From Rebecca billardiae RCC1528 (lineage: Eukaryota; Protista; Haptophyta): DNA of 64,000 bases. Each line of letters starts with the position of its first letter. Within the stretch, counting starts at the first letter, position 1. Positions 1 through 64,000 of this stretch are shown one piece after another. Location of the stretch: NCBI GenBank assembly GCA_965240325.2, contig OZ251247.1, forward strand, positions 434,001 to 498,000. Direction: 5' to 3'. A model generated the notes under the pieces. It was not told the DNA's origin, ran no database searches, and was given only the letters and a program-made list of their open reading frames with translations. A program made the position numbers and the translations under genes.

Positions 1-1541
1 GACCTACGAGGCAGGTCAAATCTGTCGTCGTCGCAGTGCGGCACAGTGCCGAGCATGCGATTCGGCAGCAAACGTCTGCTCCAGGCGGTGGCTGGCGTGT
101 CTGCACCAAACCAGGCTGGATGGGATTGGTCCACATAGGTACGCACTACCCTGTTCCGCGCTATTTCTGGGCTTAGGGGCGGATATTCGGCCTACAGAGG
201 CTGATCCGGCGTTGTTCGGCGCTCCTGGCTGGCTGCGCGGAGCCCAACGGCAAGCGCCGGCGTGTGCAAGGTGTCAAGATTGAGACGGTCTCTGACGCTC
301 CCGCCGGTCTTGGGCGCACCAGGGTGCATGAGGGCCCATCTGCATCTGCTTCTGCAGGCATGAGCGTCACAGGGGCGCGCTTGCAGGCACGGTCGAGTGC
401 ACGTCGGACCTGTCGAATGAGCCAACCGCTGCCTGCGAGCACGTCCGCGACGTCCTGAGAGGCGAATGGGAGGCGCCCAGACGCCATCTGGGGGCACACG
501 TGACCCATACCCAACGTACTGACCATCGCAAGTGCCACGGCAGGTGCAAACACGGGCCCTACAAGCGGAACATGACAGTTGCGAGCTCCGCGGAGGTGCT
601 GTGCGCGAGCTCGCGCCGGTCTGCTGACGGCGATTCCGGCGCAGTAGGGCAGGTTAGGCGAGCTGGGCATTCACAGACATACATGGACGATTGGTCCGAG
701 CATCGATCTCATTGGTCCGAGTTGATCATGCGCCACACCGTGCGGTAGCGTAGCGGGCGTACGCAGCGCGCCAATTCAAGCCGGCCGACGCGCGCCGCGC
801 ACGGCGCGAGGTGGCCAAGAAGCGGGTGGTGAGCCGCTGGTGGCGCAAAGGCACGGGTCAGTAGCGCCCACCAGCGTCACGCGCGCGCGCACCCGAGACC
901 ATCTCGGCGTCTCAAAGGTCGCGAGCGCGCGGCGGTCCACTGCCTCCGGCCGCTCGTGCTGGAGCGGAACCGAGCTCTGAGCGCCCGAAGGCGTCGGAGC
1001 TCGATTTTCGAGCGAGGTCCGAGAAAAAGGCTCCGCGCCACCCTAAAAGGCCGAGGGCGGAGCGAAAATGCGACGCGACTTTGCTTTTCATTTTTAAATG
1101 GGCGGTTTGGCCCCCCTATAACACGGAATAACGGCGGTCATCGATCGATCGATAATAAATCAGTATATATATATATAGTTCGTCGTCGTCATCATGATCA
1201 TCATATCAGCAGTATACGACTAGCAGTCATCGTCAGATATCCGGACGATTCTACTACTCTACATATATATATGATGATGATGATATGTAGGATTTATCGT
1301 CGCCTCGTTGGCGTGCTCAGCCTGGCCGGTTACACGGGCAGCTCCGCGCGGGGCCGCCGGCACTTGGCACCTGCACGGCAGCAGTGGCATCAGCTGTCAG
1401 CGGCCGCCGCGTTAGTTCCCGTTCAGTGTGTACTATACGAGCAGGTACTCGCGGCTTACACTGCTGTCATCAGTCTGAGAAGTATATATATATACACTCA
1501 GTCATCGTCGAGACCGGCCAGCCCTCTCCGGCGCCGCGCTA

Positions 1542-2085
1542 CAGGCAATCGCGGGCAATAAGAAGTCAGAGATCTCACGGCTAGCCTCGGTTTCTTAGCC
1601 GTTCGGTAGCCCGAGCGTCTACGGAGTCTCAGTTTCTTAGCTAGGTCCGCCCGCCGCGCAGGCGCGGGGGGCGCAGGGTCCAGGGGCAGAGCCCCCCGCT
1701 GAGTCTTTAAGTTTAGGCCCGGCCGGCGAGGCCTAAGAAATAATATTTGGGCTCCAAAAAGGCCCAAATTGGGCCTTTTTGGAGCAAAGCTGGCATGATG
1801 TTGCATGGATGCTGCGGTGCACTGGCCAGGAGTCAGTCATCAGGAGAAGTCGGGACTTGGCCTGTACTCGTAGTCGGGCCGCGCGCCGCGTCCCCGACGC
1901 GGGCCGACTGCGCCTCGCCCTCACGGCGGACCACTCGTCAGCCGGGACGACGTAGTCCCGGTTTCTTAGTGTGGCTATGCGTATAGCGAACCAGCCAATC
2001 GCTAGTCTCAGTTTCTAGGCCAGATCCGCAGATAGCAAGCCCCAGTTTCTTAACGTGACAGCTCCTTATTGCCCGCGATTGCCTG
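1542..2085. mobile_element. MITE, Tc1/mariner-like (TA target), copy 1
   Basis: Perfect 21-bp TIR CAGGCAATCGCGGGCAATAAG at both ends, flanked by TA (1540-1541, 2086-2087). Repeated subterminal GTTTCTTAG-like motifs. No coding capacity. Near-identical inverted copy at 23507-24018. Confidence 0.9.
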
Positions 2086-2622
2086 TACGCGTTGGCGGAA
2101 CTAATTTCGGGCGACTGCACCGCGCTCGGACAGATTCCATCGCATCACACTTAGAATAGCGTCGGGAACCCCACGAGGCTACTCCATGTATACCACTGCA
2201 TAGAACGCGCCCCCCATGCGCTCGTGTGTTCCCACGCGCGAATGAGGTGCGGTGCGCCGACTCAGCGGGACTCACCTGGTCGACCGCGCCCAGCCTGCGT
2301 GCTGGGCCGTCCTCGCCACCGCGGCCACCGACTCACCGCCGTACACGTGGCCACGCGCGCGGACCGGGCGCGTCCGGGCGCGCGGCCTGCAGCTCCGCTG
2401 ACGCGCCGGCCCAGCAGGCAGCCCCAAGCTGTCGTGGGCGGGCGGAGAGACAGACCGGCCGCCATCGTCGCTGTCTTTCGCTCAAGCGGCAAGCCTCGAC
2501 CCAGCGGAAAGTCCGGCCGCACTCGGCGGCGGGCTGAGAATCCTGAGATCGCGGTGCGCCGCTCGGTGTCCATCCCTGCTCCCGCCGCGGGTGCACGCGG
2601 CGACCCAGCGCACGCAGCAAGC

Positions 2623-4926
2623 ATGGCGGCGGACGCGGTGGCGCCGGGGTTCTCGCCGCTCGCGCTGTGCGCGTGGCTCGCCATCTGGACGGCCGTCCAC
2701 TTCGCCGCCGTGCCGCTCCTCCTCGCCGCGCTGCGGCACGCCGGCGGCCGCGCGCCCGACGCGCCCGGCGGCGGCGCCGTGTGCCTCGCGCGCCGCACGG
2801 CGGCGCGGCTCGAGGCGGGGGCGCTGCGCGGCTGGCGGCGGCGGTACCTGCGCAAGCTGGTGCGCTCGCTCGTGTACAACGTGCTCGCCTCGCTCACCGG
2901 CGCGTACCTGCTCGCCGCGACTGTGGCCGCGGGCGCGGCCGCGCCGCCGCCTCTGGCCGCGGCCGGCGCCGGCGCCGGGAACGGCTCGGCGGCGGCGCCG
3001 GGCGCGGGCGAGGGGTGGGTGCACGCGCTGTTCGTGTGGTGGTGCCCCCTCCACGCCGTCGCCTTCCACGCCGCCGCCGCGCACTGGCTCCTCGAGCTCG
3101 CCGAGGGGTACGGCACGCGCCAAGCGTTTTCGATCCGTGTGTGGCTCCCCTTCTCGCGGGAGCAGGCGGCGGAGCTGGACGCGCAGGCGCGCGCGGCGAT
3201 GGACGCCGAGGCCGGCGGTGGCGATGGTGGCGTGGGGGGGGGCTCCGCCGCCGTCACCACCCCTGCCGGCGACGAGGTGGGCGTGCCCGTCGGCGGCGGC
3301 GGCGGCGGCGGCGGCGGGCACAGCAACGCGCGCCCCCTTGCCTCCTGGGCCTCCGGCCCCCATGTCGAATATCGGCTTTCGCAGTTTGAGGTGTTCGGGC
3401 CGTATATGGCGCACCACGCGCTGTCGGCGTGCGTGTACGGTGCGGTGCTCGCCACGGGGCAGTGGGTGGGCGTGGGCACGTGCGGGCTGCTCTTTGAGAT
3501 GCCGGTGATCGCTACTGTGCTGCGCGACCTTTTGAAAGAATTCGAAAAGGAATTGGGCTGGTGGGACGCGCTGGGCGGCTGGGGCAGCGTGCTCGCGCTC
3601 TGGCGCGCGTTCTGGCCGGCGGCGCTGGTCGGGCGCGGCGTGCCGCTCGCGCTGTGGCTCTGGAGCGCGCTCGCCTGGGCCGCCACCGCCATCGGCTGGC
3701 TCCTGCCCGCCGAGCCCGGCGCCGCCGCCGCCGCCGCAACCGCCGCCGCCGCCGCCGCCGCCGCGTCTGCGGCGGCGGCGCCGCCGGCGCGCGGCTTTGG
3801 CGCCGAGGTGGCGGCGCTGCCGACGGCGCTGGGCGCGGCGTACTTGGGGCTGGGCGCGGGGTTCCTCGCGATCTCGGCGCAGTGGCTCATCTACCACGAC
3901 CACCTCGCTGTCTCCGACGCGGCGCACGCGCAGGGGCGGCCGCACCCGGGCGCGCCGCGCGCGCAGGACTTGCCGCGCGGCGCGGCGGCGGCGGCGGCCA
4001 TGCTGACGGCGGGCGCGCGCGGCGGCGGCGGCGGCGGTGGCGAGGGGATGGGTGGGGGTGACGGCGGTGGGGGCTCGGACGCGGACGGCGCGGACGCGTG
4101 CGCGCCCCTGCTCTCAGTGCGCGCCGGCGACGCCGCGCCCGCACCCGGCGGCGCCTCGCGCCCCGGCGGCGGCGGCGGCACCGCCGCCGCCGCCGCCGCC
4201 CTGACGGCTGGCGGCGGCGGCGGTGGCGGCGGTGGCGGCGGCGGCGGCGAGCGGCTGCGGCTGGTGATCGACGGGCTCGAGCTCGACGTGACCGAGTTCG
4301 CTTCCGTGCACCCGGGCGGCGACGCCGTTCTCTGGCAGCACGCGGGCACAGACGCCACCGCCGCCTTTGATGCGGTGGGGCACTCGGCGGCGGCGCGCGC
4401 GTCGCTGCGATCGCTTGCTGTTGTGCGGGGGGCGGAGGCCACGCCCAACCCCGCCGCCGCCGCCACCGCCGCGCCGTACGCCCCCGGACCGCCGAAGGGC
4501 TCGGACGAATACAACGCGCAGCGGCGCGCGGAGCTGTTACAAGAGCTGCGCGGCAGTTACAAGCTGCCGTATATGCACGGGTATATCTACTATGACTGGC
4601 ACGCGATCTCGCTGGCGGAGGTCGGGGGGGCGTGGGTGGTGCTGCTGGCGCTCGCGCTGCCGGGGCTCGGGCGCACGGGCGGGCTGATGGCCGCGCCGCC
4701 CGACCCCGCGGCCGCCGCGGCCGCCGACGGCGCCGCCGCCGCGGACGCGCCGCGCGCCGCGGCGGCGGCCATGCTGGCGGCCCTTGGCATCCGGGCGGCG
4801 CAGCTCGCGCCGGCGTGTGCGGCGATGGCGGCGTGGTACGCGCTCACGCTCGCGAGGCCGGCGTGCGCGGCGGAGGGCCTCGGCGCGCTGCCCGCCACGC
4901 TGCTTCGCGCCCTCGCCGGTGTGCCA

Positions 4927-4959
<33 letters not shown>

Positions 4960-5779
4960 CGGCGCGGCGCGGCGGGCGCGCGGCGCGGCGGCGACGGCGG
5001 CGTGAGCGCGTGCGGCGGCGCGGCGGCGATGCACGCGTACGCGCTGTGCAGCGCGCTGCTGCTCGTGCTGGCCAGCACGCTCCTCGCCCCGCCGCCTTGC
5101 CTCGTCGCCGCCGCGCCGCCCGCCGCGCGCGCGCCGGCCGCGCCCGCGCTCGCTACCGCCGACGCGGCCGCGGCGCGCGGCGCGCGCGCTCTGTGGCCGT
5201 TCGTCGGCGGCGGCGGGGGCGCCGACGGCGGTGGCGGGGGCGGCGTGCTGCTGCTGCTCGCCGCGCTGCTCTGGCAGCCGCTGCTGCGCGTCCTCCCCGC
5301 GCGCCTGCTGCTGAGCACGCGTGGCGCGCCGGCGGCCATGCTTGCAGTGTGCGCGGCGGCGGTGGCGGCGCCGCGGCCGGCGCGCGCGGCGCTCGGCGCA
5401 GCCGCCGCCGCGGCGTGGGGCGCGGAGGGCGGCGGCGGGGTCGTGGGCGCGGCGCTCGGCGGCGCCGCGGCGCTTTGGCGCGCGCTCGGCGCGCCGCCGC
5501 CGCCGGGCGGCACCGCCGCGGCGGCCCTCCGCGCCACCGCCGCCGCCACCGCCGGCGGCGCCGCGGCCGCCGCGGCCGGCGCCGCCACCGGCGCTGCGTG
5601 CGCGCTCGGCGCCGCGCTCGCGCTCGCGGCCGCGGCGCGCGCGCAGTGCGCCGCCGGGCGGTGGGTGCGCGGCGTGGCGCCGGCGAGCGCCGCCGCGGCG
5701 AGCGCCGCCGCCGCCGCGCTCGGCAGCGCCTACTGTGCGCTCATCGCCCTCGCAGCCGACGCGGCCGTCGCGGCCGCGC

Positions 5780-5812
<33 letters not shown>

Positions 5813-6487
5813 ACGGCGGCGGTGTGGGCGTGCTCGGCGGCGCGGCGGCGCGGCTCGCGGCCGCGGCGCTCGGCGGCGGCCTCCCCGTCTCCGCCGCCCC
5901 ACACCCGCACCCCTTCTCTGGACTTTCCGGCTGGGGCGTGCTGCCCGTGGGCGGCTGGCAGTGGCTGCGCTTCGCTCTGCTCGTGATCACGCTGCCCGGT
6001 GCGCGCGCGCGCGAGATTGCATCTCCCGCGCGTGCGAGATGTGAGATTGCATCTCCCGCGTGCGCGAGATTGGATCTGCCGCGCGCGGGAGGAGTGCACG
6101 CCCGGTCGCACGGCACCGCTGCTGCTGCGGCCGTGGCACGAGCCCCCGCTGCCGCGCGGGCGGCCGCCCCAGCGGTCGGTGCGCTAGTCCGGCCGCAGCT
6201 GAGCGCACGCGGCCGCGCCCACCCCTGTGTGCGCGTGTGTGCGCGTGCGCGTGTGTGTGCGCGCGCGTGTGTGTGCGTGTGCGGCGGCTGCTGCCGCCGC
6301 CGCGTCGTGTGCGTGTGCGCGCAGGCGTCTTCTCGTGGCACGCGTTGTGCCGCCAGCTCAGCCCGAGCGCCGCGGCGGAGGCGCGCACCGCCCTCGGCCT
6401 CGGCGCCGCCGCCATCCCCGCCCTTGCGCGCGGGCAGGTGTGCACAGCGCGCCGTGCGTGCGCGCGTGCGCGCGTGTGTGTGCGCGC

Positions 6488-6536
<49 letters not shown>

Positions 6537-8491
6537 CGCGCGCGCGTGCGCCCGTGCGCGTGCGTGTGCGTGTGTGTGTGCGTGTGCGTGTGCGTGCGCA
6601 TGGCTGTGGCTGGGCGGGGGCTTTGGGTGGCGCGGGCGGTGGGAGCACGCGCCGACTGGGCCGGCCGTGCCGCCTGCCGCGCCCCCCGCCGCGCCGCGCC
6701 TCAAGCGCGCCCCCCAGCGCGCTCACCCCCGCGCCGCGCCGTGCGCACACACGCGCGCCGCCGTGCGCGTGCGCGCGCGCAGCTGACGTGGGGCGGCGTG
6801 CTGTGCGCGCTCGCGCTGCTGTGCTGGTACTGGGAGCGGCTGTACGACTGGACCGTCCCGCCGCTGCGCAGCCCCACACCCAGCATGGCCGCTCGCATCG
6901 CGGAGGCCGACGCGGCCGCGCCGCCCGCGCACGCGGCCGCGCCGCCGCCGCAGCAGCCGCCGCAGCAGCAGCCGGGCGGCGCGGGGCCAGGCCTCGGCAC
7001 AGCCGATTCGCGCGGCGCGGCCGACGACGACGACCCGCACGGCCTCGCGTACATCGACGACGAGGACGGCGCGTGGGACGACGAAACACACGCGCAGCGC
7101 GAGGCGCGCGCGGCGGACCCTGTCGCCCTCTCCCGCCGCCGCGCCGTGTACTCGCTCGCCAGGTGCGGCGCAGGGGTGTGTGTGTGTGTGTGTGCTCTGT
7201 GTGTGTGTTGTGTGTGTGCGTGGCAGCCTTCCTCGCCCGCGCGGTGCGGTTGAGAGGGGGTGGGTGCGCGCGCTGGGACGCGCGGCACCGCCACCCACGA
7301 CCTACTCAACCCCCTACCCGCATAGCTAGCCCTCCCCTGACACGCACACGCGCTCACACACACACATCGACCCCCCCCCCCCCCTCCCGCACACACACAC
7401 GCACACGCACGCACGCACACACGCGCCTCTCTCCCAGCCTGCTGGACACGACCCGGCTGGTGCTGTCCGTGCCGCTCTTCACCGCGGCCAAGCTGCTGAT
7501 CACGCGCGTGGCGGCGAGGCTGGTGCCGCCTCCGCTCACTTACTATGTCTACCCCACCGGTGCGTGCGCGCGCGGGCGGGGGCACGCAGGGAGGAGTCGG
7601 GGTGCGTGGGTGGAGGGCATGGGCGTGCGGCCCTCGCGCGCGTACACGGCCACCGCCCGCTGCAGCCAGGCCCCAGCAGGTTAGGACGTGTAGGGTTCGG
7701 ACGTCCTAACCCTCCCACTACTAACCCCAACCCTACCCCTTACTAACACACCCTACCCCGACACCTGCAGAGGTGACGCACATGGGCGAGCGCGTGGAGA
7801 TGGGCGTCGCCTACTGGCTCGGCCCGCCCACCGTCTCGCAGCAGCAGAGTCCGGGGCTGTTCATCTGCAACATTGGACACCTCGAGTTCGACCAGGACGT
7901 GCAGCGCACCTCCGTCTCCACGTACAAGATGGTGCGCGCTAGGGGTAGGGGCAGGGGTAGGGGTAGGGGTAGGGGTAGGGGTGGGGGTAGAGGGGTAGGG
8001 TAAGGGTGGACGCGCCGCTGCGCACTGCACTGCGCTGCACTGCGCGGGCCACTGCGCGTGGGCGGTCGTGGTGGCGTGGGTGTGTGCCGGGCATGCGGCA
8101 TGGGCGCGCGGAGGCGGTGGGCGCACGGCGCGCGCGCGCCTCGGCACGCGCCGCCCCCAACCTCTCCCCGCCGCCGCGCGCGCGCGCACGCCGCGCTGCC
8201 GCCCCGCACCCCCCCGCGCGCGCAGCTGCAGTCGCTCAAGGGCCCCGACGCCGCCGCCGCGGGCTTCGTCGGGCAGTACCTCGCGCTCTTCCCGCCGTCG
8301 GGCGCCGCGGCCAACCAGCAGCGGGAGGTGGGGCAGGCGGCGTTTCGGGAATTGAATCTGACGGCGTGGACGGACGGGAGGGCGGCGCGCGAGTGGTACG
8401 TGGCGAACGCGGAGCACCGGCGGATCGTGGCCAAGTACCGTGGGCAGGGCCTCGACTCGTTCGGCGCGCTCATCGCCAACCTCGCGCCCGT

Positions 8492-8530
<39 letters not shown>

Positions 8531-8690
8531 TGCCGGCGGCGGCGGCGGGGGCGGCGGCGGCGCGGCCGGGCCGCCGGCGATCCGGTGGGCGGTGCGCTGC
8601 CGCGAGTGCCGCTCGCTGATCCGCGGGTACCCGGCCAACCGGCGCTGCGCGCGCTGCGGCGCGCCCAGCGTCGAGATGCCGCTCTTCTGA
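2623..8690 (+). CDS. Multi-domain membrane protein: TLC (TRAM/LAG1/CLN8)-like domain + cytochrome b5 heme-binding domain + TM region + C-terminal ABM/DUF3291-like domain + Zn ribbon (6 exons, ~1538 aa)
   Basis: Exons 2623-5998, 6325-6437, 6783-7162, 7438-7559, 7771-7931 and 8226-8690 join in frame via GT-AG introns (4617 nt). Motifs: YMAHHALS...GLLFEMPV (TLC-like HH...E); LVIDGLELDVTEFASVHPGGDAVLWQHAGTDATAAFDAVGHS (cyt b5 HPGG and second His); ELNLTAWTDGRAAREWYVANAEH (ABM/DUF3291-like, tentative); CRECRS...RCARCG. Confidence 0.8.
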
Positions 8691-9116
8691 GCGCCGGGCG
8701 TGCGGCCGCGATCGTGCGCCGGCCGCCATCGTGCCAAACAACCCCGCCCCGCTTCGTCAGTGTGGGAATCCGCATCTCTGCACGAGTGAACGTCGAGAAG
8801 TCGTCCGAACCGGCGCCGAAGCTGCCGGCTCCTATCGGCCCGTCTCAGAATCCATATATGCGCACCTACCCGCACGTCGCACGCACGCGGTGCGCGCATA
8901 TACAAAACATTACCCACGCGGCGCAGGCGCTCAGAGTGCGCCGTCCTGCGGCGAAGCGGCCTGTAGCGCCGCGGACGAAGCGGCGCGCTCGCGCGCACGG
9001 CGTGCGCGCGGCGCGGTCGGACGGCGCGAGAGGCGCGGCGCGCGAGCGCGGCACCCAGCGCACCGGCGCGTGCGCGTGCGGGCACCCGCGCGCACGCCGC
9101 ACCCGCGCGGCACCGC

Positions 9117-9148
<32 letters not shown>

Positions 9149-9166
9149 TGCTAAGCCGCGCGCGCG

Positions 9167-10329
9167 ATGGGCGCGACTCTCGGGCACTGCGTGGGCGGCG
9201 AGAGCCTGGGCGTGCCCGCGCTGCTGGACGAGACGGAGATCTCGCCCGAGGCGCCGTACCTCGCGCCAGAGCTCCGCCTCCTCGCCCTCGGCCGGGAGGT
9301 GCGGCGCCGCCGCCACCGCCGCGCCGCCGCCGCCCGCCTGCGCGCGACTGGCGGGCGGCCGCCGCTGCGGAGGGAGGGGGGGGTGGGGGCGGTCTCGCGC
9401 GAGCGTGCGCGCGCGCGCTGGGCACGCGCGCACACACGCGCACGCCACAGCCCCTGACGCTCCCCCCCCCCCCCCCCCCCCCCCCCTGCGCGCGCCCCTC
9501 AGCCCGAGCCACCGCTGCCGGCAGGCTGGGTGGGGGCAGCCACCGCCGCCGGAGCCATCACCGCCGCGCGCGCGGCGGGGGGCGACGACGCGGCGGTGGC
9601 GGCGGCGGCGAGCGGGCGCGCAGTGGTCGGGCCGGACACGCAGCGCATGATGCCCAAGGTGCGCGCGCCCCCCAACCCGCCGCCGCCGCCGCGCGCGCCG
9701 CGGCGCGGCGCGCGCCGACCGCGCGCCGCCGCCGCGTCGCCCGCCCGCCCGCGCGCCGCGCGCCGCGGCCGTTACGACAGGTGAACCAGGACCGCGGCTT
9801 CGTGCACTACCCCGTGGGCGGCCGTTACGACCTCGCGCTCATCGGCGTGCTCGACGGCCACGGTGCGGCGCGCGCGCGGCGGGGGGGCGGGGGACGGCGG
9901 CGGCGGCGGCTGCGGCGGCGGGCGCGGCGGCGAGGGCGGCGGCGGCGAGGGCGGTGGTGGCGGCGGTGCGTTGTGTTGTGTTCGTGACCACGCGCCGCGT
10001 CCTCGCGCCGCCGCCCGGCCCCTCCGCGCCCCCCCGCGCGCGCCGCGTCCGCCGCTCCCCGCGTCCGCGCATGCTGCGCGCGCGCGTGCGTGCGCGTGTG
10101 TGCGTGTGTGCGGTGTGTGTGTGTGTGTGTGTGTGCGTGTGTGTGCGTGTGTGTGTGCGTGTGTGTGTGCGGTGTGTGTGTGTGTGTGTGTGTGCGTGTG
10201 TGCTGCGCGCGGGCAGGCTCGAGCGGGCAGCTGGTCTCCGACTACGCGGTGCGCAGGCTGCCGAGGCTGGTGGCGCGCAGGGTGGCGCGCGCGCACGCGG
10301 CGGCAACGGCGGCGACGGGGGGCGACGCA

Positions 10330-10396
<67 letters not shown>

Positions 10397-13300
10397 CGCG
10401 TGCGCTGCTGGGCGGTCGGTGGGACGCAGGATGGCTGCCGCTGGAGGAGGGTGGGCTGGGCGAGGCGCGCCGCCCGCCGCCGCCGCCGCAGCAGCCGCAG
10501 CCGCAGCCGGGCGGCGGGGCGGACGGCGGCAGCACTCACGGCGGCCATGCTGACGGCGGCGGCCATGCTGACGGCGGCGGCGGCCATGCTGACGGCGGCA
10601 GCGGCAGCGGGCGGGGCGGCATGCGCATGCGCGGCCGCGTGCGCCGCCCGCGCGCGCGCGAGGCGGACTACTTCCCCCCCACCGCCGCCGCCGCCCCAAT
10701 GGCCGCCGTCAGCATGGCCACCGTCAGCATGGCCGCCGCCGCCACTGGCGGCGGCGGCGGCGCGGACGGCGGCTGCGGCGCCGAGGCGGCGGCGGCGGCC
10801 GGCGGCGGCTGCGCGGCTGGCGATGGCGGCGGCGGCGGGTGCGAACGCTCGCGCGCGCGCTCGGCCATGCCAGCGCTGGGCGGCGGCGCGGGCGCGCGCG
10901 CGGTCCACCGCGCGCCGCCGCCGCGCCGCGCTCCGCTGCTGCTCCCGACAGACGCCGCCGCGGCCGCGCAGCCGCCGCCGCCGGCGCGCGCCGGCAGCGG
11001 CGTGGCTTCGCCGCTGCTCGGCGCTCCGGCGGGCGGCGGAGGCGGCGGCGGCGGGCGGCGTGACATGCCGTGGCTTCTGCGCCAGACGAGCGGTCCGGGG
11101 CGGCTGCGCTCCGGCGGTGGTGGCGGCGGCGTCGGCGCGAGGGCCGGCGGCGGCGCCAGCGCCGCCGTCGGCGGCGGCGGTGCCGCCGCCGCGCCGCGAC
11201 ACACGTGGCACCTGCCTGGGCTCGGCCGGCCCCGGAAAAGTCCGGGCGGCGAGAGTCCGGGCGGCGGCGGTCCGGGCGGGTGGGACGAGGCGGCGGCGTG
11301 CGAGGCCGCCTGGTCGGAGCTGGACGCGTCCGTCGTCTCCGTCTGCGGCGCGTCGGGCACGCCCGCGACCGTTACGCCGGCCGTTACGCCGCTCGTGCGC
11401 TCGCGCGCCGTGTCGTTTGCGCGCTCCGCGTCCGGGGACGCGGGCGTCACGGCCGCCGGCGTCACGGCCGGGGGGCTGGGCGGGGCCCCGGGCGGGGGGC
11501 GCTCGCGCGCAGGGAGCGACGCGAGCCGCCGCTCGTCCGACCCGGTGGCGGCGGCGGCGCACGCGGGCGGCGGTTACGCGGGCGGCGGTTACGCGGGCGG
11601 TTACGCCGGCGGTTACACGATGGGCATGATGGAGGCGGCGGGCCTCTCGCGCCGCAGCTCGGGCGAGGGCAGTGCCGGCGGCGCGCCGCCCAGCTCGGCG
11701 AGCGCCTCGCCCACGCTCGCCTCGCGCTTCCCTTTCCACCTCCCCAACCCCACCGCCCTAACCCTACAGCCTAACCCTACCCCCCTAACCCTACCCGCCG
11801 GCGGCGGCGGTTCCGCCAACCCTACCCTAGCCCTCCCCCCGCCGGACGACGGGGACGAGGCGCCTCTGCTGCTGCTCGGCGCAGTCCGGGAGCTCGAGGC
11901 GGCGATGCGCGCGGACGCGGGGCTGCACGCCGCGCTGCAGCTCTCCGGGTGCGCCGCGCCGCGCCGCACCCGCGCACGCGCGCCGCCCACCGCGGCACCC
12001 GCGCCCGCCGCCGCGCCGCCGGCCTCACTCGATCGCGCGCCCGCCGCGCGGCCGCGCGCCGCGCGACCGCCGCGCCCGCAGCTGCACGCTGTGCGTCTGC
12101 CTCGTCACGCCCACGCACATCGCAACCGCCAACCTCGGCGACAGCCGCGCCGTGCTCGGCACGCTCGGCGGCGGTACCGCAGTGGGCGGCGGCGGTGCCG
12201 CGGTGGGCGCGCCGCCGCCGCCGGCCGGCGGCGGCGGCGGCGGCGGCGGCGTGTTCAGCGGCGGCCTCGGCTCGCTGCAGCTGCCGACGGCGCTGGGCGG
12301 CGCCTCCGCCGCGGCGCTCGCGGGCGCGGCGGCGCGCGCCTCGCCGCCCGAATCGCCCTCGCCGCCGCCGCCCGCCGCCGCGCCACGCGCGGGCGCCACC
12401 GCGGGCGCGCGGCCGGCGGGCGGCGCGCCGCCGCTGCCGCCGCCGCTCGCCGCGCAGGGGACGCCGCCGTGCGGGCGCGCGTGCGTGACGAGCCCGCACA
12501 CGCCGTCGCCCGGCGTGCGCGTCAGCCTCTCCGTCTCCGCGCCCGCCACCCCCGGCGGCGGCATGCCGCCAGGCTGGGGTTGCGGCAGCCATGCTGACGG
12601 CAGCCATGCTGATTTTGGCCGTTGGCCGAGCACGCCGCCGGTGGTGGCGCTCTCTCGAGATCACACGCCGACGCGCCGGACGGAGCTCGCGCGGATCCGG
12701 GCGGCGGGCGGGCACGTGAGCCCGGCGGTGGTGCGCGTGGTGCGCGTACCCGCCGCCGAGCGCGCCGCCGCCGTCCCACCCGCCGCCGGCGCGCCTGGCG
12801 GCGGCGGCGCCGACCCTGCGGACGGCGGCGGCCATGCTGACGGGAGCGTGCACTCGGCCACCTCCGCCTCGTCCGGACTCTCGCAGTCCGGCCGCTCGCT
12901 CCGCTCGGGCCAGTCCGGGCTCTCCGGGCTCTCCGCGCCGGCGGAGCCGCGGCCGGACGCCGAGGCTGCGGCGGAGGACGGCGGCGCCCTGCAGGAGGTC
13001 GCGCGCCCCTCGCGGCTGTGGCACTCCAAGGAGGACGTGCGCGCGCGCCCACTGCGACACCCGCGCGCGCCCACTGCGACACCCGCGCGCCCACTGCGGC
13101 ACCGCGCGCGCCCACTGCGGCACCGGCGCGCGGGGGAGGGCGGTGGTTGGGTGTGATGAGGGCGATCCGGACGCGGGGCGAGGGGTGGGGGGGCGCACGC
13201 CCCCCATCGCCACCCATCGCCCAGCGCAGCACCGCCCCGCCCCGCACAGCACAGCCCAGCGCGGGCCGCCCACGCCGAGCGCGCAGCGCCCACCGGAGCT

Positions 13301-14400
13301 GACCACCGCCGCCGCGTGCACCGCGCCGCCGCGCGCTCGGCCCCGCGCGCGCATGCGCACGCGCGCCGCACGCGCGCACGCACGCACGCGCACACGCCTG
13401 CGCGCATGCGCGCGTGTCCGCAGGGCAAGGGCTTCACCGTGGCGCGCGCGCTGGGCGACCTGGCCGTCTCCACCGCCGGGATGTCTGCGGAGCCGGAGGT
13501 CACTCTCACGGTATGGCCTCCGGCCGCGCGCGCTGCCTCCGGCCGAGCTGTATTTGTTTTCTGTGTTTTTTTATCTGGTGGGTGTGTGTGTGTGTGGTTG
13601 TGTGCGCCTGCGCGTGCTGATGCCGCGCGTTGGCTCTGTGTTGGCGGCTGCTGCCCGCGGAGGCCACCCAGCTGACAGACTGCGCTGCCCTGCGCAACCG
13701 AGACTCTTGCGGCGCCGCTGCCGCCCGCTGCCGCGCGCGCCGCGTCGCCCGCGCGCGCACGCACCCGCCCGCCCTCACCGCGTCCCCGCCCGGCGGCGTG
13801 GCGGCGTGCTCCGGCGCGGCCCCTCGCAAACCCGACCCATTCCCTCACCCCTCCGCCCGCCCGCAGGCGGCGCGCTCCGAGCCCTCGTTCCTGTGCGTCG
13901 CCTCGGACGGCGTGTGGGAGGTGGTGAGTCCGGATGAGGTGGCAGCCATCGTGAACTGCCACCTGGCGCCTCAGAGCATGGCGGCGGACGAGGCGCCGGC
14001 GGCAGCCATCGTCGCGAGCGCGGACGGCGACGCCGCCGACGCGCCGGCGGCCGCGGAGGCGCGCGCGGGTGCTGCCGGGGCGCACTCGCCGGCGGCGTCC
14101 GACGCGCTGGCGGCAGCGCCCGCAGCCGCGGCCGACGCCGGCGGCCCGGCAGCAGCCGACGCGCCACCACCGCCGTTGAGCGCAGTGGCGGCGGCGCCAG
14201 CGGAGCCCGCTGAGGACGCGGCGCGCGCGGCGGCGATGGCGGTGGTGCGCGAGGCGCAGGCGCGCTGGGCGCGCGTGGATAACAGCTACAGGGACGACAT
14301 CACGGCGGTCGTGCTCCGCCTGCCCCTGCCGCCGCCGCCGGCGTCAGCAGGGCCGCCGGCAGCGGCCGCAGAGCCGGCTGTGACGGACCACGGAGAGTGA
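9167..14400 (+). CDS. PP2C (PPM-type) Ser/Thr protein phosphatase with long low-complexity insertions
   Basis: Approximate exons 9167-9298, 9503-9658, 9781-9862, 10217-11948, 12082-13036, 13424-13510, 13867-14400. PP2C motifs in order: NQDR, GVLDGHG, SGCT, ANLGDSRAVL, LSRDH, ARALGD, SAEPEV, ASDGVWEV, DDITAVV. Extra introns inside the long exons are possible. Confidence 0.9.
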
Positions 14401-15749
14401 TGTAGTCAGTTGACGTACGTACGATCATCATGGTGACGGTGGCCCGCAGGAGTCTGATCATCACTACGGCGGTCGGTCGCTCTGGCGGATAGACTACTCG
14501 GTTGCTGGGCCGCGCGCGCTGCACTGCTATGCCGCGGCACAGTACTCAGTAGTGCCGTATACGTACTGGCTCCGAGTGATATACTAGCAGCAGCGCCGCG
14601 CGACGGCCGTATATAGTCAGAGAGTATATATATATACCCGGCGCGGTCCGAGCCGGTCACTGGCTCGTTATTCGGTCCGAGCGGCTGACACGGCGAGTGC
14701 GGAGTAGTGAGACAGCCTGTGAGTGCCGCGCCGTCTGACACTTTAAGCACGCGGCGGCCCGCCGATTCTGCACGCGCGGGCCCGGGTCGTCGTCCACCGC
14801 AGCCGGCGCGCAGCCATCGGCCGGAGGTCAGCATCATGCATGCGCTGATGGTATATTGCCGCGAGTGCCCGCGCGCGCAGCCCGCATCGGCGGTCGATCG
14901 CGCAGATGACTGCTGATGAGAAGCGCCGTGTGCTGATAACGCGCGAGATCGGCGGCGGAGATGACGACTACGCAAATCGCGAGCCGATGAGTCACGTGCT
15001 GCGCTGACAGGATTGCGAGCGAGATATCGCGAGTTGGCGAATAATATGCTGAACGTTTGTCCCTGCACGCCGCAGCAGCGCCAGCCGCAGCCGCAGCAAG
15101 CCAGCTGATGTGCGCACTAATCAGGCATCTGGGTCAACCAGGTCCCCTGACTGAGTCAGCTGCGCTGCCCATCTCAAATGGGCCTCAACGGCGGCGCTGA
15201 CGTGGCTGTCAGCCAATCAACCATATCACTTATCCAACTGCTGATGATCAGCATATGGAATAGAGATGAGCAGACCCTATGCCTTGCCTGCCGCCTTAAG
15301 CGGAGGCTTGCATGGGATTAGAGGGATGAGGCATTGCCAGGAACGGACGGCCCCTCCGCCCGCATTCATCCTGCCGACCGGCGCTGCGCTGTCGGCAGCA
15401 GCCGCGTCGGCTGGGTGTGAGTGCGGGCGTGTGGCCGCCCTAGCCCCTCCCCTGTCGCCCGCCCTCGGGCGGGCGACCTCGGTGCCGCAGCCCTCAACAG
15501 GCCCAGCACCGCTGCCAGCAGCCCTGCGGACGGCCGCCGACAGGAGGGAGCTGAGCTCACGTCCTGCCGGATCCTATCCGCTGACGGCGTGCCCGGCCAG
15601 GCCGGGCACGCCGCGGGCCGCCAGCCCTGCCCTGCCCTGACACCTGCCCGCCTGGCGTTGATGCCGGCTGCCAGGTGACAGGGCGAGGGCCTGCAGCACG
15701 CTGCAGCGTCCCCGACACCAGCGTGGCCGCGACCATGTACTTGCCCATA

Positions 15750-17000
15750 GTCGACCAGACCTCACAGCGCAAAGCAGCTGCCAAGGCCCAGAACGAGTGC
15801 ACAATGTGGGCCGAGTCGCGCACACCAGAGTAGCCAGTGAGCAGACCTGCCAAGGCACTCGTGTTGACGAGCCTGTGCTTTCGGAAGCGGAAGACCCGGG
15901 GGCGCAGGGCCCCCAGCATGACGGCCATGAATAGGAGAGAGGCCATAGATCGGCGAGAGTCCATCACTGCCCCTGACTAGTGCTGGAAGTGATCCTTCCC
16001 AGAGAGAGCCCTGCTGAACAGAGGCTGCAGGGCGGCCCTGCAGAAGCGGTAAGAAGCCCACTGCAGCTTGCCCAGAAGGCTGCCCATGTCCGACTGTTTG
16101 GCAATGCAACCTGCTGCAAGGATGGATTCGATGGTATCCACCAGCAAAGAGATCCTGTCAGCATGCACGCTGCACCTGAGCTCGCCGCTGCGAGCAAAAG
16201 CAGAGAAGTCGTGTATGACCCTTAGGAAGGTTTTCACCAGACTTGGCCTGGTTGACCTGGAAGCCCATAAGGAGGCCCAGGTCCACCAGCAGCCCCTGCC
16301 CTCCTTTCGCAAAGGTGGGCTCACACACAGCAAAGTCCTACTCAAAGTAGTGCCCCACACAGATGGGAAGCGCCAGCACTGCGACCCTGGTGACGAACTC
16401 AGCCAGGCGATTGAATTGGATGACCGCGCTCTTCAGGCCAGAGTTGACCCCTGGAGGCGAAAGAACACCACACGTCAGCGGAATGGGTCCCAGTGCGCGA
16501 GCAACGTGAATCGTGGCTGAGAGCACTGGATCAGGCGATACCCTGCTTCCATGTCCTCGATGCCCAGCATCATAGACCATCCAGAGTGGCCCAGCTGTCC
16601 CAGCACGTCGCTGAACAGGGCAGCCGCCCCTGCCGGGAAATCGCCCAAGGTGCACCGAAGCCGTTCGTGCAACGTTGTACACGAGTTGTGCAAGGAGGCC
16701 TTGGCGTTGTCGCATGGGCTGACCCTGCCGCCTTGTGGCACCCCGCGGCGGATTATGGGCACGCCACTTGTGCCTGCCGAAGAGGCGATCGACGTCTGGC
16801 GACGAGCCGATCTCCGCCGCCCATCAGTCCTGCACCTCCTGCTGGGTGTGGGCCCACAGTGCTTCAAGGACGTCTGCGTGAGCGGCGCCGGCAGCCTGGG
16901 ATTGGAGTTGCTCCTCCACCGCCGCATCCCACCCGGCGTGATCCAGGTCCGCCATGCGGAGGCAGGCGTGCTGCGCATCTGCTCGGAAGACTCCGCTGTC
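15750..17000 (-). pseudogene. Reverse transcriptase / RNase H remnant (DIRS-like), frameshifted and with stops
   Basis: IEDMEAGYRLIQCSQPRFTLLAHWDP (motif A-like); GLKSAVIQFNRLAEFV (motif B-like); GHYFE*DF where YFDD is expected; SLLGKLQWAS; VNTSALAGLLTGYS...HSFWALAAALRCEVW (RNase H-like). Spread over several frames. Boundaries approximate. Confidence 0.8.
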
Positions 17001-17611
17001 CGCGCAATTGCCCACGCACTGGACACCGCAGACCAGATGAAAGCCACATGGGGCTTGCCGACGGTCTTACCATTCCGCGTTCCGAAGACCCGCTCGGGTC
17101 GGCGGATGGAACCCGGTCCGAGCTGACGCAGTTCAGCCGACCAGCCAGACAGGCTGTCCGCCACCTCTCACGGTGTGGAACCAAGCCAGTCGGGCGTCGT
17201 GGACCGAGGTGCCTCTTGGTGCACAGATCCACGAGGCCGCCGCGCGCATGTCGAGTGCCAGGCCGAGCACAGGCGCGTTGAAGGGGTGCTCCATCTGGCA
17301 CGCGGCCTCGATCCTGGGAGTGCCACTGCTGCTGCTTGAGCGTCGGCCGCTGGTATGCGGTGGCCACCACCAGGCCTGGGATGACCGACGTCGCCGCCTG
17401 GTGGACGGGCGGCCGGCGCATAACGTCGCGTTGCGCGCGCACCGCCTCCCGGCGCTGTGCGTCCGCTGCGACGCCGAACTCACCGGCCGCCATGCCGCAT
17501 GTGCGGACGGCCGATCCGGGACCGAAAGACCCCGGGTGTCCGGGGTGCGCAGGGTCACCGTGCGGCCGGGGCCGCGGGCGGGAAATCAGCCGCCGCGCAA
17601 CGAGCGCCCCG

Positions 17612-18600
17612 ATGGCAGCCGTCCCCAACCCCGCCGACGCGCCGCTGGCGCCCGACGAATTGGCGGCCGCAGTGGCGCGCGCTCGCGCGAACGCGGTGGC
17701 GGCGGTGAAACTCGCCTTGGACGCCACCGGCGCCGAGCCGGCGCCGGGTGCGTCGCGCACGCGCGGCCCGCCGCGCTGCTGCCGTCAGGGGCTGCGGGCA
17801 CGCGGCCTGCCGCCTGCTGCAGCTGCTCGGGGTCGCCGGCGCCGAGAGCGACCGCGGCCTGACGAACCAGGTGATCGAGACGCTGAGGACGGCGCCCGCC
17901 CCGGGCGACGGCCCGTGGGCGGACGCCTTCGAGAGCGCGACGCTGGCCGCCCGCAACGGCCAAGTCGAAGTGACGATCAGCCGATCGGTCGGCGGAGCAG
18001 CGGGAGATGTCAACGATCACCGCCGCCGCCATGCCGACGTTGGCGCCCGCAACACTGCCGCCGCCGCGTGACGAGGCGCCTCGGCTCCGGCGGGAGCCAT
18101 CGCGGCCCACGAAGGACGAGAAGCCCCAGCAGCTGCTGACCAAAGGCTGCGTGTGGCAGGAGGCCCACCTTGTCAACGACCAGACCGTCTCGATCGTCCT
18201 GCTGCCCGGGCCGCTCAACGCCTCGAAGAAGCTCCCCGGGCACTCGGAGAGATCTCCGGCGGCCAAGTGCCGCCGTTCCCGCAGTTCTCGGACGTCCTCG
18301 CCGCCGGGGCATCCGTGCCATCGCCGGAGGGGCGTGAGCAGTGCGCGTGCCCTGCTCCCTGAGCACATGGTGCTGGACGAGGTGAACGACACGGCCCTCG
18401 TGCCAGCGCTCCGAGACGACCAGTCACGGGCGTGTGCCACTCGTTCCAGCGGAGCGGCAGCTGCCCCAAGGTGGGGTGCCGCTTCCTCCATGTGCAGCAG
18501 AAGCAAAGCCGAAGGCTGGCGACGGCCGCGGGAAGCGCAAGGCAGGGTCAGACTCAGGTGGGGATCACACGTCCAATGATGAGTAGACGATATGACTGCA
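17612..18600 (+). pseudogene. Gag-like ORF remnant with CCCH zinc finger
   Basis: Frameshifted coding-like segments (MAAVPNPADAP..., LLQLLGVAGAESDRGLTNQVIETL...) ending near CHSFQRSGSCPKVGCRFLH at ~18435-18491. The gag identity is inferred from its position inside the retroelement. Confidence 0.45.
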
Positions 18601-19574
18601 CTGCAGCTTCCTTGTGTAGGGTGGGTTGGGTGGGACGCGATGCAGCTGCGACTCGGAGCCGCCTGCTGATGCGCTTCCCCTTGCGGCGGCGAGTGCCGCC
18701 TCACCCGGAAGAACATCCGGTCCACTGTGAGTCTGTGCACTGCCGGACCGCGCACGGTCCGGGCACGATGCATGGTGTGCTGTGACCTCTGGTTGTTTGA
18801 GCCATCTTCTGATTAGTAAGCTGCCACCAGCCTTCGGTGTTTATCGCACCACTAATCAGGCATCTGGGTCAACCAGGTCCCCTGACTGAGTCAGCTGCGC
18901 TGCCCATCTCAAATGGGCCTCAACGGCGGCGCTGACGTGGCTGTCAGCCAATCAACCATATCACTTATCCAACTGCTGATGATCAGCATATGGAATAGAG
19001 ATGAGCAGACCCTATGCCTTGCCTGCCGCCTTAAGCGGAGGCTTGCATGGGATTAGAGGGATGAGGCATTGCCAGGAACGGACGGCCCCTCCGCCCGCAT
19101 CCATCCTGCCGACCGGCGCTGCGCTGTCGGCAGCAGCCGCGTCGGCTGGGTGTGAGTGCGGGCGTGTGGCCGCCCTAGCCCCATTGATTGCCCTCCTGGC
19201 CACTGCGGTTGCCCGCACCCGGCGTCATCCCTTCCCATCGCTGCCTCAGATGGCGCACAGGGAGACTGCAGAGGTCTGCTCGGCCACTTCTGGCCTGCTC
19301 GCTGCATAGTATGTATGATGCAGCACAGTGCCGCATGCATCAGTGGAGCATGCGCGCCTGATGGCCATCACCGGCCAGATAGCACCATCAGGTGCTATCT
19401 GCGCTGCCAGTGCCACTGCTGGCACTGGCTGCGGCAGCGGGGGCAGTCCCTTGTTCGAGTAGTCCTGCCTCCCCGCTGGCGAGTCGGTCCATTGACCGCC
19501 GGTGTGCGCAATGGCATGCCCCACCGCTAGTGCGCACGAGTCAGTCCAGCGCACGCGAACTGCTCGAGCCTTGA

Positions 19575-22500
19575 TGCAGGCACCCCTCACCGACTCACGA
19601 AGAGCCGAGTGAGGTAGGCCCGAGCACCAGCTGGCCATCGAGCCACGAGGGCTGAAACCTATCTCCATGAGGAGATAACTGCCCAGAGGGCGCACACGCC
19701 CACTCGGACCGGACCCGCGCCCGCTGCAGCCCAGCTTCAGTATGCAGCGTGAGCCAGTCCTGGTTGCAGGCTGCACTCGGCCAGCCTCACCGACTCCCGG
19801 AGGGCCGACTGAGGGAGGCCAGAGCACCAGCTGGCCATCGAGCCATGAGGGCTGGGCCCTGTCTCCATGAGACAACGCAGCTGCCACGAGGGCACACTCA
19901 TCGGCCCAGACCGTAAGCTGCAGCCACCGCTGCATGCTGCAGTGATGCTGCGCGAGCTTTTCAGCTGCAAGTCGCAGGCATGCAACCCTCACAGACGCAC
20001 GAAGGGTCGAATGAGGTATAAAGGCTGCAGGCAACCCTCACCGACGACTCACGAAGAGCCGACTGAGGGAGGCCCGAGCACCAGCGGGCCATCAAGCCAA
20101 GATGACTGGACCCTGTCTCCATGAGACATGATGGCGGTGGCCACCAGGGCGCACACGCCCAGACCGTCCGCGCGCCGAACAGCACCGCGCAATGTGCTGC
20201 GTGTTAGCGTGAGCTTCCAGGGGTTGCAGGCGGTTGCAGGCAACGCCCTCACCGACTTACGAAGAGCCCGGGACTGAGGTAGGCCCGAGCATCAGCGGGC
20301 CATCGAGCCACACGGGCCTGCCGGGACCGCCCGCGTGTCTCAGCATGAGACCGAACGGCGCCGGCGGCCACCAGGGCACACACGCCCAGACCGTCCGCCG
20401 CGCCTCAGCACCGCAATGTAATGCTGCGTGAGCTTCCAGGTTGCAGGCGGTTGCAGGCAACCCTCACCGACTCACGAAGAGCCCGGGACTGAGGCAGGCC
20501 AGAGCACCAGCGGGCCATCGAGCCACGAGGGCTGGACCCTGTCTCCATGAGACAACGGCGGCGGCCACAAGGGCACACACACCCAAACCGGCCGCTGCAG
20601 CACAGCTGTACGCTGCGTGAGCTTCCCGGTTGCAGGTGCAGGCAACCCTCACCGACTCCCGAAGGACCGACTGTGGTAGGCCAGAGCACCAGCGGGCCAT
20701 CGAGCCACGAGGGCTGGACCCTGTCTCCATGAGACGACGGCGGCGGCCACGAGGGCGCACACGCCCAGACCGTCCGCTGCAGCACCGCGATATGCGGCGT
20801 GAGCTTCCCGGTTGCAGGTTGCAGGCAACCCTCACCGACTCACGAAGAGCCGACTGAGGCAGGCCAGAGCACCAGCGGGCCATCGAGCCACGAGGGCTGG
20901 ACCCTGTCTCCATGAGACAACGGCGGCGGCCACAAGGGCGCACACGCCCAAACCGTCCGCTGCAGCACCGCGATATGCGGCGTGAGCTTCCCGGTTGCAG
21001 GTTGCAGGCAACCCTCACCGACTCACGAAGAGCCGACTGAGGCAGGCCAGAGCACCAGCGAGCCATCGAGCCACGAGGGCTGGACCCTGTCTCCATGAGA
21101 CAACGGCGGCGGCCACAAGGGCACACACACCCAAACCGGCCGCTGCAGCACAGCTGTACGCTGCGTGAGCTTCCCGGTTGCAGGTGCAGGCAACCCTCAC
21201 CGACTCACGAAGGACCGACTGAGGTAGGCCAGAGCACCAGCGGGCCATCGAGCCACGAGGGCTGGACCCTGTCTCCATGAGACGACGGCGGCGGCCACGA
21301 GGGCGCACACGCCCAGACCGTCCGCTGCAGCACCGCGATATGCGGCGTGAGCTTCCCGGTTGCAGGTTGCAGGCAACCCTCACCGACTCACGAAGAGCCG
21401 ACTGAGGCAGGCCAGAGCACCAGCGGGCCATCGAGCCACGAGGGCTGGACCCTGTCTCCATGAGACAACGGCGGCGGCCACAAGGGCGCACACGCCCAAA
21501 CCGGCCGCTGCAGCACCGCGATATGCGGCGTGAGCTTCCCGGTTGCAGGTTGCAGGCAACCCTCACCGACTCACGAAGAGCCGACTGAGGTAGGCCAGAG
21601 CACCAGCGAGCCATCGAGCCACGAGGGCTGGACCCTGTCTCCATGAGACAACGGCGGCGGCCACAAGGGCACACACACCCAAACCGGCCGCTGCAGCACA
21701 GCTGTACGCTGCGTGAGCTTCCCGGTTGCAGGTGCAGGCAACCCTCACCGACTCACGAAGGACCGACTGAGGTAGGCCAGAGCACCAGCGGGCCATCGAG
21801 CCACGAGGGCTAGACCCTGTCTCCATGAGACGACGGCGGCGGCCACGAGGGCGCACACGCCCAGACCGTCCGCTGCAGCACCGCGATATGCGGCGTGAGC
21901 TTCCCGGTTGCAGGTTGCAGGCAACCCTCACCGACTCACGAAGAGCCGACTGAGGCAGGCCAGAGCACCAGCGGGCCATCGAGCCACGAGGGCTGGACCC
22001 TGTCTCCATGAGACGACGGCGGCGGCCACAAGGGCGCACACGCCCAGACCGTCCGCTGCAGCACCGCGATATGCGGCGTGAGCTTCCCGGTTGCAGGTTG
22101 CAGGCAACCCTCACCGACTCACGAAGAGCCGACTGAGGCAGGCCAGAGCACCAGCGGGCCATCGAGCCACGAGGGCTGGACCCTGTCTCCATGAGACAAC
22201 GGCGGCGGCCACAAGGGCGCACACGCCCAAACCGTCCGCTGCAGCACCGCGATATGCGGCGTGAGCTTCCCGGTTGCAGGTTGCAGGCAACCCTCACAGA
22301 CTCCCGAAGGGCCGACTGAGGTAGGCCAGAGCGCCAGCGGGCCATCGAGCCACGAGGGCTGGACCCTGTCTCCATGAGACACCGACGGCGGCCCCGAGGG
22401 CACGCTCGCCCCGACCGTCTGCGGCAGCGCCGCGGAATGCAACGAGCGCTTCTCGGTTGCAGGGTTGCAGGTTGTTGGCAACCCTCGCCGACCCGCGAAG

Positions 22501-22600
22501 AGCCGGCGGTCGGGGGAGGCCCTATCCCCGCGGGCCATCGCGCCACGAGGACTGGGCCATGTCGCTGTGCGAGCCCAGCTGCGGCCCCAAGGGCACGCTC
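19575..22600. repeat. 183-bp tandem satellite with a 548-bp trimeric higher-order repeat, inside the retroelement
   Basis: GCAACCCTCAC anchor at 20457, 20642, 20825, 21008, 21190, 21373, 21556, 21738, 21921, 22104 and 22287, with diverged units on both sides. The CACAGCTGTACGCTG variant recurs every 548 bp. Confidence 0.95.
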
Positions 22601-23506
22601 GCCGAGGCCGTCGCCGCGCCCCCGGGGGGCAACGCAACGCGATGCAGCTGCGACTCGGAGCCGCCTGCTCTGCGACTCGGAGCCGCCTGCTGATGCGCTT
22701 CCCCTTGCGGCGGCGAGTGCCGCCTCACCCGGAAGAACATCCGGTCCACTGTGAGTCTGTGCACTGCCGGACCGCGCACGGTCCGGGCACGATGCATGGT
22801 GTGCTGTGACCTCTGGTTGTTTGAGCCATCTTCTGATTAGTAAGCTGCCACCAGCCTTCGGTGTTTATCGCACCAGAGCGGCAAGCGCGCACGCGGCCGC
22901 GCAGGGCACATGGGGACGACTACTGTACATCACCGCCGGAGCAGAACCCTCCACTCGGCCCAGCGGCTGAGACGGCGCCGTCTGCCATCCGGTCCTGCAC
23001 CCTCGCCCCCGGTGACTACTCATGACTAGGGCGCAGCAGGCCCATATTCAGCGAGCGAGCTGCGCAGCGCAGGTGGATCGCGCTGCGGCGGCTCAAAAAG
23101 TGACGATTAGGTAGACGGCTTCTTGAAGCCGCCGTCTGATGTACGTGCCAATGGAGTACCACACTGGACGATGATGATGATGGATATTTGTACGAGCAGA
23201 CCACTGCGGGCAGCGGCACGAGGGTACGGCCCGGCACGCAGAGTGCGGAGTGGCACTGGTGGAGTCACGCCCGCACTTAGCGTGCAGCAGTGCGGCGCAT
23301 ATGACCCGCCGGCTTCGGATGGGCAAGGCGCCAGCCGAACTGACGACTACTACGTACGAACGCGCGACTGATGAGATCAGCCCAGGCCAGGGCAGGGCAA
23401 GCAGCGACTGCTACGATGACGATGGCTAGTGTTGCGCAGCTCCAATTAGTCTGAGAAAGTGATGACGATGCTGATGACGTTATTATTATTATTATTATTA
23501 TTACTA

Positions 23507-24018
23507 CAGGCAATCGCGGGCAATAAGGAGCTGTCACGTTAAGAAACTGGGGCTTGCTATCTGCGGATCTGGCCTAGAAACTGAGGCTAGCGATTGGCTG
23601 GTTCGCTATACGCATAGTCACACTAAGAAACAGGGACTACGTCGTCCCGGCTGACGAGTGGTCCGCCGAGGGGCGAGGCGCAGTCGGCCCGTCGGGGACG
23701 CGGCGCGCGGCCCGACTACGAGTACAGGCCAAGTCCCGACTTCTCCTGATGACTGACTCCTGGCCAGTGCACCGCAGCATCCATGCAACATCATGATGCC
23801 AGATTTGCTCCAAAAAGGCCCAAAAGATTCGTCGGACTCGCCGGCCGGGCCTAAAGACTCAGCCGGGGGCTCTGCCCCCCTGCGCCCCCCGCGCCTGCGC
23901 GGCGGGCGGACCTAGCTAAGAAACTGAGACTCCGTAGGCGCTCGGGCTACCGAACGGCTAAGAAACCGAGGCTAGATAGCCGTGAGATCTCTGACTTCTT
24001 ATTGCCCGCGATTGCCTG
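23507..24018. mobile_element. MITE, Tc1/mariner-like, copy 2 (inverted relative to copy 1), inserted in a (TAT)n tract
   Basis: Same 21-bp TIR, with TA flanks at 23505-23506 and 24019-24020. The body aligns to the reverse complement of 1542-2085. Confidence 0.9.
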
Positions 24019-24151
24019 TATTATTATTATTATTATTAGTAGTATTATTATATATTTATAATAATAATAATAATAATTCAGTTGCTGGTATTGTCGTTGA
24101 GACTGCCCTGTATGCATAGCGCACATCGATCTACTGCGAGCATCGTCAGCA

Positions 24152-25684
24152 TCATCCGAGCCACCAGCACTCTGGGCTGACCTCGTTCATGCGATCCGGT
24201 CTCCCGCTGCGCAAGTGGGGCAGCTGCCCGATGCGCGTTGGCGGCGTGCACGGCGACCCCACCGCCGCGGGAAGAGCGACACGACGTATGCTCAGCCCGA
24301 GGCCGAGCGCAGCCGATTGCTCGCCGCACGAGTACACGCTGCCGTCCGACGTCACGTACAGCGCTGTGTGACCGCCCATGGCGCAGCGCGCAACGCGGGT
24401 GTGCGCGAGAGCGTGCACGCATTCCGGGATGCGAACGTGCACGACGCCCGCAGCGATGCGAAGACCCCGCTCGCCGCTGCTGATGCGCCCAAACGTGTGC
24501 ACGCTGCCGTCTGCACCCAGCACAGCGCTGCTGTAGAGGCCAGCGCACGCGCGAACAGCGCGCACACCAGAGAGGGCGTCAATCCGCCTCGGCGCGAGTT
24601 GATCGCGCGTGTCTCCATGTCCGAGATTGCCAGACATGCCCTGCCCGAACGAGTACACCTCCCCCTCGCTGTCCACCACCAGGCTGTGCGTGTGGCCCGC
24701 GCTCACGTGCACGGTGTGCACGCCCGCTAGCGCCTCGATGCGCCTCGGCGTGCGCTGATCCTGCTGGCCGCCGTGGCCGAGACGGCCCTTGTAGCCCCAG
24801 CCGCACGAGTAGACGGCGCCATGTGCAGAGAGCAGTAGCGTGTGGAAGCCGCCCGCGGCCATCCCGCCCACGCGCACGCCATCCAGCGCCTCGAAGCGCG
24901 TCGGCTCCAACCGAGGCTGAATATCGCCGTGGCCGAGCTGGCCGCTGCGGTTGTCGCCCCAGCTGTACGCGCACCCAGCGGCGGTGAGCGCAAGGCTGTG
25001 GCTCCCAGCAGCCGAAATACTCACGATGGTGGCAGTACGCAGGTGGCGGATCAGCGCGAACGAGCTACGCTCCTCCATGTCCCCGAGCCCGAGCTCGCCG
25101 AAGCCGTTGTCGCCGCAGCCGTACACGGCGCCGGCCTCGCTCAGCGCGAGCAGGTGCCAGTGCCCAGAGGCCACCGCGACCACGCGCACGGCGCCCAGAG
25201 AGGTAACGCGTGCTGGCACGTGCACCTCCGGCCGGCCCGCGTGACCGATGGCGACGGGCGTTCGGTACTCCCCCGTGCCGTTCCCCTCGGCGCCCACCAC
25301 CTCCTCCTCGCCGCACGTGTGCAGCCCGCCCTCCGCGTCCACAAACGCGCTGAAGTCCATGCCGGCTGAGACCGGTGATGCGTGCGCGTGCGCACCCTCA
25401 AGCACGCGCTCGCGCACGAACAGCTCCTCCGCCCACGTGCGCACGCAGAAGGGCAGCGACGCCGGTAGAGCCCGCGCGTGCCCGCGCAAGCACACGCGCT
25501 CGCGCAGCGCGCGCTCGACCGCAGAGCACCCGCCGGGCGGCGCGGCGCGGAAGAGGCGCGCGGCGGCGTTCAGGCTCGCAAGGTCGCGCGGCGGCAGGAG
25601 TGAGACGATGCAGTCGAGCACCTCGGGTGGCAGGTCGTCAAGCCCGAGGCCACGAGAGGGTGCGTGCGTCGTGCTGATGGTCAT
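24152..25684 (-). CDS. F-box + RCC1-repeat protein, copy 1
   Basis: LDDLPPEVLDCIVSLLPPRDLASLNAAARLFR (F-box pattern), then repeated GxxHxLxLxxxGxVYSWGxNxxGQLGHG RCC1 units. Start chosen at MTIST by homology to the other copies. Confidence 0.85.
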   Translation of the reverse strand: MTISTTHAPSRGLGLDDLPPEVLDCIVSLLPPRDLASLNAAARLFRAAPPGGCSAVERALRERVCLRGHARALPASLPFCVRTWAEELFVRERVLEGAHAHASPVSAGMDFSAFVDAEGGLHTCGEEEVVGAEGNGTGEYRTPVAIGHAGRPEVHVPARVTSLGAVRVVAVASGHWHLLALSEAGAVYGCGDNGFGELGLGDMEERSSFALIRHLRTATIVSISAAGSHSLALTAAGCAYSWGDNRSGQLGHGDIQPRLEPTRFEALDGVRVGGMAAGGFHTLLLSAHGAVYSCGWGYKGRLGHGGQQDQRTPRRIEALAGVHTVHVSAGHTHSLVVDSEGEVYSFGQGMSGNLGHGDTRDQLAPRRIDALSGVRAVRACAGLYSSAVLGADGSVHTFGRISSGERGLRIAAGVVHVRIPECVHALAHTRVARCAMGGHTALYVTSDGSVYSCGEQSAALGLGLSIRRVALPAAVGSPCTPPTRIGQLPHLRSGRPDRMNEVSPECWWLG

Positions 25685-25954
25685 CGCTCTCGGCTCACGG
25701 GGCGCGCTGACGAAGGAAACTCTCGAGGGCGCCGAGGCCGAGTTGCACGACGAATTGCATGCTCGCTGCGCTCGCGGCGTGAGCCTTGACGAACGCACTG
25801 CGACGACGTGCGTGCGTGTTGCCATCACGTTCATTATTGGCGCTTTTCTTACGGGGGTAACAGAATACAGATTACTGATAAAGTACCGTAGTATTGGTTG
25901 TGCATGCGAGGCCCCAGGGAGGGCGTCAGTGCTGCTCACCACATCTGCGGCGCC

Positions 25955-26842
25955 ATGCCGTCGCCCGCCCGCCGCGCGGCGCTCGCGGCCCTCCTCGCCG
26001 CCGTCGCAGCGCCACCATGCACGCGTGGCCTCGACGAGTGGCACCTGGACCGCAGACGCGCGCAGAAGGTGCTCGTCGTGCACGTGGGCAAAACCGGCGG
26101 CTCCTCCGCAAGCTCATACCTCAAGCGGAACGGCGTGCCGCTGCACCGCGTGCACAGGCGGCCGATCACGCGCGCCGAGATCAACGCGGCGCGCGCGGTG
26201 ATCGTGCCCGTGCGCGATCCGCTCGCTAGGGCGGTGTCTGGCTTCAACTGGCGGCACACGCACCAGTTCCCGCCCACGCGCTTCGAGCGGGAGGAGCTGT
26301 TCAAGTGCTTCAGCCACCCGAATGAGCTGGCGCTGGCGTTGCTGCCGCCTCGCGGCGACAGCGGAGAGGGGGCGAGGGGCCATGCCACCGTCGACGTCAG
26401 CGAGCACTGCCGAGGCGTGGCGCGGCGCGGGCTCCACCCGGGCGTCGCCGAGGCCAACCAGACGCAGATGGGCATGGGCTGGGCCTACCACGTGGGAGAT
26501 ACAATCTCCCTGCTGGAGAGCGCCAAGGGGGTGCACGTGTACGCCGTGCACACGGACAGCCTGCAGGGTGACGCCATGGACATGTACAAGGCGCTGCTGC
26601 GCGACCGCACGCTCGGGCTGCAGGCGGGGCGCGGGCACGGTGCAAGGCACGCGGCCGCGCACGCTGCCGAGTTCCCCACGACGCACACCGGGCGGTACAA
26701 TGGCAGCGAGCGCGTAGTGACCGACGCGCGCGCACGCGAGGCGATGCGCGCGGAGCTCGTGGAGGACTACGCGATCATCGCGCGCGTCGAGCGACTGCAC
26801 GCGCGCACAATCGCGCGCGGCGCGTCGGAGTGCAGCCGCTAG
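25955..26842 (+). CDS. Sulfotransferase-family protein with N-terminal signal/anchor
   Basis: VVHVGKTGGSS (5'-PSB-like) and VPVRDPLARAVSGFNW (3'-PB-like) motifs. Hydrophobic N-terminus MPSPARRAALAALLAAVAA. Intronless. Confidence 0.7.
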   Translation: MPSPARRAALAALLAAVAAPPCTRGLDEWHLDRRRAQKVLVVHVGKTGGSSASSYLKRNGVPLHRVHRRPITRAEINAARAVIVPVRDPLARAVSGFNWRHTHQFPPTRFEREELFKCFSHPNELALALLPPRGDSGEGARGHATVDVSEHCRGVARRGLHPGVAEANQTQMGMGWAYHVGDTISLLESAKGVHVYAVHTDSLQGDAMDMYKALLRDRTLGLQAGRGHGARHAAAHAAEFPTTHTGRYNGSERVVTDARAREAMRAELVEDYAIIARVERLHARTIARGASECSR

Positions 26843-26936
26843 TAGCAGCTGCTCAGCCACATAACACCATCTGACCGTACGCGGCGCAGGATGCATGTGC
26901 TCGTCGCCGCGTACGACAGTCAGCTTCATGAGGCGG

Positions 26937-29574
26937 CACAGTGCCGGAAAACTGCTCAGGGTGACGTTTTAAGTTGTCCGCACCACTAGTCGAATCATCG
27001 GACAATTCTGAAGCGGTGCGCCTAAATTCGGCGCACCATAGGCGCGTCGAATCGTGGCACAGACCTTGGTAGCAGGCCACACCTGAGCGCGCTGCGCGCG
27101 CCGACGCGCGCTCGGCGCGGGCAAAAAATCATGCGCCGTTGGCGCATTACGCAGCCCTGCGCAGCGCTGTGCTCGAGCTCGGCGGCGGCGAAAGCGGGCG
27201 GGCGCACACGGCGGTGCCCGTGCGCGCTGCTCCGAGCGCAGCTGCGGCCACCCCGGCGGCATGCCGCCGGTCGAGGGCACGAAAACCGATTTTTCGGGAA
27301 AATGCAGAGCAGCGGCGCCCGAGCGCGCCCGAGCTCGTCGCAGCACAGTCTCCTGGTGGCTGCGCCCCGTGAAGCCACGCCACGCGGGGCGCTGGCGTGC
27401 GCGTGGCCTGCGCCCACCGTGCGCTGCCCGATCATGGCCGTCGACCGCTCCGAGCGCCTCACCACGCGTGCTCGAGCCCACCGATACTGACGCCCGAGCA
27501 CGGTGCCGGCAGCGCTCGCAGGTGGGCGTCGGAGAAAACACGCCGGCCGAACGAGCTTGAAGCGTCCGCCGCGACGCCAACGGCAGCGGACGACGTGCGC
27601 GCCACCTCGGCGCCAGTCGCCCAGCCCTTGCGCGGCGGTGCGGGCTCGCTCGTTCGCCGCCATCAGCTGCGCGCGCGCAGCCCGATCACTGCCCGCTGGT
27701 TCTGTTGTCGAGCAGCTGCGGCCTGCCACGCGCACTGCCGGACATTGAGCCACAGCGCGAGCACGCGCCTCGTCTGGCACGTGCGAGCACTCAGCATCGT
27801 GCGTGGCCACCATGACGCGCCCATCTGCGCCAGCAGCGATGAGCACGCCGCCGTTCAGCTCGCATCGGGCTCGCTCGCGACGCAGCAACGCGCGGCCGTA
27901 GCGGCAGCAGCGGCGCCGTCGAGCACGCGCAGCAAACAAATATGCAGCGCGGGCGAGTCGACGGTCTGGAAAATGCGCGATCACGCCACAGCAGGCTGGC
28001 AGAGCCCGCCCGAGCTGCAGCATGCCGTAGGTGCTGCCCCAAGCTCTCGACTGCCCGTAAGCGGCGGCATGTGCGGCGGCGCCGGCGGCGGCCATGCTGC
28101 CACGCCGTTGCGCGCCGCGGGGCGCCGTCGGCACCTCCGTGGTGAAGCGCACAGAGCTCGAGCCCACGGGGGCTGGCGACCGTCAAACCGACACCCCATG
28201 ACGCGGGGCTGCGTGCGCCAGCTGCGCGCACTCCGTGGGCCCACCTAGCCCGCTCGAGCAGCTCGCCTTGGGTGCGCGCAGCGGCTCGAGCACACTGGTA
28301 TGGGACGCCTGCCTGCGGTGCCGCCGAGCACATGCGGCCGACGGTCACTCAGCACGGGCGACTCGACGGCGGCGAGCAGGCGCGACGGCCTCGCCGCGCC
28401 GCGGAAAAGCCTGCCCGGGCTGCAGCACGCCGTAGGAGCAGCCCAGCGCCCTCCTCCGCCCTCAAGCTTCGGCGCGCGCAGCAGGCCCGGCGGCGGCCAT
28501 GCTGGCGTGCCCAAGCATGAAGATGGGCGCGGCCGGCCGCGCCGTCGCAAAGCGCGCAGAACTCGAGCTCGGGGGGGCGGACGGCCGCCAAACTGGCGCG
28601 GCAGGACGTGGCACTGCGTGCGCCAGCTGCGCGCACCCGCTGCGCCCGCGTGGCCCGTGCGAGCGCCGCGCCTCGAGCACACGCAGCTGCTCGACACAGC
28701 CACGGCAGTGTGGCTTGTGCGCGTGCACGTGATCAGTCTCAGCTCTGAGGCGCGCGCTCAGGAGGGCTGCGGCCGGGCCGAGCGCGATCTGCGCGGACGG
28801 TACAGCCTGGCGGCTCATGCCAGCCAGCCCAAAGCCCGCTCCGCCATCCGCGTCATGGCGCTCCAGCCTCTCGCGTGCTGCGCTGCAGCCGCGCTCGGCA
28901 AAGACGTCGCCCAGCCCGCCTTGCACGCGGCTGAGCAGTGGCAGCCAGGCGAAGCGTCGTCGCGGGCGAGGCTGCGCTGGGTGATGCGGCTCGGGTCGGT
29001 GGGCAAGTCGCACCCCGCCGTCGGTCGCCTCCACGCCTCAGGCTCGCTCGAGGTCAAAGACAACTGCGCGGCGCGGCGTTTGCGCGGGCGGGCCGCGGGC
29101 GTGGCGGGGTGTACGCGTGCAATGTCACAGCCTCCCACACAATGTCAGGAGGGTGAGACGCACCGCCAGCGGCACCCGCACACAATCCCACCCTGCGCGA
29201 GCCACCTGCCGTGTCGACTGAAGCATCAGGCTCGGGCGCAACCGCGGGCGGCGCATGCAAGAAGCTCGCGAAACGCACCGCGCGCGCCGTGAGGGCGAAA
29301 GGAGAGCACCCGTCAGGGCGGCGAGGAACTTGCCCAGCGCCACGCGGAAGACGACCCCAGCCCGCGTCGACGCATCGTCGGGCCCGCGAGCAGCCTCGTC
29401 GGTCTTCGCCGAGTAGATCGCGCCGCGAGCCGAGGCACCGCTCGTTTGAGGCTCCGTCCGCCGCGAAGTCGCGGCTTCCACCCGAGTTCCACTGTCCGGC
29501 CGAGACCGGATTCGCTGACTCGAGCTGCGGACCGTCGTCCGAAGCGTCACGGAAAATTCCAATCCGGCACTGTG
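26937..29574. mobile_element. Probable non-autonomous DNA transposon with CACAG termini (CMC/EnSpm- or Transib-like)
   Basis: Both ends read CACAGTGCCGGA-N12-GTGACG(T/C)TT, followed by further patchy inverted similarity (GTCCGCA..AGTC..GAATC). GG on both flanks. Internal imperfect ~400-bp-offset duplication (~27950-28270 vs ~28355-28690). No recognisable transposase. Confidence 0.6.
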
Positions 29575-29720
29575 GGGCAGAATCTGGCATATATGGGGAC
29601 GACGGCGAGGAGCGCTGATCCTGGTGTTTGTCTCTGCTGCTCGATCTGCCGCTACAGCTTGCTGACTCTGACGCCTGCCCGTTGCATACCACGTCGTTAA
29701 TATATATATATATATATATA

Positions 29721-31310
<1,590 letters not shown>

Positions 31311-32890
31311 TCCTCACCGTGTCCGTGTCGCCAGGCCAGTCGGCGTCGAACCATTCGTCTACCCAGTCCATCGTCACGCCAAGCCCGAGTGCGCCCGAGC
31401 GCCAACCGCACGCGTGCACGGCGCCGTCCGCTGTGACGTACAGCGCGTGGGTCTCAGCCAGCGCGCAATCGAGCACACGCACTGAGCCGAACGCCTGCAC
31501 GCGTGCGGGCAGAAAGAGCCGCCTGCTTTTCACAGACGCAGCGAGCTGGCCATGCCTGTTGTTCCCAAACGTGTGCACGCTGCCGTCTACGCCCAGCATC
31601 GCGCTGCTGCCCACGCCTGCGCACGCGCGCACCACGCACACACCCTCCAGCGCCTGGATACGCATAGGCAGCGGCGAGGTGCCCACTCCGTACGAGTACA
31701 CCGCCCCCTCGCTGTCCACCACCAGGCTGTGGTCACTGCCCGCGCTCACGTGCACGGCGCGCACGCCCGCGAGCGCCTCGATGCGCCTCGGCGTGTGCTG
31801 ATCCTCCTCGTCGCCGTGACCGAGAGGGCCAAAGTTGCCAGCGCCGCACGAGTACACGACGCCGTGTGCAGAGAGCAGTAGCGTGTGTCGGCCACCCGCG
31901 GCCAACCCGCCCACGCGAACGCCGTCCAGCGCCTCGATGCGCGTCGGCTCCCAGCGGTCCTCCTCGTCGCCGTGGCCGAGCTGGCCGTAGTAGTTGTGGC
32001 CCCAGCTGTACACACAGCCAGCGGCGGTGAGCGCGAGGCTGTGGAACTCGCCGGCCGCGATGGACACGATGGGCTCGTGCCGCAGCGACTCGCCAAGGGC
32101 AAAAGAGCGCAGATCATCCTTGTGCCCGAGCCCGAGCTGGCGGTACCCGTTGTCGCCGCAGCCGTACACGGCGCCTGCCTCACTCAGCGCGAGCAGGTGG
32201 CGAGGGCCAGCGGCCACCGCGACCACGCGCACCGCGGAGAGCGAGGCCACGCGCGTGGGCACGTGCATTGCCGTCAGAGCCGTCAGAGCCGAGTGGCCGA
32301 TCGCTATGGGCGGGACGTACGCGCCCGTCTTGTGCCCGTCGTCGTCCACCTCCTCCTCCTCGCCGCACGTGTGCAGCCCGCCCTCCGCGTCCACAAACGC
32401 GCTGAAGCGGTGGCCGGCCGCCACGGCAGATGCGTGCGCGCACGCCAGCTCGAGCACGCGCTCACGCGTACAGAGCTCCTCCACCCAGGTGCAAACGCCT
32501 GCGGGTAGCACGGACGGCAGCGCGCGAGCGTGTCCCCGCGCGCGCGCGCGCTCGCGCAGCGCGTGCTCGACCGGCGAGCGGCCGCCGGGGGCGCCGCGGA
32601 AGAGGCGCGAGGCGGCGTTGGCCGCGGCGATGTCCATCGGCGCCAGGCCTGCCATCAGAACGCGCTCGATCAACTCTGCAGGCAAGTCAGCGAGGCTTGC
32701 CGGCGCCATCTCTCGCAGGCGAGCTAGTGGCGGTTGGTCATGAACAGTGTGAGCTCGTTGTGTGCCTGCTCAGAACGAGGACGGACGGTTGGTCACTGGT
32801 CAGGGAGCTAGCTGCAAGCTGGATACGGCGCACGACTGTCGATTTGACTCCATTTGACGGGCGCTGAGTTGACAGTAGTTGGTTCGACAG

Positions 32891-34513
32891 TTAAGCAAGG
32901 TATATAGTCCGGTAGTGCGTACACTGAGAGTGAGCTGTCAGGCTCACAAGTCCCCGGGGCTGGTCAGGAGCCGAGCAGCTAGCCAACATCAGTCGAGTAG
33001 TGCCAGTGGCCGCATGCGGAGCATCGGCGCCCTGACCGCCGACAGGCCCCTGGCACGCAGTCGGCCACGCCACGCGCGGAAGCTGTGCAATGCACGTGGG
33101 CGTCTGAACGATGTCGGTCACGTTAAAAAAGTCGCCGTCGAGCGAGGCCATCGTTATGCCAAGCCCGAGCGCGCCTGCACGCAGACCGCACGCGTGCACG
33201 GCGCCGTCCGCTGTGACGTACAGCGACTGGGTCTCAGCCAGCGCGCAGTCCAGCACACGCACTTAGCCGAACGCCTGCACGCGCGCCGGCAAAAAGAGAC
33301 CCCTGCTGTTCCAAGGCGCAGCGAGCTGGCCACGGCTGTTGTCCCCAAACGTGCGCTCGCTGCCGTCCGCGCCCAGCACCGCGCTGCTGCAATGGCCTGC
33401 ACACGCGCGCACGATGCGCACACCGGCCAGCGCCTCGATACGCACTGGCAGCGGCTGCGAGCGCATGTCGCCGTGGCCGAGGGCACCACTGGCGCCCGAT
33501 CCGAACGAGCGCACAACCCCGTCGCTGTCCACCACCAGGCTGTGCGTGTAGCCCGCGCTCACGTGCACGGCGCGCACGCCCGCGAGCGCCACGATGCGCC
33601 TCGGCGTGTGCTGAGGCTGCTTGTCGCCTTGGCCGAGACGGCCAAACCTGCCGTTGCCACACGAGAAGACGGCACCGTGTGCGGAGAGCAGCAGCGTGTG
33701 CTCGGCCCCTGCTGACAGTCCGCCGATGCGTACGCCGTCCAGCGCCTTGATGAGTGTCGGCTTCAGCCGCTCCTTCCTGTCGCCGTGGCCGAGCTGGCCG
33801 CACATGTTGTCGCCCCAGCTGTACACACAGCCAGCGGCGGTGAGCGCGAAGCTGTGGCAGCCGCCCACCGAGATGGCCGCGACGGGCTCGTGCCGCAGCG
33901 ACTCGCCGAGGGCAAAGGAGCGCCGCTTCTCCCTGTCCCCCAGCCCCAGCTGGCCGCACTCGTTGTCGCCGCAGCCGTACACGGCGCCGGCCTCGCTCAG
34001 CGCGAGCAGGTGGCGGTAGCCAGCAGCCACGGCGACCACGCGCACCGTGCTGAGCGAGGCGACTCGAACCGGGATGAGCGACGCATGCGATCCTGCGTGG
34101 CCCGTCGCACTGGGCACTCGCACCTCGCCCGTCGGCCACCCGTCCTCGTCCTCCACCTCCTCCTCGCCGCACGTGTGCAGCCCGCCCTCCGCATCCACAA
34201 ACGCGCTGAAGCGGAGACCGGCCGCCACGGCAGATGCGTGCGCGCACGCCAGCTCGAGCACGCGCTCACGCGTACAGAGCTCCTCCACCCAGGTGCAAAC
34301 GCCTGCGGGTAGCACGGACGGCAGCGCGCGAGCGTGTCCCCGCGCGCGCGCGCGCTCGCGCAGTGCGTGCTCGACCGGCGAGCGGCCGCCGGGGGCGCCG
34401 CGGAAGAGGCGCGAGGCGGCGTTGGCCGCGGCGATGTCCATCGGCGCCAGGCCTGCCATCAGAACGCGCTCGATCAACTCTGCAGGCAAGTCAGCGAGGC
34501 TTGCCGGCGCCAT
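32891..34513 (-). pseudogene. F-box + RCC1 copy 3, premature TAA at 33263-33265 (416-aa truncated product)
   Basis: AFG*VRVLDC where copy 2 has AFGSVRVLDC (TCA>TAA). The frame continues to 32891. Confidence 0.8.
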
Positions 34514-34694
34514 CTCTCGCAGGCGAGCTAGTGGCGGTTGGTCATGAACAGTGTGAGCTCGTTGTGTGCCTGCTCAGAACGAGGACGGACGGTTGGTCAC
34601 TGGTCAGGGAGCTAGCTGCAAGCTGGATACGGCGCACGACTGTCGATTTGACTCGATTTGACGGGCGCTGAGTTGACAGTAGTTGGTTCGACAG

Positions 34695-36317
34695 TTAAGC
34701 AAGGTATATAGTCCGGTAGTGCGTACACTGAGAGTGAGCTGTCAGGCTCACAAGTCCCCGGGGCTGGTCAGGAGCCGAGCAGCTAGCCAACATCAGTCGA
34801 GTAGTGCCAGTGGCCGCATGCGGAGCATCGGCGCCCTGACCGCCGACAGGCCCCTGGCACGCAGTCAGCCACGCCACGCGCGGAAGCTGTGCAATGCACG
34901 TGGGCGTCTGAACGATGTCGGTCACGTTAAAAAAGTCGCCGTCGAGCGAGGCCATCGTTATGCCAAGCCCGAGCGCGCCTGCACGCAGACCGCACGCGTG
35001 CACGGCGCCGTCCGCTGTGACGTACAGCGACTGGGTCTCAGCCAGCGCGCAGTCCAGCACACGCACTTAGCCGAACGCCTGCACGCGCGCCGGCAGAAAG
35101 AGATCCCTGCTGTTCCAAGGCGCAGCGAGCTGGCCACGGCTGTTGTCCCCAAACGTGCGCTCGCTGCCGTCCGCGCCCAGCACCGCGCTGCTGCAATGGC
35201 CTGCACACGCGCGCACGATGCGCACACCGGCCAGCGCCTCGACACGCACTGGCAGCGGCTGCGAGCGCATGTCGCCGTGGCCGAGGGCACCGCTGGCGCC
35301 CGATCCGAACGAGCGCACCACCCCGTCGCTGTCCACCACCAGGCTGTGCGTGTAGCCCGCGCTCACGTGCTCGGCGCGCACGCCAGCGAGCGCCACGATG
35401 CGCCTCGGCGTGTGCTGAGGCTGCTTGTCGCCTTGGCCGAGACGGCCAAAGCTGCCGTTGCCACACGAGAAGACGGCACCGTGTGCGGAGAGCAGCAGCG
35501 TGTGCTCGGCCCCTGCTGACAGTCCGCCGATGCGTACGCCGTCCAGCGCCTTGATGCGTGTCGGCTTCAGCCGAGCCTTCCTGTCGCCGTGGCCGAGCTG
35601 GCCGCACATGTTGTCGCCCCAGCTGTACACACACCCAGCGGCGGTGAGCGCGAAGCTGTGGCAGCCGCCCGCCGAGATGACCGCGACGGGCTCGTGCCGC
35701 AGCGACTCGCCGAGGGCAAAGGAGCGCCGCTCCTCCCTGTCCCCCAGCCCCAGCTGGCCGAACTCGTTGTCGCCGCAGCCGTACACGGCGCCGGCCTCGC
35801 TCAGCGCGAGCAGGTGGCGGTAGCCAGCAGCCACGGCGACCACGCGCACCGTGCTGAGCGAGGCGACTCGAACCGGGATGAGCGACGCATGCGATCCTGA
35901 GTGGCCCGTCGCACTGGGCACTCGCACCTCGCCCGTCGGCCACCCGTCCTCGTCCTCCACCTCCTCCTCGCCGCACGTGTGCAGCCCGCCCTCCGCATCC
36001 ACAAACGCGCTGAAGCGGAGACCGGCCGCCACGGGGGATGCGTGCGCGCACGCCAGCTCGTGCACGCGCTCACGCGTAGAGAGCTCCTCCACCCAGGTGC
36101 AAACGCCTGCGGGTAGCACGGACGGCAGCGCGCGAGCGTGTCCCCGCGCGCGCGCGCGCTCGCGCAGCGCGTGCTCGACCGGCGAGCGGCCGCCGGGGGC
36201 GCCGCGGAAGAGGCGCGAGGCGGCGTTGGCCGCGGCGATGTCCATCGGCGCCAGGCCCGCCATCAGAACGCGCTCGATCAACTCTGCAGGGAGGTCAGCG
36301 AGGTGTACCGGCGCCAT
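34695..36317 (-). pseudogene. F-box + RCC1 copy 4, same premature TAA at 35067-35069
   Basis: Near-identical to copy 3, with the same stop. Starts MAPVHLADLP. Confidence 0.8.
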
Positions 36318-36646
36318 CTCGCAGGGTGCGCCGCGTCTTGGCGTAGCGGCGGCGGCGGGGCACTGGTAAAGCGCCGCGCCGCCGCACCACGGTTGGTTCA
36401 ACTGTCGTCTATTTGCGATTTTGACCGGGGGTGGTTTGATTGACAGTTGATTTGACAGTTGAACAAGGCGTAGTACACTGAGAGTGAGTTGTCCTCGAAG
36501 GCTCACACGTCCAGGGGCTGGTCAGGAGCCGAGCACCTAGTCAGCGTCAGTCAGCAAGTGCGCAGTGATGATTCGAGGCAGTCAAGGGAGCCTCCCTTGA
36601 GTCAGTCTGCAGTCAGTAGTGCCAATGGCCGCATGCGCGGAGCCGA

Positions 36647-38209
36647 TCACGCCACGCCGACACTGACAGGCCCGGCTTGGCACGCAGTCGGCCACACCAC
36701 GCGCGGCAGCTGCGCAATGCGCGCGGGCGTCCACACGGCGCCATCGTCGGGCCCGTCGTCGACGAGCGAGGGCATGGCCATGCCAAGCCCGAGCGCGCCA
36801 GTCCGCTCGCCGCACGCGTACACGGCACCGTCAGCGGTCACGTACAGCGCGTGCGTCTCGCTCCAGGAGCAGCAGACGGCGGGCTGGGAGGACGGGAGGG
36901 CCATGCAGCCTGGCACGCCGGGCGCGTCGCTGGCGCCACCGCGTGCCCTCTGGCCGCGGCGGTCGTCCCCGAAGGCATGCATGCTGCCGTCCGCGCCCAG
37001 CACCGCACTGCAGAAGGGGCCAGCGCACGCGCGCACGGCGCGCAAGCCCCCCAGCGCCTCGATGGAGATGGGCTTACACTGCTTGACGTCCGGAACAGAA
37101 ACACCCGGGAAGTGGCAGCTGCCCAGCCCAAACGCGTGCACGCCACCCGTAGCGTCCACCACCAAACTGTGGTGGCAGCCCGCGCTCACGTGCACGGCGC
37201 GCACGCCCGCAAGCGCCTCGATGTGCCTCGGCGTGTGCTGATGCTGATGGTCGCCGTGGACGAGCTGGCCTTGGAAGCCAAAGCCACACGAGTAGACAGC
37301 GCCATCGGCAGAGAGGAACAGCGTGTGCACATGCCCTGCTGACATACCACCGATGCGCACGCCGTCGAGCGCCTGGATGCGCCTCGGCACCAGCTCGCGT
37401 GTGAAGCTGTCGCCGTGGCCGAGCTGGCCGCAGAAGTTGTCGCCCCAGCTGTACGCGCACCCAGCGGCGGTGAGCGCGAAGCTATGCTGGTCACACGCCG
37501 AGATGCACACGACGGGCTCGGCAGCGGCCACACACGCCTGCGCGAACGTGTGCCGCTGCTTCGTGTCGCCCAGCCCGAGCTGGCCGGAGCCGTTGTAGCC
37601 GCAGCCGTACACGGCGCCGGCCTCGCTCAGCGCGAGCAGGTGGTACTTGCCTGCTGCCACAGAGCGCACGCGCACCGCGGACAGCGAGGGCACGCGCGTC
37701 GGCACGAGCAACGCCGAAATTGGCCCATGCCCCACTGCCGCTGGTGCCGGGCGCCCTCCCGTGACGTTCCCAAGTTCGTCCATCTCCTCGTCAAACGCCT
37801 CGCCGCACGTGTGCAGCCCGCCCTCCGCGTCCACAAACGCGCTGAACCGATCGCCGGCCGCCACCGGGATCGCGTGCGCGCACGCCAGCTCGTGCATGCG
37901 CTCGCGGGCGAAGAGCTCCTCCGTCCACGTGCACACGTCCGCGGGCAGCACGGAAGGCAGCGCGCGAGCGCGCCCGCGCGCGCGCGCGCGCGAGCGCAGC
38001 GCGTGCTCGACCGGCGAGCGGCCGCCGGGCGGCGCGGCGCGGAAGAGGCGCGAGGCGGCGTTGGCCGCGGCGAGGTCCACCGGCGCCAGACCGGCCATCA
38101 GAATGCGCCCGATCACCTCTGCAGGCAGGTCAGCGAGGCTTGCCGGCGCCATCTCGCAGGCGAGCGCCGCGTCTTGGGCGTGTAGCGGCGGCGGTGGGGC
38201 ACTGGCCAT
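36647..38209 (-). CDS. F-box + RCC1-repeat protein, copy 5
   Basis: Intact 520-aa ORF (alternative start 38152) with F-box and RCC1 motifs. Confidence 0.88.
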   Translation of the reverse strand: MASAPPPPLHAQDAALACEMAPASLADLPAEVIGRILMAGLAPVDLAAANAASRLFRAAPPGGRSPVEHALRSRARARGRARALPSVLPADVCTWTEELFARERMHELACAHAIPVAAGDRFSAFVDAEGGLHTCGEAFDEEMDELGNVTGGRPAPAAVGHGPISALLVPTRVPSLSAVRVRSVAAGKYHLLALSEAGAVYGCGYNGSGQLGLGDTKQRHTFAQACVAAAEPVVCISACDQHSFALTAAGCAYSWGDNFCGQLGHGDSFTRELVPRRIQALDGVRIGGMSAGHVHTLFLSADGAVYSCGFGFQGQLVHGDHQHQHTPRHIEALAGVRAVHVSAGCHHSLVVDATGGVHAFGLGSCHFPGVSVPDVKQCKPISIEALGGLRAVRACAGPFCSAVLGADGSMHAFGDDRRGQRARGGASDAPGVPGCMALPSSQPAVCCSWSETHALYVTADGAVYACGERTGALGLGMAMPSLVDDGPDDGAVWTPARIAQLPRVVWPTACQAGPVSVGVA

Positions 38210-38438
38210 CGCGGCAAAAGCGCCGCACGCCGCTGGCGGTTGGTCACAGACGTACGGTGAGCTCTAAGAGCGACGACGGTTGGTCAGCAAGCTGGACAGT
38301 GTTAGTGAGTGTAAGACGAGTGTCTACTATTCTGACGGGATGATTGACTGATGATTGGACCAAGGGTTGATTGAACCCCCTTGATTGGACAGTTAGGCAT
38401 GGACTGATGGAGAAGGTTAGTACACTCAGAGTGTGAGA

Positions 38439-40055
38439 TCACTCGGCGCCACCATCGTCGCCGCACGGGCCCGCGCCGAGCGGGGCGGGCCGCGCGCCGC
38501 GCGGCGGCGGCGGGCCGAACTGCTCGATGCGCGTCGGCGCGCTGATGTCCCTGATCCCGCCGGGCCCGTCCGCCATGCTCACGCCGTGGCCGAGCGCCGC
38601 CGACCACCGGCCGCACGAGTGCACGGCCGACGTCCCGCCCGCCCCGGACTCTGAATTCTTATTTTCCGACGACACCGTCACGTAAATTGCATGCCGCCCG
38701 CCGACGGCGGCGTCGGCGACGTGGTCGGCCGCAAAGTCGGGCACGCGCGTCGGCGTGGTGAGGTACGGGCTCGCGTGCCCCAGCTGCCCGTTCGTGTTGT
38801 CGCCGAACGCGTGCACGCCGCCCGCGCCGTCCACAGCCAGGCTGCTTGCAACGCCCGCGCTCACGCGCCGCACGTACTGGCCGGCGAGGGCGTCGATGCG
38901 CTTGGGCCGCAGCTGGTTGGCCTCGTCGGCGTGGCCGAGGGGCCCGCGGAAGCCGCCGCCGAAGGAGTACGCACGCCCCGCGCTGCTCACCACCAGGCTG
39001 TGCTCCGCCCCCGCGCTCACCAGCGCAAGCCGCTCGCCGTCCAGCGCCTCGATGCGCGTCGGCTCCCACCGCTGCTCTGTGTCGCCGTGGCCGAGCCGGC
39101 CGTGGTCGCCGCAGCCGCACGAGTACACGGCGCCGTTAGTGCCGACGAGGAGGGTGTGCGCGGCGCCGGCGGAGACGCCGCCCACGCGCACGCCGCCCAG
39201 CGCCTCGACCCGCGTCGGCTCCCACCGCTCCGCCGTGTCGCCGTGGCCGAGCTGGCCGTAGTTGTTGGCGCCCCAGCTGTACACGGCGCCGGCCGCGCCG
39301 ACCGCGCTGCTGTGACCGCCGCCCGCGGCGATGGCGACGACGAGCTCGCGTGCGAGCGTGTAGAGCTCGGTGAAGGCGTGGCGCGGCGCGGTGTCCCCCA
39401 GCCCGAGCTGCCCGCGCGCGTTGCCGCCACAGCCGTACACCGCGCCGCGCGCGCTCAGTGCAAGGCAGTGCCCAGCTCCAAGCGCCACTGCCACCACGTG
39501 TACTGCGACGAGGGAGGGGACGGGGGTGGGGACGAGGACGGGGGCGGCGGCCGGGTGGCCGAGCGACGCGGGCGCGCGGAGCTCGTGCGTCACGCGCCCG
39601 CCCTCCGCCCGCCGCACCGGCTGCTCGCCGCACGTGTGCAGCACGCCCGCCGTGTCGACAAGGGCGGTGGCCGCGCCGCTCGCGCACGCGACGTGCACGT
39701 GATTCGCTCTGGCGTACTCGAGGACGCGCTCGCGCGCGATGAGCTCCTCGGCCCAGGAGGACGCGGCGGGGGGTAGCGCCGCGAGCAGCCCGTGCCCGTG
39801 CCCCCGCGCGTGCGCGCGCTCGCGCAGCGCGTGCTCGAGCGGCGAGCGGCCGCCGGGGGCGCCGCGGAAGCACCGGCCGACGCCGTTGGCCGCGGCGAGG
39901 TCGCGCGAGGTGGCGAGGGCGAGGACGATGCGCTCGGTGATGGCGCACGGCAGATCGCCGAGCCCCACAGGCGGGGCCGCCGGACTGCTCGCCGCCCCGT
40001 CCGCGCGCGCGCCGCGCGGCGGCGGCGTGCTCCCAGCAGCAGCAGGCGTTGACAT
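38439..40055 (-). CDS. F-box + RCC1-repeat protein, copy 6 (most divergent framework)
   Basis: LGDLPCAITERIVLALATSRDLAAANGVGRCFR followed by regular RCC1 repeats. Start inferred at MSTPAA. Confidence 0.88.
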   Translation of the reverse strand: MSTPAAAGSTPPPRGARADGAASSPAAPPVGLGDLPCAITERIVLALATSRDLAAANGVGRCFRGAPGGRSPLEHALRERAHARGHGHGLLAALPPAASSWAEELIARERVLEYARANHVHVACASGAATALVDTAGVLHTCGEQPVRRAEGGRVTHELRAPASLGHPAAAPVLVPTPVPSLVAVHVVAVALGAGHCLALSARGAVYGCGGNARGQLGLGDTAPRHAFTELYTLARELVVAIAAGGGHSSAVGAAGAVYSWGANNYGQLGHGDTAERWEPTRVEALGGVRVGGVSAGAAHTLLVGTNGAVYSCGCGDHGRLGHGDTEQRWEPTRIEALDGERLALVSAGAEHSLVVSSAGRAYSFGGGFRGPLGHADEANQLRPKRIDALAGQYVRRVSAGVASSLAVDGAGGVHAFGDNTNGQLGHASPYLTTPTRVPDFAADHVADAAVGGRHAIYVTVSSENKNSESGAGGTSAVHSCGRWSAALGHGVSMADGPGGIRDISAPTRIEQFGPPPPRGARPAPLGAGPCGDDGGAE

Positions 40056-40458
40056 CCGATGGGGGGTGGAAGCGCGCCGAAAATAACCCGCCCAAGGCGC
40101 TTGGGCGTCCGTGAGGGCTGCCGCGCGCGTCTTCGATGACGGCCCGCCATATTCAATCTCAACGAAGGGCTCGCACGGAGCTATGGATTTCAAGATTGTT
40201 AAGGCTGTCAGAGACAGCCCGTGGGGAATTGGCCCGCGCGATCGTCGAGCCGAAGGCGATGTCCTTCGAGCGTTCGGCCCGGTTCGGCTTAATCAAAGTC
40301 GCTTTTTTCATGTCATCGCAATATTGAGCACTACAGGTTTGATGATGAACAAGCCGATTGGCAGAGAATCTAGGGGGGATCTAGCCCGCGCGACTCTGGC
40401 CTGTCGGCTATCATGAAAGCAAGCTCCACAGAATGCTCCGACCAGACCCACCCGCCCA

Positions 40459-41958
40459 TCACCAGCGCCCCAGCACGCGCGGCACCCCGTCGATGAGCAT
40501 CGGCAAGCCGTCTCCGCTCCGCAGATCCGCCGGCAGCTGGTCCTCGGGGTCGGCCGCACTCACGCCCTGGCCGAGGGCCGCGCCCGCCCGCCCAGCTGAG
40601 TACACGCGCCCGCCCGCTGTCACGAAGAGCGAGTGATTGGTGCCCATCGCACAGCCGGTAACGCACTCACTTAGAAGAGCCTGGACGCGGCTGGGCACTG
40701 GACGCCGCCACCCCGTCGATGCCCCAAGCCCCGTCGAACCGTTTCTGTTGTCCCCAAACGTGTGCACGCTGCCGTCCGCGCCCAGCACCGCGCTGCTCCA
40801 GCCGCCAGCACACGCGCGCACGGCGTGCACCCCAGCGAGCGCCTCGATGCGCTTGTCCTTGGGCCGACCGACCAGGTCAACGCATCCGAGCTCTCCATAG
40901 CGCCCGCGCCCGAACGAGTGCGCGCCACCCTCCGCGTCCACCACTAGGCTGTGCCGCAGGCCCGCGCTCACGTGCACGGCGCGCACGCCCGCGAGCTTCT
41001 CGATGCGCCTCGGCGTGTGCTGCTCCCGCCGGTCGCCATGGCCGAGCTGGCCGTTGTAGCAGTCGCCGCACGAGTAGACGGCGCCATGCGCAGATAGGAA
41101 CAGCGTGTGAGCACCACCTGCAGCAACGCCGCCCACGCGCACGCCGCCCAGCGCCTCGATGCGCGTCGGCTCCCGCCGCTCCTTCTCGTCGCCGTGGCCG
41201 AGCTGGCCGCACCAGTTGGCACCCCAGGTGTACGCGCAGCCCGCGGCGGTGAGCGCGAGGCTGTGCACGTTGCCTGCAACGATGCACACGACGGGTTGAT
41301 TCACGGGTAGCCCGACGAGAGCGAATGCGCGTTGCTCCTCCGTGTGGCCCAGCCCGAGCTGGCCGCGGCTGTTGTAGCCGCAGCCGTACACGGCGCCGGC
41401 ATCGCTCAGCGCGAGCAGGTGGGCATAGCCAGCGGCCACAGAGCACACGCGCACACCGCTGAGGGAGGTGACGTGCATCGGCACACGCACTGAAGACATG
41501 CCTGAGTGCCCGGTGGCCGCCAGCACTCGATGCGCCCACGCCCCGGCGTCCTCGTCCAGCACCTTCTCCTCGCCGCACGTGTGCAGCCCGCCCTCCGCGT
41601 CCACAAACGCGCTGAAGCTGTCGCCAGCCGCCACGGGAGACGCGTGCTCGCTAGCAAGCACGAGCACGCTCTCGCGTGCAAAGAACTCCTCCGTCCAGCT
41701 GCACACGCCCGCCGGCAGCTCGGTCGGCAGCGCGCGCGCGTGCCCGCGAGCACGAGCGCGCTCGCGCAGCGCGTGCTCGACCGGCGAGCGGCCGCCGGGC
41801 GCGCCGCGGAAGAGGCGCGAGGCGGCGTTGGCCGCGGCGAGGTCCGGGGGCGCCAGGCCAGCGGAAAGAAGCCGCCCGATCAACTCCGCGGGCAGGTCGG
41901 CGAGACGCGTCGCCGCCGTCGCCGAGCGCTGGTGGTGCGTCGTCGTGGTGGAGGTCAT
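40459..41958 (-). CDS. F-box + RCC1-repeat protein, copy 7
   Basis: Intact ORF from MTSTTTTHHQ with F-box and RCC1 motifs. Confidence 0.88.
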   Translation of the reverse strand: MTSTTTTHHQRSATAATRLADLPAELIGRLLSAGLAPPDLAAANAASRLFRGAPGGRSPVEHALRERARARGHARALPTELPAGVCSWTEEFFARESVLVLASEHASPVAAGDSFSAFVDAEGGLHTCGEEKVLDEDAGAWAHRVLAATGHSGMSSVRVPMHVTSLSGVRVCSVAAGYAHLLALSDAGAVYGCGYNSRGQLGLGHTEEQRAFALVGLPVNQPVVCIVAGNVHSLALTAAGCAYTWGANWCGQLGHGDEKERREPTRIEALGGVRVGGVAAGGAHTLFLSAHGAVYSCGDCYNGQLGHGDRREQHTPRRIEKLAGVRAVHVSAGLRHSLVVDAEGGAHSFGRGRYGELGCVDLVGRPKDKRIEALAGVHAVRACAGGWSSAVLGADGSVHTFGDNRNGSTGLGASTGWRRPVPSRVQALLSECVTGCAMGTNHSLFVTAGGRVYSAGRAGAALGQGVSAADPEDQLPADLRSGDGLPMLIDGVPRVLGRW

Positions 41959-42131
41959 GATGAGGGCCTGGGTACCGCTAATGGCCGCCTCGATGAGGTG
42001 CGGCAACGCGCCCCTCACCTGCCTGCGCCGGTCTGTTTTATTTTGTGGCGGTGTCTTTGTGCAGTGTTTGGATGGCGTCAATCACGCCAACCAAGTGTGC
42101 ACGTGAAAACATAGTAAACTGTACATCCGCC

Positions 42132-44243
42132 GGCTTGGGACGTCAACCCCCGAACCGGTCCGGAGCGATTGCGCCTCCCGGATGACCCCCCCCCAGTGGG
42201 GGGGGTGGGTGTCTCCGGCGCGCCGCCTGCTGCGCCATCATGATCAGGCCAGGCGTCGCCTCGCCGTCGCCACAAGGCGCTTGCGCCGCTGCGGCGGGCA
42301 TGGCGCGCGTCAATCTGACTGACGGCCTCCCAGACGGCGTGATCCTCGCGCGCGAGGACGGCGCGCTGTCCGTGTACACTGCCCGCTTCACAGCCGGTGC
42401 TGGGGGCGACCTCCGCTTCGCAGGCGCGCCCGCTCCGGTGGAGCGATTGCGCTCCATGCTGTGCGCGTGGCGGATTGGTTCCCGGCGCCGGCCAACTGCA
42501 AGGGCACCGGCGGGTTCCTGCTTCCCGGCGCCGCAGATGCGCTCGGCCTCATCGTCGGCTTCGAGGTCGTCCGCGAGCCCGCCCACTACCGCTCGATCGA
42601 AACCGCGGTTGAGTGGCGCCGCGCTGGCGCCAAGCGGAAGCGGGTGGTTCGAAACGTGATGTGGATGCAGCCCGCGACAGCTGTGTGCGCCGTGCGGCAG
42701 CTGCTCGTACGCCCGGCGGTGTGCGCGCTGTCGGCGGCGCACAAGGATGCGCTCAAGCCTCTCGACGGCCAGGTGACGGCTGGCGACCTGATGCCCGCGC
42801 TCGTCGCGGCCGTGGCGCGCCTCTTGCCTGGTCTCGAGGTGCCGGCGCCGCCGGCCGCGGCCGCGCCCGCACAGCACGCGGGTACGGCAGCAGCGGCGAG
42901 AGATGGAACCGCCGTCGATGGGCTCGACGCCCACCTAGAAGAAGACGAAGAAGTCCGGCGCGGGCGATGGCGGCAGCGCGAGCGCGCGCGCGTGCCCCGC
43001 GCCAGCGCTGGCACAGTGCACCGCATGCCGCGCGCTCGGCATCTGCGAGTGGGTGAGGAACGGGCATGCGAGCAGCGCCTGCCCGTGCGCGTCACCGCCT
43101 CCGGGTGCGTCGTCGAGCGAGATCACGCCACGGCAGGCGGCGGCCAAGCACGAGTCCGCCATCGCCACCGCGAGGAAGTTCTCGGTCAAGACGGAGACGC
43201 GCGCGGACCGTCTGTCGTGCCCGAGCTCACCTCTGCACGGCGCGCGTACTGTGCGCTTTGGCGCGCCGCTTAAACTACTGTACCGATAAATGTATGTGAT
43301 GATGAGCGCTGATGACACTGATGCATCAGCAAATCGCGCAGTGATGATGACGATGTATATGTAAATCAACCAGGCTGTGCAGTCTTATTTTAAAGCGACT
43401 ACGACGACTATCCGAGCAGGTCGCTACGCGGCCCACGGCCACCGCGTCCGCGGCACCGACTACGTCTACTGTACTGTGGCAGGCGGCACGCGCGCGCGCG
43501 CGCACGCCACCTACGCCAACAGAGACAGAAGGGCCGGTCTGGTGGGTACGAAGTGGTCGAACGCGAGCGTGCACAGCGGCATCGCCTGCGTCTGGCGTGA
43601 TGAACTCGGAGCGGAAGGTCGAGAGTCGACAAGGCCCATGTGCCGGGACGTCACAGGGCAGAGCCGCTCGGCACTCCTCGGCAGCATCGACGACATAGCA
43701 ACCCGTATCAGCGTGCCCATGGGGCATCTTGGACCGGGGTACTCACAGACGACCCCCAGGCTGCGGCTGGCACCGATTCGCCCGCTGGGAAGCGAAGGAT
43801 GCCTCCATGCAGAGCATACCCTGCGGGCTGCCGCGAGGTGCACCATTCGTGAGTTACGCGCGCAGTGCGCGAGCACTTGCCAGTGGCAAGGGCGCGCGCA
43901 GAACGCCGGGCGCGTGCGCCCGAGCGGTGTATAACATGCGTGCCCACTCGCCCATGCCGTGCCCCGACCTTAATTGGCCCTATCCGCGCCGAGCGCGCGC
44001 CCTTGGTGCGCGCGCCGGCTCGCTTGGCAGGCGTTGATGGCTTGGCAGCGGGCTACTGCGCGCGGCGAGGAGCGCGAGAGGACAGGAAAAGAGGCGCGCG
44101 CGGTGCCCACGTGTCCTGTGGACCGCGCCGATCAGCCGCGCCGGCCTGCAGCGCCGGTAGGCGGGCGCACGCGCGCCTCTCGTGGGCGCGCCATCGTGTC
44201 CGGGCCGCTGCGAGCCCGATCTCGGGGGTTGACGTCCCAAGCC
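42132..44243. mobile_element. DNA transposon with 22-bp TIR and 3-bp TSD (GCC); superfamily uncertain (PIF/Harbinger-like ends)
   Basis: GGCTTGGGACGTCAACCCCCGA at 42132-42153 and its reverse complement at 44222-44243. GCC on both sides. The paralogous site at ~49479-49527 lacks the element. Confidence 0.85.
42300..43289 (+). pseudogene. Frameshifted unknown ORF inside the TIR element, with a Zn-knuckle-like motif
   Basis: Coding-like MARVNLTDGLPDGVIL... and ...WFPAPANCKGTGGFLLPG...VMWMQP in adjacent frames, then CTACRALGICEWVRNGHASSACP at ~43017-43085. Confidence 0.45.
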
Positions 44244-44482
44244 GCCGGGTCCAGCCGCGCCGCAACCAGCAGCAGTAGTCGTCAATGTTCTTGATCACGA
44301 CTTAGTCTGGACGAATGCATATATATGTACAACACACACACAGTATAGTTGATGACGAAAGTACACTCGCACAGCCCGCCTCATGACATGTCGGCTTCAC
44401 CGTAGCAGCGGGCAATGCCCACCCAATGTCACGTGCCTCACAGTGGGCGGCGGGTCCAGCCACCGCCCAACGCGCCGCGCAG

Positions 44483-45994
44483 TCAGCAGCGCCCCAGCAC
44501 GCGCGGCAGCCCGTCGATCAGCATCGGCAAGCCGTCTCCGCTCCGCAGCCCTGGCGGCAGCTGCTCCTCGGGGTCGGCCGCACTCACGCCCTGGCCCAGG
44601 GCAGCGCCCACACGCCCAGCTGAGTACACGCGCCCGCCCGCCGTCACGAAGAGCGAGTGCCTGCCGCCAAACGCGCAGCCGGTTATCCGCTCTTGCACAA
44701 GGACCCGACTGTGAGCGGGACACTGCGACCCCGCCGGTGCCCCTGACCCAAGCTGGCCGTACTCGTTGCGCCCAAACGTGTGCACGCTGCCGTCCGCGCA
44801 CACCACCGCGCTGCTGCGATCGCCAGCGCACGCGCGGACCGCGCACATGCCTGCAAGGGCCTCGATGCACGCGGGCGCGAAGCGTCGGGAGCTGGCAGCG
44901 TGTCCAGCCTCGGTATGGGCACTGTCGCCAAATGCATGCACGCCACCCGCTGCGTCCACCACCAGGCTGTGCGTGTAGCCCGCGCTCACGTGCACGGCGC
45001 GCACGCCAGCGAGCGCCTCAATGCGCCTCGGCGTGTGCTGATCCTGATCGTGTCCGTGGCCGAGACGGCCCCTGTGGCCCCAGCCGCACGAGTAGACGGC
45101 GCCCTGCGCAGAGAGCAGTAGCGTGTGGCAGTCGCCCGTGGAGATGCCCCCCACGCGCACGCCGTCCAGCGCCTCGATGCGCGTCGGCTCCCTCCGCTCC
45201 TTCTTGTCGCCGTGGCCGAGCTGGCCGCCGAGGTTGTCGCCCCAGCTGTACGCGCAGCCAGCGGCGGTGAGCGCGAGGCTGTGGTAGCCGCCCGCGGCGA
45301 TCGCGACGGCGGATTCGCGCGCGAGCGGATATACCTCGACGAACGAGCGCCGCTCCTCCCTGTCCCCCAGCCCCAGCTGGCCGCTTTCGTTGTCGCCGCA
45401 GCCGTACACGGCACCGTCGTCACTCAGCGCGAGCAGGTGGTGGTCGCCACCCGCCACCGCAACCACGCACACCGCGGAGAGCGAGTCAACGCGCATCGGC
45501 ACGAGCACCGGCGGGACGTCTGTGTGGCCGATCGATATGTGCGCCCGATACTCGACCATCAGCTCCCCGTCCTCGTCCACCTCCTCCTCCTCCACCTCAC
45601 CGCACGTGTGCAGCCCGCCATCCGCGTCCAAAAACGCGCTGAAATGATAGCCGGCCGTCACCGCTGATGCGTGCGCGCGCGCGCGCGCCAGCACACCTTC
45701 GCGCGCAAAGAGCTCCTCCGTCCAGCTCCGCACGCCCGCAGGCAGCTCGGTCGGCAGCGCGCGATCGTGCCCGCGAGCACAAGCGCGCTCGCGCAGCGCG
45801 TGCTCGACCGGCGAGCGGCCGCCAGGCGCGCCGCGGAAGAGGCGCGAGGCGGCGTTGGCGGCGGCGAGGTCCAGCGGCGACAGTCCACATGAGAGGACGC
45901 GCTCGATGATCTCCGCGGGCAGGTTGCCGAGACGCGTTGCCGCCGTCGCCGAGCGCGCAGCGCGCTGGTGGTGCGTCGTCGCGGTGGAGGTCAT
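44483..45994 (-). CDS. F-box + RCC1-repeat protein, copy 8
   Basis: Intact ORF from MTSTATTHHQ with F-box and RCC1 motifs. Confidence 0.88.
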   Translation of the reverse strand: MTSTATTHHQRAARSATAATRLGNLPAEIIERVLSCGLSPLDLAAANAASRLFRGAPGGRSPVEHALRERACARGHDRALPTELPAGVRSWTEELFAREGVLARARAHASAVTAGYHFSAFLDADGGLHTCGEVEEEEVDEDGELMVEYRAHISIGHTDVPPVLVPMRVDSLSAVCVVAVAGGDHHLLALSDDGAVYGCGDNESGQLGLGDREERRSFVEVYPLARESAVAIAAGGYHSLALTAAGCAYSWGDNLGGQLGHGDKKERREPTRIEALDGVRVGGISTGDCHTLLLSAQGAVYSCGWGHRGRLGHGHDQDQHTPRRIEALAGVRAVHVSAGYTHSLVVDAAGGVHAFGDSAHTEAGHAASSRRFAPACIEALAGMCAVRACAGDRSSAVVCADGSVHTFGRNEYGQLGSGAPAGSQCPAHSRVLVQERITGCAFGGRHSLFVTAGGRVYSAGRVGAALGQGVSAADPEEQLPPGLRSGDGLPMLIDGLPRVLGRC

Positions 45995-46254
45995 GGTGAC
46001 CAAGGGCGGGTGCGGACCGCTTTCGATCATTATTGGAGGAGCAGCAGCATCGTCAAAAATCGTCAATGTTTTGGATCACGACGACTGGCTGGATCGAATG
46101 AATGTACAGTACAGCACAGCACACAATACACTCGTCACAGGCTCGCAGCCCGCCTCATGGCACTCTCTTCACGGCATCAGCGGGCAATGCCCACCCAATG
46201 TTACGTGCCTCACGGTGGGCGGCGGGCCCAGCCACCGCCCAACGCGCCGCGCAG

Positions 46255-47740
46255 TCACCAGCGCCCCAGCACGCGCTGCAGCCCGTCGATGAGCATCGGC
46301 AAGCCGTCTCCGCTCCGCAGCCCTGGCGGCAGCTGCTCCTCGGGATCGGCCGCACTCACCCCCTGGCCGAGGGCAGCGCCCACACGCCCAGCTGAGTACA
46401 CGCGCCCGCCTGCCGTCACGAAGAGCGAGTGCCTGCCGCCAAATGCGCAGCCGGTTATCCGCTCTTGCACAAGGATCCGACTTAGAGCGGGGCACTGCGA
46501 CCCCGCCGGTGCCCCTGACCCAAGCTGGCCGTGCCCGTTGTGCCCAAACGTGTGCACGCTGCCGTCCGCGCACACCACAGCGCTCTGCGCTGCTGTCATC
46601 GCCCGCGTACGCGCGCACTGCGCGCACGCCCGCCAGTACAGCAATGCGCCTAGGCACGCGCTCGGATGATACGCCGCCGAGGCCAAGCTGTCCTTGGCGC
46701 CCATACCCGAACGAGTGCACCCCACCCGCCGTGTCCACTACCAGGCTGTGCAGCCTGCCCGCGCTCACGTGCACTGCGCACACGCACGCGAGCGCCTCTA
46801 TGCGCCTCGGCGTGTGCTGATCCTGCTGGTCGCCGTGGCCGAGCCGGCCAAACCAGACAAGGCCGCACGAGTAGACGGCGCCACGCGTCGTGACCAGCGG
46901 CGTGTGCTCACAGCCGGCCGCCACTCCACCGATGCGCACGCCGTCCAGCGCCTCGATGCGCGTCGGCTCCCACCGGTCCTTCCTGTCGCAGTGGCCGAGC
47001 TGGCCGCACATGTTGCTGCCCCAGCTGTACGCACACCCAGCTGCGGTGAGCGCGAGGCGGTGGTCGTTGCCCGCGGCGATCACGACGACGAGCTCGCGCG
47101 CGAGCGGGTAGACCTCGACGAACGAGCGCCGCGTCTCATCGTCCCCCAGCCCGAGCCGGCCAGAGCGGTTGTTGCCGCATGCGTACACGGCGCCGGCATC
47201 GCTCAGCGCGAGCAGGTGGCCAATGCCCGCGACCACGGAGCGCACGCGCACCGCGGAGAGCGAGGCCACGCGCGTCGACAAGCACACGTTTGGCGCATCT
47301 GGGTGGCCGATGGACGCGTGCGGCCGATACTCGCCCGTCCACTGGAAGCGATAATCCAGCACCGCCTCCTCGCCGCACGTGTGCAGCCCGCCCTCCGCGT
47401 CCACAAACGCGCTGAAGTTGTTGCCAGCCGCCACGGGAAATGCGTGCGTGGACGTGAGCTCGAACACGCACTCACGTGCAAGCAGCTCCGCCGTCCACGT
47501 CGACGAACTCGCGGGCAGGGTCGGCGGCAGCGCGCGCTCGTGCCCGCGCGCGCGCGCGCGCTCGCGCAGCGCGTGCTCGACCGGCGAGCGGCTACCGGGC
47601 GCGCCACGGAAGAGGCGCGCTGCGGCGTTGGCGGCGGCGAGGTGTCGAGGCGTGTCAAGTGCGTGAAGAATGCGCTCGATGACCTCGGCGGGCAGGTCAG
47701 CCAGCCGCGGCGCCGCCGTCGCCGCGTCTTGCGTCGTCAT
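46255..47740 (-). pseudogene. F-box + RCC1 copy 9, frameshift (7-nt insertion) at ~46580-46586
   Basis: Homology runs in the 46169-47923 frame until AYAGDDSSA, then continues in the 46255-46725 frame (SAVVCADG...LGRW). Confidence 0.82.
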
Positions 47741-47948
47741 GATCGTTGCTTGGCGCTCGGAAGACGAAGGCGGTTGGCCAGCAGTCCGGCTGATGTGAAC
47801 AGAGCCGGACCCACTGGATTTCAGATTGAGCCAATGGACGGCCGGTGACTTTTTGAGATTGGCGTCTGCCCAGAGCGCTCCGTCGGATCGAGGATGAGTG
47901 ATCGGGCGACAGCGCAGTCTCATGCAGCACTCCGCGCATCAGTCGCGA

Positions 47949-49442
47949 TCAGCCAGAGGGAGAGGCCAGCGGGGCACCCATGCGCGGCAGCTGCTGGATG
48001 CGCGTGGGCGTCCGCAGCAACCCTGCACGGGCGGCCATGCTCACTCCTTGGCCGAGCGCGGCCGATTGCTGGCCGCACGAGTACACGCTGCCGTCAGCTG
48101 TCACAAACAGGGCGTGGGTGTCGCCGAGCGCGCACCCGACCACGTCCACGTGGGCGAGCGCGCCGACCCGCCCACTGGACGCAGACACCGCGGTCGTGGT
48201 GTGCCCCAGCAGGCCGTACCGGTTGTCCCCAAACGTGTGCACGCTGCCGTCCGCGCCCAGCACCGCGCTGCCGCCCATGCCCGCGCACGCGCGCACGGCG
48301 CGCACGCCCGCCAGCGCCGGAATGCACCTGGGCACGCACTCGAATGGTTCGCAGCCAGGGCCAAGCTGCCCAGCATAGTGCCCATACCCGAACGCGTGCA
48401 CCCCACCCGCCGCGTCCACCACCAGGCTGTGCTCACAGCCCGCGCTCACGTGCACGGCGCGCACGCCCGCGAGCGCCTCGATGCGCCTCGGCGTGTGTTG
48501 ATGCTGCTCGTCGCCGTGGCCGAGACGGCCGTAGTAGCCATCGCCAAACGAGTAGACGGTGCCGTCGACAGAGAGCAGTAGCGTGTGGTAACGCCCCACT
48601 GACATGCCGCCCACGCGCACGCCGTCCAGCGCCTCGATGCGCGTCGGCTCCCACCGCTGCTCCGTGTCGCCGTGGCCGAGCTGGCCGAGCTGGTTGTCGC
48701 CCCAGCTGTACGCACACCCAGCGGCGGTGAGGGCGAGGCTGTGGGCGGCACCCGCGCCGATGCACGCAACGAGCGTGCCCCTCATGACGTCGATCGGAGC
48801 GAACGACCGTCGCGTCCGCGTGTCGCCCAGCCCGAGCTGGCCGTTGTCGTTGTCGCCGCAGCCGTACACGGTGCCAGCATCGCTCAGCGCGAGCAGGTGG
48901 GCACAGCCTGAGGCCACGGAGCACACGCGCACTGCGCAGAGCGAGGCAATGCGCGTCGGCACGAGCACCTCGCTCATACGGACGTGGCCTAGAGCCACGT
49001 GAGGACCGTACTCGCCCGTGAACCAATGCCCATCCTCGTCCAGCTCCCCCTCCTCGCCGCACGTGTGCAGCCCGCCCTCCGCGTCCACAAACGCGCTGAA
49101 GCTATGGCCGGCCGCCACGGGAGACGCGTGCTCGCTAGCAAGCACGAGCACGCTCTCGCGTGCAAAGAGCTCCTCCGTCCAGCTGCGCACGCCCGCCGGC
49201 AGCTCGGTCGGCAGCGCGCGCGCGTGCCCGCGAGCACGAGCGCGCTCGCGCAGCGCGTGCTCGACCGGCGAGCGGCCGCCGGGCGCGCCGCGGAAGAGGC
49301 TCGAGGCGGCGTTGGCCGCGGCGAGGTCCGGGGGCGCCAGGCCAGCGGAAAGAAGCCGCCCGATCAACTCCGCGGGCAGGTCGGCGAGACGCGTCGCCGC
49401 CGTCGCCGAGCGCTGGTGGTGCGTCGTCGTGGTGGAGGTCAT
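47949..49442 (-). CDS. F-box + RCC1-repeat protein, copy 10
   Basis: Intact ORF. N-terminus almost identical to copy 7. Confidence 0.88.
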   Translation of the reverse strand: MTSTTTTHHQRSATAATRLADLPAELIGRLLSAGLAPPDLAAANAASSLFRGAPGGRSPVEHALRERARARGHARALPTELPAGVRSWTEELFARESVLVLASEHASPVAAGHSFSAFVDAEGGLHTCGEEGELDEDGHWFTGEYGPHVALGHVRMSEVLVPTRIASLCAVRVCSVASGCAHLLALSDAGTVYGCGDNDNGQLGLGDTRTRRSFAPIDVMRGTLVACIGAGAAHSLALTAAGCAYSWGDNQLGQLGHGDTEQRWEPTRIEALDGVRVGGMSVGRYHTLLLSVDGTVYSFGDGYYGRLGHGDEQHQHTPRRIEALAGVRAVHVSAGCEHSLVVDAAGGVHAFGYGHYAGQLGPGCEPFECVPRCIPALAGVRAVRACAGMGGSAVLGADGSVHTFGDNRYGLLGHTTTAVSASSGRVGALAHVDVVGCALGDTHALFVTADGSVYSCGQQSAALGQGVSMAARAGLLRTPTRIQQLPRMGAPLASPSG

Positions 49443-49527
49443 GATGAGGGCCTGGGTACCGCCGGGTTCGGCGGATGTCATCCGCCCGGGCCGGGTCCAG
49501 CCGCGCCGCAACCAGCAGCAGTAGTCG

Positions 49528-50553
49528 CAAGGGAGGTCCGGGCCGGGAGCTCCCAGCGAGCGGCCAGCGCGACGTCACTGCAAAGTTTTCCCTGAGCGCC
49601 GGGCGGCGGCAGCGGCGAGGGCGAGTGCTCCGCTGGCGGGGCGCGACAGCGCTGCGGGCGCGGATGTGCCCGCAGAGCCGGCGCGCGCGGACGGGCTGTT
49701 GCGGGAGAGCACTCGGCGCCCTCCTGCGCCGCGCGTCTTGCGCCACGCCTCTTTCGCCTCGGCTCAGGGCAGCGCGCACATGCGCGCCGCGTCAAGGCCA
49801 GCCTTGCCTGCGCCGCAGCCGACCGCGCGCGCGCCGTGCGCGGCGTGGTCGGGAAGGAACGGGCGCTGCCGCGGGGCGAGGTGGCGACACCATGCGCGCA
49901 CGCCATGCCGCCCCGCCACGCCTTGACGAGCGTGTCGTCGGTCCGTTTGCATGCCTCTTTGACTTGTCACAAATGGTGTGCACGGCCTCGCGGTCGTGAC
50001 CCTTGTCAGGACGATCATTGAGACGCAGAACAGTGCCAGACGGGCGCGCGGGCTACTCTTACATGGATATTCATCACCGTGTGGTCAAGTAGAGGTGCTG
50101 GATGCGACGCTTTCCTCGCGCTGATGCTCTTTCATCATCTTCTTCGAGCTCAGGTCCGTGGCTTGGCACGACAAGTGATCAGCACTCGTCAACAGCTGTG
50201 CAGATCTATTGCCGTGCCCTTTCGCGGCATCACGGGGCGGCATGGCGTGCGCGCATGGTGTCGCCACCTCGCCCCGCGGCAGCGCCCGTTCCTTCCCGAC
50301 CACGCCGCGCACGGCGCGCGCGCGGTCGGCTGCGGCGCAGGCAAGGCTGGCCTTGACGCGGCGCGCATGTGCGCGCTGCCCTGAGCCGAGGCGAAAGGGG
50401 CGTGGCGCAAGACGCGCGGCGCAGGAGGGCGCCGAGTGCTCTCCCGCAACAGTCCGTCCGCGCGCGCCGGCGCTGCGGGCACATCCGCGCCCGCAGCGCT
50501 GTGCCCCGTCGCGCTGGCCGCTCGCTGGGAGCTCCCGGCCCGGACCTCCCTTG
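49528..50553. mobile_element. Foldback non-autonomous transposon, P-element-like (CAAGG ends, 7-bp TSD)
   Basis: Inverted arms 49528-49915 and 50233-50553; the left arm has a ~70-bp extra segment. TSD GTAGTCG at 49521-49527 and 50554-50560. Empty paralogous site with a single GTAGTCG at 44275-44281. Confidence 0.9.
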
Positions 50554-50756
50554 GTAGTCGTCAATGTTCTTGATCACGACTTATAGTCTGGACGAATGCA
50601 TGCATGTACAACACACATACAGTTGATGACGAAAGTACACTCGCACAGCCCGCCTCATGACATGTCGTCTTCACCGTAGCAGCGGGCTATGCCCACCCAA
50701 TGTCACGTGCCTCACGGTGGGCGGCGGGTCCAGCCACCGCCCAACGCGCCGCGCAG

Positions 50757-52244
50757 TCAGCAGCGCCCCAGCACGCGCGGCAGCCCGTCGATCAGCATCG
50801 GCAAGCCGTCTCCGCTCCGCAGCCCTGGCGGCAGCTGCTCCTCGGGGCCGGCCGCACTCACCCCCTGGCCGAGGGCAGCGCCCACACGCCCAGCTGAGTA
50901 CACGCGCCCGCCTGCCGTCACGAAGAGCGAGTGCCTGCCGCCAAACGCGCAGCCGGTTATCCGCTCTTGCACACGGATCCGACTGGGAGCGGGACACTGC
51001 GACCCCGCCGGTGCCCCTGACCCAAGCTGGCCGTGCCCGTTGCGCCCAAACATGTGCACGCTGCCGTCCGCGCACACCACAGCGCTGCAGCATGAGCCAG
51101 CGCACGCGCGGACCGCGCACATGCCTGCAAGGGCCTCAATGCACGCGGGGGCGACATAGCCGCACGGCTCACCATACCCGAGCTCCCCAAAGCTGCCAGA
51201 GCCACACGAGTACGCGGCACCTTCTGCGTCCACCACCAGGCTGTGCTCACCGCCCGCGCTCACGTGCACGGCGTGCACGCCAGCGAGCGCCTCGATGTGC
51301 CTCGGCGTGGGCTGATGCTGCTCGTCGCCGTGGCCGAGACGGCCAAAGTAGCCGCAGCCGCACGAGTAGACGGCGCCATGCGCGGAGAGAAGCAGCGTGT
51401 GCTCAACGCCCGCGGCCACGCCACCCACGCGCACGCCGTCCAGCGCCTCGATGCGCGTCGGCTCCCACCGCTCCTTCTTGTCGCCGTGGCCGAGCTGGAC
51501 GCCGAGGTTGCAGCCCCAGCTGTACGCGCACCCAGCGGCGGTGAGCGCGAGGCTGTGGTAGCCGCCCGCGGCGATCGCGACGACGGATTCGCGCGCGAGC
51601 GGGTAGACCTCGACGAACGAGCGCCGCTCCTCCCTGTCCCCCAGTCCCAGCTGGCCGCTTTCGTTGTCGCCGCAGCCGTACACGGCACCGTCGTCACTCA
51701 GCGCGAGCAGGTGGGAGTCGCCTGCTGCTACCGCAACCACGCACACCGCGGAGAGCGAGGCGACGCGCATCGGCACGAGCACCGGCGGGACGTCTGTGTG
51801 GCCGATCGCTATGTGCGCCCGAGACTCGACCATCAGCTCCCCGTCCTCGTCCACCTCCTCCACCTCCTCCTCGCCGCACGTGTGCAGCCCGCCCTCCGCG
51901 TCCAAAAACGCGCTGAAATGATAGCCGGCCGTCACCGCTGATGCGTGCGCGCGCGCGCGCACCCGCACACCCTCGCGCGCAAAGAGCTCCTCCGTCCAGC
52001 TCCGCACGCCCGCCGGCAGCTCGGTGGGCAGCGCGCGATCGTGCCCGCGAGCACGAGCGCGCTCGCGCAGCGCGTGCTCGACCGGCGAGCGGACGCCGGG
52101 CGCGCCGCGGAAGAGATTCGAGACGGCGTTAAGAGCGGCAAGGTCACGCGGCCGGCCGACCGCGAGCAGGATGCGCTCGATTACCTCGGCGGGCAGGTCC
52201 GAAAGCCGAGGCGCCGCTGTCGCCGCCGCGCCTTGCGTCGTCAT
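50757..52244 (-). CDS. F-box + RCC1-repeat protein, copy 11
   Basis: Intact ORF from MTTQGAA. Middle and C-terminus close to copy 8. Confidence 0.88.
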   Translation of the reverse strand: MTTQGAAATAAPRLSDLPAEVIERILLAVGRPRDLAALNAVSNLFRGAPGVRSPVEHALRERARARGHDRALPTELPAGVRSWTEELFAREGVRVRARAHASAVTAGYHFSAFLDAEGGLHTCGEEEVEEVDEDGELMVESRAHIAIGHTDVPPVLVPMRVASLSAVCVVAVAAGDSHLLALSDDGAVYGCGDNESGQLGLGDREERRSFVEVYPLARESVVAIAAGGYHSLALTAAGCAYSWGCNLGVQLGHGDKKERWEPTRIEALDGVRVGGVAAGVEHTLLLSAHGAVYSCGCGYFGRLGHGDEQHQPTPRHIEALAGVHAVHVSAGGEHSLVVDAEGAAYSCGSGSFGELGYGEPCGYVAPACIEALAGMCAVRACAGSCCSAVVCADGSVHMFGRNGHGQLGSGAPAGSQCPAPSRIRVQERITGCAFGGRHSLFVTAGGRVYSAGRVGAALGQGVSAAGPEEQLPPGLRSGDGLPMLIDGLPRVLGRC

Positions 52245-52392
52245 GATCGCTGGCGTTCGGGCGAAGACGGTTGGTCGGCCGTGCTTCCGGACTCCGGCAC
52301 CGTCGACCTGCGCTCGTTGCAGTACATGGCCCAGCACGGTCGTGCTACTAGTACTACGGTCTGCACTCTACTAAAGCGCGACTCGAACCCGA

Positions 52393-52960
52393 GCGTTCGG
52401 ATGGTCCAGCCAGCACTCGTCCCAGCGCTGCCGGCTGCGGCGTGTCGTGCAGTCCGCGTCGGCAGCGGCCGGCTCTGCTCCATGATCGTCCAGCTGGCAT
52501 CGAACCGTCTTGCTGCACGTCCGCTGATGTTCGCCTCGGATGCGGCCGCGCGCCGCCGCTCGAGCTCGCCCTTCATCGTTGGGCGCGACGAAAAGCGCCG
52601 CCTTGCTGTTGAGGCGGGCGTGCCTTCGCCTCGGCCTTTGGGTGATGGTGTGCTCGCGACGTCGGCGTTGTCGGGGCGGTCGAGCCGGCGGGCAAAGGGA
52701 GGCCGTCAAAGTCGACGAGCGTTCGCTCGCGCGACGCGAGCGCGGGCGTTCGGATGGTCCAGCCAGCACTCGTCCCAGCGCTGCGGCGTGTCGTGCGCGG
52801 TCCGTCCGGGCAGCGGCCGGCCCGCCGCAGAGCCGAAGGCCAGCTCTGCACGGACAGGCACTGCTCCATGATCGTCCAGCTGGCATCGGACCGTCTCGCT
52901 GCACATCCGCTGACGTTCGCCTCGGATGCGGCCGCGCGCCGCCGCTCGAGCTCGCCCTTC
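52393..52960. repeat. Imperfect direct duplication (~52393-52574 and ~52746-52960)
   Basis: Shared CGTTCGGATGGTCCAGCCAGCACTCGTCCCAGCGCTGC...GCTCGAGCTCGCCCTTC. Confidence 0.8.
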
Positions 52961-54252
52961 GGCTGTCGGCACTAGACAGGGACGATGGCAGCTCAGCATG
53001 AGATGACAATGTGATGCCGCAGCTCGAGCACGTGCAGGGCGCGCGGGTGGCTTGCCAACCGCGTGCTATGACCGGCGTTGGCCTTGCCAGCTGCATTACC
53101 TGTATGACAACGCGCCGACCTCGAGCGCACGGTCGCGCGGGGCCGAACTGAACACAATATCGGCAGCACTCTCACGCATACAAGCCGCCTCACACAGTTG
53201 TCAACGCAGCCGGCCCGGCACGACTCGACGGGCACGACTGCCACGACTCACGAGCGGGGGCTCCGCTCCGAGTTGCCTCCTTGTCCCGAATGCTGTGGTG
53301 CCCGCATGATCCTTTGTCCGATGGGCCGGCCGCGCCCGCCCGGGACGAGCGGGGCAGAACAGCCTAGTGATGGTACTACGACGACAGTCGACACGCTGCC
53401 AGCAGCCCACCCGTTCAGGCGACCCGACCTAACTCACACGAGTCCGGGGCGGAATTATGCGTACCCGGTACGCATAATTCCGCCCGGACACAGTGGCGCG
53501 CAGTGCGCGCCACTGCGAGATGAGCGCCAAGACCCGTCGCGCCGCCCGTCGCGCGTGTCGTCTGCGGCGGCTGGCATGGCCGTGGCGACGGCGCATCGCG
53601 GTCATCATTTGAAGAACTGCTCAAGGGACATCCGGCTCTGCAGAAGTGTGCCGCATCAGCCTCTTCTCCGCTTCTGAGCACTACTCGACTGCCACCGACC
53701 GAGAAGGCCAAACGTTGCCTACCGCGCCCGCTTCTGTCCGCGACATGCGCTTGAGTCGTGGCTTGAACCGGTGCGCATGGGGCTGGCATATATGTTCCGT
53801 CTCTTCACGGGAAGCCCGCGTCTTGCCCTTGCAGCACATCCGGTGCGATGAAGCGACGGCGCAAGCACCGCCAGCCGCAACGGCATGCAGACGCATGGAC
53901 GTACGCAGTGACCATGGGCGCAGAAGAGGCTACGGAGGCGAGCCATGAGCGTCAGAAGGGGCCAGTAGGTGCGACCAGACGTACCCGCCTCGCGCGCCGT
54001 CGCCCAGCCTTCGTCTTCACTGCGGCGCGCACGCGGGGCCGGAGGCCGCGCACGCCACTGGCAGGGCCACTTTACCGGCGCGCAGCCGGAAGCCATTTCA
54101 ACTGAAATGTTTTCCGCGAGCGCCGCGGGCCAACCCCCAGATCCGACCCGACAGCGGGCGCCTGAACGGGTGGAATGCCGCCGACCACCCATCCATCAGA
54201 CTCCAAAGTGCTGCCGACACACACAGTGGCATGCATCACCACGTGGCAGTGA

Positions 54253-55755
54253 TCAGCCAGAGGGAGAGTGAGAGGCTAGCGGGGTGTCGACACGTGGCAG
54301 CTGCTCGATGCGCGTGGGCGTCCACAGCGGCCCCGCACGGGCGGCCATGCTCATGCCGTGGCCGAGCGCTGCCGAGTGCTGGCCGCACGAGTACACACAT
54401 CCGTCCTCTGTCACGTACAGCGCGTGAGCACTGCCGACCGAACAGCTGGTTACACGTGCGTGCTCCAGCGCGTGCACACGCTCCGGCGCCGTCACCTCCA
54501 TGGGCCTGCGCCCCAGCCCCAGCTGGCCACTGCGGTGGTCCCCGAACGTGTGCACGCTGCCGTCCGCGCCCAGCACCGCGCTGCCGAAGGAGCCAGCGTA
54601 CGCTCGCACTGCGCGCACGCCCGCCAGCGCCGCAACGCGCCTAGGCATGCGCTCGGATGATAAGCCGCCGAGGCCAAGCTGTCCATCGCGCCCATACCCG
54701 AACGAGTGCACCCCGCCCGCCGCGTCCACCACCAGGTTGTGCCCACTGCCGGCGCTCACGTGCACGGCGCGCACGCCCGCGAGCGCCTCGATGCGCCTCG
54801 GCGTGAGCTGACGCTGCTGGTCGCCGTGGCCGAGCACGCCACCCAAGCCATCGCCCCATGAGTAGACAGCACCACGTGCGGTCAGCAGTAGCGTGTGCGC
54901 ACGCCCTGCTGAAAGTCCGCCGATGCGCATGCCGTCCAGAGCCTCGATGCGAGTCGGCTCCCACCGGTCCTTCGTGTCACCATGGCCGAGCTGGCCCCCG
55001 TCGTTGCAGCCCCAGCTGTACGCACACCCAGCGGCGGTGAGCGCGAGGCTGTGGTAGAAGCCAGCGGCGATGCCGACAGTGGCCTCACCCGCGAGCGCCT
55101 GAACGTGCGCGAATGCACGCCTCTTGTCGTCATCACCCAGCCCAAGCTGGCCGTACTCGTTGTCGCCGCAGCCGTACACGGTGCCGGCATCGCTCAGCGC
55201 GAGCAGGTGGCCCCAGCCTGCGGCCACAGATCGCACGCGCACCGCGGAGAGTGAGGCCACGCGCGTCGGCCGACACAGCACCGCCACATCGGGATGGCCC
55301 AGTGCAGCGGGTGCTCGATAATACTCGCCAGTCAGCAGCCCGGTGTTCTCGTCCTGCGCCGTCTCCTCACCGCACGTGTGCAGCCCGCCCTCCGCGTCCA
55401 CAAACGCGCTCAGCCAGCGGTGCAAGAGCTCCCCACCGGCAGCGACGGGCAGCGCGTGCATCTGCGCCAGATCGATCACACGCTCGCGCGCAAACAGCTC
55501 CGCCGTCCACGTCGACGCACACGCCGGCAGCTCGGTGGGCAGCGCGCGATCGTGCCCGCGAGCACGAGCGCGCTCGCGCAGCGCGTGCTCCACCGGCGAG
55601 CGGCAGCCGGGCGCGCCGCGGAAGAGGCGCGAGGCGGCGTTGGCGGCGGCGAGGTGTCGAGGCGAGTCAAGTGCGAGCAGGATGCGCTCGACGACCTCGG
55701 CGGGCAGGTCAGCCAGCCGCGGCGCCGCCGTCGCCGCGACTTGCGTCGTCGTCAT
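54253..55755 (-). CDS. F-box + RCC1-repeat protein, copy 12
   Basis: Intact ORF from MTTTQVAA with F-box and RCC1 motifs. Confidence 0.88.
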   Translation of the reverse strand: MTTTQVAATAAPRLADLPAEVVERILLALDSPRHLAAANAASRLFRGAPGCRSPVEHALRERARARGHDRALPTELPACASTWTAELFARERVIDLAQMHALPVAAGGELLHRWLSAFVDAEGGLHTCGEETAQDENTGLLTGEYYRAPAALGHPDVAVLCRPTRVASLSAVRVRSVAAGWGHLLALSDAGTVYGCGDNEYGQLGLGDDDKRRAFAHVQALAGEATVGIAAGFYHSLALTAAGCAYSWGCNDGGQLGHGDTKDRWEPTRIEALDGMRIGGLSAGRAHTLLLTARGAVYSWGDGLGGVLGHGDQQRQLTPRRIEALAGVRAVHVSAGSGHNLVVDAAGGVHSFGYGRDGQLGLGGLSSERMPRRVAALAGVRAVRAYAGSFGSAVLGADGSVHTFGDHRSGQLGLGRRPMEVTAPERVHALEHARVTSCSVGSAHALYVTEDGCVYSCGQHSAALGHGMSMAARAGPLWTPTRIEQLPRVDTPLASHSPSG

Positions 55756-56068
55756 CGATCGGCTTGGCGCTCGGAGGGCGAAGGCGGTTGGCCAGCAGTC
55801 CGGCTGATGGACAACGGACAACAGGCCAACAGCCCTCAGTCACTGCTGCAGCCGGACCGTGCCGGACCAGCCCCCACACCTCCCATCCACCGCTTGTCGG
55901 GGGGGGCGTCCGCGGGGCGTAGGTCCGGGTCTGCAGACTGCCTCAGTCGCCGGACATCATCAGCTACTTGCGGCCGGACGGGGAGGGGAGGACGGGCGCC
56001 AGTGGCAGCCGCGGGCCAACTAACGACGGCACGGCGGGCTGACATCAGTATAAGAGTACTCTGGGAAA

Positions 56069-58070
56069 TAGGTGGGTCCCTGGCGATTTTCCAGCGGTCT
56101 TTTAAACATTTACCGGGTTCTCTGGCCGGATTTCTTTCGCGCGGGGCGCGGCTCGGGAAAATCGCCGGGCCGCCGGCCGAGGTCCGATCTGAACGCTCCC
56201 GACGATGTCGGAGTGCCTCTCCAGCGCGACCGAGCCGCCGTGTGTCGGGTAGACTACTGCCAACACCTATCGCGCGCTCCAGCGCTTTGCGCGTGCTCAC
56301 GGATGGGATCCGTGGTCACACATCCCCCGCCTGGCACGTGCCCGCATGTTTGACTCTCGCCCGGCTAGACGCGTACAGACAACTTGAATCGATCGGCAGG
56401 TGTTCGACCCGTGCCTTCGAGCAGGGTCACTTTTCGCTACAGGCGGGTCAGGCGACGGGAGGCATGGGTCACCATCAGGCATGTGCATACTCTTGACGCT
56501 CCCGCCATCTTGAGCAGCTCTACGCACCGTGAAGGTGACAATTGGGCTGCGCGCAAGCTGCTCGTGAGAACGCACGACAGCCAGCCCCGGGCTCTCGGGG
56601 AGCCATGTGAGCGATTGGCGACTTCCGAGAGGGCGTGTTTGGTGGGGGTTGGTACCAATCATCGACCAGCAGGCCTGGGATGGGTGCACTGAGGACTTGG
56701 GATGCTGAGAAGCCGCCGCGATGTGCATCGAGCACGCTGACTTGCCATCCGTGTGCACGATCCAGCGCCAGGAAGATCAGCAGGGCCTTTGACAGCGGCA
56801 GCAGGCGCTCAGCGATCCTTCCCTATGCCGAGTGTGGGCATAATATGCGGTGCTCGAGCGTGGTCGCAGGATATGGGTCCATTCTTGACAGAACGCGGTC
56901 GCGTTGACAGGCGCGGGTGCCACCCCACGCTGTTGCTCCTGCCATCGGGTGGTCCCACTCGTTCCGCTTGTTATCTGCGAAGACTCGTACTCAGCAAATC
57001 TACGGCTAGGCGTGGCAGACCCCTCAGACGCATGTCTGATGATTGCCCGGCACGTTCTCGTCGTCACGTTGGGTGTACTTGAGCGAGCGGAAGCCGCAAC
57101 GTGATGGCTAGGCCAGCAGCTCAACCATCTGACGTCTCGCCGGCCAACTGGCTGAGTGCTCTCAGCCTAGCAGCAGCGTCGGTGAACCTATCGTATTGCT
57201 GCCTGGCGAGAAGATGGTAGGAGGCATCGTCGGCGGCATGGGCTGCAGCTGCGGTAGTCGTGGACTGGTGGAGGCCTCACGCGGGTGGGCATACGACGAC
57301 CGGTGACACGCGGAGTACGAGCACGGAAGCCGCTGAACGCGGCAACTAGCTCCGGCGGTGGCGTTGGCTGATAGTCCAGCCTCGACGGCGGAGGGCTCCC
57401 GTGTGACGACGGTGGCATGCTCGGTGGCGGGCGATGGTGTGTGCCTCGGCACGCAGCCCGCCACAAACACTGCCACTCGCAGGCAGTCCGCCGGTTGCGG
57501 CCCGGGTTGCCCGTGTCCGCGTCGCTCCGGGCGCCTATTCGATGACCCAACAAACGTACCCACTTATCGGAACGAATTTGAATATATAGTGAACCGCATC
57601 CACGGTCAATATAAAGTGGGTAACACTCGTACTATATACGGGTAATAAGTGGTTATATATATAAAGTGGGTAATATGCTCGATCTTGCTGTAGTTTCAAG
57701 TTTGTTGGAGGTATCAGCGCACAGCATAGAGCCCCACTCTTTGCTTCATAAAATGGTTCGGTCGGGTGTCAACGGTTGCCAATAAGTCGTTCCGATCGCA
57801 TGTCGCCATCTAGCCACCATAACCATCAAGTAACGCTTCGCAAAATCTCTATGTGACACTAGTGGCGCGGCGCGCGCGCGCTCGGCCGCGCGACGGCACG
57901 CGGAGTAGGTTTTCGGAGGTCGAAACTTTTGCTCCGCCCCGATGGGACGCATTTATAGCGTCGTCGATTCTGGGTGAGAGACGAAATCTAGGACGCCATT
58001 CTGAGTGCGCCAGAACATCGCCCCAGTTGGGAGGGACCCACCTATGGGAAAATCGCCAGGGACCCACCTA
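56069..58070. mobile_element. Decayed TIR DNA transposon (24-bp IR including terminal TA)
   Basis: TAGGTGGGTCCCTGGCGATTTTCC at 56069-56092 and its exact reverse complement at 58047-58070. Extra AGGGACCCACCTA at 58032-58044. Lower-GC interior with no intact ORF. The TA may be the TSD. Confidence 0.8.
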
Positions 58071-58127
58071 AGTCTGTCTGTCTGAGTAGCAGCAGCAATC
58101 AAAGCCCGCGGACGGACGGGGCAGCAG

Positions 58128-58675
58128 TCAGCCGGACTCGGCCGCGTCAGACGTCTCAGACGAGAGCAGCGCGGTGCGCGGGCACGGCGCGACGAGCTTG
58201 AGCGACACCGGCAGCACCTCCGGATCCACGCCGCCGCCGCCATGGCTGCCGCCGCCGCCGCTGTGCGCGCTGTGCGCCGAGCAGGCGGAGGCGGCGCCGA
58301 AGGAGGAGGACGAGGCGGCCATGCTGCCGCCCTCGCTGCCGCCGCTGCTGCTGCTGCTGCCGCCGCTGCCCGCGCGCGCCCCCGCCGTCGCCGAGCCGCG
58401 CAGCGGCGGCGGCGCGGCCAGGCACCCGCCGGCCGCCGCCGGCGCCGTCTGCTGCCGCCGGCACTGCGGCTGCGCGCCGCTGCCGCCGCCGCCGACGGCC
58501 GGGCTGCCGCCGCTGTGGCCGCCGCCGTGGCCGGCGGCGGCGGCGGCTTCGAGGGCGAAGGCGTCGGTCGGCGTGGAGGGCGGCGTGCGCGGCGGGCCGA
58601 AGCGCATGCCCAGCCCCACGCCCTCGCGCAGCCCCCCCAAGAAGCCACCACCGCCACCATGGCCGCCGCCAAACC

Positions 58676-58706
<31 letters not shown>

Positions 58707-59091
58707 AGCAGGCGTGGGCGGCGCGGAGTGCGACGAGTGCGCCGCGCCGCCGTCCCCCCCCGCGCGCGGCAGCAGCTGGAGCAGGCTGCCCTGGATGCCG
58801 CGCGCGACGGGCGAGGCCACCGGCGGCAGCCACACGCCGCCGCTCGCGTCGGCGCCGCCGCGCCCACCGCCGCCGCTCGGCGGCGGCGCCGCCGCAAAGC
58901 CGCGCCCGGCGGCGGCGGCGGCGGCGGCGGCCGCGGCTGAAGGCGTGTAGGGGGGTGTGTGCTCTGCGGCGGTGGGCCCGGCGGAGCCGGCGGAGCTGCT
59001 CGTGCTGGCACTGCTCCCGCCGCTCGGCACGTGGCTGCACGTGCCGCCGTACCCGCCGCCGCACCCGCCGCACCCGTCCGCGCCGCCGCAC

Positions 59092-59122
<31 letters not shown>

Positions 59123-59950
59123 CGCCGCCGCCGACCGTTACGCCGACCGTTACGCCGAGCGCAAGCGGGCTGAGCGGGCTCGCGGCGCGGCCGCCCAGCG
59201 CGCCCGGCGGCGTGCTCGCGCGCTCGCTCCCGTACCCGTACCGCTCGGCGCCGTACCGCTCGGCGTACCGCTCGGCGTAACGGTCGGTGTAACGGTCAGA
59301 GTCCGTAACGACCAGCATCCCCCAGTCGCGCGCCGCCGCGACCGCCGCCGCCACCGCGTCCGCCACTGTGCGCTGCGGCGACATGTGCGCAGCGGCGGCC
59401 GCGGGCTCGGGGGCGAAGGCGGCGTGCGGCGAGGAGGGCGGCGCAAAGTAGCCGCTGCCCCCCTCCGCGCACGCCGCGCGCAGCAGCGGCGAGCCGCCGC
59501 CGCCGCCGGCAGCATGGCCGCCGCCGGCAGCATGGCCGCCGCCGGCAGCATGGCCGCCGGCAGCATGGCCGCCGCCGTCCGCGCCGCCGCGCCCGCCCGC
59601 CGCCGGCGCCGACAGCGGCCGCAGCGGCGGCGAGGGCTCGGGCGGCGCGGGCGCGGCCGCACCGGGCGACGCGCTCCGCCCGGCCGCGGCGCGCAGCGGC
59701 ACGGCCAGCAGCGCGGCCGCGCCGCCGCCATCGCCATCGCCATCGCCACCGCCGGCGCCGCGGCCGCGGCCGCCGCCGCCGCCGCGCCCCGCCGCGCCGA
59801 GCGGCGGGGGCGCGCACGGCGCACCGTCCGGCGGCGGCGGCGCGAGGTGCGCGCGCCTTTGCGCGCGCAGCGGCGAGCCCGCTTCGCCCCCGCCGCCCTT
59901 CTCGATCGCCCCGCCACCCGCCGCCCCCCCACCACCACCCCCACCCCCAC

Positions 59951-59984
<34 letters not shown>

Positions 59985-61179
59985 CCCCCCGCCGCCCTCA
60001 CACACAGAGCTCAGCGCAGCGCCTGAGCCCGAGTGACCGTTACACAGCCCCGCCGTGTGCGACGAAACCCGGCGCACGGACGTATGGCTGCCGTCGTCCG
60101 ACGTCTCGGCGAGCAGCTCGTCGTACTGCGCGGACGAGCGGCCGCGCTGGTCGTACCAGTCGCGCACCTGCACGTGGGTAACATGCGGGTACATACGGGC
60201 GGGTACATACGGGCGGGTAGGAATGCGGGTAAATATGGGTAGGAGCGGGTGGTGGGGGGGGTGAGGATTGGCGGGCGGCGGCGGCGGCGGCGGCGCGCTC
60301 GCAGCGCGTGGGCTAGGGTTAGGGTTAGGGTTAGGGTTAGGGTTAGGGTTAGCGCGCGCACCTTGACGCACACGCCGGCAACGCGCAGCGGCCGGTTGGC
60401 TGTGGACTCCCACTCCCAGGCCCAGCCGCACTCGGCCTCGTCGGCGTCGCACCCGTCCGCGCCGTCGCGCGCGCCGCCCGCCACGCCGCCGCCCAGCGCG
60501 CCAGCGTGGCCGCCGGCGTAACCGCCGGCGTAACCGCCGCCGATCGAGTTGGACCGAGGCCGCGCGAGCGCGGTGCGCGCGCCCGCACTGCCGCCGCAGT
60601 CGACGCTCGCGCGGCGCGGGCGGTCGAGCGCGCCGCCGCCGCCGAAGCCGTCGGCGTCACCGCGCGCGTACGCGCCCGCGCCGGTGCCGCCGCGCCCGCC
60701 GCGCGCGCCCGCCGCCGCGGCGATGGCGGCGCCGCCCGTGAGCGGCGGCGGCGCGGCGGCGGAGGCGGCGGCGGGCTCGGGCGCGGTGCGCGCGTGCGCC
60801 CGCTGCAGATGCGCGAGCGCGAGTTCGGCCGCGGACGGCGGCGCGGGGTCCGAGTGGCGCTTGGCCGTGGCGCCGGTGTAACCGCCGGCGTACCCGCCGG
60901 CGGCGCGGCCAGCGCCGCGCGCGCCGCCGCCGCCGTCCGCGCCGCCGTCCGCGCCGCCGGCGGTTACGCCGGCGGTTACGCCGGCGGTTACGCCCGCGGC
61001 GCGCTTCGCGACGCGCCGCCGAATCACATACTTGTACTCGAGGAAACGATCGGCGCTGCTCGGCGCGTAACGGCCGGCGGGCGGGCGGCCGGAGGGCCCG
61101 GCGGCGCGCGCGCCGCCGCCGCACGCCGCCGTCGCCGCCGGCCCGCCGCCGCCGCCGCCGCCAGCCGCCGCCGCCGGCT

Positions 61180-61242
<63 letters not shown>

Positions 61243-62679
61243 GCGGCACAATGGAGCCCGCCGGCGCGGTGCGCGCGCGGAGCAGCGGCGGGCTGAGCGC
61301 GGGCGGCGCGTGGTCCGCGGCTGCGGCAGCGGCCGAGCGCACGCCACCACTGTCGCCACCACCGTCGCCGCCGCCCCGCGCGCGGCCCGCGCCGCCACCC
61401 TCCGCCGCCGCGCCCGCGCGCGCCACCGCCGCGCCCTCCGCGTGCTGCGGAGGGGCCACCGGGAGTTCGCTCGGCGACAGCAGCAGCTCGGCGTGCCACC
61501 ACGGCCACTCCGACGCGTCCGTGTGCATCGGCACGGACTGCGCGGGCTGCCAGCAGCCTGCACGGGGGGAGGGGTGCGGGTGGAGGGGTGGCGGTTGTTG
61601 GGGGCAGGGTTAGGGTTAGGGGTAGGGGTAGGGGTAGGGGTAGGGGTGACGGCCATCGGGGCAGGGCACGCGCCGCACGCGGCACGCAGGCCGCGCGCAC
61701 CGAGCGGGGGCGCGCTGCCCGTGAGGAACACCGTGTCCCCGAACCGCGTCGTGTCGCACCGCACCGACACCACCACCCAGCTGCACAGCGCGCGCGCACG
61801 CCAAATTAAACCCATGCATTAAAAAAGAATAGGCGGGCGGGACGGCGCGGGGCCACCGCACGCGCGTGCCGCACAGAGAGGGGGTGCAGGGGGTTAGGGT
61901 GTGTGTGTGTGTGCGCGCAGCCGCGCGCGCCGCGCGGGCGGGCCGGAAGCGCGCGGTGCGCCGCGCGGCACACACGTTGGCAGCGTCGCTGAGAGCGTGC
62001 GGCGGCGCAGCGAGCACGGCCCAGGGGCGGGGTTAGGGTTAGGGTTAGGGTTAGGCCCCGGGGCGGGGGCGGGCGGCGCGCCACCCGCCGACGGCGGCGG
62101 CTGCGGCGGCGCGAGCGCGGCGGTGGCGATGCTGCCGCCCCGCTCCCCCGCTGCGGCGGCGGCGGCGGCGGGCGCGCCCCCGCCCGGCCAAAGCGGCGGC
62201 GCAGCGGCGGCGGCGGAGGCGGCGGCGGCGCGGCCGCCCGCGCACTCGCGCGGTCGGCTGAGCGCTAGGAATGGCGGAACTGCGGCGTCTGCGTCGCGCG
62301 GCGCGCCGCCGCTCGGCCGCGCGAGCGCCTCCGAGGCGCGCAGCGGCGGCGAGAGCGGCGTCTGCGAGCGGAACGGGCTGCTGCCGTGGCCGTTACTCAA
62401 AACGTTACAGCCGCTGTTGCCACCGGCGCCGCCGCCGGCGGCGGCGCGGGCGGCGGAGGCGGCGACGCGGTGCGGCGCGGCGGCGGCGGTGCCGCCGCCG
62501 CCCGTCGGGATGGCGATGGGGTGCGGCGGCGGCACGCCGATGGGCATCGAGCCCGCGGGCGCGCCACCGTCGCTCGGCGCCGAGCCGCCGCCGCCGCCGC
62601 CGCCGCCGTCAGCGCGCGACGCGTCGCCACTGACTGGAGCGGACGGCGGCGGCGCGGCGGTTGGAGCTCTGTGCAGCAT
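58128..62679 (-). CDS. CBM20 (starch/glycogen-binding) domain protein with long low-complexity regions
   Basis: Exons 61780-61701, 61557-60362 and 60167-58128 join in frame: VSVRCDTTRFGDTVFLTGSAPPLGCWQP..SVPM...WPWW; LEYKYVI; WEWESTANR; VRDWY. The 5' end is uncertain (62679, or 61815); I could not find an in-phase GT donor for the first exon. Confidence 0.7.
60313..60352. repeat. Interstitial telomere-type (TTAGGG)n in an intron; related tracts at ~7705-7760, 7940-8005, 11745-11835, 61607-61647, 62031-62055
   Basis: Directly visible GGGTTA tandem units and GGGGTA variants. Confidence 0.9.
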
Positions 62680-64000
62680 GGCTGCCGTCCGCCGGGTGTG
62701 GGGCGTGCCCGCTGTCGGCGCGAGGCAGAGCGCACGCGGCGGTGCGCCTGCCTCCGCCGGGTGAGCCTGAGCGCACGCGCGCGCGCGCGCGCGCGCACGG
62801 CGCGCGAACACCCCGGCGGGCGCGTGAGCCGACGCGCCACAGCGGGCGGCGCGCGCCGGCCGCGGGCTCGCGGCGCGGGCGGCGGGGCGCGGGCGCGCGC
62901 GGCGCGCACCTCCCCGCGTGCGGAGGGCTGCGCCGAGTCTCCCGTGCCCCGTGCGCGCGTCGGCGCGCGCTCGGCCGGGGCGGCTGGCCGGCAGCGCGGC
63001 GGTGCGGCCGCGCGCGGTGGGGCGGCGGCGTTGCCGCTGCTGGGGCTCTGCTTGCGAGCGGCCGGGGCGCTCTTCGCCTGGGCGAGGCTGGGGCGGCGCC
63101 TGTGCCACCGCCTGCGCGCGCGGGCCAATCAGCGGCCATCACGGCGCGGTGCGCCTCAATAGGGGGCCGTTCCGCGTGGTCAATAGCTGCGCCTAGTGCG
63201 CGGTCTCATCAGCGCAGCCAATCGGGGTGCGCGGTTGCGGCCGCGCACTACCGCGCCGAAACCGCCGGGTACGTCGACCGTCCAAAGGCCCACGGGCGCG
63301 GCGGCCTTCTCACGCTTTCTCAAATGATCTTGCTGGCGGCCAAAGCTCGCAGAGACTTCTCTCGCCGCCGCGCCTTCCCTTCCGCACGATGGCGGCGGGC
63401 GCGTGGCGGCTCTCGGCTCGGCTGGCCTTCCCTTCGCCCGCGCGAGCGGCACCTGCGCGGGCGGCGCCCGGCAGGGATGCGTCGTACGCGCTCTTCCGGG
63501 CAGGCTGCGCACGCGCGGCGCGCCGCCCAGTCGCTGCACGGCCCGGACGGCGCAAGGCGGCCGCTTTCAGACTCGCGGCTGTAGATGCGGCGGCGGCTCC
63601 GACGGAGGCCGCGGCGGCGATGGGACCGTCGCGTGCCACGCCACGCTGCCGCCCTGCAACGGGCGCTACCATGCGCGTCACCTCCGAGCGTGCGCGCCCG
63701 GCGGCCACCCAGACGTCGATCGCGCCGCGTCGAGGAGCCAGCGCCGAGACGGCGCGCGACAGCACGGCCGCGCCTGCCGCCGAGAAGAAAACAATTCGTG
63801 CGCGCGATAAAGTGTCTTCAAAAGCGAGCCGGGGTGAAAAAATCGGACAGCAGCAGAACTCTCGCGCTCGCCGCGCGCGCGCCCGAGCGCGCAGCCGGGG
63901 GCTGGCTGGACCGCACACGCACGCGCGTGCCAGCGACGCGCCGCGCGAGCGCACGGCTCGGCGCGCGGGGAGCAGCCGACCGGGCGAGAGGGGGCGCCCC

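What the first reader, a model, noticed from the sequence alone, without database searches (positions are those of the whole stretch)
24152..55755. Candidate new system: 12-gene F-box-RCC1 array with hypervariable propeller loops (immune-like SCF receptor repertoire)
Seen: 12 co-oriented intronless paralogues with near-invariant framework (e.g. SAFVDAEGGLHTCGE, LALSxAGAVYGCG, GQLGHGD, PRRIEALAGVRAVHVSAG) but different residues at fixed loop sites. Repeat-2 GxxH: HW, PR, YR, YR, KY, AG, YA, DH, IG, CA, DS, WG. WG-xNxx: DNRS, HNYY, DNMC, DNMC, DNFC, ANNY, ANWC, DNLG, SNMC, DNQL, CNLG, CNDG. Next repeat: WGYK, AGNF, NGRF, NGSF, FGFQ, CGDH, DCYN, WGHR, LVWF, DGYY, CGYF, DGLG. There is also a length-variable, usually acidic insert after TCGE. 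The variable sites are rich in aromatic and charged residues. Known: F-boxes recruit substrates to SCF ligases; GxxH loops form the ligand/top face of RCC1 propellers (the UVR8 GWRHT sites); rapidly evolving F-box clusters serve pathogen recognition (proposed for nematodes) and non-self recognition (S-locus F-box). Inference: a diversifying receptor family that targets foreign (viral, parasite, TE) or non-self proteins for degradation. I know of no such description for F-box-RCC1.
Basis: partly seen in the sequence, partly recalled or inferred. Interest (0 to 1): 0.92.

Follow-up and report, generated by a model that had tools for sequence, protein, structure and literature searches.

The report
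Fast-evolving F-box-like RCC1 propeller gene array
A very GC-rich algal genome carries twelve tandem copies (nine intact) of a gene for a probable ubiquitin-ligase adaptor whose propeller scaffold is conserved while loop residues on one face change faster than silent sites, which suggests a diversifying binding repertoire with an unknown target.

Summary
Three copies are broken: two share an in-frame TAA and one has a frameshift. The framework is also only 53-69% identical between most copies.

The proteins are seven-bladed RCC1-like propellers (Pfam E 1e-56 to 1e-72; AF2 pLDDT 90). They follow an 89-residue helical module whose best sequence and fold matches are Skp1-bound F-box proteins, but those matches are below formal thresholds.

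On segment-specific trees, the motif-defined loop codons give omega 1.9 (blades 1-3), 7.8 (blades 4-5) and 1.0 (blades 6-7), against 0.26 elsewhere. M2a beats M1a in all three segments. All 22 propeller sites with omega>1 lie in the two loop types that share one face, the face that is the UVR8 dimer interface.

The genes are recombination mosaics. If the local silent rate is left free, only blades 4-5 stay above 1.

F-box+RCC1 is already known (FBXO24), and so are fast-evolving F-box families. An immune role is untested, and no RNA runs were available. The scan has flagged this same family many times on other DNA of this genome.

The parts
24152..25684 (-). copy c01, intact F-box-like/RCC1 gene (510 aa)
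   Evidence: ORF and model. Pfam RCC1 E 5e-59 and F-box-like E 1.5e-4.
31237..32709 (-). copy c02, intact (490 aa), with a short deletion in blade 5. Its last 75 nt lie in one arm of the palindrome.
32891..34513 (-). copy c03, disrupted by an in-frame TAA at codon 417 (33263-33265). Homology continues after the stop.
34695..36317 (-). copy c04, a 98% tandem duplicate of c03 (1804-nt period) with the same TAA (35067-35069)
36647..38152 (-). copy c05, intact (501 aa)
38439..40055 (-). copy c06, intact and the most divergent (538 aa). It has an insert in blade 7.
40459..41958 (-). copy c07, intact. It is a mosaic: the N-terminal module is 96-100% nt-identical to c10, and the C-terminus is like c08/c09/c11.
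44483..45994 (-). copy c08, intact and the closest relative of c11 (dS 0.13)
46255..47740 (-). copy c09, disrupted by a 1-nt frameshift after codon 385 (about 46584-46586). It is a mosaic of c12-like and c08/c11-like parts.
47949..49442 (-). copy c10, intact (497 aa)
50757..52244 (-). copy c11, intact (495 aa)
54253..55755 (-). copy c12, intact (500 aa). This copy was the reference for the structure model.
55618..55716 (-). c12 residues 14-46: the F-box-like three-helix motif (LP motif, helices at 19-28, 32-41 and 43-46)
   Evidence: Pfam PF12937 at E 0.002-0.03, below the cut-off. Profile hits to FBXO4, cyclin F, FBXO31 and FBXW7. Helices from AF2.
55459..55596 (-). c12 residues 54-99: a two-helix linker between the F-box-like motif and the propeller
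   Evidence: AF2 helices 54-65 and 83-99. Foldseek aligns the whole module to the F-box plus linker of Fbw7. It is conserved across the wider family.
54301..55458 (-). c12 residues 100-485: seven-bladed RCC1-like propeller. The hypervariable residues sit in the s2-s3 loops (GxxH) and the s4-s1' loops (GxNxxGQLGxGDxxx).
   Evidence: Pfam PF25390 and PF00415; AF2 pLDDT 90; UVR8 as best structural and sequence match; site tests.

Best explanation
This is a tandem, birth-and-death array of genes for putative SCF-type substrate receptors.

Each protein has three parts:
- an N-terminal F-box-like three-helix motif, inferred to dock on SKP1;
- a conserved two-helix linker, inferred to hold the propeller rigidly, as in Fbw7, Cdc4 and beta-TrCP;
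- a seven-bladed RCC1-like propeller.

Shown here:
- The scaffold and the N-terminal module are under purifying selection.
- About 13-22 residues in the s2-s3 and s4-s1' loops change faster than silent sites between paralogues. These two loop types lie on the same face of the propeller.
- The effect is strongest in blades 2-5. The loops of blades 6-7 drift about neutrally.
- Copies arise by tandem duplication and are reshuffled by unequal crossing-over or gene conversion in tracts of a few hundred bases. Some copies decay to pseudogenes.

Inferred: each paralogue binds a different partner on its variable face and hands it to a cullin-RING ligase for ubiquitylation. The class of targets (viral, transposon-derived, mating-related or endogenous) is unknown.
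For: Architecture:
- RCC1 Pfam hits at E 1e-56 to 1e-72.
- AF2 model with pLDDT 90.4 and pTM 0.90, showing seven four-stranded blades.
- UVR8, HERC and RCC1 are the best sequence and fold matches.

F-box:
- A profile of 23 family N-termini has FBXO4, cyclin F, FBXO31, FBXW7, FBXO22, FBXL5 and FBXO3 as its top PDB-sequence hits (E 0.008-0.09). All align at their F-box.
- 17 of 23 members hit PF12937 at E<=1, the best at 4.8e-11.
- The AF2 model of the module (pLDDT 89) has Skp1-bound F-box proteins as its top Foldseek hits (Fbw7 probability 0.90, TM 0.59).
- Omega of the N-terminal module is 0.23.

Selection:
- NG86 dN at 32 motif-defined loop codons is 1.16, against dS 0.51 elsewhere in the propeller. 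dN(loop)/dS(flank) has a median of 2.6 and exceeds 1 in 66 of 66 pairs.
- GY94-F3x4 on segment trees gives loop omega 1.90 (p 1e-4), 7.75 (p 2e-20) and 0.97 (not significant), against 0.26 for the rest. The result is the same with the 9 intact genes only.
- M1a versus M2a gives LRT 34.4, 100.6 and 13.0.
- All 22 propeller sites with omega>1 (p<0.05) are in the s2-s3 or s4-s1' loops. None of 76 are in the opposite loops and none of 163 in strands (Fisher p 2.8e-5 and 4e-11).
- Silent divergence is not raised in codons next to the loops.
- The selected codons have lower GC3 (66% against 86%), which argues against biased gene conversion as the driver.

Face: the GxxH x1/x2 positions align with UVR8 W233/R234, W285/R286 and W337/R338, and x3 aligns with the W250 and W302 loop positions. 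PMC4501546 places the tryptophan triad W233/W285/W337, W94 and the arginines R286/R338 at the UVR8 dimer interface.

Birth-and-death and mosaicism.
Against: - No window copy reaches Pfam's gathering score for any F-box model (14-22 bits against 24.3).
- The fold-search E-values for the N-terminal module are only 0.24 and above.
- SKP1 binding, ligase activity and substrates are all untested.
- If the silent rate of the loop codons is fitted freely, pooled omega falls to 1.18 (not significant). Only blades 4-5 stay above 1 (omega 5.3, p 3e-4).
- Recombination inside the segments could still inflate site tests.
- Some positive sites (161, 162, 177, 393-395, 445) lie in loops with gaps nearby, where the alignment is less certain.
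- No transcript evidence: no RNA or DNA run was listed, and the proteins are not in the protein collection.
- Three of the 12 copies are broken.
- Variation within 90%-identity clusters of environmental relatives is not focused on these loops.
Confidence: 0.6

Rival explanations
1. Neutral birth-and-death ('genomic drift'). The family expands and decays without adaptive diversification, and the loops are simply unconstrained surface residues that saturate quickly.
For: - Three of 12 copies are pseudogenes.
- Loop omega is about 1 in blades 6-7.
- Pooled loop omega is 1.18 and not significant when the local silent rate is free.
- Plant F-box superfamilies have been explained this way (PMC3030570).
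- Environmental 90%-identity clusters show no loop-focused variation.
Against: - Omega is 5-9 in the loops of blades 4-5 under every model tried.
- M2a is favoured in all three segments.
- Loop dN is 2-4 times the silent divergence of neighbouring codons even in the youngest pairs.
- The scaffold and F-box module are under clear purifying selection (omega 0.21-0.26), so the intact genes are maintained.
Confidence: 0.15
2. Not a ubiquitin-ligase adaptor. The N-terminal helical module only resembles an F-box and serves another purpose, such as oligomerisation or localisation. The propeller would then act as a stand-alone binder or as an RCC1-type exchange factor.
For: - F-box matches are below curated thresholds in every window copy tested against Pfam (for one N-terminal module).
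- Foldseek E-values are 0.24 or higher.
- Many RCC1-like proteins work without ubiquitin ligases (UVR8, RCC1, RPGR), and these are the best propeller matches.
Against: - Independent sequence-profile and fold searches both rank Skp1-bound F-box proteins first, aligned at the F-box itself.
- Homologues of the same family reach PF12937 at E 4.8e-11.
- The LP motif and the hydrophobic pattern are nearly invariant across the family.
- F-box + RCC1 is a working SCF receptor in mammals, where FBXO24 binds CUL1, SKP1 and RBX1 (PMC10932545).
Confidence: 0.15
3. Analytical artefact. The apparent omega>1 comes from gene conversion that homogenises the scaffold, from misalignment of loops, from GC-biased gene conversion, or from extreme codon bias that lowers dS.
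For: - The genes are clear recombination mosaics.
- GC3 is 85%.
- The ML fit prefers a 1.9-fold higher silent rate at loop codons.
Against: - Silent divergence of codons 1-10 positions from the loops is no lower than further away. At loop codons that encode the same residue it equals the background.
- The main sites are flanked by invariant G, H and N columns without gaps.
- Selected codons are less GC-rich than the rest, not more.
- The F3x4 codon model, segment-specific trees and tree-free pairwise tests all agree.
- My M0 likelihood reproduces IQ-TREE's.
Confidence: 0.07

Closest known systems
FBXO24 (mammalian F-box only protein 24)
   Same: It has the same two-domain architecture, an N-terminal F-box followed by an RCC1-like propeller. 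It is an experimentally shown SCF component that binds CUL1, SKP1 and RBX1 and ubiquitylates MIWI (PMC10932545).
   Different: FBXO24 is a single, conserved gene, not a tandem array. No hypervariable loops are reported for it. It is not among the 30 best structural matches of the model, and orthology was not shown.
Expanded, positively selected F-box families of Caenorhabditis and plants
   Same: - Lineage-specific tandem expansion.
- Birth-and-death evolution with pseudogenes.
- Purifying selection on the F-box and positive selection in the substrate-recognition domain (PMC8120010, PMC8665587, PMC3030570).
- An immune role has been proposed for them but is largely unproven.
   Different: Here the recognition domain is an RCC1 propeller rather than FBA/FTH, Kelch or LRR. 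The selected sites recur at the same two loop positions of successive blades. The host is a very GC-rich alga. I found no paper describing this.
UVR8 (plant UV-B receptor) and other RCC1-like domains (HERC2 RLD, RCC1, RPGR)
   Same: UVR8 is the best sequence match (E 2e-110) and the best fold match for the propeller. The variable positions are the exact homologues of the GWRHT tryptophan and arginine and of the tryptophan in the WGxxxxG loop, which form the UVR8 interaction face (PMC4501546).
   Different: The tryptophan triad is not conserved, because those positions are the hypervariable ones. UVR8 has no F-box. The array proteins therefore share the fold and the use of one face, not the photoreceptor function.
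Fbw7 / Cdc4 / beta-TrCP (F-box + helical linker + WD40 propeller)
   Same: These are the best fold matches of the N-terminal module, over 89-99 aligned columns that cover the F-box and the helical linker. The overall plan is the same: F-box, rigid linker, then a propeller whose top face binds the substrate.
   Different: Their propeller is WD40, not RCC1. Each is a single conserved gene that recognises phosphodegrons. The match is weak (E 0.24, TM 0.59).

Membership tests
RCC1-like domain (RLD) propeller proteins | Pfam RCC1 / RLD models above the gathering score | tested here: met
   PF25390 scores 224-244 bits (cut-off 150) and PF00415 188-224 bits (cut-off 21.7) in all four copies scanned.
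RCC1-like domain (RLD) propeller proteins | Seven-bladed beta-propeller of four-stranded blades | tested here: met
   The AF2 model has pLDDT 90.4 and pTM 0.90, with 28 strands in seven groups. Foldseek probability is 1.00 to UVR8, HERC3/4 and RCC1.
F-box proteins (SCF substrate receptors) | F-box motif recognised by curated profiles | tested here: inconclusive
   In three of the four window copies scanned whole (the c02 scan listed no F-box match; its N-terminal module was in the set), PF12937 matches at E 1.5e-4 to 0.03 and 14-22 bits, below the 24.3 cut-off. In the wider family, 17 of 23 N-termini match, the best at 4.8e-11. A family profile has known F-box proteins as its top PDB hits at E 0.008-0.09.
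F-box proteins (SCF substrate receptors) | Three-helix F-box fold as seen bound to Skp1 | tested here: inconclusive
   The module model has pLDDT 89. Its top Foldseek hits are Skp1 complexes of Fbw7, FBG3, FBXO42, Fbs1 and FBXO31, with probability up to 0.90 but E>=0.24 and TM<=0.59.
F-box proteins (SCF substrate receptors) | Physical binding to SKP1 and assembly with CUL1-RBX1 | not testable with these tools
   This needs co-IP, two-hybrid or a complex prediction with the organism's own SKP1.
Fast-evolving expanded F-box families (nematode/plant type) | Lineage-specific tandem expansion with pseudogenes | tested here: met
   There are 12 tandem copies, of which 3 are disrupted. The best relative outside this genome is only 53% identical.
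Fast-evolving expanded F-box families (nematode/plant type) | Positive selection in the substrate-recognition domain and purifying selection on the F-box | tested here: met
   Loop omega is 1.9-8.9 in blades 1-5 and M2a is favoured. Omega of the N-terminal module is 0.23. Caveat: with a free local silent rate only blades 4-5 remain above 1.
UVR8-type UV-B photoreceptor | Conserved GWRHT tryptophan triad and interface arginines | tested here: not met
   The homologous positions are the hypervariable ones (7-9 different residues among 12 copies), so no triad is conserved.
FBXO24 orthologues | F-box + RCC1 architecture together with specific sequence relatedness | tested here: inconclusive
   The architecture is shared. 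FBXO24 is not among the 30 best Swiss-Prot structural matches. No phylogeny was made.

The most novel reading that the evidence does not exclude
The array is part of a genome-wide, germline-encoded recognition repertoire of an alga. In this reading, dozens to hundreds of F-box/RCC1 receptors have variable faces that are diversified by selection and recombined between paralogues by gene conversion. They would detect proteins of giant viruses, parasites or transposons and send them to the proteasome. That would be a ubiquitin-ligase-based innate immune system built on a propeller scaffold.
Probability: 0.2. Interest if true: 0.85.

Novelty: new variant of a known kind. Interest (0 to 1): 0.62.

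Why it matters
Large, fast-evolving F-box families are known from nematodes and plants, and their purpose is still debated. This array is a clean case in a distant lineage. The fold is regular enough that the selected residues fall at the same two loop positions of successive blades, all on one face, so the binding surface can be predicted and engineered.

If the targets turn out to be viral or parasitic proteins, this would be a first handle on innate immunity in haptophyte-type algae, which are major marine primary producers and hosts of giant viruses. Even if they are not, the family offers a natural library of RCC1-propeller binders and a model for how recombination and selection shape tandem receptor arrays.

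Tried and rejected
- **RNA evidence.** Two searches for sequencing runs (RNA only, then any kind) listed none, so read laying was never used and transcription is untested.
- **Exact protein look-up.** Ten gene products were looked up by exact sequence and none is in the collection.
- **Viral relatives.** It was not repeated.
- **Replication in other organisms.** Variation within four 90%-identity clusters of environmental relatives is not enriched in the two loop types (Fisher p 0.23-1). The hypervariability is therefore shown only between paralogues of this genome.
- **Deeper coalescence or a mutation hotspot at the loops.** Rejected, because silent divergence next to the loops equals the background.
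- **GC-biased gene conversion as the driver.** Rejected, because the selected codons are less GC-rich.
- **UVR8-like photoreceptor.** Rejected, because there is no tryptophan triad.
- **Other genes in the gaps.** Long ORFs at 26-30 kb, 42-44 kb, 49-50 kb and 52-53 kb have no Pfam match and are probably artefacts of high GC.
- **Array in a relative.** The contigs of the closest outside relative (53% identity) carry a single copy.
- **Organism.** Not established here. The D. lutheri genome paper does not mention this family. The absence of close hits in the protein databases suggests the genome is not represented there.

Full report
**What is there.**
The window is very GC-rich, at 60-83% in 2-kb windows. 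ORF listing and a tblastn of one copy against the window find exactly twelve homologous genes. All are on the minus strand, between 24152 and 55755. Each is one continuous reading frame of 490-540 codons.

My gene models are:

| Copy | Coordinates |
|---|---|
| c01 | 24152-25684 |
| c02 | 31237-32709 |
| c03 | 32891-34513 |
| c04 | 34695-36317 |
| c05 | 36647-38152 |
| c06 | 38439-40055 |
| c07 | 40459-41958 |
| c08 | 44483-45994 |
| c09 | 46255-47740 |
| c10 | 47949-49442 |
| c11 | 50757-52244 |
| c12 | 54253-55755 |

First, c03 and c04 are a 98%-identical tandem pair with an 1804-nt period. They share an in-frame TAA at codon 417, and homology continues after it. c09 shifts frame by one base after codon 385. 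So nine copies are intact and three are disrupted. Second, the framework is conserved but not nearly invariant. Protein identity to c12 is 53-69%, and outside the loops dN is 0.28 and dS 0.51.

**What the proteins are.**
Pfam places residues from about 100 to the end in the RCC1-like propeller families, far above threshold (PF25390 at 224-244 bits; PF00415 at E 1e-56 to 1e-67). An AlphaFold2 model of c12, built on 26 family sequences, has pLDDT 90.4 and pTM 0.90. It shows seven blades of four strands, closed by a C-terminal strand. UVR8 is the best match by sequence (E 2e-110) and by fold, followed by HERC, RPGR and RCC1.

The first 100 or so residues form a helical module that is conserved in the wider family. 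In the window copies it matches Pfam F-box-like only below threshold (E 1.5e-4 to 0.03, 14-22 bits against a cut-off of 24.3). Three further lines point the same way:
- 17 of 23 family N-termini match PF12937 at E<=1, the best at 4.8e-11.
- A profile of these N-termini searched against all PDB sequences ranks FBXO4, cyclin F, FBXO31, FBXW7, FBXO22, FBXL5 and FBXO3 first (E 0.008-0.09). Each aligns at its own F-box.
- A model of the module alone (pLDDT 89) has Skp1 complexes of Fbw7, FBG3, FBXO42, Fbs1, FBXO31, FBXW8 and FBXO3 as its top Foldseek hits. The Fbw7 alignments cover both the F-box and the helical linker (probability 0.90, TM 0.59, but E only 0.24).

I therefore read the module as an F-box plus rigid linker. 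This is probable but not proven.

The module is family-specific and widespread. A profile search of 1.84 billion representatives finds 573 proteins at E<=1e-3 and 166 at E<=1e-10. The full-length ones are 470-550 residues. They come from metagenomes and transcriptomes and carry no informative names.

**Is the loop variation more than relaxed constraint?**
I defined the loop sites in advance from the repeat motif. They are the two residues in GxxH and three residues in GxNxxG of each blade, 32 codons in all.
- **Nei-Gojobori.** dN is 1.16 at these codons, against dS 0.51 in the rest of the propeller.
- **Tree-free check.** I compared loop dN with the silent divergence of codons within 8 positions on either side. 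This is immune to tree errors. The ratio has a median of 2.6 and exceeds 1 in all 66 pairs. It is 3.2-4.5 in the youngest informative pairs c08/c11, c02/c03 and c02/c04.
- **Codon model.** GC3 is 85%, so I also fitted a GY94-F3x4 model with my own code. Its M0 likelihood and kappa reproduce IQ-TREE's. I used separate trees for three gene segments.

| Segment | Loop omega | p |
|---|---|---|
| Blades 1-3 | 1.90 | 1e-4 |
| Blades 4-5 | 7.75 | 2e-20 |
| Blades 6-7 | 0.97 | not significant |

- The remaining sites have omega 0.25-0.28.
- Dropping the three disrupted copies changes nothing: 2.20, 8.88 and 0.93.
- A mixture test without predefined sites (M1a against M2a, fixed relative branch lengths) gives LRT 34.4, 100.6 and 13.0. 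About 9-10% of sites have omega 3.7-9.8 in blades 1-5.
- The pseudogene pair c03/c04 has dN/dS of about 0.7, as expected for decay.

**The main caveat.**
If the silent rate of the loop codons is left free, the fit prefers a 1.9-fold higher silent rate. Pooled omega then drops to 1.18 (not significant), and only blades 4-5 remain clearly above 1 (omega 5.3, p 3e-4).

I think this mostly reflects saturation of codons that differ at two or three bases: 76% of differing codon pairs at the selected sites differ at two or three bases, against 40% elsewhere. Direct measures show no locally raised silent rate:
- Silent divergence of codons 1, 2, 3, 4-6, 7-10 and more than 10 positions from a loop site is 0.29, 0.47, 0.38, 0.33, 0.35 and 0.40.
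- At loop codons that encode the same residue in two copies, the fraction using different codons is 0.27, the same as the background range of 0.21-0.30.

The selected codons also have lower GC3 than the rest (66% against 86%). GC-biased gene conversion would produce the opposite, whereas rapid turnover fits.

**Where the selected sites lie.**
A per-site scan, with branch lengths and kappa fixed per segment, finds 23 sites with omega>1 at p<0.05 and 14 at p<0.01, among 472 tested. I assigned every propeller residue to a strand or to one of the four loop types using the secondary structure of the model.

| Class | Sites with omega>1 (p<0.05) | Sites tested |
|---|---|---|
| s2-s3 loops | 7 | 20 |
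| s4-s1' loops | 15 | 112 |
| s1-s2 plus s3-s4 loops | 0 | 76 |
| Strands | 0 | 163 |

Fisher p is 2.8e-5 against the opposite loops and 4e-11 against all other propeller sites. All 13 sites with M2a posterior above 0.95 are in the same two loop types.

In a beta-meander, successive hairpin loops alternate between the two faces, so these two loop types share one face. Homology confirms this. The GxxH x1/x2 positions align with UVR8 W233/R234, W285/R286 and W337/R338. The x3 position aligns with the tryptophan of the WGxxxxG loops. The literature places the triad tryptophans W233/W285/W337, W94 and the arginines R286/R338 at the UVR8 dimer interface (PMC4501546).

The cleanest sites (columns 206, 277, 312, 328, 331, 363, 364, 380, 384, 417) are flanked by invariant, ungapped columns. 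Sites in the acidic insert of blade 1 and near gaps in blades 5-7 are less secure.

**Recombination.**
Segment trees conflict with strong support. c07 groups with c10 and c09 with c12 in the N-terminal segment. In the C-terminal segment, c07, c08, c09 and c11 form a 100%-supported clade. Sliding-window identities show the tracts:
- c07 and c10 are 96-100% identical over the first 120 or so codons and 48-87% thereafter.
- c02 and c03 behave the same way.
- c09 is c12-like at the N-terminus and in blade 5-6, but 93-100% identical to c08/c11 over the last 120 codons.

The array is therefore reshuffled by unequal crossing-over or gene conversion.

**Comparison with what is known.**
F-box + RCC1 is not a new architecture. 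Mammalian FBXO24 has it and works in an SCF complex (PMC10932545). Lineage-specific F-box expansions with positive selection in the substrate-binding domain are well described in Caenorhabditis and plants, where both immune and drift explanations have been offered (PMC8120010, PMC8665587, PMC3030570).

What is new here is the combination of three things: an RCC1 propeller as the diversifying domain, selected sites that recur at the same two loop positions of successive blades, and an algal host. A full-text search for RCC1 + F-box + haptophyte found nothing relevant. The Diacronema lutheri genome paper mentions neither domain.

I did not establish the organism. Earlier notes of this scan call it a pavlovophyte haptophyte. 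The closest outside relative is 53% identical and lies as a single copy on 67-70% GC contigs.

**What remains open.**
Transcription, SKP1 binding, substrates and any link to infection or mating are untested. No sequencing run could be listed. Variation within 90%-identity clusters of environmental relatives is not concentrated in the loops, so the signal is so far one of divergence between paralogues of one genome.

The scan has flagged the same family repeatedly on other DNA of this genome, including arrays of 15-18 genes on the same piece. Three earlier follow-ups reached similar conclusions. I treat those as leads only. My scores rest on the tests above.

Noticed in passing
window 29720-31311: A perfect palindrome: two 709-nt arms that are 100% complementary, 174 nt apart, around a self-complementary simple-sequence centre. 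It overlaps the last 75 nt of copy c02 and carries two short RCC1 fragments (29899-30146 and 30885-31132). It could be a real foldback or breakage scar, or a long-read assembly artefact.
   Followed up: partly
window 49646-49922 and 50226-50502: A 277-nt inverted repeat (98% complementary, 303 nt apart) in the spacer between copies c10 and c11. It may be a small terminal-inverted-repeat element.
   Followed up: no
window 32891-36317: c03 and c04 form an 1804-nt tandem duplication (dS 0.02) of a gene that already carried the TAA. A pseudogene was therefore duplicated, which shows that the array still duplicates regardless of function.
   Followed up: yes
selected loop codons of all copies (e.g. 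alignment columns 206, 277, 312, 328, 331, 363, 364, 380, 384, 417): Codons at positively selected sites have GC3 of 66%, against 86% in the rest of the genes, and more A and T at every codon position. They seem not to have reached the genome's extreme GC equilibrium.
   Followed up: partly
window 26100-29700, 42100-44400, 52400-54200: The array has three larger gaps. Their long ORFs have no Pfam match and no RCC1 remnants. They are probably spurious ORFs caused by high GC, or unknown sequence.
   Followed up: partly
window 2224-6783 (+): A very long ORF (1520 aa) upstream of the array carries a cytochrome b5 domain (E 1.7e-9).
   Followed up: no
L001 153-1703 (Logan ERR14847148) and L002: The closest relative outside this genome (53% identity) lies as a single copy on 67-70% GC contigs of another sample. 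This suggests a related GC-rich organism without a local array at that locus.
   Followed up: partly
environmental clusters around P0123, P0137, P0127, P0124: Members of 90%-identity clusters of the same family differ at sites spread over strands and both loop faces, often as two haplotype-like patterns. They show no enrichment in the loops that are hypervariable here.
   Followed up: yes
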